DNA from: Candidatus Oxydemutatoraceae bacterium
GTDB lineage: Bacteria; Pseudomonadota; Gammaproteobacteria; Poriferisulfidales; Oxydemutatoraceae
Assembly: GCA_965219575.1 (NCBI GenBank)
Contig: OZ244779.1
Location: 2,252,769-2,316,768, forward strand
Length of the DNA stretch: 64,000 nucleotides
Direction: 5' to 3'
Shown in pieces: positions 1 to 64,000 of the stretch. Each line of letters begins with the position of its first letter. Position 1 is the first letter of the stretch. A model generated the notes under the pieces. That model did no database searches, was not told the origin of the DNA, and saw only the letters and a program-made list of their open reading frames with translations. Both the position numbers and the translations under genes were made by a program.

Positions 1-40
1 TGTTTTCTACTTTTTTGAGTGCCGATAAAATGAACGACAT
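1..40 (-). CDS. gspB: T2SS accessory protein GspB/ExeB, 5' end only (runs off window)
   Basis: Reverse complement of 1-40 reads ATG MSFILSALKKVEN, matching the MSYILDALKK N-terminus typical of GspB. Starts immediately after the exeA stop. Confidence 0.7.
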   Translation of the reverse strand, partial: MSFILSALKKVEN

Positions 41-1900
41 TTAGCTAACTCCCGAACAGCCTTCGCTTTGTTGTAATTTGGGCGGCTTCCCGGTCAAGGT
101 ATTAATTTTTATCAATGTTTCCCTCCCGACCAAGCCATCGACAAAGATTCCACAACGTTTCTGCAATAGCCTGATGTGGTTCTCCATATCGTAGTCGTAA
201 GACAAGGATTCTTTTATGGGCGGGCCATAATCGGTCAGGCTCGCCAGTTGTTCGCTCAACCAACCAACCGTTTGATCGGTGTCGCCGGGATAAATCGTAT
301 CTCGGTAGTTTTCGGGTCGCTTCCACAATAAGGTATATTCACCCGTCCATACATCATCCAGCTTGTCTTCGGTGAGGTCAATGGTTTGATCCGCCGCAAC
401 GAGGCGTAGACGGTCGGACTTGTCTATGGCTTTCAGCACGGCATAAAAAAGTTGTCCTTCGGTTGAGATCATTTTTAGCAATGCAGGACGGTTCATGCGT
501 TTGATGCTATTGATGCCACCACGGCGATGCCAGCAATCCAGCTGGTGACCCAACGCATACTCACAGGGCGATTGCTCCAACACTTCCGGTAGCTCGATGC
601 CCCAAAGTCCGAACAGTGTGTGGTACGGGTCCCGCTTGCGCGATGCCACCGCTAGACGGTCTTGCCAAAGCGAGGCCACGGGTTCAACTTCTTGCGGTGT
701 TGCATCGGTATTGCTCGTGTCTCGGTATGTTAGGGCGGATAAGTAATCTATCCTCTCGGGGTTGTCGGCAATTTCGTCATCGTTTATATCTTCTTGTGTG
801 TCTCCTTGCGCTAGGGTGGATAGGTGATCCATCCCTATGCTGTTGCCGGCAATTTCGCTATCATTTGTCTCTGCCACATTCAAAGTGTGCTCAGCCGTAT
901 TGCTCGACAGGTTGTTGTCGTTAAACAGTATCGGCAAATGCGGTGGTGCCAAGTTGATCGCAACGGTAACTGCCACTAGCGTTGCCGTTGCCGCCGCAAA
1001 CCAAGCAACGGGGCGAGTATAGTTTCTGCGATTATCGGTTTGCTTAGAACTCGGCATGGCAACGGACAATGCGTTTTTTCGTTTTGAGAACCGGTGTGTG
1101 CCGAATACCTCGCGTGCGGCGCGAGAGACAATGCGAGTATCGACATAACCGCGTTCTTCGGAAAAACATCCGAGCAATGCACGGTCGCATATCAGATTGA
1201 TGAGACGCGGAATACCCTGGCTGTATTTAGCCAACTTGCGCACCGCAGAGTCGGAGAATAGACGCGACGGCGCGCCCACCACCGACAAGCGATGATGAAC
1301 ATAAGCACGCACATCGTTCAGGTTAAAAGGTTTCAGGTGAAAGTGGGCAATGATTCGTTGACGTAATTGACGCAGTCGGGAGTCTGCCAATTTTTCCAGC
1401 AATTCGGGTTGCCCTATCAAGATAATTTGTAGTAGCTTGCTTTCGTTCGTCTCCAGGTTGGTCAGCAGGCGTAGTTGTTCAAGCACTTCGGTGTCGAGGT
1501 TTTGTGCCTCTTCGACGATGACTATGGTACGACGACGACGGGCATAGGTTTCTAATAGGTGTCGGTTTAATACATCGCTTAGCTGCTTGATACCGCTGTT
1601 CTGTTCGTAGACGATGCCCAATTCATCGCATATCGTCTCTAACAATTCGGTTTCGTTGATGCGCGGGTTCAGCACGATGGCAAGGTCTACATCGGTCGGC
1701 AGGTTCTCAACCAAACATCGCCACGCAGTCGTTTTGCCGGTGCCGACCTCGCCGGTGAGTAATATGAAACCACCGTTTTCGTTCAAGCCGTATTGCAGAT
1801 GGGCAAGTGCTTCGCGATGTTGTTCGCTCAGATAGAAATAACGCGGGTTCGGCGCAATCGTGAACGGGTTTTCGCTGAAATTGAAATAGCGTTCGTACAT
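41..1900 (-). CDS. exeA: ExeA/GspA AAA ATPase with C-terminal peptidoglycan-binding domain
   Basis: MYERYFNFSENPFTIAPNP start, Walker A GEVGTGKT, EEAQNL, GIPRLINLICDRALL, a TM segment, and C-terminal VDGLVGRET PG-binding motif. Confidence 0.92.
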   Translation of the reverse strand: MYERYFNFSENPFTIAPNPRYFYLSEQHREALAHLQYGLNENGGFILLTGEVGTGKTTAWRCLVENLPTDVDLAIVLNPRINETELLETICDELGIVYEQNSGIKQLSDVLNRHLLETYARRRRTIVIVEEAQNLDTEVLEQLRLLTNLETNESKLLQIILIGQPELLEKLADSRLRQLRQRIIAHFHLKPFNLNDVRAYVHHRLSVVGAPSRLFSDSAVRKLAKYSQGIPRLINLICDRALLGCFSEERGYVDTRIVSRAAREVFGTHRFSKRKNALSVAMPSSKQTDNRRNYTRPVAWFAAATATLVAVTVAINLAPPHLPILFNDNNLSSNTAEHTLNVAETNDSEIAGNSIGMDHLSTLAQGDTQEDINDDEIADNPERIDYLSALTYRDTSNTDATPQEVEPVASLWQDRLAVASRKRDPYHTLFGLWGIELPEVLEQSPCEYALGHQLDCWHRRGGINSIKRMNRPALLKMISTEGQLFYAVLKAIDKSDRLRLVAADQTIDLTEDKLDDVWTGEYTLLWKRPENYRDTIYPGDTDQTVGWLSEQLASLTDYGPPIKESLSYDYDMENHIRLLQKRCGIFVDGLVGRETLIKINTLTGKPPKLQQSEGCSGVS

Positions 1901-1926
1901 TATGTATAGGGTGCTATTGCGATGAC

Positions 1927-4047
1927 TTAAGTACGCCCGTCGGAAGTGCGAGAACGGGAACTCGGGCTAGGACTAGACCTAGGCGATGATGTCGGGCGTT
2001 TTCTAACGGTCGGGGGTTGGCGTTCCGTTTCCAGCCGCGGCAACAGCATCGTTTCAGTCTCGTCATCTAATAGCGTATCGGTTCTTTTTAGATGTTCCAG
2101 TTGTTCCAAGCGTAGTTGCACATAACGATTGGATGCTTCTTGATATGCGTCTTCGGTAGTCCGAAAAATAGTCGGGCGAATGAAAACCATCAGATTGGTT
2201 TTGTCGTTATTGCTATCGCGTCCTTTGAATAGATTACCTAAAACCGGCAGGTTGCTTAATAACGGAACTCGATTTTTAGAATCTTGTCGTCGCTCTTCAA
2301 CCAAACCACCCAAAACCACGATTTTACCGTCGTCCACAACAACATGGGTTTGGATTTCTCTATCGGAAGTGACCGGACGGGGAGTATCAGCACCGCTAGT
2401 TACCCGTTTTACTTTCTGTTTTATTTTAAGACTTACTGCATCACCTTTGGTTATTTGCGGTGTTACCTCTAGCTCGGTATCTACATCCAAGCGTTCTATG
2501 TTTCGCTCAACGGTGCCCTCTACGCCAACAGCACCCGCATCAATGCTCCTTTCTTCACCGACTTTGATTAACGCTTTCTCGTTGTTTAGCGTCATTACCG
2601 ACGGGGTGGCAAGAATATTCGTATTTCGATCCGTGTTAAGTGCTTGTATAAACAAGCCTAAGTTGAGATCGCCCGACCGACCTCCGGCAAAAACATTAAA
2701 AGACGGGGTATCGGCAGTAAGGTTAAAAGCGGCAAACAAACCGCGCAAGCTGGTTACCGGATTTCTGTTTCTTGGACTAGTTCCTCCTCCCGGTAAGTCG
2801 GTACCATCTTTGCTACCACTCAGTCGAGTGCTTATGTTTGCCGAACGATTTAAGGATAGCTCGGCGATAATCGCTTCTATCAGAACCTGTGGGCGCGGCA
2901 CATCCAGTCGTTCAACGACATCGGCAATCGCCTGCACCAGATTAGCTGCCCCACTGACAATTAATACATTGGTATCGGAATCGGATTGCACGGTATAACC
3001 GCTACCGCTTAAAGTCTCGCCTTTTTTCTCGTCCTTTTTGTCGTCGTCCTTTTTGTCGTCATCCTTTTTATCGTCGTCTTTTTTGTCGTCGTCCTTTTTG
3101 TCGTCGGCTTTCGGTGCTTGCCGATCATCCATAATGTCGCCTTCGCTGGCTAATTCCAAAAATTGCTTGGTCAATAAGCCTTTGAGTATGCTTTTCATGT
3201 CGTCGGCGTTGGCGTAGCTCAGCGGTATCACGCGCACCACGCCGCGTTGATCCGAGGTCGTCGGACGCGTATCCAATTCGGCAATTAGCGCGCGCAACGG
3301 CAGGCGATCTTGCGGTTCGCCGGTCAAGATGATGCGGTCGTTCTTTTGGTCGGTGACGATTTTAGCCAACTGTTTGAGGGCGGGGTTGCGCGCTTTTTCT
3401 ATGATCCTTGCTATGTCGTCGGCTTTCAAATGTTTGAGTTCGATAATCTCATAGTCGTCTAGGGACTTTCTGTCAACCGCCTTGATGATTTCTTTGATAC
3501 GCTCTATGTTGGTCTTGAGTTCGGTGACGATCAGCGAGTTAAGACGTTTGAAAGGAACGACTTGCGCCTCACCGGTCATCAACGGCCGGATAATCGGAAT
3601 AACGGCACCCACATCTAAATGTCTGACGGGGATAATTTCGGTTTGCAGGGAACTTGCCACATCCAGCGGTGAATAGCGCGGTGCGAGGTTGGCAGGCACG
3701 ATGCTCGTCAAACCGTTTGCCACGTCCACCGCTCTGAAACCTTGCATCGCCAATACCGTCAGCATAATATCGTAAAGCGCGTCGTCCGGTACTTCGGAAT
3801 TGGCTATAATCGTCGTTTTACCTCTGACCCTGGCATCCATTAAAAAGTTACGCCCGGTTAATTCGGACATACTTTCGATGAACTGCCTGATCTCGACATC
3901 TCTGAAGTTGATTGTTGCCGCCGTCGATAAAGACGGGACTACCAACATCAGTCCCAGCATGATAGCGCATAGCTTTTTAGAGAATAGATTGCCGTTTATT
4001 TCGGCAGAGCGAATAGATACTTTTTCAGTGGCTTTGCGTTGCCACAT
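1927..4047 (-). CDS. gspD: Type II secretion secretin GspD
   Basis: INFRDVEIRQFIESMSELTGRNF N0 domain, RPQVLIEAIIAE, ILATPSVMTLNN, VPLLSNLPVLGNLF. Start uncertain: ORF extends to 4128, and the ATG at 4047 avoids overlap with gspC. Confidence 0.93.
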   Translation of the reverse strand: MWQRKATEKVSIRSAEINGNLFSKKLCAIMLGLMLVVPSLSTAATINFRDVEIRQFIESMSELTGRNFLMDARVRGKTTIIANSEVPDDALYDIMLTVLAMQGFRAVDVANGLTSIVPANLAPRYSPLDVASSLQTEIIPVRHLDVGAVIPIIRPLMTGEAQVVPFKRLNSLIVTELKTNIERIKEIIKAVDRKSLDDYEIIELKHLKADDIARIIEKARNPALKQLAKIVTDQKNDRIILTGEPQDRLPLRALIAELDTRPTTSDQRGVVRVIPLSYANADDMKSILKGLLTKQFLELASEGDIMDDRQAPKADDKKDDDKKDDDKKDDDKKDDDKKDEKKGETLSGSGYTVQSDSDTNVLIVSGAANLVQAIADVVERLDVPRPQVLIEAIIAELSLNRSANISTRLSGSKDGTDLPGGGTSPRNRNPVTSLRGLFAAFNLTADTPSFNVFAGGRSGDLNLGLFIQALNTDRNTNILATPSVMTLNNEKALIKVGEERSIDAGAVGVEGTVERNIERLDVDTELEVTPQITKGDAVSLKIKQKVKRVTSGADTPRPVTSDREIQTHVVVDDGKIVVLGGLVEERRQDSKNRVPLLSNLPVLGNLFKGRDSNNDKTNLMVFIRPTIFRTTEDAYQEASNRYVQLRLEQLEHLKRTDTLLDDETETMLLPRLETERQPPTVRKRPTSSPRSSPSPSSRSRTSDGRT
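3021..3106 (-). repeat. 15-bp tandem repeat encoding (KKDDD)n inside gspD
   Basis: About 5-6 copies of gacgacaaaaag-type units; protein reads KADDKKDDDKKDDDKKDDDKKDDDKKDEKK. Confidence 0.9.
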
Positions 4048-4057
4048 AGATAATTTA

Positions 4058-4924
4058 TTAATTGATTTTAACAACGGTACTCTCCAGTTTTCCCTCTCTG
4101 ATATACTGAATTCTAACTTCTTTTTCATTTATTATATTTCTGAGAGACGACGGGTTTTCCATAATATCGGTAATCCGCTGCTTGGCAATCCCCAACACGA
4201 TATCTCCCGGGTTCAGGTCGAGCTGGGTAAATAAATCGTATTCGGAACTCATTCCCGGTTCGATTTTAACGCCTTCACCGTAGCGTCCGGTATTAACTCT
4301 CTCAAATTTAACCATCTCCCCTATTTTAAGCGGATTTTCCTTGATGACCGCAATAACATTATCGTTGCGCCTTGCGGGCGGTGGAGCTTCTGTCGATGCC
4401 GATGCCGCCGCTTGTGCTTGCGGTGCCGGGTCGGTGAACAAATTATTTGCTTTCTTGATTGCTAATTTTTCCTCGGTCTCACCTCTTAACAATATAACAT
4501 GATCATTTCCCAACCGAGATAGGAATACACCCTCTTTGATCTCGTCACCGATTGCATAAATTTTAGGACCTCTGTTTTCGACATTAATCATTGCCGTACC
4601 GGTCTCACCAACACCGACAATACCGATTAACGTGGCCTGGATGCGGGCAATCTGAACCGGCTTGGGCTTGGGTGGTTGGCGTAACTTAAACCATTCCCAT
4701 GATGTTGAGGCATTGCCGGCTTGACCGCGGACTGCCAACTGCTTTCCGATATCGCCGCTCTGCTCCAAAGATATCGTATCGGGATAATAAATCTTCCAAA
4801 AAATATCCGATAATAAAAAAGTGCATACCGGCACCAAAATCCACGCAATAACACGACCCAGAACCTTACTAATGCTTGCTGCCGGCAAACTCAATCCCGA
4901 CGACGATATTACGAAACTACTCAT
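4058..4924 (-). CDS. gspC: Type II secretion protein GspC (HR + PDZ-like domain)
   Basis: N-terminal TM, TLIGIV...YAIGDEI...HVILLRGETEEKL HR domain, C-terminal LNPGDIVLGI PDZ-like segment. Lies upstream of gspD, with a GGAG RBS before ATG 4924. Confidence 0.85.
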   Translation of the reverse strand: MSSFVISSSGLSLPAASISKVLGRVIAWILVPVCTFLLSDIFWKIYYPDTISLEQSGDIGKQLAVRGQAGNASTSWEWFKLRQPPKPKPVQIARIQATLIGIVGVGETGTAMINVENRGPKIYAIGDEIKEGVFLSRLGNDHVILLRGETEEKLAIKKANNLFTDPAPQAQAAASASTEAPPPARRNDNVIAVIKENPLKIGEMVKFERVNTGRYGEGVKIEPGMSSEYDLFTQLDLNPGDIVLGIAKQRITDIMENPSSLRNIINEKEVRIQYIREGKLESTVVKIN

Positions 4925-5083
4925 AATCGCTCCCCTTGCAATAACCTTAGATGCAAGATAAACCATTCTACCACATTATAGATAAATATAGATTTTCGGT
5001 GTGATCGGCAGTCGGCGAAGCCTGTGTAAAAACTGAAAATTACACAATCTATCTGCGTTATAATTCAACTCAAGAGGTTAAAA

Positions 5084-5320
5084 ATGGAAAATATAGAACT
5101 AAGACTAAGCAAAGTTGAAGCCGACATCATAGACATGAAAACCGATATGGCAATCGTGAAAACCGACATTGTGAATATACAAGCCGACATAGCGGTTATG
5201 AGAGCAGAACACTCTAAATTCAGGGATGATAACTATAAATGAAGCCTCATTGCGCTAGCTTTCGGCATCGTTGTTTCGATAAGTGCTATTGTCAGTGCAG
5301 TCGTGATTTTTGTGAACTGA
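5084..5320 (+). pseudogene. Coiled-coil, C-terminally anchored protein (DUF1640/CCDC90-like); in-frame TGA at 5240-5242
   Basis: Reads MENIELRLSKVEADIIDMKTD...RDDNYK*SLIALAFGIVVSISAIVSAVVIFVN. The paralog at 61530 has TGG (Trp) at this position and the same upstream DNA. Confidence 0.8.
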
Positions 5321-5333
5321 TGTCTAAAAACGT

Positions 5334-5637
5334 GGGGCTGTTGGAAAAGTATTTCATGCAATGTAAGGGCAGAACAGAGCCACCGATTGAGCCAGTGGGT
5401 CAATCGGCAATTTAATAATGTCTGCCCTAAAGTATCGTTCAGAATAGCCACAACCGCTTGCGCCATTTGATTTTGGTTTCCATAAATTGGATGAATGAAT
5501 GTATAAATTGTACAGACGCAACGCGTTACGGGCGGACATGTTAGTCCGCCCCTACGGTTCGTGGATATTTTTCAACAGTCCCATAACACAACCACCCCGT
5601 CAGGCTGCGCCTGCCACCCCTCCAGAGGAGGGGAATT
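5334..5637. repeat. Modular intergenic repeat element
   Basis: GGGGCTGTTGGAAAAGTA ... TTTTTCAACAGTCCC inverted ends enclosing GCCGATTGA/TCAATCGGC and GGGCGGAC/GTCCGCCCCTAC hairpins, followed by the CCCCTCC-N3-GGAGGGGAAT module. Confidence 0.9.
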
Positions 5638-5642
5638 AACTA

Positions 5643-6785
5643 GTGCAGACCCGTTACAATTACAAGGTCGGAAGTTTCTGGACGGCGAGACAACGACAGG
5701 GACATAGCCTTCACGAAATTAGCTATAGAGCTTGTTTTAAGCCGCAGTTGCCGTCTTACTTTATAGATAAATATACATCGGTCGGCGATATCGTCCTCGA
5801 TCCTTTTATGGGCAGAGGCACCACCGCATTGCAAGCATCTTTAACGGAACGCATCGCTTACGGTAGCGATATCAATCCGTTGTCCACCATTCTTGTTGCG
5901 CCTAGATTAAATCCCCCCAATTTATGCGATGTAGAAAAAACACTCAGAGCGATGCCACAGAACGCAGACATACTCGACGAATACCGAGAGTTACTAACTT
6001 TTTTTCATCCGCAAACCCTAAGCCACTTAATAGCGATAAGGAATTGGTTTACAGAAAAAGAAACGAACAACACGATGACGAGTGCAGATCACTGGATACG
6101 AATGGTCATATTGAATAGGCTCAGCGGACATTCATCGGGGTTTTTATCGGTAAAAACCATGCCACCTAATCAAGCGGTCTCCGTAGAGAAACAGGCACAG
6201 ATAAACAAGCAATATAACCGCACACCGGAGCCTAAAGATTTAATCGCTATCGTGATGAAAAAAAGCAGAACCTTATTAAGGTCCGGATATCCATCGGCAT
6301 TAAAGTTCGGATATCCGCCGGTGGACGATAAACATAAATTGAGGTGTTGCCGTGCCGACGCGTTGGACTATATCAAAACCGGTGAGGTTAAACTGGTGGT
6401 GACATCGCCGCCGTTCCTGGACATAGTGGATTATGCCAAGGATAACTGGTTGCGGTGTTGGTTCGCCGATATAGACCCCGATAAAGTGAGCATCGATTGC
6501 CATAGCACCGTAGAAAAGTGGCGAGGGTTTGTGCGGCGAGTCTTCACCGAGTTTGCAAGGGTGGTGATGCCCGGCGGCTATGTCGCTTTTGAAGTGGGAG
6601 AGGTGCGCAACGGGAAAGTGCTATTGGACGAGGAGGTATTGAAATCAATAACAGACCTGCCTTTTGAACTCGTAGAGGTGCTCATCAATCAACAAGAATT
6701 TACTAAAACTTCTAATTGCTGGGGAATTAGCAACAATAAATCGGGGACTTTGACAAATAGAATAGTCGTTGTCCAAAAGAAATGA
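5643..6785 (+). CDS. Orphan amino (N4-C/N6-A) DNA methyltransferase
   Basis: SAM-binding motif DPFMGRGTT precedes catalytic VVTSPPF. No adjacent endonuclease. Confidence 0.85.
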   Translation: MQTRYNYKVGSFWTARQRQGHSLHEISYRACFKPQLPSYFIDKYTSVGDIVLDPFMGRGTTALQASLTERIAYGSDINPLSTILVAPRLNPPNLCDVEKTLRAMPQNADILDEYRELLTFFHPQTLSHLIAIRNWFTEKETNNTMTSADHWIRMVILNRLSGHSSGFLSVKTMPPNQAVSVEKQAQINKQYNRTPEPKDLIAIVMKKSRTLLRSGYPSALKFGYPPVDDKHKLRCCRADALDYIKTGEVKLVVTSPPFLDIVDYAKDNWLRCWFADIDPDKVSIDCHSTVEKWRGFVRRVFTEFARVVMPGGYVAFEVGEVRNGKVLLDEEVLKSITDLPFELVEVLINQQEFTKTSNCWGISNNKSGTLTNRIVVVQKK

Positions 6786-7245
6786 AGCTGTTGAAAAAGT
6801 ACTCCCTCTCCCAAGCCATAGGGTGGTTTGCAGATATTCAATGGTGCAAGCGGTTGGGTTCGTGCAAACATGACGCGTGTTCGGGTGGACATGCAAGTCC
6901 GCCCCTACGACTCGGTGGTTTGCATAAATTCATGGCGCAAGCGGCTACGACGGAAATGAAGCTGTTGAAAAAGTACTCCCTCTCCCAAGCCATAGGGTGG
7001 TTTGCAGATATTCAATGGCGCAAGCGGTTGGGTTCGTGCAAACATGACGCGTGTTCGGGCGGACATGCAAGTCCGCCCCTACGACTCAGTGGTTTGCAGA
7101 TATTCAATGGTGCAAGCGGTTGGGTTCGTGCAAACATGACGCGTGTTCGGGTGGACATGCAAGTCCGCCCCTAAGACTCGGTGGTTTGCATAAATTCATG
7201 GCGCAAGCGGCTACGGTTGTACAACGATACTTTTTCAACAGTCCC
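6782..7245. repeat. Modular repeat element with internal tandem duplications (174-bp and ~93-bp units)
   Basis: ATGAAGCTGTTGAAAAAGTACTCC at 6782 and 6956; three REP hairpins; right end TACTTTTTCAACAGTCCC. Confidence 0.9.
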
Positions 7246-7338
7246 GAAATAGCCGAGGACGCAGGTGATAGTACGACGAAAAAATGCTAACATACACATT
7301 TATAAACTAATCGTCTATTTCTCAACAGGACTATCCAG

Positions 7339-7617
7339 ATGAAGCTAATCTCTTTATTATCTGCGGTTGCCGCTTGGTCGCTTGCCGTCGTATTGGTTAT
7401 GCAGTTGTTGTCCGGTAACTTTGACACCCGCACTTGCCAAACGGATTGCGTGCAGAACATCTTTTGGTTATCTTTAGGTGTGTGCGTGCTCGGCTTGATA
7501 GTCGGTTGGGGTTTCGTTAAAAAACCCAAGCCCGGTTCGGTTATGTTTGCCAACATCGCGCTGTCGTTATTGCTTCTCATCTACTTGACCACGATAGGAA
7601 TCGGTACCTTTGGCTAA
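7339..7617 (+). CDS. Small hypothetical membrane protein (3 TM, CxxxC)
   Basis: AGGA RBS, three hydrophobic segments, CQTDC; directly upstream of coaD. Confidence 0.7.
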   Translation: MKLISLLSAVAAWSLAVVLVMQLLSGNFDTRTCQTDCVQNIFWLSLGVCVLGLIVGWGFVKKPKPGSVMFANIALSLLLLIYLTTIGIGTFG

Positions 7618-7633
7618 CAAGCATGGATAAATT

Positions 7634-8355
<722 letters not shown>

Positions 8356-8375
8356 TGCATGATGGGAGACACGCT

Positions 8376-10046
8376 ATGTTTAGATTGATTGCTTTGATTG
8401 TTATTTATGCCGTAGCTACGACGGTGTCGGCGGATGTACGGCCGGGTGCGGCGGCGGTCGCCACCGCGCATCCTTTAGCGACCGCTGCGGCGCAGGAAAT
8501 ACTGGAGCAAGGCGGCAATGCTTACGATGCCGCAGTGGCGGCTGCCGCAATGCTGGCAGTCGTCGAGCCTTACTCTTCGGGCTTGGGCGGTGGTGGTTTT
8601 TGGCTACTACAACAAAGCGATGGCAAAGCACTGATGATAGATGCCAGAGAAAAAGCACCGTTGGCAGCACATGCAAAACTTTACTTGGACGATCAGGGAC
8701 AGTTGATTGAAAACGCATCTATCAACGGACCTTTGGCGGCAGGTATTCCGGGAGAACCTGCCGGACTCGCTTATATCTCGGAGCATTACGGTCGCCTCGA
8801 ACTTTCGCAGTCGTTGGCAGCGGCGATCAAAGTCGCACGAGACGGATTCGCGGTTGACGAAATATATCAAAACATGACAAAACTACGGTTGGATGCCCTG
8901 CGAGCATCGTCGGCAGCTGCGGACATTTTCTTAAAGGACAATCAAGTTCCGGATTTAGGACACCTAATTATACAAAACGATCTTGCGGAAACTTTGGAAC
9001 TCTTGGCACAACAAGGAGCTCGCGGCTTCTACGAAGGGGCTATGGCGGACAAATTAGTCGAAGGTGTGCTGGACAACGGCGGGATATGGAGTAAAGCAGA
9101 CCTCGCACAATATCAAATCGTAGAGAGAAAGCCTATACGATTCAATTATCGCGGTGCGCAAATCATCAGCGCGGCACCGCCCTCCTCGGGTGGCATCGTG
9201 CTAGGCATCATTTTCAATACGCTAACAAAGTTGGGTAGCCGAGAAACCGACTCGCTAACAAAGATTCACTATGCGGTAGAAGCAATGCGACGCGCTTACC
9301 ACGACCGTGCCCTTTATCTCGGTGATACGGATTTCGTCGATGTGCCGATTGACCGCTTGTTAAGTATTTCCTATGCGCGCCAATTGGCTCGGACTATCTC
9401 AGCCTCGAAAGCAACGCCTAGCGCAGAGTTATCGAATACCGATCGGGGTGTTTTAGAATCCGATAACACAACACACTATTCGATCATAGACGCCGACGGC
9501 AATCGTGTTGCCGCAACGCTTTCTATTAATTACGCTTTCGGTTCGGGATTCGTAGTGCCGAATACGGGTATCTTGTTGAACGACGAAATGGACGATTTCG
9601 TCGCAAAACCGGGGGTGCCCAATCTATACGGCTTGGTCGGTTCCGAAGCGAACGAAATAGCTCCCGGCAAGCGTATGCTGTCGAGCATGTCACCGACCTT
9701 CGTAGACGACGGCAGAAGACTTGCAATTATAGGCACGCCCGGCGGTAGCCGTATTATCACGATGGTGATGTCGGCAATTATGAATTTTTTAGAAAACGAT
9801 AGTGCTTCGGAAATCGTATCCGCCCCCCGTTATCATCACCAATATTTACCCGACGAGGTGAGCTTTGAGAACGGTGCCTTCTCCATTGACACACAACGTG
9901 CCTTGACCTCTTTAGGTCATCGTCTGAAACCCTACGACGGCACTTACGGCAATATGCAGGTTGTGATTTGGGATTACCTGCAAAATAAGCTGGACGCAGC
10001 TTCCGACCCCAGAGGAATAGGCAAAGCATGGATCGGCAGCCGATAG
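8376..10046 (+). CDS. ggt: Gamma-glutamyltransferase
   Basis: Signal peptide, GGNAYDAAVA, SGLGGGGF, TTHYSIID autocleavage Thr, LSSMSPT, GTPGGSRI, ASDPRG. Confidence 0.96.
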   Translation: MFRLIALIVIYAVATTVSADVRPGAAAVATAHPLATAAAQEILEQGGNAYDAAVAAAAMLAVVEPYSSGLGGGGFWLLQQSDGKALMIDAREKAPLAAHAKLYLDDQGQLIENASINGPLAAGIPGEPAGLAYISEHYGRLELSQSLAAAIKVARDGFAVDEIYQNMTKLRLDALRASSAAADIFLKDNQVPDLGHLIIQNDLAETLELLAQQGARGFYEGAMADKLVEGVLDNGGIWSKADLAQYQIVERKPIRFNYRGAQIISAAPPSSGGIVLGIIFNTLTKLGSRETDSLTKIHYAVEAMRRAYHDRALYLGDTDFVDVPIDRLLSISYARQLARTISASKATPSAELSNTDRGVLESDNTTHYSIIDADGNRVAATLSINYAFGSGFVVPNTGILLNDEMDDFVAKPGVPNLYGLVGSEANEIAPGKRMLSSMSPTFVDDGRRLAIIGTPGGSRIITMVMSAIMNFLENDSASEIVSAPRYHHQYLPDEVSFENGAFSIDTQRALTSLGHRLKPYDGTYGNMQVVIWDYLQNKLDAASDPRGIGKAWIGSR

Positions 10047-10071
10047 TCATGGAAAGTGCAGACACTTCTGC

Positions 10072-10458
10072 GACTGTTGAAAAAGTATCCACGAACTGTA
10101 GGGCCGGTACATTCCCCTCCTTTGGAGGGGTGGCAGGCGCAGCCTGACGAGGTGGTCGCTAGGGTCTTGCACAATGTCACGCCGATTGAGCCAGTAGGTC
10201 AATCGGCGGCTCTGTTCTGCCCGTAACGCGCTGGTTGGCACGATTTATACATTCATTCACCCGATTTATGGAAACCAAAACCAAATGGCGCAAGCGGTTA
10301 CGGCTGTGCAGAACGGCACTTAAGGGCAGACATATAAGTCTGCCCCTACGACTCGGTGGTTATCGTAAATTCAATGGCGCAAGCGGTTACAGTTGCACGC
10401 TGACGATACTTTCTCAACAGCCCCACGATGCGACCAGCCCTACAAGGTCAATCAGCGG
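10072..10458. repeat. Modular repeat element (left border of T3SS cluster)
   Basis: GACTGTTGAAAAAGTA ... TACTTTCTCAACAGCCCC ends enclosing all hairpin modules and the ATGGAAACCAAAACCAAATGGCGCAAGCGG block. Confidence 0.9.
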
Positions 10459-10459
10459 T

Positions 10460-11824
10460 TCACGGTCTGTTGAAATAATAGCGTCCCAATTCGCCGTCTT
10501 TCGAGAGCAAGATAAACTCTCGGTTGATTTCTTTTATGGTATAACCTTCGCCTAAGGTAGCTCCGATTGTATAACGTTTGCCGTCCTGCGTCTCTAAATA
10601 GACTGCCTCACCGAAGCTAACCGATTGTAAATTTATACCGGGGTCAAATTCATTTATCTGAGATTTTCCTTGATCTATGTCTGCCAGAAGCGGTCGGTTG
10701 TCGAATTTTTTTCTGAAATTCTCGGCCAGTGTCTCGAGTTGCTGCAGTTCGGTATCGCTTAATGTTTGCCAGATTAAATAAATTGTATGCTTATCTACAT
10801 TGATGCCGACCTTATCCGAGAGGCCTTGAGCTACCAGCATTTGATTAAGTTCATTCACGGCATCATCCATAGTGCGCACTTGGTTGTCGTAGCCTTGCAA
10901 ACCTTGCACATCATCCTTGATCACATCCAATGCGCGCGCCCATACCTCACTCTTCTCAACATAACCGGATAGCCTCACTTTGCCGGGAAAACCCGGTACA
11001 CCGCTCACTTCAACCTTATCGGTTGCGGGATTTAAGATTTGACCCAATATAACCGATGTTGCGAGTTTCAATCGTTGTGCAGAGTATAATTGTGTTTGCG
11101 CGGTGATTTTGGCTTTACCCAATGCTTCCATAAACGCGTCGCGTCGTTCGTCGGTGTCGGTATAGCCTTGTATATATAGCATTTCTCTACCGTCTCTGGA
11201 CACGGTACGCACCGTCGCATCGATGACATATTCCTCTATAATCTGATCGATTTCTACGCTTTGTGTCTCTAAGTTTTCTCCGGGAATGTCCGTCGTCGTG
11301 AAAACGACGAGTAGTAAACTCAACCCGATGCCGATTAAGGCGATGCCCACCGATAAGTAGATGCGATTTGCAGGACGGTCGCTGCGCCACAGCTGCTGCC
11401 ACAATGACGGGGACGGCTGTGGGCTATCGTCTTTCGGTGTTTCTGCCGCTGCCTGGTCTTCGACTTGCTTGAAGCCTTGTCCCGCACCCAGCAATTCTAC
11501 GGGCGGCCATGCTTCTTGCGCAGCACCCAACGCAAAGAAAAAAGTGCCTGTGGAAACAACTTGATAGGGTTTGATTTCAACCGTATCCGAATCTATCTTT
11601 TCGCCGTCCAAATAGCAGGGATGCTCTTTGGAAAGAATGCTTAAACCGACCTTGCCCTCGTTTATAATTATTTGGAAATGTTGCTCCGCCAAGCTGGTGT
11701 CGTGCAGGATGATATCGCAATGCTCATCTCTACCTAATAGATAAACACCGGAAGACAATATCGCCTCCGAACCTATATGGGGGCCGGTTAAAATCTTCAA
11801 AATCCAGTCATTACCTTTATCCAT
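10460..11824 (-). CDS. sctD: T3SS inner-membrane ring protein SctD (YscD/EscD family)
   Basis: N-terminal FHA-like LKILTGPHIGSE...LGRDEHCDIILHD, one TM, BON-like periplasmic repeats, C-terminal SVSFGEAVYLETQDGKRYTIGATL. Confidence 0.88.
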   Translation of the reverse strand: MDKGNDWILKILTGPHIGSEAILSSGVYLLGRDEHCDIILHDTSLAEQHFQIIINEGKVGLSILSKEHPCYLDGEKIDSDTVEIKPYQVVSTGTFFFALGAAQEAWPPVELLGAGQGFKQVEDQAAAETPKDDSPQPSPSLWQQLWRSDRPANRIYLSVGIALIGIGLSLLLVVFTTTDIPGENLETQSVEIDQIIEEYVIDATVRTVSRDGREMLYIQGYTDTDERRDAFMEALGKAKITAQTQLYSAQRLKLATSVILGQILNPATDKVEVSGVPGFPGKVRLSGYVEKSEVWARALDVIKDDVQGLQGYDNQVRTMDDAVNELNQMLVAQGLSDKVGINVDKHTIYLIWQTLSDTELQQLETLAENFRKKFDNRPLLADIDQGKSQINEFDPGINLQSVSFGEAVYLETQDGKRYTIGATLGEGYTIKEINREFILLSKDGELGRYYFNRP

Positions 11825-11852
11825 CTCTAAGCCGTCTGTTATCAAAAAAAGG

Positions 11853-13610
11853 TCAGGGCGGTCCGGAATGGGTGCGCTTGGGCATATTCGGGTTTTGCGT
11901 CAACTGATTTCTCGGACGAGCCGTTTTTTGCTGCTTGGGCTTCGCCCTCGGATAATATCTATCTTCATAACTTTCATCGTCGCGCTTTAATATCTCCGCT
12001 TCGTCGACATCGGATTCAAAGACTACTTCGGATTCGACCAACTTGGGGCTGATTAAAAAGTAACGGCGAGTATCCAAATTGACCGTGTTTTGAACTCTGA
12101 ATAATAATCCGACAACGGGTAAATAACCCAATATCGGCACGCCTCTGTAACCCCTCGACTCCTGATTAACCTTATAGCCGCCGATGAGCAGGCTTTTCCC
12201 GTTGCTGACCATCGCTTGCGTTTTAACCGTGCTGTTCGTAATAGCCGGCACACCGTCGACCCTTTGATCGGCGGGAGATTGTCTCCCGTCTTGTATATCC
12301 AGAGTTAAAAGTATTTGGTGCGGGTCCTTATCATGATAAATCACATGCGGCTTAACTTTGAGCGTAGCCCCGTAGGTAATTGGCACCAAATCGACCGCTT
12401 CGCTCTCCGCATTCTGTGCGCCCAATCTCACATAAAAAGTCTGTTGATTAGAAAACTCCGCCTCGTGGTTATCTAGAGTCAACACCGAGGGGCGTGCGGA
12501 TATGTTCGCTCGCCCTTGTGTCTGCAGAGCCTCCAGCCTGATCCTGAATTGGCGACTTTGTGCGGCACTCATCTCGGTGATAGACAGTGCTGCTTGGGAA
12601 AACTCGAAATCTCCCGATTCGTAATTCCATTCTATGCCCAGACTTTCCGTTGCGTCGTCGTTGATATCTAAGATTAAAACTTCTATCTCTATTTGATCGA
12701 GTGGTTTATCGAGTTGATTTATCAGGGCTTCGTATAAGGGGATGCGCTCGGCTTTATCTCGTACGATGACCATATTCAATCGAGTATCTACAATGATATA
12801 GGCATCATCGGACCTTGCGGTTTGCTCGGGCGGACTTTCGGACTCGGGTGCGGGTTGTGCCGCATCGTCTTTAGCCTGTTCACCGTAGCTGGGAGACAAA
12901 CCGGTGCCCAGCAGTTTCTCGACCTCTTGCGGTTTTTTAACCGCACTATCACCACCTTCGGTCACGAAATAACCTACATTCATGATACGACCGAGTAACT
13001 GGGCAATATCCACCGTTTTCTGTTGACTATCGCTCGATGCATAGATGTATTTGAGTTTGAATATCTTCACTATATGATCGTCCAACGGTGGCAAAGTGCT
13101 AATTATCTTCGGCGGCTTATCGTCGGTGGAGTCCATCATCGTTTTCACCAGTTCTATAAATCTAGGCGGACCGGACAGTTCCATGCTATCACGGTTAGGA
13201 ATAAGCCTCCAGTGGTAGTGCGTTCCTATCACATTGAGCTCTTTGAGTGCGGCTTCGAGGTCGGTCGTGTCATCGGTAGTCGACGGGATAATCTCCTCTC
13301 CGATCTCGCCGGTGTTGTAGATGTACAGAACGGTGCCGTCGTAGAACCACATTAAGCGATAGATGCGCGACAGCATGGACAAAAAGTCCACCGCTTTCAT
13401 CGTCGGAAAATCACCGTTGACTATGCCTGCCACGGCAGGGCTGATCATCACCGGTAATTTTAATTCCGCAGCAAAATCGGAAATGACTTCTTTAATATCT
13501 TTGTCTTGTGCAAAATACCCGTAGCGATAGTCAATCCAAAGAGGCTGGGAAGATTGAGGATGCGTGGGGCTTATGACCATAAGCAAAAGCACAAATATAA
13601 ATATCCTCAT
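11853..13610 (-). CDS. sctC: T3SS outer-membrane secretin SctC (YscC family)
   Basis: YGYFAQDKDIKEVISDFA, LMWFYDGTVLYIY, LSGPPRFIELV, RPSVLTLDNHEAEF..QTFYVR, GVPILGYLPVVGLLF. Confidence 0.93.
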   Translation of the reverse strand: MRIFIFVLLLMVISPTHPQSSQPLWIDYRYGYFAQDKDIKEVISDFAAELKLPVMISPAVAGIVNGDFPTMKAVDFLSMLSRIYRLMWFYDGTVLYIYNTGEIGEEIIPSTTDDTTDLEAALKELNVIGTHYHWRLIPNRDSMELSGPPRFIELVKTMMDSTDDKPPKIISTLPPLDDHIVKIFKLKYIYASSDSQQKTVDIAQLLGRIMNVGYFVTEGGDSAVKKPQEVEKLLGTGLSPSYGEQAKDDAAQPAPESESPPEQTARSDDAYIIVDTRLNMVIVRDKAERIPLYEALINQLDKPLDQIEIEVLILDINDDATESLGIEWNYESGDFEFSQAALSITEMSAAQSRQFRIRLEALQTQGRANISARPSVLTLDNHEAEFSNQQTFYVRLGAQNAESEAVDLVPITYGATLKVKPHVIYHDKDPHQILLTLDIQDGRQSPADQRVDGVPAITNSTVKTQAMVSNGKSLLIGGYKVNQESRGYRGVPILGYLPVVGLLFRVQNTVNLDTRRYFLISPKLVESEVVFESDVDEAEILKRDDESYEDRYYPRAKPKQQKTARPRNQLTQNPNMPKRTHSGPP

Positions 13611-13630
13611 GGCATATCAATTTCCTTCCC

Positions 13631-15757
13631 TCACTCTTTTTCTTCGTACAGGCCATAATGATAAGTAAGATTTGTAATTTCAGGTACGGGAAATTTATCT
13701 CTAGTAGCACTAAATTGCTCGGGCTTTAATAGAAATTCCATATCTAATCCGAATTCACTGGCATCGCTATCCAACATTACGTCATAACTTGGATTCTTGA
13801 CGGAAGTATCGACATAAACCGGCGTAAATAATTTCGGTTTATTTTTCTCAAATTTTATTTTTACCGAAACCGAACCATCTTCATGTTTATTAAAATGATA
13901 TTGAAGTGGATCTTCACCGGAACCTACAAAAAAGCCATGAACCGGTGCCAGTTGTTCCCTCTTGAAAACTTGAAACACGGCCCCGACCGAACCTTGATGA
14001 AACTGCGAGATAGCGAACAGCATGTCTTTGTTTAACTCTCCGTCGGTAGTACAAAATTCTTTAAGCTGCTCTATTACTTCCGCTTCTGCCTTCGCAGCCG
14101 GTGATTCGTTAAAATAAGCGGTTGCGCGAACACCAATATCCTTTAAAAATTGTTTGGAAATACCATCTTCCTGCAAGCTATCTACCTTGCCACTGGACAG
14201 TTCCTTTTCTACATATTTAACTGCTGCATCGGAAAAAGTTCCACCTCCGCTCTGCCCCATGCGATCCGGAGTCGGTATTTTAATGCCGGTGTTTCGCATC
14301 AAATGAAGCGTTCTATCCTCTATCTCGGAAGCCGATTCCAGCGGTGCGCTTTGAGCCACGATTTCCGCTTCTCCCCCCGACTTGTTCAACATCGCCGCAG
14401 AGGCAAAGCCCAACGATTCCATCCATGTAGAAAATGTGTCGGCTGTTCGCAAACCGGATCTATAAAAATCGGGCAACGATGCTTCCTGCTTCTTATAGGC
14501 ATCGCTACCGGGAAAGGATAGCCGGTAATGGTTCGTTGCTCTGATATAAGAATTCAAAGCACCCGGTGTGGTGATCTGTCGGTGCATTTTATCCATCGTT
14601 GCGCGCCAATCTCCACCCTGTGCCATCATCATCAGTGTGCTGCGTTGTTCGCGAAGTTCACCGCTTAAATCTTTAATATCGTCTTTGGACTGTAAATCGG
14701 AAACCGCATTAGTGTATTCGTTGATTGCTTTTTCTAGTTGCGCTTCGGTTGAATTCGCATCGGCCATTGTTTGCAGATGAGGCTGTATCTGGCCCCCTGT
14801 CTCCCATGCCGTCTTGACTTGAGATACGGATAGCCCGCTCTTTATCACAAAATCCGTAACTTCGGTTTTTAATTTATCGTCGGAGATATTGAGAGATGCA
14901 ACAGCACTCTCGCCTGTTGATATTCGACTTCGGATATTCTCGGCTATTTCGGCAACACGTGCTTGACTCGGAAATTTAGGATTTTTGTCGCCTTCTTTAT
15001 ATATTTCTGCAGTAAGATCGGCTTCCATCTTTTCGTTCAGATAGTCGACGGTTTCTTGACTCATAGACGAAGCATGCCCCTTGATAATATAGTGCTTATT
15101 CACAACAAGTGCTGTATACGCCTGTACAGCCTCGGTTTGGAAAGCTTGCTTGGCAATAGTGTCCGCTGTCTTTTGGGAGACCTTGGTTTTACCGTTATCG
15201 CCTTTCTCCAGTATCTTGCTTTTTATTTGCTCGCCGGTGGCGGTAATATCTATAAAATCGCGTACTTCTGCCACATCGTCTTCGGACGAGTTATTCGGAA
15301 ACATCTCGGCTAAAGTGTTCGACAGTCCCGATTCTAAGTGATCCGTAGATTTCGGTTGAATTTCGGAGTCTCCTACCTGCACGACACCGTAACGAGAAGC
15401 AAGTTGATTATTTTTTTCCTGATTTGCTGCCTGTAAGTTATCAACCACCTGAAACGTTATAAAAACTTCACGCATATTCAGAGGTTTTTTTGAACTTTGA
15501 CTCAAACCGCCCGTACTAATCGCCTGAGATGTTATGCCCTCACCGTAGTGCGCACTCAAAGCATTGATAAAATGATTTCGGGTTTCGATATGCTGCTGAG
15601 ATCTATAGCCCTTGAACCAAGATACTATCCTTCCGAAAAAACGACCACCGCCTATTACCAAATTTCCCGATTTTGATAGATGTACGGTCGGGGCGTTGGT
15701 TCTTAAAGTGCCACTTTGACTAGAAAGGTCTCTATACGAATTAATATCAACCGGCAT
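13631..15757 (-). CDS. Putative type III secreted effector (708 aa)
   Basis: Ser/Thr-rich disordered N-terminus, then GRFFGRIVSWFK...FINALSAHYG resembling class I chaperone-binding regions. No signal peptide; lies inside the T3SS operon near a CesT-type chaperone. Confidence 0.65.
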   Translation of the reverse strand: MPVDINSYRDLSSQSGTLRTNAPTVHLSKSGNLVIGGGRFFGRIVSWFKGYRSQQHIETRNHFINALSAHYGEGITSQAISTGGLSQSSKKPLNMREVFITFQVVDNLQAANQEKNNQLASRYGVVQVGDSEIQPKSTDHLESGLSNTLAEMFPNNSSEDDVAEVRDFIDITATGEQIKSKILEKGDNGKTKVSQKTADTIAKQAFQTEAVQAYTALVVNKHYIIKGHASSMSQETVDYLNEKMEADLTAEIYKEGDKNPKFPSQARVAEIAENIRSRISTGESAVASLNISDDKLKTEVTDFVIKSGLSVSQVKTAWETGGQIQPHLQTMADANSTEAQLEKAINEYTNAVSDLQSKDDIKDLSGELREQRSTLMMMAQGGDWRATMDKMHRQITTPGALNSYIRATNHYRLSFPGSDAYKKQEASLPDFYRSGLRTADTFSTWMESLGFASAAMLNKSGGEAEIVAQSAPLESASEIEDRTLHLMRNTGIKIPTPDRMGQSGGGTFSDAAVKYVEKELSSGKVDSLQEDGISKQFLKDIGVRATAYFNESPAAKAEAEVIEQLKEFCTTDGELNKDMLFAISQFHQGSVGAVFQVFKREQLAPVHGFFVGSGEDPLQYHFNKHEDGSVSVKIKFEKNKPKLFTPVYVDTSVKNPSYDVMLDSDASEFGLDMEFLLKPEQFSATRDKFPVPEITNLTYHYGLYEEKE

Positions 15758-15795
15758 TTTTCACTCTTTCTTTTCTGGTGAACATCCATGGCGAC

Positions 15796-16029
15796 TTAAG
15801 CCTTATGAAGGTGATGCCAGACCTTCTCAAGCACCAAAAGTGCGCTTTGCAAGCCTATTCTAACTTGATTGAGTGAAGCGTATTCTTCCGGAGCAACACC
15901 GTTGCTCAGAATTTTATCTATCTTCGAAATCTGATCGTTTAATCGGGCTTTTATTTTTTCCTTCAACTCTCCTTTATCATCGGTTTTGAGTTTTTCTTCC
16001 AAAGAAAATTCTAATTTTTCATCCGCCAT
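15796..16029 (-). CDS. YscE/SsaE/EscE-family needle co-chaperone
   Basis: 77 aa helical hairpin LEEKL...GVAPEEYASLNQVRIGLQSALLVLEKV with the YscE pattern; T3SS context. Confidence 0.7.
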   Translation of the reverse strand: MADEKLEFSLEEKLKTDDKGELKEKIKARLNDQISKIDKILSNGVAPEEYASLNQVRIGLQSALLVLEKVWHHLHKA

Positions 16030-16071
16030 AAGTCTCTCTTTTCATTACTTAATGCCCAACCGTGATGAAGG

Positions 16072-16530
16072 CTAAACTTTCATCACGGTTGAATCTACAT
16101 CTTGATCGGCTACTTTGCCGCTTTGCGAGTGAGAAGCATTGAGATTCTTCATCCAATATTCCGCCACATTGATAAAATTCTCTAAAGATTGTTCAAAGTC
16201 CGACAAGTCCATTCCCTTGATTCTCTCGCTACAAATCAATGCAACCTTTCTCGAGATATTCTGGATTCCCAAAGTACATCTCTCGGTTTCTCCGTATATG
16301 TAATTAGCCTCCAGTAATTTATTCTCTACGCTCTCGGAACCGGCTACCGGCACATCGCCTAAATAAGAATACATATAAACGTATTGCTCATTGGGACTGA
16401 CCTCTATACTCACCGGGACTTCATCGAAGAAAAGATTGCATCGGCTATCCTCGTCCAAGCTCAGATCCGGCAAATTAATACCGGAACCGAAGTGCTTGAG
16501 TATGTTCTTAAAATCTTCTCTGTATGACAT
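16072..16530 (-). CDS. Class I T3SS chaperone (CesT/SycE/Tir family)
   Basis: Acidic 152 aa; LSLDEDSRCNLFFD, LLEANY, CTLGI, FEQSLENFINVAEYW. Confidence 0.9.
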   Translation of the reverse strand: MSYREDFKNILKHFGSGINLPDLSLDEDSRCNLFFDEVPVSIEVSPNEQYVYMYSYLGDVPVAGSESVENKLLEANYIYGETERCTLGIQNISRKVALICSERIKGMDLSDFEQSLENFINVAEYWMKNLNASHSQSGKVADQDVDSTVMKV

Positions 16531-16532
16531 AA

Positions 16533-17057
16533 TTATACCTCCTTTTGTTGATTACTAACTAACTCTTTAAGATTAACTGCGCGTTCGGCATAAGCTGCGT
16601 GTTCATTTTCTCCTTCGGCAATGGTTAACACCGTTTCCAGAGATTTTTTCGCGTTATCCCAATCCTTCATCGCAATATAACATTCGGCTGCATGGAAAGG
16701 TCCGTCGGGTTGCCCTACATCGAGCATCGTCGCAACACTATATGCCTTGATTGCAGGATCGTACTTCTTAAGTTTTTGCAAGCACGCAGCCCAACCCATC
16801 CAAAAGCGCCTATCGGTGTGTTCGTGTATAGAAAAGTATTGAAATAGTTTCACTGCTTCGTCAAAACGCCTTTGCTGATAAAGACTGTGTGCCAAGTGAT
16901 AGGCAGCTTCTACCTCATCTACCGTGAAACCTTTAATTGTACCGAGCGATACACCCTCTTCAAATAGATTTGTCGCTAAATCCTCTATTTTCTGCCACTT
17001 GGCATCGCTCTCCGGCAATGCCGATATTTCCGCAAGCCTGGCATGCAAATTCTCCAT
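16533..17057 (-). CDS. Class II translocator chaperone (SycD/LcrH, TPR)
   Basis: EAAYHLAHSLYQ, RFWMGWAACLQ, PFHAAEC. Confidence 0.92.
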   Translation of the reverse strand: MENLHARLAEISALPESDAKWQKIEDLATNLFEEGVSLGTIKGFTVDEVEAAYHLAHSLYQQRRFDEAVKLFQYFSIHEHTDRRFWMGWAACLQKLKKYDPAIKAYSVATMLDVGQPDGPFHAAECYIAMKDWDNAKKSLETVLTIAEGENEHAAYAERAVNLKELVSNQQKEV

Positions 17058-17081
17058 CCTATACCCCTACTTATAAAATAA

Positions 17082-18392
17082 TCAAGCAGAAGAACCTTTG
17101 GTTATCTCTTCGGTTACTTTGTTAGACGATGAAGCGATAGAAAATATGACACTTGCGTTGTCTTGCATATCTTGCAATATCTTTTTTAGCTTTCTAATTG
17201 TATTAGATTGCAATGCTTGTATTTGTTCTATAAAGGCTTTTTGATCGGCTGCATCGGCATCGGCCATCGAGGCATCGTGGTCGGCTTCCGCCGTTTGAAT
17301 GCCCTCGACACCTCCGGCAATTCCGGTGCCTGCCGATGAAACATTAACCAAATTACCGATACGCGCCGCAACTCTTTGAGTTCTGGTTGCAGATTTTTCC
17401 GTGATTTGTTCTGCCTCATTAGTATCGGAAGCTTCGTCGCTTGCCTCGCTCGCTTCCGAACTAGCCTCGCTTACCTCGGACTCGGCTTCGGTTCCGCTGA
17501 AACTTGTTTCCTCCACCGCATCACCGGCATCGGAAGCCGACGATGCAATATCTCCGATATCGGCACTCATCTCAATGCTTTCCGAAACACCTTCGGTCGT
17601 TTCGGCACTAATGTCTGCTGCGGCACTCGCGGTTTCCGCAGTTGCTGCCGCCATGTCTGCAGCGCTGGCACCTATTTCGGCACCGGCCGAGGTCGCCCGC
17701 GACACCGCACTCGCAATCGAAGTCACCATGCTCACGGCAGCACTACCACCGCTCGCCACAACGCCTACTAAACTCACTACTAAAATCGCCGCAGTTAAGC
17801 CGATCATCAAACCCATTGCGCCTTTCTGACCGAGATGCATAGCCTTCGCAAGTTTAGTTATACCTCCCGTTTCTTGCGCAACCATCAACCCGGTCATCAA
17901 CACGGCAGCCGCAAATACGGGTGCTGCTGCAGCACCCCCCGTAGCCACGGTTACAACCGCCGCCGCAACATAAGTGAGCGCAACACCGATCCATCCGAAT
18001 ATCTTTCCTAACAGACCATGATGTTTGGCTTTCTCTCTCGCTTTTATTGCTTTTTTTATGTCGTCTATTTGTTTTTTGTCCTTGGCCTGCGCATCGGCAG
18101 TCTGTGCTTTTACCTGCTCTTTTGCATCTTTTATACGCTCCGAAGATACTTTCTGCTCCACCGACATCAACAGCACAGTCATCACACTCGTTGCTATAAC
18201 TTTAGGTAAACTAAGGACAGGCCCGTCATTAGTCGTTTGACCGCCGTAAACTTGACCGCTGCCGGTATTACCTGCATCTACCCGCGGACCTTTGGGGTGC
18301 GATGTTGAAGATATCACCGCATCGGCCGGCGGCGGAGTGCCTTGCACCGAAGGTGCAGTGGATGTATTCAAGCCGATATCATCATTTGCCAT
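17082..18392 (-). CDS. sctE: Major translocator SctE (YopB/SseC/BopB family)
   Basis: PVLSLP chaperone-binding motif, coiled coil, GLLGKIFGWIGVA followed by two long hydrophobic segments, C-terminal coiled coil. Flanked by two SycD-like genes. Confidence 0.88.
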   Translation of the reverse strand: MANDDIGLNTSTAPSVQGTPPPADAVISSTSHPKGPRVDAGNTGSGQVYGGQTTNDGPVLSLPKVIATSVMTVLLMSVEQKVSSERIKDAKEQVKAQTADAQAKDKKQIDDIKKAIKAREKAKHHGLLGKIFGWIGVALTYVAAAVVTVATGGAAAAPVFAAAVLMTGLMVAQETGGITKLAKAMHLGQKGAMGLMIGLTAAILVVSLVGVVASGGSAAVSMVTSIASAVSRATSAGAEIGASAADMAAATAETASAAADISAETTEGVSESIEMSADIGDIASSASDAGDAVEETSFSGTEAESEVSEASSEASEASDEASDTNEAEQITEKSATRTQRVAARIGNLVNVSSAGTGIAGGVEGIQTAEADHDASMADADAADQKAFIEQIQALQSNTIRKLKKILQDMQDNASVIFSIASSSNKVTEEITKGSSA

Positions 18393-18415
18393 AATTGTAT
18401 CCTCCTAATAGTCGT

Positions 18416-18892
18416 TCAATTACCGTGAACCGCCTCTATCAACACGCCGGCGTGATCCTTTATAGATTGATCATTGCTTTTCATTGCTTCGGTGGCGTAT
18501 TCCTCGGCTTCTTCGTTTCTACCCAACAAACTGCAACATTCGGCAAGTTGTAGATAAACTTCGTAAGTTTTATCGCTGTCGTCAAGGAAAGCCAATATAA
18601 AACTCAAGGTAGTCATCGCATCTCTGTATTCTTTCAACATTTTCTGACTATATCCCAAACCAATCCAATAATGAACATTATTATGGTCGTAAAAGCACAA
18701 TTGACGAAAAATCCTCATCGCATCTTGATATTTCCCATTTTCGTAAAAACGTTGCGCAACCATATACATGCTATCCATCGATTGCCGATCTATGCCTCTG
18801 GCTTCATGAACGGTCTCCTTGCCCTGCAGAACTTTGTCGGCATAATCGGACATCATTTGTGTTATTGATTCTACGATTTTAGAACTGTTCAC
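18416..18892 (-). CDS. Second class II translocator chaperone (SycD/LcrH, TPR)
   Basis: MDSMYMVAQRFYENGKYQDA..IFRQLCFYDH..YWIGLG, YLQLAEC. Confidence 0.9.
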   Translation of the reverse strand: MNSSKIVESITQMMSDYADKVLQGKETVHEARGIDRQSMDSMYMVAQRFYENGKYQDAMRIFRQLCFYDHNNVHYWIGLGYSQKMLKEYRDAMTTLSFILAFLDDSDKTYEVYLQLAECCSLLGRNEEAEEYATEAMKSNDQSIKDHAGVLIEAVHGN

Positions 18893-18922
18893 AAAAATAT
18901 CCCTCCGAGCACCTTAGAATGT

Positions 18923-19462
18923 TTATCTGCCGAGGTTCTGAATGATGGCTTGGATCATCTCGGAATACTTGGAAAATTCGGTAGAAACTTCCCGCAATGC
19001 ATTGTTGCCGTCCTCCACACATTGGTTCAACTCCAACATCTGCGTTTTATTCTGACCGCTTATCTTCTGCATATACGAATCAAGATACTGCATGTTGATG
19101 TCCCACTCATCTTTGTCATGAATGTGGTCGTTACCGGTGTGATCCCACTGAATACCTCGAGCGTCTAGAAAATCTACCATGTCTTGCGGCATCTCCGAAG
19201 TGCCACCACCAGCCTTATTCTTCAGCTCTTTCATACGACTATACATGTCACGACACGCACTCATCTCGGCTAAGGTCGCTTTGACCTCGTCCAATTTATC
19301 TTGCGTGCGTAGGTTCATGAAGTCGTTGTATTGTAGAAACACCATCTGCACCGCAAGATCGGTATTCATTTGGTGATCGTCTTTGTTCTCATTTATAGGT
19401 ACATTGTATTTATTTATATCCGCTACTTGCTGACTTTGTCCCGATACATTTTGTGTTGCCAT
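18923..19462 (-). CDS. T3SS tip/filament protein, EspA/SseB/Bsp22-like (copy 2)
   Basis: MPQDMVDFLDARGI resembles EspA LPQDVIDY and SseB VPEDVIKYMRDNGI. C-terminal amphipathic QMLELNQ...IIQNLGR resembles Bsp22/EspA. Confidence 0.72.
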   Translation of the reverse strand: MATQNVSGQSQQVADINKYNVPINENKDDHQMNTDLAVQMVFLQYNDFMNLRTQDKLDEVKATLAEMSACRDMYSRMKELKNKAGGGTSEMPQDMVDFLDARGIQWDHTGNDHIHDKDEWDINMQYLDSYMQKISGQNKTQMLELNQCVEDGNNALREVSTEFSKYSEMIQAIIQNLGR

Positions 19463-19499
19463 ATCTCCTCCTTTGTTTAATTACTAAGTCTACTAATGT

Positions 19500-20039
19500 T
19501 TATCTGCCTAGATTCTGAATGATGGCTTGGATCATCTCGGAATACTTGGAAAATTCGGTAGAGACTTCCCGCAGTGCATTGTTGCCGTCCTCCACACATT
19601 GGTTCAACTCCAACATCTGTGTTTTATTCTGACCGCTTATCTTCTGCATATACGAATCAAGATACTGCATGTTTATGTCCCACTCATCTTTGTTATGATT
19701 ATGGTCGTTACCGGTGTGATCCCACTGAATACCTCGAGCGTCTAGAAAATCTACCATGTCTTGCGGCATCTCCGAAGTACCGCCGCCGGCCTTATTCTTC
19801 AACTCTTTCATACGACTATACATATCACGACACGCACTCATCTCGGCTAAGGTCGCTTTGACCTCGTCCAATTTATCTTGTGTGCGTAGATTCATAAAGT
19901 CGTTGTATTGTAGAAACACCATCTGCACCGCAAGATCGGTATTCATTTGGTGGTCGTCTTTGTTTTCCTTTATATTTACATTGTATTTGTTTATATCCGC
20001 CACTTGCTGACTTTGTCCCGATACATTTTGTGTTGCCAT
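19500..20039 (-). CDS. T3SS tip/filament protein, EspA/SseB/Bsp22-like (copy 1)
   Basis: 175/179 aa identical to the downstream copy; same AGGAGGAG RBS. Confidence 0.72.
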   Translation of the reverse strand: MATQNVSGQSQQVADINKYNVNIKENKDDHQMNTDLAVQMVFLQYNDFMNLRTQDKLDEVKATLAEMSACRDMYSRMKELKNKAGGGTSEMPQDMVDFLDARGIQWDHTGNDHNHNKDEWDINMQYLDSYMQKISGQNKTQMLELNQCVEDGNNALREVSTEFSKYSEMIQAIIQNLGR

Positions 20040-20071
20040 ATCTCCTCCTTGTTTGATAAATGATTGTAAGT

Positions 20072-29821: not shown

Positions 29822-30380
29822 AAGACAAAACCGCGGTGCGATCTTAGTGCTGATGTTGGTGTTGGCAGGGCTAATCGGTTTGTTGGCAACGGGTAATCTT
29901 GAGCGTAGCAAACAACGCACCCTGCTAAACGATGCGATGGCAATCCGCGCCCGAGCCGACGCGGTGTTGATGCACACCCTGCAACAAGGGCTTGTCCATA
30001 TAAACGAGCGACTAAGAAGAGAAGATTTTAATGCTACACAACGCGGCTTGTACGAAACCGTGATGCCCGAGCGGTTTGAAAGCGATTATCGCCGCTTTGC
30101 CCGTCCGCTACCGAGTCCAATTTCGGGTATGGATACCGGTTATTGGATAGAGTTATTTTCCGAAGGTGCTTTCGTTCAAACTGCGCCGAGTAAATTCTAT
30201 TTAAGTTGCAGGCTGTTGATTAGTACTTATGCACAAAGCCCCGATATGCCTGCGTTATTTTCACAAGCACTCGTTGAAACTACGCTACCCACTTTAAGTG
30301 TGCCGACGACCGATACGAATGTAATAACACTGGGCACTTTGCCCGAGACCAAAGTCATTGCAACTAGAACCTTCAATTAA
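29790..30380 (+). CDS. pilX: Type IV pilus minor pilin PilX-like
   Basis: QNRG/AILVLMLVL prepilin lacking Glu5; lies between pilW and pilE. Confidence 0.65.
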   Translation: MRNTYIPYRFRRQNRGAILVLMLVLAGLIGLLATGNLERSKQRTLLNDAMAIRARADAVLMHTLQQGLVHINERLRREDFNATQRGLYETVMPERFESDYRRFARPLPSPISGMDTGYWIELFSEGAFVQTAPSKFYLSCRLLISTYAQSPDMPALFSQALVETTLPTLSVPTTDTNVITLGTLPETKVIATRTFN

Positions 30381-30390
30381 AGTGGTCGGC

Positions 30391-30771
30391 ATGATGCAAA
30401 GAGGATTTACCCTATTAGAGCTCATCGTGGCAATTGCGATTGTCGGGTTGTTGCTTACGATTGCACTGCCCAACTATCATCGTCACGGTGAGAAACTTGC
30501 CATGATCGATGCCAAACATAAGCTATTGGAGATAATGCACTTGGAAAATAGATATTTCTCCGAACACACCACCTACACCGTCGGCATCACATCGGACTTG
30601 GGTGTGGGAAGCCTCGTCTCCGACAGAGGGGATTATCGAATTGTTGCAAATGCCTGCGGTGTCGGGATACATCGATGCGTAGAACTCAGAGCCATTGCGA
30701 TAAAGGGAGACAAGCCGGAGTTGGTGATAGACTCTTTAGGCAACAAACACCCGAAGGCTTTATGGAAATAA
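30391..30771 (+). CDS. pilE: Type IV pilus minor pilin PilE-like
   Basis: QRG/FTLLELIVAIAIVG, ALPNY, ENRYFSEHTTY, LVIDSLG...W. Confidence 0.85.
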   Translation: MMQRGFTLLELIVAIAIVGLLLTIALPNYHRHGEKLAMIDAKHKLLEIMHLENRYFSEHTTYTVGITSDLGVGSLVSDRGDYRIVANACGVGIHRCVELRAIAIKGDKPELVIDSLGNKHPKALWK

Positions 30772-30822
30772 CGATATTAACTTCGGCGGGACTTATGATT
30801 TATTTCGATAAGTATAGAAGGG

Positions 30823-31029
30823 GGGGCTGTTGAAAAAGTACGGGCGTTGCTCAAACCCAATCGCTGTGCGCCATGAACATTTACCGCCGTAGGGGCGGAC
30901 TTGCATGTCCGCCCGTAACGCGTTATGCATGAACTATTTATACATTCATTCACGCGATTTATGGAAACCAAAACCATACGGCACAAGCGGTTGCAATTTT
31001 GCAAAAACAGTACTTTTTCAACAGCCCCC
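30823..31029. repeat. Modular repeat element (~205 bp)
   Basis: GGGGCTGTTGAAAAAGTA ... TACTTTTTCAACAGCCCC; left half nearly identical to the reverse complement of the right half of the 62166-62556 copy. Confidence 0.9.
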
Positions 31030-31133
31030 GTAAGTGTCTGCACAAGTGTGGTATTGGTCTATTCTATCTCTACAGCAGGGAAATGTTGCTCCATGCTGAT
31101 ATAATGGTGGACTATATTAAAAATTATGGTGCG

Positions 31134-31658
31134 ATGAAATACTTGAGACACTATCTAATCCATGCCGGTTTGTGTTTACTGCTCGTTTGCTCGGCGAATG
31201 TGACCTCTGCACAAGTTATAGCTAGCCTAGAAAAAGGATCAATCACTGATACCCCAACGACCCGTACAATAACTTTCAACATCAACTTAAGCGAGCAACT
31301 TAAGGTTAACGAAGCAGCCTTCGTTCAAATTCGACTTGACAATGTTCTTGAAGGTGAAATCGCTAGTGCAAGTGCTGAAAGTTATATGGTCACTGGCTGT
31401 GTACGTTTTTCGTTTAGCTTTCCCAGATACAATTTATGCATGGATGACGGTGAAAAAAATGTGACCCTACAATTAATATTGAATAATTCTTTTGATAGGC
31501 GTAAAACTATAACAGTTTCTCTCGAGACTTTTTCTCCTTTCGGCAATAGGCCGATTGCCGAAGGCGTCCGACGGGATCCTATCAACTCTGTTTTACGTTA
31601 CCCCGGCACGGCTATTTTCATCCGTAGCAAGGTTTTTCTGGAGGGTCCGCTCCAATAG
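31134..31658 (+). CDS. Secreted protein, -SKVFLEGPLQ family, copy A
   Basis: MKYLRHYLIHAGLCLLLVCSA signal peptide; C-terminus NSVLRYPGTAIFIRSKVFLEGPLQ shared with 37450-37989. Confidence 0.8.
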   Translation: MKYLRHYLIHAGLCLLLVCSANVTSAQVIASLEKGSITDTPTTRTITFNINLSEQLKVNEAAFVQIRLDNVLEGEIASASAESYMVTGCVRFSFSFPRYNLCMDDGEKNVTLQLILNNSFDRRKTITVSLETFSPFGNRPIAEGVRRDPINSVLRYPGTAIFIRSKVFLEGPLQ

Positions 31659-31671
31659 AACCGCCGAACTG

Positions 31672-32029
31672 TTAAATTGTGCGTTTTGTGACAAATCGGC
31701 TCAGCATAACGAGCGAGTCTTTATAAGGAGATGGGGATATCGATTCTAGGTTTCGGTAGGCTTGTTCGGCATAATGTTGTGCTTGATTTTGGACATATGC
31801 GAGTGCGCCGATTGTCTCGAGTAATTCGCGCACTTCTGCAACCGCCTCGCCGTTGCACAGGGTTGATTCGAAAAACCTGATTTGAGAGGCATTGCCGTTT
31901 TCAAATGCGTATATCAACGGCAGTGTGAGTTTTCCTTCGGCTAAATCCTGTCCCCAGTTTTTATTGTTATCTTGGTTATAGTCTATGAGATCGTCCACCA
32001 GTTGAAAAGCAAGCCCTAGGTTTAACCCG
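31672..32029 (-). pseudogene. ispB: Duplicated 3' fragment of ispB (358-bp direct repeat of 33541-33898)
   Basis: Near-identical DNA at an offset of 1869 bp; lacks the 5' two-thirds of the gene. Confidence 0.93.
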
Positions 32030-32040
32030 AGAGTATAGAA

Positions 32041-33063
32041 TTACTTTATATTACTTATCAGTTTTTCCCTGTCTAGTTCATCAATGTTATCAATAATTAT
32101 TAAACCTTCGGGAAAATTTTGATTGAAAGTAAAAAGTTCATTTGAACGAGAATTATTCTTTTTAATACATATTTTTTGGGGATAGCGGATGCGTTTACCG
32201 GCTAGTAACAATAATTGTATGGCTTCTTCTAATGTTTCGTAGTCGCGTTGGATTTTAACAGGAATAGGTTTAACATAGCCTTCTATTCTTAAAAAGCCAT
32301 CGATGCCTTTATTCCGCTGTACCGGTGTAATTTGCAGTCTACTTAAAATCGAGGTAATCGACGGATCCTGATTGATATAAGCATTCTTTCCGTTGTGTAA
32401 TAGTTTTGATTCTGTTTTAATGGGCTTCTTCAATCTTTTGTTTGAGAGTTCTATAGCTTGTTTTGATATATCAATACCGATATATTTTCTATTGAGAAAT
32501 TGTGCAGCAACAGGAGTTGTTCCACTTCCACAGAATGGATCTAAAACGATATCGCCTTCATCGGTGACAAGTTCAATGATTCTTTCTAAAAGTAGAATAG
32601 GTTTTTGAGTTGGATATCCAACTCTTTCTTTTGCTTTTGGATTCAAATATGGAATATCCCAAACATCGGAGAGGGGAACTCCTTTTTTTGCATTTGACCA
32701 TCTTCTGTAAAACCAAACAATTTCGCTTTGGAAATTTTCGGCACCGAAAACTTCATCAAGAGCGATTCTTAAATGGTGCGAAGCCGACCGATCACAGTGC
32801 AAAAAGATACTTCCGATATCTTTCAACGCTTTTTTGCATATTTTTAATCGTTCCCGAATATAATTTTGATATATGCTTATATCGCCCCAGCTATCGTTAA
32901 AAGTGTATTCTTTATTCTGCTTGTTTTTTAATGTTTGTTTTTTTTGCGTGAAAAACGGAGGATCAAGATAGATTAAATCAACAGAGTTCTCTTTTACCTT
33001 TTGCAGTTCGTATTTGCAATCTCCATGTATTAAGCATGGTGGCTTTGCGTATGAAGAAGTCAT
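32041..33063 (-). CDS. Beta-class N4/N6 DNA methyltransferase, possibly internally deleted
   Basis: Catalytic YLDPPFF precedes GYPTQKP and SAM motif DPFCGSGTT; AT-rich. Confidence 0.85.
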   Translation of the reverse strand: MTSSYAKPPCLIHGDCKYELQKVKENSVDLIYLDPPFFTQKKQTLKNKQNKEYTFNDSWGDISIYQNYIRERLKICKKALKDIGSIFLHCDRSASHHLRIALDEVFGAENFQSEIVWFYRRWSNAKKGVPLSDVWDIPYLNPKAKERVGYPTQKPILLLERIIELVTDEGDIVLDPFCGSGTTPVAAQFLNRKYIGIDISKQAIELSNKRLKKPIKTESKLLHNGKNAYINQDPSITSILSRLQITPVQRNKGIDGFLRIEGYVKPIPVKIQRDYETLEEAIQLLLLAGKRIRYPQKICIKKNNSRSNELFTFNQNFPEGLIIIDNIDELDREKLISNIK

Positions 33064-33211
33064 TTTTCAGTTTTGTTTTTAACTATATCTTGGAGAATGT
33101 TAAACAGATCAACATCTGTTTCATTTCGACTAAGCGGCTCTTTGTTTTTCTTGTCAGGGTTCTAGAGTACATGTTTGCTAATTCAATAATTTTTTGTTGT
33201 ATTGTAGGCAC
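33060..33211 (-). pseudogene. Remnant of a restriction endonuclease gene (ApaLI-like), N- and C-termini only
   Basis: GTG-PTIQQKIIELANMYSRTLTRKTKSRLVEMK, then in another frame TDVDLFNILQDIVKNKTEK* whose stop overlaps the MTase ATG (ATGA). Confidence 0.5.
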
Positions 33212-33279
33212 GACTATTCTATTAAAGAGTTTGTATAAATCTGAAAGACATAAAATTTCATATTATTTATACTATATGT

Positions 33280-33486
33280 GGGGCTGTTGAAAAAGTGCGG
33301 CATCGTACGAATCCAATCACTTGCGCCATTTGGTTTTGGTTTCCATAAATTGGATGGATGAATGTATAAATCGTGTAGGCACAACACGTTACGGGCGGAC
33401 ATGCTAGTCCGCCCCTACGGGTGGTTTGCAAATATTCACGGCGCAAGCGGTTGCGGTTGCACGCTGACGATACTTTTTCAACAGCT
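33280..33486. repeat. Modular repeat element, canonical ~205-bp form
   Basis: Near-identical to 43902-44107 and 61129-61335. Confidence 0.93.
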
Positions 33487-33540
33487 CCATGTGACAATTT
33501 AATAATATTTTGGTAGAAATGGGGAAATGACTCAACAACA

Positions 33541-34506
33541 TTAAATTGTGCGCTTTGTGACAAATCGGCTCAGCATAACGAGTGAGTCTTTATAAGGAGA
33601 TGGGGATATCGATTCTAGGTTTCGGTAGGCTTGTTCGGCATAATGTTGTGCTTGATTTTGGACATATGCGAGTGCGCCGATTGTCTCGAGTAATTCGCGC
33701 ACTTCTGCAACCGCCTCGCCGTTGCACAGGGTTGATTCGAAAAACCTGATTTGAGAGGCATTGCCGTTTTCAAATGCGTATATCAACGGCAGTGTGAGTT
33801 TTCCTTCGGCTAAATCCTGTCCCCAGTTTTTATCGGTATCTTGGTTATAGTCTATGAGATCGTCCACCAGTTGAAAAGCAAGCCCTAGGTTTAACCCGTA
33901 GGAGGTCATTGCTTGTGTAACCTCGGGTTGCGGATCGCTCAGCATAGCACCCGTTCGGCACGCTACTTTGAACAAAGTTGCCGTTTTGCGGGTGATGATA
34001 TCCATGTAGGTCGCCTCGCTGAGATCCCTACGGTTTAAGTTGATGAGTTGTTGCACTTCCCCTTCGGAGATTGTGTTGGTTGCATCCGAGATGTCTTTTG
34101 ATATGGCAGCACGATTGATACCGTATAGAATCTGGAAGGCGCGGGAGTAGAGAAAATCACCGACCAACACGCTTGCACTATTGCCCCACAATGCTTTTAC
34201 GGTTTTTTTACCGCGTCTGAGTGGCGCATCGTCGACTACATCGTCGTGTAATAAGGTTGCGGTATGAATGAACTCGACGACGGTTGCCAATGCGATATGG
34301 TCGTCGTCCTGCGAACGATAACCGCTTGCCAATGCCGACAACAGCACCAGTATCGGGCGTATTCGCTTTCCCCCGGCACCGATGAGATGGTTGCTTAGCT
34401 CAATGATGTACGACAAATCGGAGTCTAGTCGTTTTTCTATGAGTTGCTCTAGTTTGCCTAGTTCATTCGCAATCGGAGCGGTTATTTTCTCGGGTGTTTT
34501 CGTCAT
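33541..34506 (-). CDS. ispB: Octaprenyl-diphosphate synthase
   Basis: GGKRIRP, EFIHTATLLHDDVVD, VLVGDFLYSRAFQ, KTATLF, FQLVDD, GKLTLP. Confidence 0.95.
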   Translation of the reverse strand: MTKTPEKITAPIANELGKLEQLIEKRLDSDLSYIIELSNHLIGAGGKRIRPILVLLSALASGYRSQDDDHIALATVVEFIHTATLLHDDVVDDAPLRRGKKTVKALWGNSASVLVGDFLYSRAFQILYGINRAAISKDISDATNTISEGEVQQLINLNRRDLSEATYMDIITRKTATLFKVACRTGAMLSDPQPEVTQAMTSYGLNLGLAFQLVDDLIDYNQDTDKNWGQDLAEGKLTLPLIYAFENGNASQIRFFESTLCNGEAVAEVRELLETIGALAYVQNQAQHYAEQAYRNLESISPSPYKDSLVMLSRFVTKRTI

Positions 34507-34671
34507 CGGTGTCGGTTTTCAAGTGTATCGGTTTGAATCATGTTTAAGTATGCGGTGATTACTCGGTCAAAATATTATTATAGCCTTATATTTTAGTTTT
34601 GATTTTCGGTGTATAATTCGGTTTACAGTCCGACTGTCATATATAAAATTAATTTTTACGAACAAATAATT

Positions 34672-35403
34672 ATGTCAGATAATAATAAACGCCCGAGTGG
34701 ACGAGCTTGTGACGAGCTGCGCAACATTAGTTTTGAGAGGCACTACACCCGCTACGGTGAGGGTTCGGTGTTGAGTTCTTTCGATGATACCAAAGTGCTA
34801 TGTAATGTGAGCGTCGATGACAAGGTACCTAAGTTTCTGAAAGGCAAAAATCAAGGATGGTTGACGGCGGAGTATAGCATGCTACCGCGGGCGACCGGCG
34901 AGCGCAACACCCGTGAATCCATCAATGGAAAGTTAAAGGGTCGTACTCAGGAAATACAAAGAATGATCGGGCGCTCGCTACGCGCATGTCTGAATATGAA
35001 AGCACTCGGCGACCACACAATTTTGATAGATTGCGATGTCATACAAGCCGATGGCAGCACGCGCACGGCGGCGATCAACGGGGCTTATGTTGCACTATGC
35101 GACGCAATCGCCTATATGTTGAAACATCAAAAAATAACCGAAAACCCTATACATAGTATGGTTGCTGCGGTCTCCGTGGGCATCTATAGAGGTGTGAAGA
35201 TATTAGACCTTGATTACAAAGAGGATGCCAATGCCGAAACCGATATGAATTTGGTGATGAACGAGGCAGGTCATTTCATAGAAATACAAGGCACCGCCGA
35301 GGGACATGCACTGCGCACCGATGAACTGCACGGGCTATTAGCACTAGGTCAATCGGGTATACAAAAGATACTTGAATTACAAAAACACAGCCTTTCGTCA
35401 TAA
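34672..35403 (+). CDS. rph: Ribonuclease PH
   Basis: [50 protein letters not shown]. Confidence 0.97.
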
Positions 35404-35404
35404 A

Positions 35405-35998
35405 ATGCAAACTCTCGTTTTTGCCAGTGCCAATCCCTCCAAGCTCAGAGAGTTAACGGCTATCTTGGGAGAGCTCGATGTGGCATTGCAATCTCAATCC
35501 CAACTGGGGGTCACGCCCGTAGAAGAGAACGGCATGAGTTTTTTAGAGAATTCTCTAATCAAAGCCCGCCATGCCAGTAAGGCAACCGGTTTACCGGCAT
35601 TGGCAGACGACTCGGGTTTGGTTGTAGATATTCTCGACGGTGCGCCCGGCATCTATTCTGCGCGCTACGCCGGTGTTAATGCAAGCGATGACGACAATCT
35701 TAAACAACTGCTGGCAGCGTTATCCGTACACGAGGGTGAGCAATTTAGCGCGCATTTTCATTGTGTAGCGAGCTATGTATGTAGCCCGCAAGATCCTATT
35801 CCTGTTGTTGCCGAGGCGAAGTGGTGCGGATGTATTATTGCCGAACCTAAGGGGAACAATGGTTTCGGGTATGATCCGGTGTTCTATGTTCCCGAATTAA
35901 ACGGCACGGTTGCAGAGTTGTCGGAAGCGACTAAAAATAGGTTCAGCCACAGAGCAAAGGCATTCAAAAAATTATGCGCCAAACTGCAGCAGTTGTAA
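35405..35998 (+). CDS. rdgB: dITP/XTP pyrophosphatase
   Basis: ASANPSKLRE, LADDSGL, PGIYSARYAG, GFGYDPVF, SHR. Confidence 0.96.
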   Translation: MQTLVFASANPSKLRELTAILGELDVALQSQSQLGVTPVEENGMSFLENSLIKARHASKATGLPALADDSGLVVDILDGAPGIYSARYAGVNASDDDNLKQLLAALSVHEGEQFSAHFHCVASYVCSPQDPIPVVAEAKWCGCIIAEPKGNNGFGYDPVFYVPELNGTVAELSEATKNRFSHRAKAFKKLCAKLQQL

Positions 35999-37152
35999 GG
36001 CAAACAACCCACTATCGTTTGCCGCCTTTATCGTTATATATACATCTACCTTGGTGCGTGTCCAAATGTCCTTATTGCGACTTTAATTCCCATACAACAC
36101 CGAAGCCCATTAACCAGAAGGGATATGCCGACGCGCTGATTGCCGACTTGGAATGTGATTTGCCCTATGTGCAGAACCGCCCCTTGCATAGCGTGTTCAT
36201 AGGGGGTGGCACACCGACTCTGTTCGATGCCGACACGATAGCATCGTTGCTTAAGCGTATAAAAGCCCGCATTGATTTCGGGACACAATGTGAAATCACC
36301 ATAGAAGCCAATCCGGAAAGTGCCGACTTGTTAAAGTTAAAGAAGCTACGAGAGGCAGAGGTTAATAGAATCTCAATCGGCGTACAAAGCCTAAATAACC
36401 GCTTGCTTGAACGCATAGGGCGCGCCCATAATGCAGAACGCGCCTTGCAAGCCTTTGAAAACGCTCGTCTGGCAGGGTTTTCAAATATCAACTGCGATCT
36501 GATGTTCGGTTTGCCCGAGCAGACCGAAGACCAAGCGATGTCCGATCTGACACGCGTTATGGAACTTGAACCCGAGCATATTTCGTGGTATCAGATGACT
36601 ATAGAACCGAATACATTCTTTTATACCCATAGACCTCGCCTGCCCGATGACGATACTATTTGGCGGCTGCAGTCGGCAGGAATTCAACGACTTCGGACGC
36701 ACGGTTATAAGCGTTATGAAGTATCGGCGTATAGCCGTTCAAGACCCTGCCAACACAACTTGAATTATTGGCAATTCGGCGATTATTTAGGCATCGGTGC
36801 AGGTGCCCACGGCAAGCTCACACTGGCAACTGAGCATAAAATTGTGCGCACTCGCAAGCACAGACTGCCCGAGCGGTATATAGAAAAAGCTATAGACGGG
36901 CAAAACTGCGTAGAGATTCGCCAACTCAAAGCTTCCGAGACCAGCTTTGAGTTTCTGCTCAACGCATTGAGGCTAACCGACGGCTTCGCTAAAGTGCTAT
37001 TTAGCCGAACCGGACAGCCCAATACCATATTAGAGGCAAAACTCGCACCTTTTATAGATAAACGGTGGATTATATCCGACGAACGATATCTAAAACCAAG
37101 CCCGTACGGCAGCCGATTTTTGAACGAAATCCTAGAGTATTGCTTGCCGTGA
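35974..37152 (+). CDS. hemW: Radical SAM heme chaperone HemW
   Basis: LYIHLPWCVSKCPYCDFN, GGGTPT, HNLNYW, YLGIGAGAHG; follows rdgB. Confidence 0.94.
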   Translation: MRQTAAVVRQTTHYRLPPLSLYIHLPWCVSKCPYCDFNSHTTPKPINQKGYADALIADLECDLPYVQNRPLHSVFIGGGTPTLFDADTIASLLKRIKARIDFGTQCEITIEANPESADLLKLKKLREAEVNRISIGVQSLNNRLLERIGRAHNAERALQAFENARLAGFSNINCDLMFGLPEQTEDQAMSDLTRVMELEPEHISWYQMTIEPNTFFYTHRPRLPDDDTIWRLQSAGIQRLRTHGYKRYEVSAYSRSRPCQHNLNYWQFGDYLGIGAGAHGKLTLATEHKIVRTRKHRLPERYIEKAIDGQNCVEIRQLKASETSFEFLLNALRLTDGFAKVLFSRTGQPNTILEAKLAPFIDKRWIISDERYLKPSPYGSRFLNEILEYCLP

Positions 37153-37377
37153 CGATAACGAGGCACAGATTTATACACAGATTACCAAATTCCTTAAGTA
37201 GATTAGGGTATTCCTCAAAATATAAGGCTATATCTAGGGTTGTAGAATTTATCATGGAAAAACAACAACTTAAATGATTTCATAATTAGGAGTAAGTCAT
37301 TACTCAAGCAAAACAACACATTTTATACAGCTACCTGATAAGATTTCCACAGAGTTATCCACAACTTTATTCAAGCC

Positions 37378-37425
37378 AATTCCCCTCCTCTGGAGGGGTG
37401 GCAGGCGCAGCCTGACGGGGTGGTT
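37378..37425. repeat. Isolated CCCCTCC/GGAGGGG hairpin module of the repeat family
   Basis: AATTCCCCTCCTCTGGAGGGGTGGCAGGCGCAGCCTGACGGGGTGGTT is the reverse complement of 5590-5637. A shorter copy lies at 38054-38076. Confidence 0.85.
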
Positions 37426-37449
37426 CCACGAAAACCGCCCGCTAAGGTT

Positions 37450-37989
37450 CTACTGAAGCGGACCTTCCAGAAAAACCTTGCTACGGACGAAAATAGCCGT
37501 GCCGGGGTAACTTAAAACAGAGTTGCCCAGCTCGGCACCTCCGTTTATATTTCTATCATTCAAAATCCTAATAGAAATTGTTATGGTTTTACGCGTATCA
37601 AAAGAATTACTCAATATTAATTTTAGGGCTAAATCTTGTTTATTAACACCTCCATCTATACAGAGGTCGTGTGCGAGGGGGTTTAGTCCAATCCTTGGGA
37701 AACGACCCGGCGACATTTCAGAATTCATACAGGTTTGGCTGGAAACAGTATAGCGGGTCACAACCGTCGCAGTTGCCTCACTATAACTAACATTCTTAAA
37801 TTGAAATTGAAGGCCTAACACTTCGCTAGTCATAAGTTGGCGGCTTAGATTGAGGTTGAAATCTATTACGCGACCCACTTCGGTTTGAGTGGTAATTGAT
37901 ACCACAACTTGTGCGGAAACCCCGTTTGCCGAGCAAACGAGCAATATGCAAAAACCGGCATGGATTAGATAGCGTCTCAAGTATTTCAT
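37450..37989 (-). CDS. Secreted protein, -SKVFLEGPLQ family, copy B
   Basis: MKYLRRYLIHAGFCILLVCSA signal peptide; C-terminus NSVLSYPGTAIFVRSKVFLEGPLQ. Confidence 0.8.
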   Translation of the reverse strand: MKYLRRYLIHAGFCILLVCSANGVSAQVVVSITTQTEVGRVIDFNLNLSRQLMTSEVLGLQFQFKNVSYSEATATVVTRYTVSSQTCMNSEMSPGRFPRIGLNPLAHDLCIDGGVNKQDLALKLILSNSFDTRKTITISIRILNDRNINGGAELGNSVLSYPGTAIFVRSKVFLEGPLQ

Positions 37990-38125
37990 GACCCCAGAAT
38001 TTTCATATTGCCCGCTATTATATCAGCACGATAGAACCCAATTCAAAAGTGGTATTCCCTTCCAAAGGAGGGGAATAGTCCGCCACCCAATTATGCGAAC
38101 CACTCGGCGATATCGGATATCAAAA

Positions 38126-38161
38126 ATAATACTTGCGTAAAATACTAAAGTATTATATGAT
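38126..38161 (+). promoter_or_regulatory. isc operon sigma70 promoter overlapped by a palindromic IscR type-1-like operator
   Basis: TTGCGT-17 nt-TATGAT (38133-38161) overlaps the imperfect palindrome ATACTTGCGTAAAATACTAAAGTAT (38129-38153). Confidence 0.7.
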
Positions 38162-38193
38162 ATACCCCGTAAAGCCAAGATTGTGGAGGATTT

Positions 38194-38676
38194 ATGCGCT
38201 TAACCAACAAAGGTCGCTATGCAGTGACGGCAATAGCCGATCTCGCTATTCACGGTAGCCGGATGCCGGTATCGTTGGCGGATATTTCAATACGCCAAGA
38301 CATTCCTATATCTTATCTGGGACAATTATTCATGCCGCTGCGCGAGCGCGGTTTGGTGAAAAGCCAGCGCGGTCCTAACGGTGGTTATCGCTTGGCAAAA
38401 GAGAGTTCGGAGATTTCTATTGCCGATGTAATCAATGCGGTCGATGAGAAAATTAATACGGTGCGTTGCGGTGGCCGGACTAATTGTCAGAAGAACCAAC
38501 AATGTCTAACGCACACCTTATGGGAGGAAATGGAAAACCGAATAAAAGATTTGTTTGCGGAGATTTATATCTCCGATATCGTTTCAAACGATAAAGTGAT
38601 GGAGATTTCCGCTAGACAAGATGCCTATCTAGCGAGGCAACAAGAGAATTTCTCGTTCAAAGTAGCGAGAGCATGA
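38194..38676 (+). CDS. iscR: Fe-S cluster assembly regulator
   Basis: [20 protein letters not shown], ligands [16 protein letters not shown]. Confidence 0.96.
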
Positions 38677-38692
38677 TTACAAGGAGAGTATT

Positions 38693-39916
38693 ATGAAAGA
38701 TGTCAAATTACCTATTTATTTAGATTATAGTTCTACGACACCGGTTGACGAGCGCGTTGCGGAGAAAATGATGCAGTGTCTGACCCCGAGCGGAGCTTTC
38801 GGCAATCCGGCATCGCGTAGCCACACTTTCGGCTGGCAAGCGGAGAAAATGGTGGAACGCGCCCGAGAACAAGTAGCCGAAATGGTTAATGCAGACCCAC
38901 GCGAGATCGTTTGGACTAGTGGTGCGACCGAGTCGGACAACCTTGCCATTAAAGGTGCTGCGCACTTCTATGTCAAAAAGGGAAAACACATCATCACCGT
39001 CAAGACCGAACATAAAGCGGTGCTGGATACCTGCAGACAGCTGGAGAAAGAAGGCTATGAACTGAGCTATCTAGACCCCAAACCCGACGGCTTGCTGGAT
39101 TTAGACGAATTAGCGCATGCCATACGCAACGACACCATATTGATTTCGGTGATGCATGTCAACAACGAAATCGGTGTCATACAGGACATTCAAAAGATCG
39201 GCGAACTGGCGCGTGAAAAAGGCATTATTTTTCATGTGGATGCTGCGCAAAGTCCCGGCAAAGTACCTATAGACTTGCAATCCTTAAAGGTGGACTTGAT
39301 GAGCTTTTCGGCACATAAGATATACGGTCCCAAAGGCATCGGTGCGCTGTATGTGCGGCGTAAGCCTCGAGTGCGGGTAGAGTCGCAAATGCACGGCGGT
39401 GGTCACGAACGCGGCATGCGTTCGGGCACTTTATCCACCCACCAAATAGTCGGCATGGGTGAAGCGTTTGACATCGCCCGGCAGGAGATGGACGACGAAC
39501 GCGACCGCATTCTTTCTTTACGCCAGCGGCTGTGGGACGGCATCAAGACTATGGATGAAGTCTATTGCAACGGCGATATAGAACACCGTGTTGCCGGCAA
39601 CTTGAATGTTAGTTTTAACTTCGTGGAAGGAGAATCATTGATTATGGCACTGAAAAACATTGCCGTATCTAGCGGTTCGGCTTGCACTTCGGCATCTTTA
39701 GAGCCGAGTTATGTGTTGCGTGCGTTAGGGCGCAACGACGAGCTAGCTCATAGCTCGATTCGTTTCACGGTGGGTCGTTATACGACTGCCGATGAGATTG
39801 ACTATACGATAGAACTCATTAGAAATTCTGTCGAAAAGTTACGCGAGCTTTCGCCTTTATGGGAAATGCACCAAGACGGCATAGACCTAGACAAGGTGGA
39901 ATGGGCAGTACATTAA
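38693..39916 (+). CDS. iscS: Cysteine desulfurase
   Basis: [31 protein letters not shown]. Confidence 0.98.
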
Positions 39917-39937
39917 TTAAAGACGTGGAGGATTACA

Positions 39938-40324
39938 ATGTCTTATGGAGAAAAAGTCTTAGACCATTACGAGAACCCTCGCAATGTGGGTAGCTTGGAT
40001 AAAAGCGACCCGCAAGTAGGCACGGGAATGGTCGGTGCGCCGGCTTGTGGCGATGTGATGAAGCTGCAAATCAAAGTCAACGACAAAGGTGTTATACAAG
40101 ATGCCAAGTTCAAGACTTATGGTTGCGGTTCGGCGATTGCATCGTCCAGTTTGCTAACCGAGAAAGTGATAGGCAAGACGCTTGATGAAGCACAGCAAAT
40201 CAAGAATACCGAAATAGTCGAGGAACTATCGCTACCCCCGGTGAAGATACATTGCTCGGTTTTAGCCGAGGATGCGATTAAAGCGGCACTGAACGACTAT
40301 CATAGCAAAAAAGCCAAAGCCTAA
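39938..40324 (+). CDS. iscU: Fe-S scaffold protein
   Basis: GAPACGDVM, GCGSAIASSS, LPPVKIHCS. Confidence 0.98.
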   Translation: MSYGEKVLDHYENPRNVGSLDKSDPQVGTGMVGAPACGDVMKLQIKVNDKGVIQDAKFKTYGCGSAIASSSLLTEKVIGKTLDEAQQIKNTEIVEELSLPPVKIHCSVLAEDAIKAALNDYHSKKAKA

Positions 40325-40330
40325 GGCTTG

Positions 40331-40654
40331 ATGTCTATTACGCTGACCACTGCGGCGAAAAGCCACATAGGGCGTTTTTTACAAAAGCGCGGCAAAGGAT
40401 TGGGCGTCCGCTTGGGTGTCAAAACCACCGGCTGTTCGGGTTTGGCTTATGTGATTGAATATGTCGATGAGCTGAGTGTCGACGACACGGTGTTTGAAGA
40501 TAAAGGCATCAAAGTAATCGTTGATGCCAAAAGCCTGGTTTACCTTGACGGTACCGAACTTGATTTCGTCAAAGAAGGATTGAACGAGGGCTTTAAGTTC
40601 ACAAATCCCAATGAGAAAAATCGTTGCGGATGCGGAGAAAGTTTCTCTATTTGA
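40331..40654 (+). CDS. iscA: A-type Fe-S carrier
   Basis: GCSGLAY and CGCGESF. Confidence 0.97.
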
Positions 40655-40688
40655 GCATCATTGTCTGCACAGTTCACAGTATCGGACC

Positions 40689-40812
40689 ATCCCCCTCCTT
40701 GTAGGGACGGGCGGACATGTTAGTCCGCCCCTACTATGTCCGCCCGTAAGGGTGGCAGGCTCCGCCTGACGGGGTGGTTCAAAGCCGCAATCCGCCATGA
40801 ATTTATGCAACC
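40689..40812. repeat. Partial modular repeat between iscA and hscB
   Basis: A REP hairpin GGGCGGACATGTTAGTCCGCCCCTAC is nested inside the CCCCTCC...GGGTGGCAGG...CTGACGGGGTGG module. Confidence 0.85.
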
Positions 40813-40821
40813 CAACCACCG

Positions 40822-41355
40822 ATGGACTCCGACAGACACCAACAAAATTATTTTGAATTGTTCGGCATAAAACCGACATTTCGTATTGACGAACAAACAA
40901 TAGAAAAAACCTATTTACAGATGCAAGCACTATTCCACCCCGACCGCTTCGCAACGGCAAGCGCACAAGAGCGGCGCATCGCAGCACAAAAATCCGCCTA
41001 TTTGAACGAAGCCCGCGATGTGCTGTTGGATGCTTGCGACCGCGCCGACTATCTATTGAAACTAGAAGGTTGCGCGGTCAACCCGGATGCCTCAATGTCG
41101 GATAACGATTTTTTAATGGAGCAGATGGAATATAGAGAACGTCTGGAGGAAGCGGCAACGCAACAATCGAGCGAACCGGCGGTTGCTTTATGCGCCGAGA
41201 TTGAATGTCAAAGTACCCGAATAGATAAAGATTTTGAACAAGCCTACGACACGGCAATGTTTGATGCCGCACAATCTCTGCTCGCCCGAATGCGATTTAT
41301 GAAAAAACTAAAATCCGAAGCCAAAGCAATCATCGCTTCTAAGGAGAGCCTCTGA
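40822..41355 (+). CDS. hscB: Fe-S co-chaperone
   Basis: NYFELFG, HPD motif, [10 protein letters not shown]. Confidence 0.95.
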
Positions 41356-43238
41356 TGTCTTTGTTGCAGATTACCGAACCCGGGCAATCGGATGCACAAC
41401 ATAAACAGTCGGTATGTGTTGCCGGTATAGATTTAGGTACTACGAACTCATTGATTGCCGTCGTAGAAGCAGATAAACCTTACGTCTTGACCGATGCGCA
41501 GCAGAGAGCACATCTTCCGTCGGCAGTGCATTACCGTGCCGATGCCCCGCCCCTGGTGGGCTTTGATGCCCTTGCCAAATCCGAACAAGCCCCGCTGGAC
41601 ACCTTGGTCTCTATCAAACGATTGATGGGGCGAGGTGCCGACCAAATCGATGCCATGAAGGAGACTTTCGGTTATCGCTTTATAACCGAAGACTCCAAAG
41701 TGCCGAAGATTAGAACCGCCGCCGGAGACAAGAGTGCCGTAGAAGTCTCTGCCGACATATTAAAGACACTGAGCCTGCGTGCCGAACAAGCCTTGGACAA
41801 ACCTTTAGAAGGCGTGGTGATTACGGTGCCGGCATATTTCGACGATGCGCAAAGACAAGCGACCAAAGATGCCGCAACGTTGGCCGGCTTAAAAGTCTAC
41901 CGACTATTGAACGAACCGACCGCTGCCGCAGTCGCTTACGGCTTGGATCGCATTGCAGAGGAAGAGACGATTTTGGTTTATGACTTAGGCGGTGGAACCT
42001 TTGATTTATCGGTTCTCAAGATGGAACGAGGCATATTAAGAGTATTGGCTACCGGTGGCGACACGCTGTTGGGAGGAGATGACTTTGACCTGCTGATAGC
42101 GCAACACTTCATACAACAATCATCGGTTCCCGTAAAACCGGACTCCGAACCGATGCGTAGCCTACTCAACGAGGCGCGCAGAGCCAAGCACATACTCAGC
42201 GCACAGCGCGAATATAACGGCACCCTAGAAGTTGCCGACTTAGACTCATGGAAAGTTTCTTTAACGCAATCCGAATTAGACAAGCTGATAACGCCGGCGG
42301 TTGATAAAACTTTGTCTATATGCAAGAAAGTATTGGCCGATGCCGGCATCGGCACAAAGCAAATACATAACATCGTTTTGGTGGGGGGGTCTACTCGTAT
42401 TCCATTGGTGCGCCGTCGTATTCAACAAGCGATAGGCATCGAACCTTTGATCGGCATAGACCCCGATCAGGTCGTTGCGTTGGGCGCAGCGATACAAGCC
42501 GAAGTGCTGGCAGGCAATACGCAAACCGACGATCAATTATTATTATTGGATGTGGTGCCGTTGTCTTTAGGCATCGAAACTATGGGTGGGCTTGTAGAAA
42601 GAATCATTCCTAGAAACAGCATGATACCTACCTCCAGAGTGCAGGAATTCACAACCTATAAAGACGGCCAAACCGGTATGGTGATACATGTGGTGCAAGG
42701 TGAACGAGAATTGATTGCCGATTGCCGCTCACTGGCACGCTTTGAATTAAAAGGCATCACACCCAAAGTCGCAGGGGCATCCAAAGTGCGTGTGACTTTT
42801 ACCGTCGATGCAGACGGTCTGCTATCGGTCTCGGCGGTTGATGCCGAGAGCGGCACTCAAGCGAGCGTAGAGGTGAAACCATCCTACGGCTTGTCCGACA
42901 CCGATATAGAACAGATGATTAGAACATCGGTACAACACGCCGCCGAAGATGTTGCCGCACGTATACTTAAGGAAAAACAAGTGGAAAGCAAACGCGTGCT
43001 CGATGCCCTCGCATCGGCACTGGACGAAGACCGCGCACTATTGTCCGACGAGGCAGAAGAACAAAACATACTCAAAGCACGCAATACACTACGGCACGAA
43101 TTGGATCACGGCGATGCCGACCAAATAGACAAAGCACTAAAGGACTTGGAAGCTAGTAGCGAAGCATTTATCGCCCGCCGTATGAATGCCGCCATACTCA
43201 AAACCCTGCAAGGCAAATCGGCAACAGAGTTTAATTGA
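41355..43238 (+). CDS. hscA: Fe-S Hsp70 chaperone
   Basis: [36 protein letters not shown]. Confidence 0.96.
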
Positions 43239-43261
43239 TGTAAAGAACACAGAGTATCGCA

Positions 43262-43600
43262 ATGCCTAAAATCACTTTTTTACCCCATGAAAAACTATGT
43301 CCCGAAGGCAAAATAGTAGAAGTGGATAGCGGCACCAGCATCTGCGATGCGGCATTGAAAAACGACATAGAACTAGAACACGCCTGCGAGAAATCATGTG
43401 CCTGCACAACCTGCCATGTGTATATACGCGAAGGTTCCGACGCACTCGACGAACCCACCGAAAACGAAGAAGACTACCTTGACAAAGCCTGGGGACTAGA
43501 CCCCGATTCACGGCTTAGCTGCCAAGTTATCGTAAAAGACCAAGACCTAGTCGTCGAAATACCCAAATACACCATCAACCTAGTATCCGAACAGCACTAG
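43262..43600 (+). CDS. fdx: ISC [2Fe-2S] ferredoxin
   Basis: EHACEKSCACTTCH, SRLSCQ, PKYTIN. Confidence 0.97.
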   Translation: MPKITFLPHEKLCPEGKIVEVDSGTSICDAALKNDIELEHACEKSCACTTCHVYIREGSDALDEPTENEEDYLDKAWGLDPDSRLSCQVIVKDQDLVVEIPKYTINLVSEQH

Positions 43601-43611
43601 CCCGCCAACCC

Positions 43612-44211
43612 AATTCCCCTCCTGTGACGGGGTCGGGTTTCGTCTGACGAAGTAGTCATGCCATTGGGCTGTTGAAAAAGTGCCGTTTTTGCACAACCGC
43701 AGCCGCTTGCGCCGTGAATTCATAATAACCACCAAGTCGTAGGGGCAGTATAAAGCCGCCGATTGAGCCGGTAGGTCAATCGGCAACTCTGATGTCTACC
43801 CTTAAGTACCGTTCTGCACGACACCAACCGCTTGCGCCAACAAATAATGGTTTCCATAATATTAATGGGTGAACGCGTTAATCGTGCAAACATGATACGT
43901 CGGGCTGTTGAAAAAGTGCGGCATCGTACGAATCCAATCACTTGCGCCATTTGGTTTTGGTTTCCATAAATTGGATGGATGAATGTATAAATCGTGTAGG
44001 CACAACGCGTTATGGGCGGACATGTTAGTCCGCCCCTACAGGTGGGTTGGATAATTATGCGACGCAAGCGGTTACGGTTTTGCAGAACAGTATTTTTTCA
44101 ACAGTCCCACGTTTCGGGCAGAACAGGGCCGCCGATTGAGCCAGTAGGTCAATCGGCAATTTAATTTTAGTCCGCCCCTACCACTTTATGAAATACTTTT
44201 TCAGCAGTCCC
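43612..44211. repeat. Compound cluster of modular repeat elements
   Basis: Two left ends (~43666, ~43902) and two right ends (~44107, ~44211); contains the canonical 205-bp copy. Confidence 0.92.
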
Positions 44212-44234
44212 ACGGCACGTTAGGAAGGAATGAG

Positions 44235-45491
44235 TTAAAAAATGCTTTTGCGTACGATGTTCTCTTCCCGTCCCGGACCGGTTGAAACCATATCAACGGG
44301 AATGCCGATCAGCTGTTCTATACATTCTACATAGTGTCGGACTTGATTGGGGAGATCCCGATAGCGGGTAATACCGCGTATCGTTTCCGTCCAACCTTCC
44401 AATTCTATATAATGCGGTTTGCACTTCGACAGGTCGTTGTTCGCCGGGTCGTAGTTATCACAAATCCGCAATTTTTTCAGACCTGTTAATACATCTATTT
44501 TAGTCAAGCATAAATAATCTACGCCGTTTATTTTAATCGCTCGTTTTAAGGCGACGGCATCGAGCCATCCGCAACGCCGATCCCTGCCGGTAGTCGCTCC
44601 TTTTTCTTTGCCGTGCGTAGATAGATGTACGCCTACCTCGTCATCCAATTCGGTAGGAAAGGGACCGTTGCCGACGCGAGTCGTATAAGCCTTGCTGATA
44701 CCTAGAACATGGTCTATGTCTCGTGCCGCCATGCCTGCGCTACAACTTGCGTTGGCGGCAATGGTATTGGAAGAGGTCACATAAGGATAAGTACCATGGT
44801 CTATATCGAGCAATGTTCCCTGCGCACCTTCAAATAATACATTCGCCTCTCGTCCAATTAGACGGTGCAGATGATCGGAGATCGAGACCGTCCACGATAG
44901 AAATTTATCTTTATGCTCGTGTATAAAATCGAGTTCCTCTGCACAATCCGCAGTCGGCGATTGATAATAGTGCTTCAATACGAAATTGTGATATTCAAAT
45001 AATTCCTCGGTTTGCTTCAAAAAAGCGTCCCAATCTCGGAGATCTCCCAATCGCACCGCGCGTCTTGCCGCCCGATCCTCGTAAGCCGGACCTATGCCCT
45101 TGGCGGTAGTGCCGATGGCAGCTTTTCCGCGTCGTCGCTCACGCGCTGCATCGAGCAAACGATGACACTCCAACACCAGCGGGCAGGCATCGGAAACATG
45201 AAGACGCGAGCCAACCGCTATGCCGATAGTGCTTAACTCCTGTATCTCCTCGAGCAAGGCTCGTAGAGACACGACCACACCACTGCAAATAAAACATTCT
45301 ATATTTTCGTGCAATGCACCCGACGGTAACAAATGTAGTATATGTGGTTTACCGTCGACATAAATCGTATGCCCGGCATTATGTCCGCCTTGAAAACGAA
45401 CGACGGCATCGGAATGTTCGGTGAGGTGGTCTACTATTTTACCTTTGCCCTCATCTCCCCATTGCAGGCCGACGACTACGACACAGGTCAT
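44235..45491 (-). CDS. purA: Adenylosuccinate synthetase
   Basis: QWGDEGKGK, GGHNAGHT, EGAQG, TTRVGNGPFPTE, TTGRDRRCGW. Confidence 0.98.
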   Translation of the reverse strand: MTCVVVVGLQWGDEGKGKIVDHLTEHSDAVVRFQGGHNAGHTIYVDGKPHILHLLPSGALHENIECFICSGVVVSLRALLEEIQELSTIGIAVGSRLHVSDACPLVLECHRLLDAARERRRGKAAIGTTAKGIGPAYEDRAARRAVRLGDLRDWDAFLKQTEELFEYHNFVLKHYYQSPTADCAEELDFIHEHKDKFLSWTVSISDHLHRLIGREANVLFEGAQGTLLDIDHGTYPYVTSSNTIAANASCSAGMAARDIDHVLGISKAYTTRVGNGPFPTELDDEVGVHLSTHGKEKGATTGRDRRCGWLDAVALKRAIKINGVDYLCLTKIDVLTGLKKLRICDNYDPANNDLSKCKPHYIELEGWTETIRGITRYRDLPNQVRHYVECIEQLIGIPVDMVSTGPGREENIVRKSIF

Positions 45492-46678
45492 TTAATAATC
45501 TCTATCGTCCATTGTCTGTCTACTTTGACAAAACGAGCATCGCAGCCGTAGTCTTCGGGCTGTTCGTCCCCTAGTTGGGCGACGACTCTATCACCGTCCA
45601 CGCGTGCAGCTTCTACCATCTCTTGCAATGCCTCATCTTGCTCTTGCGGCGCAAATATAAGTTTTTTGTTCGGCAATGCACCCGATTCACAATCTTGATT
45701 GATATCCAAAAACAATTTCATATCGCCGCTAAAACCGACAGCGGGGCGTGCGCAACCGAAAGGTTCACCTACGCCGTCATAGCAGCCTCCTCTTGCAACT
45801 TCCTGCCTAATATCCAGAACAAAAGCCGAGAAAACAATGCCTGCCTCATAGTGATACGAAGGTAGTTCGGATAGATCGAACAGTATTTTGTCGGCGTACT
45901 CCGACGACCTGTCGGCAACGACTTGCAGTTCATCGAGCAGTGCCGTCATACTATCCGATATAGCACTATAACAGCGACGCGCGTCTTTTAGTACGCTTAT
46001 GTCCCCTTGAAAATCACTCAGATCGGTGAACCACGCTATTTGTAGCTCAGGAATGCCCGCAGCCTTTAGGTAGGTGTAAATTTCGTGTTTGGCTTTGGAG
46101 TGCAACAGAGGAATCAAATCGGCATTTTGTGCCGGCTGTAATTTTGCCGCTTTGACCAATTCCAGATAAATACCTACATGCCCAAAAGATAGAAGGTGCT
46201 GTGTCGCACCTGCCAACTTCAGTGTCTTCAACATCAGCCGTATTATTTCAAGCGTACTCTCGATGCCGCCGTGTCCGTAGACCTCGGCACCGAACTGTAT
46301 CGGGGATCGCGAAGCCCCGACACTCTCGGGTTTAGTTTTTAGTACCGTGTCGCAATAGCACAAACGGTTGATTTTATTCCTGCTCAGAGCATGTACATCT
46401 ATGCGGGCAATTTGAGGTGTCATGTCGGCACGCACGCCTAAGGTTTTACCGCTCAACTGATCGGTCAACTTAAAAGTCTGCAATAAAAGCTCGTCTTCCT
46501 CGGGTGCAACCAAAGATTCTAAAAACTCAACGAGCGGAGGATTAACTAATTCATAACCCCAACCGTCGAATAGGTCTATGATCCGCCGACGCATCGCCTC
46601 CAGTCGTCTCGCTTCGGCAGGCAATATGTCGTCTATATTCTCGGGCAAAATCCACTTTTGGTTCACGGCTATGCCCAA
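45488..46678 (-). CDS. hisZ: ATP phosphoribosyltransferase regulatory subunit
   Basis: WILPENIDDILP, TFKLTDQLSG, RADMTPQIARID; upstream of purA. Confidence 0.93.
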   Translation of the reverse strand: MGIAVNQKWILPENIDDILPAEARRLEAMRRRIIDLFDGWGYELVNPPLVEFLESLVAPEEDELLLQTFKLTDQLSGKTLGVRADMTPQIARIDVHALSRNKINRLCYCDTVLKTKPESVGASRSPIQFGAEVYGHGGIESTLEIIRLMLKTLKLAGATQHLLSFGHVGIYLELVKAAKLQPAQNADLIPLLHSKAKHEIYTYLKAAGIPELQIAWFTDLSDFQGDISVLKDARRCYSAISDSMTALLDELQVVADRSSEYADKILFDLSELPSYHYEAGIVFSAFVLDIRQEVARGGCYDGVGEPFGCARPAVGFSGDMKLFLDINQDCESGALPNKKLIFAPQEQDEALQEMVEAARVDGDRVVAQLGDEQPEDYGCDARFVKVDRQWTIEIIK

Positions 46679-46866
46679 CTTCTAGCAACATATACGATTA
46701 GCAATCCGATTATCATAAGGATCAGGCTTCCCAACCTAAGACGATAATCGCTAAATTCGCTTATTCCAATCAGTACTTGCTTCCATTTTGCAGGTTTGAG
46801 AAACGGGACGATGCCTTCAAAAACGAGCATCAGTCCGAATGCAGTAACAAGATCGGTCCAGTCCAT
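46669..46866 (-). CDS. yjeT: DUF2065 / YjeT membrane protein
   Basis: AFGLMLVFEGIVPFLKP..W, LRLGS; conserved position after hflC. Confidence 0.9.
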   Translation of the reverse strand: MDWTDLVTAFGLMLVFEGIVPFLKPAKWKQVLIGISEFSDYRLRLGSLILMIIGLLIVYVARSWA

Positions 46867-46950
46867 CGTTAATTTTTATATACACCGTATTTACACAAAT
46901 GTATATCCCTGTGCAGGAATATACACCGTGCATCACCGTGCATTGTTTTC

Positions 46951-47811
46951 CTATTCTCTACTTTTCTGATTAAAGTAATCGAAGAAATCGGATTCCGGTT
47001 CCAATATTAGGGTGTCGGATCCTCCGAATGCATCTTCGTATGCTCTTATGCTGCGCGTGAACGAGTAAAATTCGGGATCCTTATTGTAGGCATCGGCATA
47101 TATCTTCGCCGACTCTGCATCCCCTTCGCCACGGATTTTTTCCGATTCGCGGTACGCTTCGGCAAGGATTGCAATACGCTCGCGATCGGCTTCGGCTCGG
47201 ATACGCTCCGCCTGTTCCATGCCGCGAGCCCTGAAGTCTCTTGCCACACGACTACGCTCGGCACGCATTCTTTCATAAACGGCATTGCTTACATCGTCGG
47301 GTAAATCTATACGGCTGATACGCACATCGACAATCTCTATACCGAGTTCTTTAGCCGTCTCGTTCGATTTAACCCTCAATATATCCATAATCTGGCTACG
47401 CTCTCCGGAAACCGCTTCCTGTATCGTCCGCTTGCCGAACTCGTTGCGCAGTTGATCCTTCATAATTTGTGATAAACGACTTAACGCGTTGCGCTCGTCG
47501 CCTCGCGTGGAACGATAATACTGTCCGACATCTAAAATGCGCCACTTTACGAAGAAGTCTACGGTCACATTTTTCTTTTCCACCGTCAAGAAACTTTCGG
47601 GTTGTGCATCGAGCGTGAGGATACGTGCATCAAAAAATCTTGCGTTGTTGATCAACGGGAACTTGAAGTGCAATCCCGGTGGAATATCTTCTTTAATAAT
47701 CTCACCCAATCTAAATAACAAGGCTTTCTCGCGTTGATCTACTACATAGGTTGCGGTATAACCGATAAGCAGCACGAATACTATAATGAAGGGTAAAAAT
47801 CTTTTCATCAT
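46951..47811 (-). CDS. hflC: FtsH modulator HflC
   Basis: SPFH domain PGLHFKFP, RMRAER, DPEFYSFTRS. Confidence 0.96.
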   Translation of the reverse strand: MMKRFLPFIIVFVLLIGYTATYVVDQREKALLFRLGEIIKEDIPPGLHFKFPLINNARFFDARILTLDAQPESFLTVEKKNVTVDFFVKWRILDVGQYYRSTRGDERNALSRLSQIMKDQLRNEFGKRTIQEAVSGERSQIMDILRVKSNETAKELGIEIVDVRISRIDLPDDVSNAVYERMRAERSRVARDFRARGMEQAERIRAEADRERIAILAEAYRESEKIRGEGDAESAKIYADAYNKDPEFYSFTRSIRAYEDAFGGSDTLILEPESDFFDYFNQKSRE

Positions 47812-49025
47812 CTACTATTCCCTCTTATCCGTTCTACACCCGAGCGAATTCTATCGCTCATACTTCTGGTGTTGTCGTCACCTGAAACGGCAGAATTAGG
47901 TGCCGAACTTTGGCTCCCGGAATCTCTATTCCTCGCATCTTGCATCATTCTGTCCAACGGCAAATAAAATACACTGTTGCCTTGGTCAACGTTGATCATG
48001 ACTTTATTGGATCTCGACAACACCGACTGTATTGCTTGCAGATAAAGACGTTCGCGCGTCACTTCGGGTGCCTTACGATATTCCTCGAATAGCTTGTTAA
48101 AGCGGTCGGCTTCACCTATGGAGTTCTCGATGACTCTTTCTCTGTAGGCATTGGCCTCCGCCATCATACGCGCCGCTTCACCGCGTGCTTGCGGAATTAT
48201 GCCATTGGAATAGGCTTCCGCCTCGTTGATAAATCGGATCTCGTCCTCGCGTGCCTTGATTGCATCGGCAAAAGAACCTTGCACCGCAGCGGGCGGTTGC
48301 GATTGCTGTAAATTGACATTGAGAACGATTAAACCCGAGGCATAGTCGTCCAGTATAGCCTGCATCAAAACCTTCGTTTTGGCGGCGATATCGGCACGCC
48401 CTTCACCGAGAATAAAATCCATACTATTCTTACCGATTACTTCGCGCAACGCACTCTCCATTACTTGAAAAAGTGTTCCCCGAGATTGATCCGCTCTATC
48501 GTTGTCTATATCGGGCAAGCGTACATTAAAAAGGTAATCGGCAGCATCTTTAACACGGTATTGCACAGCCAGCTCTACTTCAACGATGTTTTCGTCTTGG
48601 GTTAGCATGGAAACCTTGTTTTGTGCCGACCGAACTTTGCCCACATCGACCTTCTCAACCGTTTCAATCGGATACGGAATATGCCAATGCGGACCCGGCA
48701 AAGTCATATCGTGATATTCACCGAAGCGCAAAATAACGCCCCGCTGACCTTCGCTAACGATATAAATACCGGAAAGTATCCAAACAGTGAAAACTATACC
48801 GAGTATTAACGAGAGATTAAACGAGTTGGACTTGCCGAACCCGGAACCGAAATTCGGTCTTTTCCTTTGCGGAGGCTCATTCGATGACGAACCGGATTTT
48901 TGGGACTTGTCTTTCTTAAAACCAAACAGAACACCTAACAAATCCATTAAGTCGGGTGGTTCTCCGGACGAACCACCTCTTTTATCGGATCTATTCGTCC
49001 TGTCTTTATCTTCACTCCAAGGCAT
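47808..49025 (-). CDS. hflK: FtsH modulator HflK
   Basis: MPW...PPDL N-terminus, MLTQDENIV, KAPEVTRERLY, YLPLD. Confidence 0.96.
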   Translation of the reverse strand: MPWSEDKDRTNRSDKRGGSSGEPPDLMDLLGVLFGFKKDKSQKSGSSSNEPPQRKRPNFGSGFGKSNSFNLSLILGIVFTVWILSGIYIVSEGQRGVILRFGEYHDMTLPGPHWHIPYPIETVEKVDVGKVRSAQNKVSMLTQDENIVEVELAVQYRVKDAADYLFNVRLPDIDNDRADQSRGTLFQVMESALREVIGKNSMDFILGEGRADIAAKTKVLMQAILDDYASGLIVLNVNLQQSQPPAAVQGSFADAIKAREDEIRFINEAEAYSNGIIPQARGEAARMMAEANAYRERVIENSIGEADRFNKLFEEYRKAPEVTRERLYLQAIQSVLSRSNKVMINVDQGNSVFYLPLDRMMQDARNRDSGSQSSAPNSAVSGDDNTRSMSDRIRSGVERIRGNSR

Positions 49026-49160
49026 GTTTTACAGTTAAATTAAAATTGTTTATTCGGGGTTGCTTCGCAAAGCTGTCAAATTAATAAAAGGTGATTATAT
49101 CATCCCTACCATAATAATGAAAGAACCCATATTTTCCTTGTAAACACAAAATAGTAATGT

Positions 49161-49430
49161 GGGGCTGTTGAAAAAGTATCCACGAACCTGAGGGGCGGTA
49201 CATTCCCCTCCTTCGGAGGGGTGGCAGGCGAAGCCTGACGGGGTGGTTTTGTCGTGTCTGTACTATGTTTATACATTCATCCATCCAATTTATGGAAACC
49301 ATTATTTGTTGGCGCAGGGCGGTTGGTGTTGTGCGATGTCCGCACATTTTCAACAGCCCCGAGGTTCTGCACAACATGATGCCGATTGACTTACCGGCTC
49401 AACAGGCGGTTCTATTTTCAACGACTCCAT
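49161..49430. repeat. Modular repeat element
   Basis: GGGGCTGTTGAAAAAGTA ... TTTTCAACAGCCCC (49360), followed by a GCCGATTGA module. Confidence 0.9.
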
Positions 49431-49667
49431 TTCATGCTCCATTGAGGAATTAGAGTAACTGCTTGCATTTATACAGAGATTCTGCATAATTCAAAATCAT
49501 GATAAATTTTGATGTACTAAAATCAGTGACTTTGAAACACTGATACGCTTAATGAATCTTGGGAAAAGATAATACGAATTTCGTTAATTTCGCTACAAGA
49601 GAGATACACAACCTTTTACTAGAACTAATCTATGGCAAGCTACATGTTGGAGATAAGATAAGAAAAT

Positions 49668-50900
49668 ATGAGCCAAGAAATTAAGAAAATCCGTATTAAA
49701 GATTTAGTTCTTTGGACTGAGAATCCAAGAGACCCTATGGATAGTAATGCTACAGATCAAGATATAGGCAACCAATCGATTAGCAAAGACGGACGCAGTA
49801 AATGGAGCCTGAAAAAGTTATTTGACACGATGGGATATCGCTTTGATCAAAGTGAAATTCCCACAGTTGCTTACATTAACGGTAAACCTGTTGTATTTGA
49901 CGGTAATAGACGGGTTCTTATCGGAAAAATTATTCACGGATATGTAAATATAAACAGTTCTATTGATTTTTCCGGGTTTGAATTTCCCGAGAAAATTCCA
50001 TGTAATGTTTGTGATGAAAAAACTGCTTTGCAGCATGTTGATAGAAAACATGCCGAAAGCGGCTCATGGCGGCCTCTGGAGAGAGATATTTTCAAGCATA
50101 AGCATATGGGGGAGGACAAGTCCGTTTTTCTTGTTTTTGAAGAATCAACAAATTTAATCTCTAATAATAAACTGATGAATCAAAGGTTTGTTAAAGAGGA
50201 AATTCTGACTCCGGCAATACTAGATACAATAGGTTTTTCGTTAGATGATGGCACACTCAAGACGAGACACTCTGATAACGATACAAATACTCTATTAGAA
50301 AAAATTATTTCTCTGATAAATGAAAAAGAAATATCAACTCGAAAGAACAGAGGTGAACTGATAAGCCTGCTAAAACGTGACCCACGCATTAAGACTATCC
50401 TAGAAAACAATGAAAATCAGTATTTTAAGAATTTTTCTCTTGAGCAATTCGCCGTTAAGGATGACCAGAAATCCTCTAGGAAAACACCCGTACGAAAGAA
50501 AAAAGAACATCAATTGTTTGGTGAAACTCTCGTACTGAAATCCGGTACTGTAAACAATCTTTATTCTGACTTACGCAAGCTATATGATCGAAAAAAAAGA
50601 ATAATTTATTCTGAAGACTTTCCGATGCTTATTCGCATCGGCTTAAGATTGCTTGCTGAAATAGCAATGCAAGATAAAAATAAAAAATTAAAGGCAATTC
50701 CAGATTATTTCGATGAAGCTAAAAGTAAACTGAATAAGGATGAAAAAACTACACTTTCTGCTCAAAATGTAAATAAAGATAAAATTTTAGAACTTCTAAA
50801 TGTAGGGGCACATTCATATACTATTTCTAACAACTTAGAACAAACAGTAGCCCTATCTTTGATTATAGGAAAAATTTTAGAAATAACTCATGGCAAATAA
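49668..50900 (+). CDS. ParB/Srx-like N-terminal domain protein with helical (possibly HEPN-like) C-terminus
   Basis: DLVLWTENPR and PTV...VVFDGNRRV ParB-fold motifs; C-terminal IGLRLLAE...LLNVGAH; AT-rich; overlaps the dam-like gene. Confidence 0.6.
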   Translation: MSQEIKKIRIKDLVLWTENPRDPMDSNATDQDIGNQSISKDGRSKWSLKKLFDTMGYRFDQSEIPTVAYINGKPVVFDGNRRVLIGKIIHGYVNINSSIDFSGFEFPEKIPCNVCDEKTALQHVDRKHAESGSWRPLERDIFKHKHMGEDKSVFLVFEESTNLISNNKLMNQRFVKEEILTPAILDTIGFSLDDGTLKTRHSDNDTNTLLEKIISLINEKEISTRKNRGELISLLKRDPRIKTILENNENQYFKNFSLEQFAVKDDQKSSRKTPVRKKKEHQLFGETLVLKSGTVNNLYSDLRKLYDRKKRIIYSEDFPMLIRIGLRLLAEIAMQDKNKKLKAIPDYFDEAKSKLNKDEKTTLSAQNVNKDKILELLNVGAHSYTISNNLEQTVALSLIIGKILEITHGK

Positions 50901-51753
50901 CTTTTATTCACCGCTTAGGTATCCGGGAGGGAAAACCAAAATAGCCCCAATTATTAAAAAGATATTTGATGAAAATAACATAGTAGGCTGTCATTATGTT
51001 GAACCTTATGCCGGTGGAGCCGGAGTGGCACTTTCATTATTATTAGAAGAGTTTGTCTCAACCGTCCAAATAAACGATTATGATCGCTCTATCTATGCTT
51101 TTTGGTATACCGTAGTTAATCAAAGTGAAGATTTTTGTAAGCAAATAGAGCGCATTCCAATTACGATTAAAGAGTGGTTAAAGCAAAAAAAAATACAAAA
51201 AAATAAAACCGACGTTGATTTATTTGATCTAGGCTTTTCAACTTTTTTCCTTAATCGTACCAATATTTCCGGTGTTATCAAAGGCGGGGTGATTGGGGGA
51301 ATAGAGCAACAGGGAGAATACAAAATAAATGCTCGTTTTAACAAAGAAAAACTCATCGAAAGAATAAGGAGAATAAGTAAATATGCAAATAGAATTGAGG
51401 TCACCAATGAAAATGCATTAAATATTTTTTCTCTTGATCTTAGCGGTGATTTTGTTTTTATTGATCCCCCTTATGTCAATAAAGCTAAAGACTTATACCT
51501 TAACTTTTATTCAAAAGAGGATCATATAACAGTTTCAGATGCAATACTCAAAAATAAATCAGACTTTAACTGGCTATTAACTTATGACCAAAATAACTTG
51601 ATTAAAAAATTATATGCATCCTGCAAACATAAATTCTCTTATGAACTAAGCTACGGAGCATCTAATCGTAAAAGTCGGGAATATCTTTTTTTTAGCAATA
51701 AGCTGAAAACACATGCCCTGAAGGATTGCTTAAAGACAGTAAAAATACCTTAG
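50890..51753 (+). CDS. Dam/D12-family DNA adenine methyltransferase
   Basis: SPLRYPGGK, YVEPYAGGAG, FFLNRT, FIDPPY. Confidence 0.93.
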   Translation: MANNFYSPLRYPGGKTKIAPIIKKIFDENNIVGCHYVEPYAGGAGVALSLLLEEFVSTVQINDYDRSIYAFWYTVVNQSEDFCKQIERIPITIKEWLKQKKIQKNKTDVDLFDLGFSTFFLNRTNISGVIKGGVIGGIEQQGEYKINARFNKEKLIERIRRISKYANRIEVTNENALNIFSLDLSGDFVFIDPPYVNKAKDLYLNFYSKEDHITVSDAILKNKSDFNWLLTYDQNNLIKKLYASCKHKFSYELSYGASNRKSREYLFFSNKLKTHALKDCLKTVKIP

Positions 51754-51958
51754 AACTGACGTTCCCCTATTTTTCGGGTCACCTGCAAAGTTAGTTTTCA
51801 TGCTCTATTGCGGGATCAAGAATTCTGTCAATAAATCAACTAAGCTATTGCTCTCTTTAGGTGCTTCTTGCCGGCAGTACGCCACATTTGAATATGAACT
51901 TAAACTCATTTTAGTTTTTAGAGTAAAGTCACCAATATATTTATTAGGAGATTAGTAT

Positions 51959-53221
51959 TCATCCTACTCTCGATCGTAATCGGCGTACATCGGTTTGCTC
52001 TAGACTCAGTTCCAATAACCACCCTTGCCCGGGTATATAACGATCGTTAACCACCCTTTTATTGTCGTACAAAGATGCGCGTATGGCACCGGCAGCGGGT
52101 GGCAAACACAGCCTATATATCGTTTTCTTTGCGGCGATTTCGGATTGCAACGCATGACGTAAAAGATCTATTCCCGTACCTTTTAGCGCGCTGATATAGA
52201 CGGTCCTAGCAAAGGCACCCCCGTTGAAATCTATCGCTGCCTTTGCGTCGTTTAAGCGATCTATTTTGTTCATTATTCTGATGCGCTTAATATCGCCGGC
52301 TCCGATTTTATCCAGAACTTGCTCTACGCAACGACGTTTCTCCAGCCGTTGCGGGTCGGAAGCATCTTCCACACACAAAATTAAATCGGCATCGCGAACT
52401 TCAACCAAAGTTGCATTAAATGCGTCTATCAATTCATGGGGCAGGTTTCGTATAAAGCCTACGGTGTCGGAGACCAACACCGTGCAATCCTCCAATTCCA
52501 AACGCCGAGTGACAAGGTCTAAGGTCGCAAAGAGCATGTCGGCGGAATCCACATCGGCCGAAGTCAGGGCATTGAACAAAGTAGATTTGCCGGTATTGGT
52601 ATAGCCGACTAAGGCTATAAGCGGTAAAGCATTTTTTCGGCGATTGCGCCGGCGTTGCTCGTGTTGATGTCTGATACTTTTGAGTTCTTTTTTAATCGTT
52701 GCAACGCGCCGTTTTAATAGGCGGCGGTCGGTCTCCAGCTGTTTCTCACCGGGACCGCGCAACCCGATACCTCCCTTCTGACGCTCCAAGTGTGTCCAAC
52801 CACGTACTAAATGTGTGGCAAGGTATTCCAACTGTGCCAACTCAACCTGCAATTTGCCCTCGTACGACTGCGCTCTTTGCGCAAATATGTCAAGTATCAA
52901 CCCCGTATAAGTGATAACTCGGGTGCAGGTGTGTTGCTCTAGATTTCGTATCTGACCGGGGCTTAAATCTCGATCTATTATGGTCAAACTTATATTATGT
53001 GTTTGCGCTTGCTCACGAATTTCGGAAGCCTTGCCCGAACCGATTAGATATTTAGGGTCCGGACGATGCCGACGAACCTTCAATACGAACTCTGCATGAA
53101 TTCCGGCAGAGGCAACAAGCTCACAAAACTCTTCCAAGTGCCGATTATCTTTGCGCTCTCTTCCGAAACTAGTACTAAGCAATATCGCCGACTCGGATAT
53201 AAATTGATGTGCTTCTCTCAT
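51959..53221 (-). CDS. hflX: Ribosome rescue GTPase HflX
   Basis: LILDIFAQRA, RGPGEKQLETDRR, GYTNTGKST, DTVGF, NKID. Confidence 0.97.
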   Translation of the reverse strand: MREAHQFISESAILLSTSFGRERKDNRHLEEFCELVASAGIHAEFVLKVRRHRPDPKYLIGSGKASEIREQAQTHNISLTIIDRDLSPGQIRNLEQHTCTRVITYTGLILDIFAQRAQSYEGKLQVELAQLEYLATHLVRGWTHLERQKGGIGLRGPGEKQLETDRRLLKRRVATIKKELKSIRHQHEQRRRNRRKNALPLIALVGYTNTGKSTLFNALTSADVDSADMLFATLDLVTRRLELEDCTVLVSDTVGFIRNLPHELIDAFNATLVEVRDADLILCVEDASDPQRLEKRRCVEQVLDKIGAGDIKRIRIMNKIDRLNDAKAAIDFNGGAFARTVYISALKGTGIDLLRHALQSEIAAKKTIYRLCLPPAAGAIRASLYDNKRVVNDRYIPGQGWLLELSLEQTDVRRLRSRVG

Positions 53222-53263
53222 ACTAGATAAATATTAGCCAGAATTTATTCATTATACAAGATG

Positions 53264-53307
53264 TTCCACTCCTCCGGAGAGGCGGCAAGTTTCGCCTGAC
53301 GGGGTGA
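53264..53307. repeat. Degenerate hairpin module of the repeat family
   Basis: TCCACTCCTCCGGAGAGGCGGCAAGTTTCGCCTGACGGGGTG. Confidence 0.65.
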
Positions 53308-53367
53308 TCTCCCCTACTTCAGAAAGCCGAAAGCAGATTTTTTTGTTATACTTCCCTAAAAATCATA

Positions 53368-56300
53368 TTGGAGAGAAAAGAATTGCCTATAAGCGAAGGA
53401 CAAATTGAAGACGACTTCATAAAGAAGTTACAAGAACTTAAATACACCTATCGTGATGACATTCATGATAAAGCTACGCTTGAGCAAAACTTTCGCCAAA
53501 AGTTTGAAGCCCTCAATCGCGTTACTCTGACGGATACCGAATTCGCCCGTCTGCTCGGCGACATCGTAAGCAACGATGTATTCAAGGCCGCCAAAACCCT
53601 GCGCGAATATCACCACTTTGAACGAGAAGACGGCACGCCACTCCAATATACCCTAGTGAACACCAAAGACTGGTGTAAAAACGAATTTGAAGTCATCAAC
53701 CAAGTACGCATCAATACCAAGTATAGCCATCACCGTTATGATGTCGTTATACTCATAAACGGCATTCCCGTCGTTCAATTTGAATTAAAAAGACACGATA
53801 TCGTCCCTCTCAAAGCCATGGAACAGATTGTCAAATACAAAAACGACCCCGATAACGGCTACACCAACAGCCTGCTATGTTTTATGCAGCTGTTTATCGT
53901 CAGCAACGGATATAAAACCTACTACTTCCCTAATAATAACAATAAGTATTTTGAATTTAATGCCGACGAACGCTTTCTGCCCATATACCAAATGGCAGAC
54001 CGAGACAACAAAAAAATCAGCGGATTGGATGACTTTGCCGATAGCTTTTTAAGCAAATGCAAACTCGGTCAAATGATCAGTCGCTATATAGTGCTGGTGG
54101 AAATGGAAGAAAAACTGATCATTATGCGTCCTTATCAGATCTATGCGGTGGAAGCCATCGTCGACTGCATTAACGAAAACCGAGGCAACGGCTATATTTG
54201 GCATACAACCGGCAGTGGCAAAACCCTGACCTCGTTCAAGGCATCGACTCTATTAAAAGACAATCCCGATATTGAAAAATGCTTTTTTGTCGTAGACCGC
54301 AAAGATCTTGACTATCAGACCAGAGCGGAATTCAACACATTCCAAAAAAAGTGTGTCGAGGAAAACACCAACACCGAAACTTTGGTGCGCCGCATGCTAT
54401 CGGAGGATATCGCCGACAAAATTATCGTCACCACCATTCAAAAACTGGCACTGGCACTGGACGATAGCAGTCAAAAGGCTCGCCGGCATAAACAAAAAGG
54501 CAGACAAACCTACAAAGAACGTTTGAAACCACTGAGCGACAAGCGCGTCGTATTTATCTTTGACGAATGTCACCGCTCGCAGTTTGGCGAAAACCACAGA
54601 GCCATTAAATCCTTCTTTCCTCAAGCTCAACTATTCGGCTTTACCGGCACACCGATTTTTGAGGAAAATGCCGCGAAAACAAGAATCGAAGAGACGGTAT
54701 CTAGCTATGTTACAACCGAGAGTGTTTTCCAGAAAGAGCTACATGCCTACACCATCACCAATGCCATTGACGACAAAAATGTACTCAAGTTTCATGTTGA
54801 CTACTTCGGTCAAAACAACGACAAAGACACCGACGATACAAGCAAAACGCTGGCGCCGGTTAAACCTACACCCGAGGCGGTCGTCGAAGAAATACTGCGA
54901 AAGCACGATAATGCCACCAACCATCGCCGCTTTAATGCACTGCTGGCTACCGGGTCAATCAACCATGCTATTGACTATTACGAACAATTCAAACGGATAC
55001 AAAAACAAAAGCAAGCCGAAGACGATGACTTTATGCCGCTCAATATCGCCTGTGTATTCACACCACCGATACAAGCCTTAGACAAAGACAATAACAACCT
55101 GCACGACATCAAACAGCTACAAGACGAACTGGAACAGGAAAAAGAGGACAACAAAGTGGAACCGGAAAAGAAAAAGGCTGCACTCAAAACCATCATTGCC
55201 GACTACAACAAGCAATACGGCACCAACTGTAGCATTAACGAATATGACCGCTACTACCAAAATATACAGCAGCGTATTAAAGATCAGCAATACAAAAATT
55301 CCGATCACCCGCATAAAAACAAAATTGACATTACGATCGTAGTGGACATGCTACTCACCGGTTTTGACTCCAAATACCTTAACACCTTGTATGTGGACAA
55401 AAACCTCAAATACCACGGATTGATTCAGGCGTTTTCGCGCACCAACCGAATACTCAACGGCACCAAACCGCACGGCAACATTCTTGATTTTCGCGGACAA
55501 AGTAAGGAAGTAGATGACGCGATTATCCTGTTTTCAGGAAAAGAAGCGTATGCCAATAAAAAAATCTGGCTGGTTGCCCCCGCCTCCGAAGTAATTGAAG
55601 AATACGAAACCGCAGTGCAACAACTGCAAACTTTTATGGAAAAAGAAAAACTGCAATTCCATCCCTCGGAAATAGCCAACCTCAACGGCGATATTGCCAA
55701 AACTAGCTTCATAACCCAATTCAGAGAAGTGCAGAAACTAAAAACACAGCTGGATCAATACACCGATGTAGATGACGACAACAAACAAAAAATAGAACAA
55801 CTCTTATCGGATGACCACCTGCAAGGCTATAGAAGTGCCTATCTAGAAATTGCACGAGAATTAAAAGAAGGGCGAGAGACCGGCAGCAATGACGAAAAAG
55901 CCGAACAACCGGATTTCCAACTGGTGCTGTTTTCTTCGGTTCTGATCGACTACGACTACATCATCAAGCTAATCTCCGAAATCACGCAATCCGGCACTCC
56001 ACAAAAAATGAACCGTGGAAAGCTCATTGAACTTATTCGGAGCGTTGCCAACCTAGAAGAAGACAGAGAGGATATTATCGACTATATCAACAGCCTAGAA
56101 ACCGGCGTGGTGATGGATGAACAAGCCGTTCGCGACGGCTATCAAAAATTTAAGGAACAAAAATCACAACGGATACTAACAAACATGGCACAAAAACACG
56201 GCTTGCAAACCGATACCCTGCAAAACTTTGTCGACAACATCCTGAATCGCAGGATTTTTGACGGCGAACACCTGAGCGACTTAATCGCACCGCTGGAACC

Positions 56301-56412
56301 GGACTGGAAAGCCAGAGTGGAAAAAGAAACCAACCTGATGAAGGACTTAGGACCCTACTTAAGGAAACTGGCTCGCGGGCGAGATATTTCGGGGCTATCG
56401 GCGTATGAGTGA
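53368..56412 (+). CDS. hsdR: Type I restriction endonuclease subunit R
   Basis: INGIPVVQFELK nuclease motif, WHTTGSGKT, DECHRSQFG, FTGTP, MLLTGFD, QAFSRTNR. Confidence 0.97.
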   Translation: MERKELPISEGQIEDDFIKKLQELKYTYRDDIHDKATLEQNFRQKFEALNRVTLTDTEFARLLGDIVSNDVFKAAKTLREYHHFEREDGTPLQYTLVNTKDWCKNEFEVINQVRINTKYSHHRYDVVILINGIPVVQFELKRHDIVPLKAMEQIVKYKNDPDNGYTNSLLCFMQLFIVSNGYKTYYFPNNNNKYFEFNADERFLPIYQMADRDNKKISGLDDFADSFLSKCKLGQMISRYIVLVEMEEKLIIMRPYQIYAVEAIVDCINENRGNGYIWHTTGSGKTLTSFKASTLLKDNPDIEKCFFVVDRKDLDYQTRAEFNTFQKKCVEENTNTETLVRRMLSEDIADKIIVTTIQKLALALDDSSQKARRHKQKGRQTYKERLKPLSDKRVVFIFDECHRSQFGENHRAIKSFFPQAQLFGFTGTPIFEENAAKTRIEETVSSYVTTESVFQKELHAYTITNAIDDKNVLKFHVDYFGQNNDKDTDDTSKTLAPVKPTPEAVVEEILRKHDNATNHRRFNALLATGSINHAIDYYEQFKRIQKQKQAEDDDFMPLNIACVFTPPIQALDKDNNNLHDIKQLQDELEQEKEDNKVEPEKKKAALKTIIADYNKQYGTNCSINEYDRYYQNIQQRIKDQQYKNSDHPHKNKIDITIVVDMLLTGFDSKYLNTLYVDKNLKYHGLIQAFSRTNRILNGTKPHGNILDFRGQSKEVDDAIILFSGKEAYANKKIWLVAPASEVIEEYETAVQQLQTFMEKEKLQFHPSEIANLNGDIAKTSFITQFREVQKLKTQLDQYTDVDDDNKQKIEQLLSDDHLQGYRSAYLEIARELKEGRETGSNDEKAEQPDFQLVLFSSVLIDYDYIIKLISEITQSGTPQKMNRGKLIELIRSVANLEEDREDIIDYINSLETGVVMDEQAVRDGYQKFKEQKSQRILTNMAQKHGLQTDTLQNFVDNILNRRIFDGEHLSDLIAPLEPDWKARVEKETNLMKDLGPYLRKLARGRDISGLSAYE

Positions 56413-56445
56413 GCATTGTAAGCCTTAGCAGGCAAGGAAAATTAG

Positions 56446-56895
56446 ATGATACTTTTGACTCAACACGAAGCAGATAGCCTGCTAAAAATGGAAAAACACT
56501 ATTTTAATTCAGAAAAACGATTTGATTTTCCGGACTTGGGAGGTGCATTGCATATCCCATTATATTCACAAGACAGAAGAGAAGAATTTACTCTTGATAT
56601 TAGACGCGGCCGGATTTCACTTGAGAAAAACACCTTCCAAACTAGAGCACGAAAAGCTATCGTTCTGGCACGCTTGGATTTGGGGGCACATCCTCATCAA
56701 AACCCTGAACCTGATGGTAGATGGTTTGAATGTCCTCACCTCCATTTGTATAGGGAAGGCTTCGGTGATAAGTATGCGTATCCATTATCGAAAGAATTCG
56801 CAGGAATTAGCGATCCTTTCGGATTGCTAGATGTTTTTATGGATTATTGCGTTATCATTAGAAAACCTACTATTAATAGAGGACTATTCACATGA
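56446..56895 (+). CDS. Hypothetical protein (DUF6978-like) with His-rich motif
   Basis: LTQHEADSLLKMEK, LARLDL..HQNP, CPHLHLYREG; coupled (ATGA) to the next gene. Confidence 0.7.
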   Translation: MILLTQHEADSLLKMEKHYFNSEKRFDFPDLGGALHIPLYSQDRREEFTLDIRRGRISLEKNTFQTRARKAIVLARLDLGAHPHQNPEPDGRWFECPHLHLYREGFGDKYAYPLSKEFAGISDPFGLLDVFMDYCVIIRKPTINRGLFT

Positions 56896-57659
56896 TGATA
56901 GACGACATTCAATCACTGCTAGACGATTATATTCGTTGGCTCAAAGATAAAACGGTTCTGAATCAAATAGACAAGCACTGGGTTCAGGTAACCACACCAC
57001 ATCTGGATCGTCACAATGACTGTTTGCAGTTTTATGTCCGTCAAAAAAATGGCGGCTACCTACTTACAGATGACGGTTATATCATTAACGACTTAATCAG
57101 TTCCGGTTGTCCCCTGAACGGTGAAAAAAAGCAGGAATTGCTAAAAACTACTTTGAACGGATTCGGCGTGCAACGAGAAGGCGAACAGTTGTCACTGAAA
57201 GCTACGCCGGAAAATTTCTCCCGGCAAAAACATAATTTTGTTCAAGCCATGCTGGCGGTCAATGATTTGTTCTACTTGGCTTCGCCTTATGTAAGAAGTC
57301 TATTTTACGAAGATGTTACACAATGGCTTGACTCGGCAGATATTCGTTTTACTTCGAAGGTTAAATTTACCGGAAAAAGCGGATACGACCATCAATTTGA
57401 TTTTATTATTCCCAAATCTCGCCAATACCCCGAGCGGATTATTCAGACAATTAATAACCCTAAAAAAGACAACACAAAAGCACTGCTTTTCAAATGGCAT
57501 GATACACGCGAGAACAGAACCCCGGATACACAACTCTATGCCTTCTTAAACGACTCAGAGGGATCTGTTGCTGAATCTGCATCCGCTTTGCAAATCTATG
57601 ACATAAAACCTGTCCCATGGTCTGATCGTGAAAATGTAAAAAAAGAATTGGTTGCATGA
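56892..57659 (+). CDS. DUF1828/DUF1829-type protein (restriction-endonuclease-like C-terminal domain)
   Basis: VTTPHLDRHNDCLQFY, LTDDGY, GKSGYDHQFDFIIP, WHDT, FLND, PWS. Confidence 0.8.
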   Translation: MMIDDIQSLLDDYIRWLKDKTVLNQIDKHWVQVTTPHLDRHNDCLQFYVRQKNGGYLLTDDGYIINDLISSGCPLNGEKKQELLKTTLNGFGVQREGEQLSLKATPENFSRQKHNFVQAMLAVNDLFYLASPYVRSLFYEDVTQWLDSADIRFTSKVKFTGKSGYDHQFDFIIPKSRQYPERIIQTINNPKKDNTKALLFKWHDTRENRTPDTQLYAFLNDSEGSVAESASALQIYDIKPVPWSDRENVKKELVA

Positions 57660-57666
57660 TTGCGGC

Positions 57667-57775
57667 AGCGAGCAACCGAGCAACTTAATGACACCAATAA
57701 AATTGGATAGGGAAAACAGAATAGAAAAGTAAACTGGCGGACGAGATATTTCGGGACTATCGGCTTATGAGTGAG
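57667..57775 (+). repeat. Degenerate second copy of the hsdR 3' end
   Basis: 57731-57775 AAACTGGCGGACGAGATATTTCGGGACTATCGGCTTATGAGTGAG matches 56365-56413. The preceding bases encode SEQPSNLMTPIKLDRENRIEK versus HsdR GEHLSDLIAPLEPDWKARVEK. Confidence 0.8.
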
Positions 57776-58960
57776 AAAAAGCAGAAAGGGCTAGTGCCAA
57801 GACTACACTTCCCTGAGTTTCGGGATAGAGGAGAGTGGGAACTTAAAAGGTTAGGTGTCTGCCTCAAGTACCTACAGCCTACGGAGTATTTGGTGCAAAG
57901 TACTACGTATGACGACAAATTTCAAATTCCTGTCCTGACGGCTGGCAAAACCTTCATTTTAGGGTACACAAACGAAACTAAAGGAGTATTTGATAAAGAA
58001 CGTCTTCCAGTAATCATCTTTGATGATTTCACAACAGCTTCTAAATTCGTTGATTTTCCGTTTAAGGCAAAGTCTTCGGCTATGAAGATTTTGCTTGCTC
58101 AAGATAACAATATTAATATCAAATTTATTTATGAGGCAATGCAACGCATTAGGTATGAAGTTGGTGTTCACAAGAGACACTGGATTTCTATATTTTCTAA
58201 TTTTTACACTCCGATACCAAAATTAAAAGAGCAGCAAAAAATTGCCGACTGCTTGTCATCCATTGACGAGAGCATCTCCACACAAACCGAAAAGCTCAAT
58301 GCCCTGAAGAACCATAAAAAAGCCCTGATGCAACAACTATTCCCTGCCGAAGGCGAAACCACCCCCAAACTACGCTTCCCCGAGTTTCGGGATGGGGAAG
58401 AGTGGGATTGGGGAGAAGTAGGTAATATCTATGATGTTACTAGAGGTTATGTACTTTCTATGAGCATAATCAACGAAAAATATTCTGAAGAGACTCCTTA
58501 TCCTGTATATTCTTCACAAACAAAAAATAATGGATTAGCAGGTTATTACAATGAATATCTATATGAAGACGCAATTACTTGGACGACAGATGGAGCTAAC
58601 GCAGGCGATGTGAATTATAGAAATGGTAAATTTTACTGTACAAACGTATGTGGAGTTTTACTGAATAACAAAGGGTTCGCAAATCTATGCATGGCAGAAC
58701 TGTTAAATACAGTGACAAGAAAACATGTTTCCTATGTTGGCAACCCGAAGCTCATGAACGGGGTCATGAGTAAAATTTCAATTCCATTTCCTAAATTAGA
58801 AGAACAGCAAAAAATCGCCGACTGTTTATCATTCATTGACGAATTGATAGCCACACAAACCGAAAAAATAGACATGCTCCGAACTCACAAGAAGGGCTTG
58901 ATGCAACAACTATTCCCCTTATCTGGAGAGGTTTCAGACTTTGACCTACGGAATAGTTAA
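57767..58960 (+). CDS. hsdS: Type I RM specificity subunit
   Basis: Two TRDs bounded by repeated PRLHFPEFRD/PKLRFPEFRD and PKL.EQQKIADCLS.IDE...KK.LMQQLFP. Confidence 0.96.
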   Translation: MSEKKQKGLVPRLHFPEFRDRGEWELKRLGVCLKYLQPTEYLVQSTTYDDKFQIPVLTAGKTFILGYTNETKGVFDKERLPVIIFDDFTTASKFVDFPFKAKSSAMKILLAQDNNINIKFIYEAMQRIRYEVGVHKRHWISIFSNFYTPIPKLKEQQKIADCLSSIDESISTQTEKLNALKNHKKALMQQLFPAEGETTPKLRFPEFRDGEEWDWGEVGNIYDVTRGYVLSMSIINEKYSEETPYPVYSSQTKNNGLAGYYNEYLYEDAITWTTDGANAGDVNYRNGKFYCTNVCGVLLNNKGFANLCMAELLNTVTRKHVSYVGNPKLMNGVMSKISIPFPKLEEQQKIADCLSFIDELIATQTEKIDMLRTHKKGLMQQLFPLSGEVSDFDLRNS

Positions 58961-58990
58961 GTTTATGCTTTACAGAAAAGGGATTTAATT

Positions 58991-59309
58991 ATGGATAAAC
59001 AGCTACAAGCCTTGCAACAAAATCTGGAAACTGTAGTGCAACGCACTGATACTGAAGGCATTGAATTCTGGTTTGCACGCGATCTACAGAAACCTCTAGG
59101 CTATATCCGATGGGAGAACTTCCAAACCGTCATCAAGCGCGCCATAGCGTCCTGCCAAACCAGTGGTTATGAGGTTTCCGACCATTTTCGTGGCATCACG
59201 AAAATGGTCAAACTAGGCAGTGATGACAAATGTAAAAAAGCTGGCGAAACAAACCAAACCACTACCGCTCGGACAAGGTGATGAAACTAATCAAGAGAAA
59301 CCGACATGA
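58991..59309 (+). pseudogene. dinD: dinD-like (Bro-N) gene, internally deleted and frameshifted
   Basis: EFWFARDLQKPLGYIRWENF...DHFRGITKMVKLGS breaks off. Another frame continues KKLAKQTKPLP...PT* with the stop overlapping the hsdM ATG. Confidence 0.7.
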
Positions 59310-60916
59310 CCCAAGAGCAACTTAATCAACTCGGCAAAACTTTGTGGGATATTGCCGACCAGTTACGCGGTGCCATGGATGCCGACGACTTTCGCGATTA
59401 TATGCTGTCGTTTCTGTTTTTGCGTTATTTATCCGACAACTACGAAGCTGCCGCAAAAAAGGAGCTTGGGAAGGATTATCCTAAACCGGCGGAGGGAGAC
59501 AAACGATCGCCGTTGGCAATCTTATATGCCGAAACGCCCGACGATGCCGCTAAACTTCAAGAACAGATGCGCCGCAAGATGCATTATGTAATTGAACCCG
59601 AATATCTGTGGAGCAGGATTACCGAAATGGCACGCCTGCAGGATAATGAATTATTAATAACCCTTGAAAATGGTTTCAAGTATATTGAGAACCATAGTTT
59701 TGCAAGCAACCTTCAGGGCTTGTTTTCGGAGATTAATCTACATTCGGAAAAGCTCGGTAAGACTGCAACCGAACGCAATAAAAAACTCTGTACAATCATC
59801 CAGAAAATTGCCGAAGGTATGGCAGAGTTTTCGGCGACTACCGATATTCTCGGCGATGCCTATGAATATCTGATCGGTCAATTTGCCGCCGGGTCGGGTA
59901 GAAAAGCCGGTGAGTTTTATACACCACAAGAAATTTCAACTATCCTATCTCGTATCGTTGCACTTGACCCGCAGAAACCGGAAAACGGAGTCAAAGAAAG
60001 GCTGGGAAATGTGCTGGACTTTGCATGTGGTTCGGGTTCCTTGCTACTCAATGTGCGTCAGCGGTTGGGTGCACACGGTGTCGGTAGGATATACGGTCAA
60101 GAAAAAAACATTACCACCTATAACCTTGCCCGTATGAACATGTTGCTACACGGAGTAAAAGATACCGAGTTTGAGATTCATCACGGTGACTCACTACTCA
60201 ATGATTGGGATATATTGCGCGAAATGAATCCAGCTAAAAAACGGAAGTTTAGTGCTGTTGTTGCCAATCCACCGTTCAGCTACCGCTGGGAACCCGATGA
60301 CGCACTGCGTAAAGACTTTCGCTTCAAAAACCACGGGGTCGCGCCTAAATCGGCAGCGGATTTTGCTTTTTTACTGCACGGCTTGCACTTTCTACACGAT
60401 GAAGGTGTGATGGTGATTATTCTGCCCCACGGCGTACTGTTTCGCGGCAATGTGGAAGCACGTATTCGTACCAAACTCTTAAAAGACAATCACATTGATA
60501 CGGTAATCGGCTTGCCGGCAAACCTGTTTTTCTCTACCGGCATCCCGGTTTGTATCCTAGTGCTGAAAAAATGTAAAAAAGACGACGATGTATTATTCAT
60601 CAATGCGAGTGAACATTATGAAAAGGTCAAACGACAGAACAAATTATTGGATGAGCATATCAATAAAATTGTAGACACCTACCAATTTCGCAAAGAAGAA
60701 CCGGGCTATTCGCGCCGAGTCTCTGCGGAGGAAATCGAGCAGAGCGATTTTAATTTGAACATCTCACGCTATGTGAGCGTTGCCGAACCGGAGCCGGAAA
60801 TAGATTTAGAGGAAACCCATAAGGATTTGGTTGAATTGGAAAAAAGAACCGTGAAAGCGACCAAAACCCATAACCAATTTTTGAAGGAATTAGGATTGCC
60901 TTTGTTGCCCGATTGA
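59306..60916 (+). CDS. hsdM: Type I RM methyltransferase subunit
   Basis: LWDIADQLRG, GEFYTP, DFACGSGSLL, ANPPF, LPHGVLFRG. Confidence 0.97.
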   Translation: MTQEQLNQLGKTLWDIADQLRGAMDADDFRDYMLSFLFLRYLSDNYEAAAKKELGKDYPKPAEGDKRSPLAILYAETPDDAAKLQEQMRRKMHYVIEPEYLWSRITEMARLQDNELLITLENGFKYIENHSFASNLQGLFSEINLHSEKLGKTATERNKKLCTIIQKIAEGMAEFSATTDILGDAYEYLIGQFAAGSGRKAGEFYTPQEISTILSRIVALDPQKPENGVKERLGNVLDFACGSGSLLLNVRQRLGAHGVGRIYGQEKNITTYNLARMNMLLHGVKDTEFEIHHGDSLLNDWDILREMNPAKKRKFSAVVANPPFSYRWEPDDALRKDFRFKNHGVAPKSAADFAFLLHGLHFLHDEGVMVIILPHGVLFRGNVEARIRTKLLKDNHIDTVIGLPANLFFSTGIPVCILVLKKCKKDDDVLFINASEHYEKVKRQNKLLDEHINKIVDTYQFRKEEPGYSRRVSAEEIEQSDFNLNISRYVSVAEPEPEIDLEETHKDLVELEKRTVKATKTHNQFLKELGLPLLPD

Positions 60917-60935
60917 CGGGGGATTGCTGTAATCG

Positions 60936-61400
60936 GGTGGCGCAAGCGGTTGAATTCATGCAGACACTTCTACAACCACCCCGTCAGGCTGAATAGAGCC
61001 GCCGATTGAACCAGCAGGTCAATCGGCGTGACTTTGTTCAGAACCTCAACATGACTGCTAAACGCATGCATTGCAAAATGCATAGGCCACCCCTCCACAG
61101 GAGGGGAATTAACTTGTGCAGACCCGCTGGGACTGTTGAAAAAGTGCGGCATCGTACGAATCCAATCACTTGCGCCATTTGGTTTTGGTTTCCATAAATT
61201 GGATGGATGAATGTATAAATGGTGTAGGAACAACGCGTTACGGGCGGACATGTTAGTCCGCCCCTACGGGTGGTTTGCAAATATTCACAGCGCAAGCGGT
61301 TACGATTGCGCCGTGACGATACTTTTTCAACAGCCCGACTTCTACAACCACCCTGTCAGGCTAAATAGAACCGCCGATTGAACCGGTAGGTCAAGTGGCG
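60936..61400. repeat. Compound cluster of modular repeat elements
   Basis: Canonical copy at 61129-61335, flanked on both sides by ACTTCTACAACCACCC.GTCAGGCT.AATAGA.CCGCCGATTGAACC direct repeats. Confidence 0.92.
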
Positions 61401-61529
61401 GTCCTGTTTTTGATACCGTTCGTCGGAAATGCAAAACAGCACCACATCGCCTATTTTATGATCCGACCATGATTAGACGGCTTGCTATGCTGCAAGCTCT
61501 TTCTTATAATTCAACTGAAGAGGTTAAAA

Positions 61530-62147
61530 ATGGAAAATATAGAAAATGTAGATAACTTAACCATTGAAACTATTTACAAAATGGTGCTTGAAATGAAGTC
61601 AAAGCTGGACTTTCTAGAATCGGAAACGCATGCCCCACAATCGGACAAGGCAGGTTTGTACATGGAAAGTATAGACCTAAGATTAAGCAATGTTAATTCC
61701 GACATCGTAAACATGAAAGCTGATACAGAAAGCATAAAGCTAAGATTAAGCAATGTTGAAACCGATATAGGAAGCATGAAACTGAGACTAAGCAATGTTG
61801 AAGCCGACATCGTGGACATGAAAACCGAGATGGCAGATATGAAAACCGATATAACAGTCATGAAAGCTGATATAGAAGATATAAAATTAAGGTTAAGCAA
61901 GGTTGAAGCCGATATCGTAGACATGAAAACTGAGATGGCGGTTATGAAAACCGACATCGCGAATATAAAAGCTGATATTGTAGACATGAAAGCCGACATC
62001 GCAGAAATGAGAAGGGATATTGCGAAAAATGCAGCGGAACAATCTAAATTGAGAGATGATATCTATAAATGGGGTCTAGTGTTGGCTGCTAGCATCGTTG
62101 TTTCGGTAAGTTCTATTGTCAGTATGGTCGTAATTTTTGTGAACTAA
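61530..62147 (+). CDS. Long coiled-coil, C-terminally anchored protein (DUF1640/CCDC90-like)
   Basis: Heptad repeats (IKLRLSNVEADIVDMKT...) followed by KW + TM. The start is inferred from upstream DNA shared with the 5084 paralog. Confidence 0.82.
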   Translation: MENIENVDNLTIETIYKMVLEMKSKLDFLESETHAPQSDKAGLYMESIDLRLSNVNSDIVNMKADTESIKLRLSNVETDIGSMKLRLSNVEADIVDMKTEMADMKTDITVMKADIEDIKLRLSKVEADIVDMKTEMAVMKTDIANIKADIVDMKADIAEMRRDIAKNAAEQSKLRDDIYKWGLVLAASIVVSVSSIVSMVVIFVN

Positions 62148-62165
62148 TGCCTGGAGCCTGAGAAT

Positions 62166-62556
62166 GGGGGCTGTTGGGAGAATAGTCTCTACCTCTACAG
62201 GAGAGGAATTAACCAGTACAGATACGACGAGGCTGTTGAAAAAATACTGTTCCGCAAAATTGCAACCGCTTGCACCATTGAATTTACGATAACCACCGAG
62301 TCGTAGGGGCAGACCTGTGTGTCTGCCCTTAAGTATCACTCTGCACGACACCAACCGCTTGCGCCAACAAATAATGGTTTCCATAATACTAATGGGTGAA
62401 CGCGTTAATCGTGCAAACATGATACGTTTCGGGCGGACATGCAAGTCCGCCCCTACGGCGGTTTGCAAATGTTCATGGCGCACAGCGATTGGGTTTGAGC
62501 AATGCCCATACTTTTTCAACAGCCCCCTTCCACGACGAACCTGCCACAGGAGGGAA
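62166..62556. repeat. Compound modular repeat element
   Basis: Left ends at ~62166 and ~62231, right end TACTTTTTCAACAGCCCCC at 62527. About 100 bp are near-identical to 43800-43900. Confidence 0.9.
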
Positions 62557-62559
62557 AGC

Positions 62560-63528
62560 CTACGATAAGGGCCAGAGGCTTCGGATTGCGGCGATGCCTT
62601 GTGCGCCGTGCATCCGGCAGTCGGCTAAATCGGCAGTTTCGAGTCCGCCGATTGCATAGACCGGTATCGTTATGTCTTTTACGAGTGTCCCGAAGGTCTC
62701 CCAACCTAAAGGCGGTTCTCCGGGATGGCTGGGTGTCGTTTTAAGCGGTCCGAGTAAAGCAAAGTCGGCTTCTAATCGGAAAGCCTGTTCAAGTTCTGCA
62801 CGATTGTGGCACGAGACGGCAAGCAGTTTGTCCTCAGGCAACGGGCGAGTGCGATATTTCGCGGCGTATTCGGCACTGAGTTGTACACCGGCAACATTCA
62901 AGATATCTACCTGGGCGGGGTGATTATGTATCAATAATTTATTGCACCATGCCGAGGACTGCGATAACAGCTTGCGCGCATACTCTATATAAGTGCGGCT
63001 ATCGAGTTCGGTGGCACGAAAGACGGCAAGCGATATACCCGATTGAAATGCCGCATTCAAACCTCGTTTTAGTATGCTCAAGTCAAGCGATGCAGGAGTT
63101 ATTAAATAGCGATCGGGCAGCGATAACGCTTTGATAATTACGCCGTTCGCCGGCGGAAAATCACCGGCTTTGAGTTCCGATACGGCTCGCCATTCCAACG
63201 ACCGGTAAAAATGAGAACCCGGCACACCCCGACAATTTTTTATCTTGTACACACTAAACAAATATCGTTGTGCGTCATAACACCATTCAAACTCAATGAG
63301 CGGTTCGGCATCGGTTTCTTTTATTACCAGCCTGAGTTCTTCTTTTAATTCTCGCGCTACGGCGCGTCTCGGTGTCTCGTTTGATTTGACCTTGCCGCCG
63401 GGAAATTCCCAACAGCCTCCTAGATGCAGTCCATTCTCTCGCCAACCGACGAGTACCCGGTTATCTCGTAAAACAACGCCCAGAGCGACTGAAATTGTCG
63501 GGGTTGTTTTAAGTGCGGTATGCGGCAT
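62560..63528 (-). CDS. mutT: MutT Nudix hydrolase fused to thiamine-phosphate-synthase-like domain
   Basis: Nudix box WEFPGGKV..NET...ARELKEE, then SCHN, TPSHPG, PVYAIGG, AAIRSLW; downstream of argJ. Confidence 0.9.
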   Translation of the reverse strand: MPHTALKTTPTISVALGVVLRDNRVLVGWRENGLHLGGCWEFPGGKVKSNETPRRAVARELKEELRLVIKETDAEPLIEFEWCYDAQRYLFSVYKIKNCRGVPGSHFYRSLEWRAVSELKAGDFPPANGVIIKALSLPDRYLITPASLDLSILKRGLNAAFQSGISLAVFRATELDSRTYIEYARKLLSQSSAWCNKLLIHNHPAQVDILNVAGVQLSAEYAAKYRTRPLPEDKLLAVSCHNRAELEQAFRLEADFALLGPLKTTPSHPGEPPLGWETFGTLVKDITIPVYAIGGLETADLADCRMHGAQGIAAIRSLWPLS

Positions 63529-64000
63529 TAATTCTCACATAGTCTTCGGTCAAATCCGATGTCCATATTGTTGCGCTTTCGGTGCCTCTATCAAGTGATA
63601 CGCTCAAACGGACTTCGGGCTTCTCCATAATAGCCTTTGCAATCGCTTCATCGTAATTCGGATCTATAGCACCGCGATGGAACAAACGATGATCACCCAT
63701 AAAGCAGCTCACCTTGTTTATATCCAGTGCCTCCAAGCCGCTGCGCCCTACCGCAAGAATAATCCTCCCCCAATTCGGATCGGCGGCAGCAAAAGCTGTT
63801 TTAACCAGTGGCGAGTGTGCAATCGTATAAGCGACTTGCCGCGCCTCTTCGTGAGATTGTGCTTGCTCCACATGTATTTCTATAAAATGACTTGCGCCTT
63901 CTGCGTCACGAACGATCATTTTTGCTAATTCTTGCAGGACCGCTTTCAATGTCTCGGAGAAAGCATCTTTTTCGGATACGGCTAGCGACTCCCAATCGAT
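63509..64000 (-). CDS. argJ: Ornithine acetyltransferase ArgJ, 3' part (5' end outside window)
   Basis: IVRDAEGA, SPLVKTA, DPNWGR, WTSDLTEDYVRINAAYRT; frame is open to the window edge. Confidence 0.95.
   Translation of the reverse strand: MDWESLAVSEKDAFSETLKAVLQELAKMIVRDAEGASHFIEIHVEQAQSHEEARQVAYTIAHSPLVKTAFAAADPNWGRIILAVGRSGLEALDINKVSCFMGDHRLFHRGAIDPNYDEAIAKAIMEKPEVRLSVSLDRGTESATIWTSDLTEDYVRINAAYRT

Follow-up and report, generated by a model that had tools for sequence, protein, structure and literature searches.

The intergenic repeats of a Candidatus Oxydemutatoraceae bacterium (G000) raise the question of whether one element can combine the signals of different mobile elements or whether several elements lie on top of each other. 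The window studied here comprises 64,000 nt of this genome (contig OZ244779.1, positions 2,252,769 to 2,316,768) and was compared with sampled DNA of the congeners G001, G003 and G004 (~120-130 kb each or somewhat more). A first-pass annotation had described a composite hybrid family of modules at about 15 loci. The repeats are separate known kinds of element stacked on each other, not one hybrid element. One part of the earlier description stands, namely a non-autonomous T...T unit with REP cargo; the other part, a single family of freely mixed modules, has to be replaced by a fixed-order MITE and independent D, E, IS110 and IS1380 elements, nested by target preference.

Distribution and order of the modules

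The modules are T (the end), A and B (REP flank pieces), C (the GTAG REP hairpin), D (a double hairpin) and E (a hairpin). Every module was found where it had been reported, and the motif counts in G000 (T 448, A 440, B 306, C 296, D1 166, D2 152 and E 233 hairpins) were far above those of a shuffled genome (2, 9, 21, 0, 1, 0 and 0, respectively). When the modules were mapped across G000, at least two matches were present in 311 of 406 clusters, 20 of the 311 being one E hairpin scored on both strands; a stricter second count gave 286 multi-module clusters out of 376 and 3.3% of the genome. Multi-module loci number ~300 genome-wide and 15 within the window, where modules occupy 15 of the 24 gaps of at least 90 bp; genome-wide, 304 of 718 gaps of at least 100 bp (~42%) hold a module. 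The flank word thought to be common to two loci was located at 20563 and 62215. No Rfam family reached the gathering score within the window (0 matches).

Free mix-and-match of the modules was rejected because one order, T-[A-C]-A-B-C-[A]-T, was followed in 139 of 159 units under 450 bp (the remaining 20 were not orientable and were left out). Within this fixed order, arms have been swapped among copies by recombination, as the first-pass annotation had suggested: all four combinations of left and right arm are present, and mismatched flanks reflect recombination between copies. For example, of three canonical copies described as near-identical, those at 33280 and 61129 indeed agree at 196/208, but the copy at 43902 agrees with these two at 184/211 and 183/209, because its left part is the same and its right arm is different.

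IS1182-type ends and MITEs

The T ends, initially compared with the IS5/IS1182 type, are those of an IS1182-type element. They bound 1.6-1.8-kb elements in G001 and G004 whose encoded protein passes the NCBIfam model NF033551 (379 bits, cut-off 270), and identical 18-bp ends are found on 19 full IS1182 copies of these two congeners. The cognate transposase gene is thus intact in G001 and G004 and is present in G000 as a 30-residue relic only; the MITEs of G000 are probably dormant because no intact IS1182 gene is left there. A Pfam DUF772 search of G000 gave no match. The only DDE_Tnp_1 match in G000 was rejected as a partner of T, being IS1380, and TnpB, IS1595, ISNCY-like and IS3-like elements were rejected as partners of E or T, as none has ends formed by the modules. 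No IS1182 relatives were confirmed in a metagenome scan, and the 153 protein relatives that were listed, among them P0005, P0008 and P0009 at 69-81%, came without DNA context.

Judged by their sequences, the T...T units are gene-less MITEs with IS1182 ends, carrying REP hairpins as cargo. Exact target duplications of 4-7 bp surround 61 of 165 short T...T units, against a permutation mean of 3.9 and maximum of 10, and are absent from the other 104. One 208-bp family has 30 members at 90% identity (13 at 97%), with many different flanks. Moreover, two loci of the window are empty in G003 (coordinates refer to the plus strand unless minus is stated). One, at 6784..7245, is an array of T...T MITEs with an internal tandem duplication, in which the 6958-7245 unit is surrounded by the 5-bp duplication GAAAT; G003 has a single GAAAT there. 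The other, 20437-20921, includes a nested unit (20474..20860) composed of an outer T, B, a second T at 20577 in a D arm, A, C, A, B, D and T, with ~480 bp missing in G003. Empty alleles within the species are not visible either way, the contigs of four sequencing runs mostly breaking at repeats in 34000-53900.

Module matches also identified the canonical 208-bp MITE T-A-B-C-A-T at 33280..33488 (4-bp duplication ATGT), a 206-bp MITE with the same reading on the minus strand (30823..31028, minus) and an outer MITE with E in both C loops (43665..44211), in which an inner 208-bp MITE with a recombinant right arm is nested (43901..44108; 4-bp duplication ACGT). A 200-bp MITE with D, B and A (49161..49360), whose left T end is common with G003, is followed by a decayed E at ~49381-49407, and a 298-bp MITE, T-A-C-A-B-C-A-T, has its left end behind a D-arm word (62229..62526). 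As in the IS1182 family (NF033551) and IS-derived MITEs, these units have the ends of an intact IS1182 (in the congeners), are non-coding, measure 150-550 bp and make a short target duplication. However, their interior is REP/REPIN-like cargo and not an internally deleted IS, as would be the case in IS-derived MITEs.

REP hairpins and the RAYT-like gene

Modules A, B and C derive from the flanks of a RAYT-like gene. C is a REP/REPIN by its GTAG foot at a short paired stem, its high copy number and its intergenic position, with 263 plus 80 exact GTAG feet. The variable site of the C stem covaries (199 G:C, 72 A:T and one mismatch; 271 of 272 paired), and the 33280..33488 unit has an end-to-end single-stranded DNA fold (z -4.3). 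A solo C behind a decayed T was recognized by motif match at 26175..26200. The initial assignment of the GTAG hairpins to RAYT-type REPs is supported by the A, B and C arrays that flank the RAYT-like genes of G001 and G004; the same REPs flank a Y1 (HUH) gene at loci L012, L013, L016, L017 and G000:C1:66166-67266. G000 has three RAYT-like copies, of which two are intact; each lies within a T...T unit, and one of these units has a 5-bp duplication. Identity between the two full units that carry RAYT is 99.5%, and recombination could have copied one of them because the right flank is common to both. The proteins have the HuH, W and Y motifs and score 58 bits with NF047646 (cut-off 80). Those of the congeners pass PF01797 (Y1_Tnp); the Pfam search with this model missed the G000 gene, a false negative, as the gene is present by other searches. 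A promoter reading of A+B was rejected, since none of the four consensus matches in 33100-33600 falls in A+B.

Compared with the REP/BIME/REPIN and RAYT (TnpA-REP) systems, the best fit is subclass 2.4, i.e., Bertels group 4, as far as the available part of PMC6006769 describes it. The likeness includes the GTAG foot, the perfect stem, the inverted pairs and arrays flanking a Y1 gene, the NHIH, WQ and YIxxNP motifs, a length of 188 aa and ~80 residues from HuH to Y. However, the motif here is YIKYNP and not YIxNNP, the score is below the NF047646 cut-off, the gene is multi-copy and, unlike in RAYT systems, it is enclosed by DDE-type ends in G000. TIRtrons/TIRYTs (Di Nocera 2013, PMC3733652) likewise have a RAYT-like gene within terminal inverted repeats unrelated to GTAG repeats, and some share a GGGGWSAS motif. 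The inverted repeats here differ in that they trace to IS1182, have target duplications and keep REPs inside. In what was available of PMC3733652, the TIR families are assigned to the tyrosine transposase, and IS1182 is absent from its text.

D and E hairpins and other guests

Genomes from many phyla carry the exact D motif, which often neighbours a DUF559 gene within type I restriction loci. The DUF559 association that had been raised for the repeats holds in other taxa, where 18 of 51 loci (some redundant) have a DUF559 gene no further than 1.5 kb from D; in this genus, none of 29 loci does. A search of 19 family genomes, made with no positive control, yielded no DUF559 gene belonging to the D-linked clade. 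DUF559 matches in G000 and three relatives were rejected as D partners, being in ORFs of 1091-1867 aa without a match to the D-linked clade. D shares its exact motif with hairpin-flanked DUF559 (PF04480) endonuclease cassettes but is an orphan here, with ~150 copies. No description of the mobility of such cassettes was found in a literature search, in which some matches were only unrelated eukaryotic work. By motif match, the window has a DUF559-type D at 5591..5636, a solo D behind a gene fragment ending KVFLEGPLQ (37379..37424, minus), a decayed D preceding a type I restriction operon (53264..53306, minus) and a D enclosing E plus a 60-bp tail (60975..61109). Another D encloses a C hairpin (40690..40770, minus), and related but different stacks occupy the same site in G003 and G004.

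E nests in the loops of C and D (138 of 233 E are in a C stem), and no enzyme was found for it. IS110 lies in the C loop in seven of seven copies, and IS1380 lies in D. Such near-total insertion at one REP position (IS110, 7/7; IS1182, 18/19) is shared with the REP-targeting ISs (IS1397, IS621, ISPpu9/10 and ISRm22; PMC1525189). The pads here differ in being common to IS110, IS1182, the E hairpin and (in D) IS1380. The REP-targeting elements given in the available part of PMC1525189 belong to IS3, IS110, IS4, IS256 and IS5; IS1182 is not among them there.

Two landing modes of IS1182

Several units of the window sit at D arms. The unit at 5334..5582 (T, C stem with E in the loop, A, B, C, T) has its right end on a D arm, and G003 has D alone at the site. 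The unit at 10070..10424 (with D, E, B, A, C and A) is inserted at a D arm, which in G003 carries D plus E and no T, and the canonical 208-bp MITE at 61129..61337 lies at the D arm of a D tandem, followed by D1 plus E to ~61400. Insertions in D arms have duplications of 5-6 bp in 27 of 27 cases (19 different words; one more has 7), versus 4 bp in 28 of 33 insertions elsewhere (p=2e-12). The landing site also differs clearly between sister species: 18 of the 19 full IS1182 copies examined in G001 and G004 are in a REP loop, of a variant absent from G000 (0 copies), whereas the decayed IS1182 of G003 is in a D arm.

Most likely, the two modes go back to two IS1182 variants whose ends are the same; one would make cuts 4 bp apart in ACAT-like REP loops, and the other, at a set distance from D, cuts 5 bp apart. 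It is doubtful, though quite conceivable, that a single transposase chose between two target modes according to target-DNA structure. The ends are the same, the same 208-bp family has duplications of both 4 bp and 5 bp, both targets (REP loop and D) have GGGG(A/T)GG on one side, and, as G000 has 0 copies of the REP variant that the enzyme prefers, D might have become its substitute target. However, G004 and G001 have many D arms together with an intact IS1182, yet none was filled in their sampled DNA versus 33 and 32 empty, respectively. Moreover, the D-arm relic of G003 has only 78-84% DNA identity to the G004 element, and the short relics of G000 are closer to the G003 relic. The IS1182 family includes palindrome-targeting members such as IS1272, which, according to the parts of PMC5678879 and PMC4923244 at hand, deletes the hairpin; the units here duplicate 4 or 5 bp and leave the hairpin in place. 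Two landing modes with different duplication lengths likewise set these elements apart from the IS1182 family.

Origin of the stacked repeats

It is highly probable that the repeats are stacked selfish elements, i.e., RAYT-spread REPs, IS1182 MITEs, D pads and E/IS110 guests, reshaped by recombination. In the history we infer, a RAYT-like HUH enzyme would have spread the GTAG hairpins (C) with their flanks (A, B) as BIME/REPIN-like arrays. An IS1182-family DDE transposase preferring these repeats could then have left T pairs around REP arrays, and with this first capture of cargo the pairs may have turned into MITEs that the enzyme moved in trans, each as a whole, duplicating 4 or 5 bp of the target; the RAYT gene or an IS110 is also carried by some units. 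D, a separate hairpin from DUF559 endonuclease cassettes, would serve as the main landing pad here, with the C loop receiving E and IS110 and D also receiving E. Recombination among copies swaps arms in the fixed order, makes tandems and breaks many of the duplication pairs.

A two-engine element, which was the first-pass reading, is an unlikely explanation. Here selection would retain the DDE ends on the outside and the REP signals within because both enzymes move or rebuild the unit, IS1182 dispersing it and RAYT assembling its interior. C and A are present in 158 and 162 of the 165 short T...T units, respectively, the C stem is kept perfectly paired, and the T-cargo junctions are confined to a few recurring words; in G000, T...T units enclose each of the three RAYT-like copies (two intact), and the IS1182 gene is lost. 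However, targeting of REP arrays by the IS explains the cargo equally, over half of the C and A matches fall outside T...T units, many units of G001 and G004 carry D or E in place of the A-B-C core, and G003 has the repeats without a RAYT match. Rather improbable, too, is the bolder proposal that a DDE transposon took over a whole REP-RAYT system, its IS1182 ends carrying REPINs together with the RAYT gene and RAYT rebuilding the interior, and that a sister IS1182 variant with unchanged ends exchanged the REP loop (4-bp stagger) for a fixed site next to a DUF559-type hairpin (5-bp stagger) as its pad.

The stacked-element history concerns selfish DNA, and two further roles were weighed against the distribution of the repeats. 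A part as drivers of gene acquisition and rearrangement where core and accessory regions meet, as first proposed, is possible but doubtful. Modules occur in 8 of 10 junction gaps between the window and G003, whole genes lie within T...T units in other parts of the genome, and the mismatched flanks testify to recombination. However, 6 of the 12 syntenic gaps of this one window also hold modules (Fisher p=0.20), and the genome-wide rate is 304/718; moreover, the insert at 30776-33541 terminates not in a repeat but in 358 bp duplicated from the ispA 3' end. Very unlikely is a regulatory repeat kept by the host as a terminator or mRNA stabiliser, rather than mainly selfish DNA. The unit folds well, and occupancy is highest between convergent genes (82/125, versus 175/432 tandem and 47/161 divergent), but this bias also fits tolerated insertion. 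The sites vary between congeners without conservation, a 207-bp query has no match in G002 or 36 genomes of other genera, and no terminator-like site was found in 33100-33600.

Significance

None of the component kinds is new, and the whole is a dense variant of known selfish DNA. A streamlined 2.4-Mb genome can hold ~3% of nested selfish repeats, with other repeats as safe landing pads. By this example, some TIRtrons may be RAYT genes that DDE ends have captured, and the D hairpin, found across phyla, suggests that DUF559 cassettes are a mobile system still under-described. The two landing modes provide a testable case of a change in target and stagger in the poorly studied IS1182 family. If the takeover of a REP-RAYT system and the switch of pad were true, this would be a selfish community of three chemistries, and its near-identical transposase pair could be used to find what sets target choice and stagger in DDE enzymes.

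Composition of the repeat loci

The source genome (G000; one contig, C1, of 2.37 Mb, 47% G+C, completeness 98.9%) contains about 300 multi-module loci, or 3.3% of the genome. The window spans C1:2252769-2316768; its genes (type II and III secretion, isc operon, purA, hflKC, type I restriction) are consistent with a gammaproteobacterium. The modules proposed at the window loci by the first-pass annotation are real and their abundance is far above chance. Its near-identical canonical form holds for the copies at 33280 and 61129 (196/208), but the copy at 43902 agrees at only ~87% because its right arm differs. A 207-bp query matched four of 41 genomes, i.e., G000 and the congeners G001, G003 and G004, with no match in the congener G002 or in 36 genomes from other genera.

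The inverted end T is the end of an IS1182 element. Elements of 1.6-1.8 kb in G004 and G001 are bounded by the identical 18-bp repeat, and the protein they encode passed the NF033551 cut-off (379 bits against 270). IS1182 is present as decayed copies in G003 and only as a 30-residue relic in G000, where 493 T ends form 177 paired units, 165 of them shorter than 700 bp. Exact 4-7-bp duplications flank 61 of these 165 (permutation 3.9, maximum 10 in 1000 permutations), and the short units form 110 clusters at 90% identity, the biggest having 30 copies of ~208 bp with many differing flanks. Two window insertions were missing from the orthologous G003 sites, and at one of them (6784-7245) G003 keeps a single 5-bp target copy. 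By every test run, the T-bounded units are MITEs (reviewed with REPs in PMC3184786), barring the partner gene, which is lost from G000. At a locus carrying an IS1182 copy (L021:1405-3135), the transposase contains an internal stretch of ~55 residues repeated in tandem, and the number of repeats varies among copies (proteins 515-580 aa, elements 1632-1827 bp).

Modules A, B and C derive from a REP-RAYT system (REPINs, PMC3116915; RAYTs, PMC2817692). Arrays of them flank Y1 genes in G004 and G001, and the C hairpin stands on a GTAG foot, with covariation in its stem (variable site G:C in 199, A:T in 72, one mismatch). The RAYT-like protein, with motifs NHIH, WQ and YIKYNP and a spacing of ~80 residues, is closest to subclass 2.4 (Table 1 of PMC6006769), although the congener proteins fall under the NF047646 cut-off. 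All three RAYT-like copies in G000 lie within T-bounded units: two full units at C1:66166-67266, with a 5-bp duplication, and C1:1094633-1095732, 99.5% identical to it, and a truncated copy at C1:1742923. The second full unit may be a product of recombination, since both have the same right flank. RAYT genes within unrelated terminal repeats have been described as TIRtrons (PMC3733652).

The hairpins D and E are elements separate from the rest. The exact D pattern matched at least 120 stretches; the 80 matches listed included Chlorobi, Cyanobacteria, Firmicutes, Deltaproteobacteria and Vibrio. A DUF559 gene was present in the fetched DNA at 18 of 51 D loci outside the genus, several of which overlap and represent fewer independent cases; none was near the 29 loci of this genus, and a search of 19 family genomes, run without a positive control, yielded no member of the D-linked DUF559 clade. 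The literature searched, outside which most subscription papers lay, contained no paper on D-type DUF559 hairpins or on an IS1182 MITE with REP/RAYT cargo. As for E, 138 of the 233 hairpins lie inside the C stem (strict flank test) and at least 10 inside D; E additionally occurs as 38-bp tandems, the same outer arms can hold another inner palindrome in its place, and no enzyme for it was found.

A further module, F (window 20870-20925 and many G000 loci), has the CAACCACCCC arm in common with D, is joined to E via a 60-bp spacer and also serves as a T landing site. The peptide KVFLEGPLQ stands at the end of the reading frame in 41 of 43 matches in G000, including giant ORFs of 12,700-16,000 codons, and looks like a common C-terminal export or anchoring signal. 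Its stop is often trailed by E or D, the left edge of E overlapping the stop; two short fragments are in the window (30999-31658, +; 37450-37989, -).

Target preference and nesting

Nesting by target preference accounts for much of the mosaic. All seven IS110 copies of G000 are in the C loop, and of the 19 full IS1182 copies inspected in G001 and G004, 18 are flanked by a REP stem, their target being ACAT/ATGT (two pairs have a common flank, leaving perhaps 16-17 independent events); one of four truncated copies examined lies in that REP loop. Of four IS1380 copies inspected in G003, three are within D, and a D-arm word borders at least one side of 119 of the 165 G000 units and both sides of 60. 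Targeting of REPs was reported for IS3, IS110, IS4, IS256 and IS5 members (PMC1525189), and of palindromes for IS1182 members (PMC5678879 and PMC4923244, both citing Siguier 2015). Where synteny with G003 breaks at window 27800-27900, there is a remnant of the non-coding (bridge RNA-like) region of IS110, and short pieces like the IS1380 right end (51780-51820, 49430-49450) flank an accessory methylase pair (49668-51753). Five TnpB-like genes (C1:229821, 267408, 332011, 871759, 1865966) have common ends that resemble those of an IS1595-like element.

T ends land in two modes. On the D side, they lie 7 bases past the word GGGGTGGTY in 61 of 77 cases and 8 bases in 11; duplications occur in 28 of the 77 (4.2 by permutation) and measured 5-6 bp in 27/27 insertions, with 19 different words, a further 7-bp case being excluded from the Fisher test. 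Away from D, 28 of 33 insertions have a 4-bp duplication, ACAT in half of them (Fisher p=2e-12). In the DNA sampled from the other two congeners, the loop of a REP variant holds 35 of the 75 distinct T ends of G004 and 32 of the 68 of G001, and no D arm is filled (33 and 32 empty, respectively). This variant has no copy in G000, where three of 494 T ends are in the C loop; G003 resembles G000, with 10 of 14 units at D arms. A decayed IS1182 of G003 occupies a D arm, its DNA being 78-84% identical to the G004 element. We infer two IS1182 variants with identical ends behind the two modes; a single enzyme with both modes is a less likely alternative.

Recombination and gene neighbourhood

The diversification by inter-copy recombination claimed earlier is supported by arm swapping and crossed-flank tandems (e.g., C1:1742881-1744380), but within a fixed module order: T-[A-C]-A-B-C-[A]-T was found in 139 of 159 units below 450 bp, oriented by the A-B core. 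All four combinations of left and right arm states are present (66, 13, 38 and 22), and in the 208-bp family a single left part is joined to either of two right arms. Separately, a 358-bp duplication of the ispA 3' end (31672-32029, 33541-33898) surrounds a DNA methylase gene and a MITE; this end is single in G001, G003 and G004.

A driving role at core/accessory junctions, also proposed earlier, is possible but unproven. Compared with G003, modules were present in 8 of the 10 gaps at junctions and in 6 of the 12 that are syntenic (p=0.20; one window, gaps classed by hand, two in a block absent from G003 excluded), and genome-wide 304 of 718 gaps of at least 100 bp by rough ORF calls. Multi-copy genes in or beside T-bounded units (C1:432954-434277, 638228-639632, 2047713, 2250279, 1768131, 1146216) are presumably similar to Rpn-type PD-(D/E)XK nucleases. 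Coiled-coil genes with heptad repeats, which are multi-copy and contain 21-bp repeats, adjoin module stacks at window 5084-5323 (with a premature stop), 25844-26140 and 61482-62147. The type III secretion cluster at 10460-20362 (secretin, YscD-like, SseC-like translocator, chaperones) includes a gene of 300 bp duplicated in tandem (18918/19495); the cluster keeps its synteny in G003, with 79% identity.

The system is a real and unusually dense nesting of known element kinds. What is new in this variant is that REPINs and the RAYT gene are carried between DDE ends, and that the landing pad and the duplication length changed between sister lineages.
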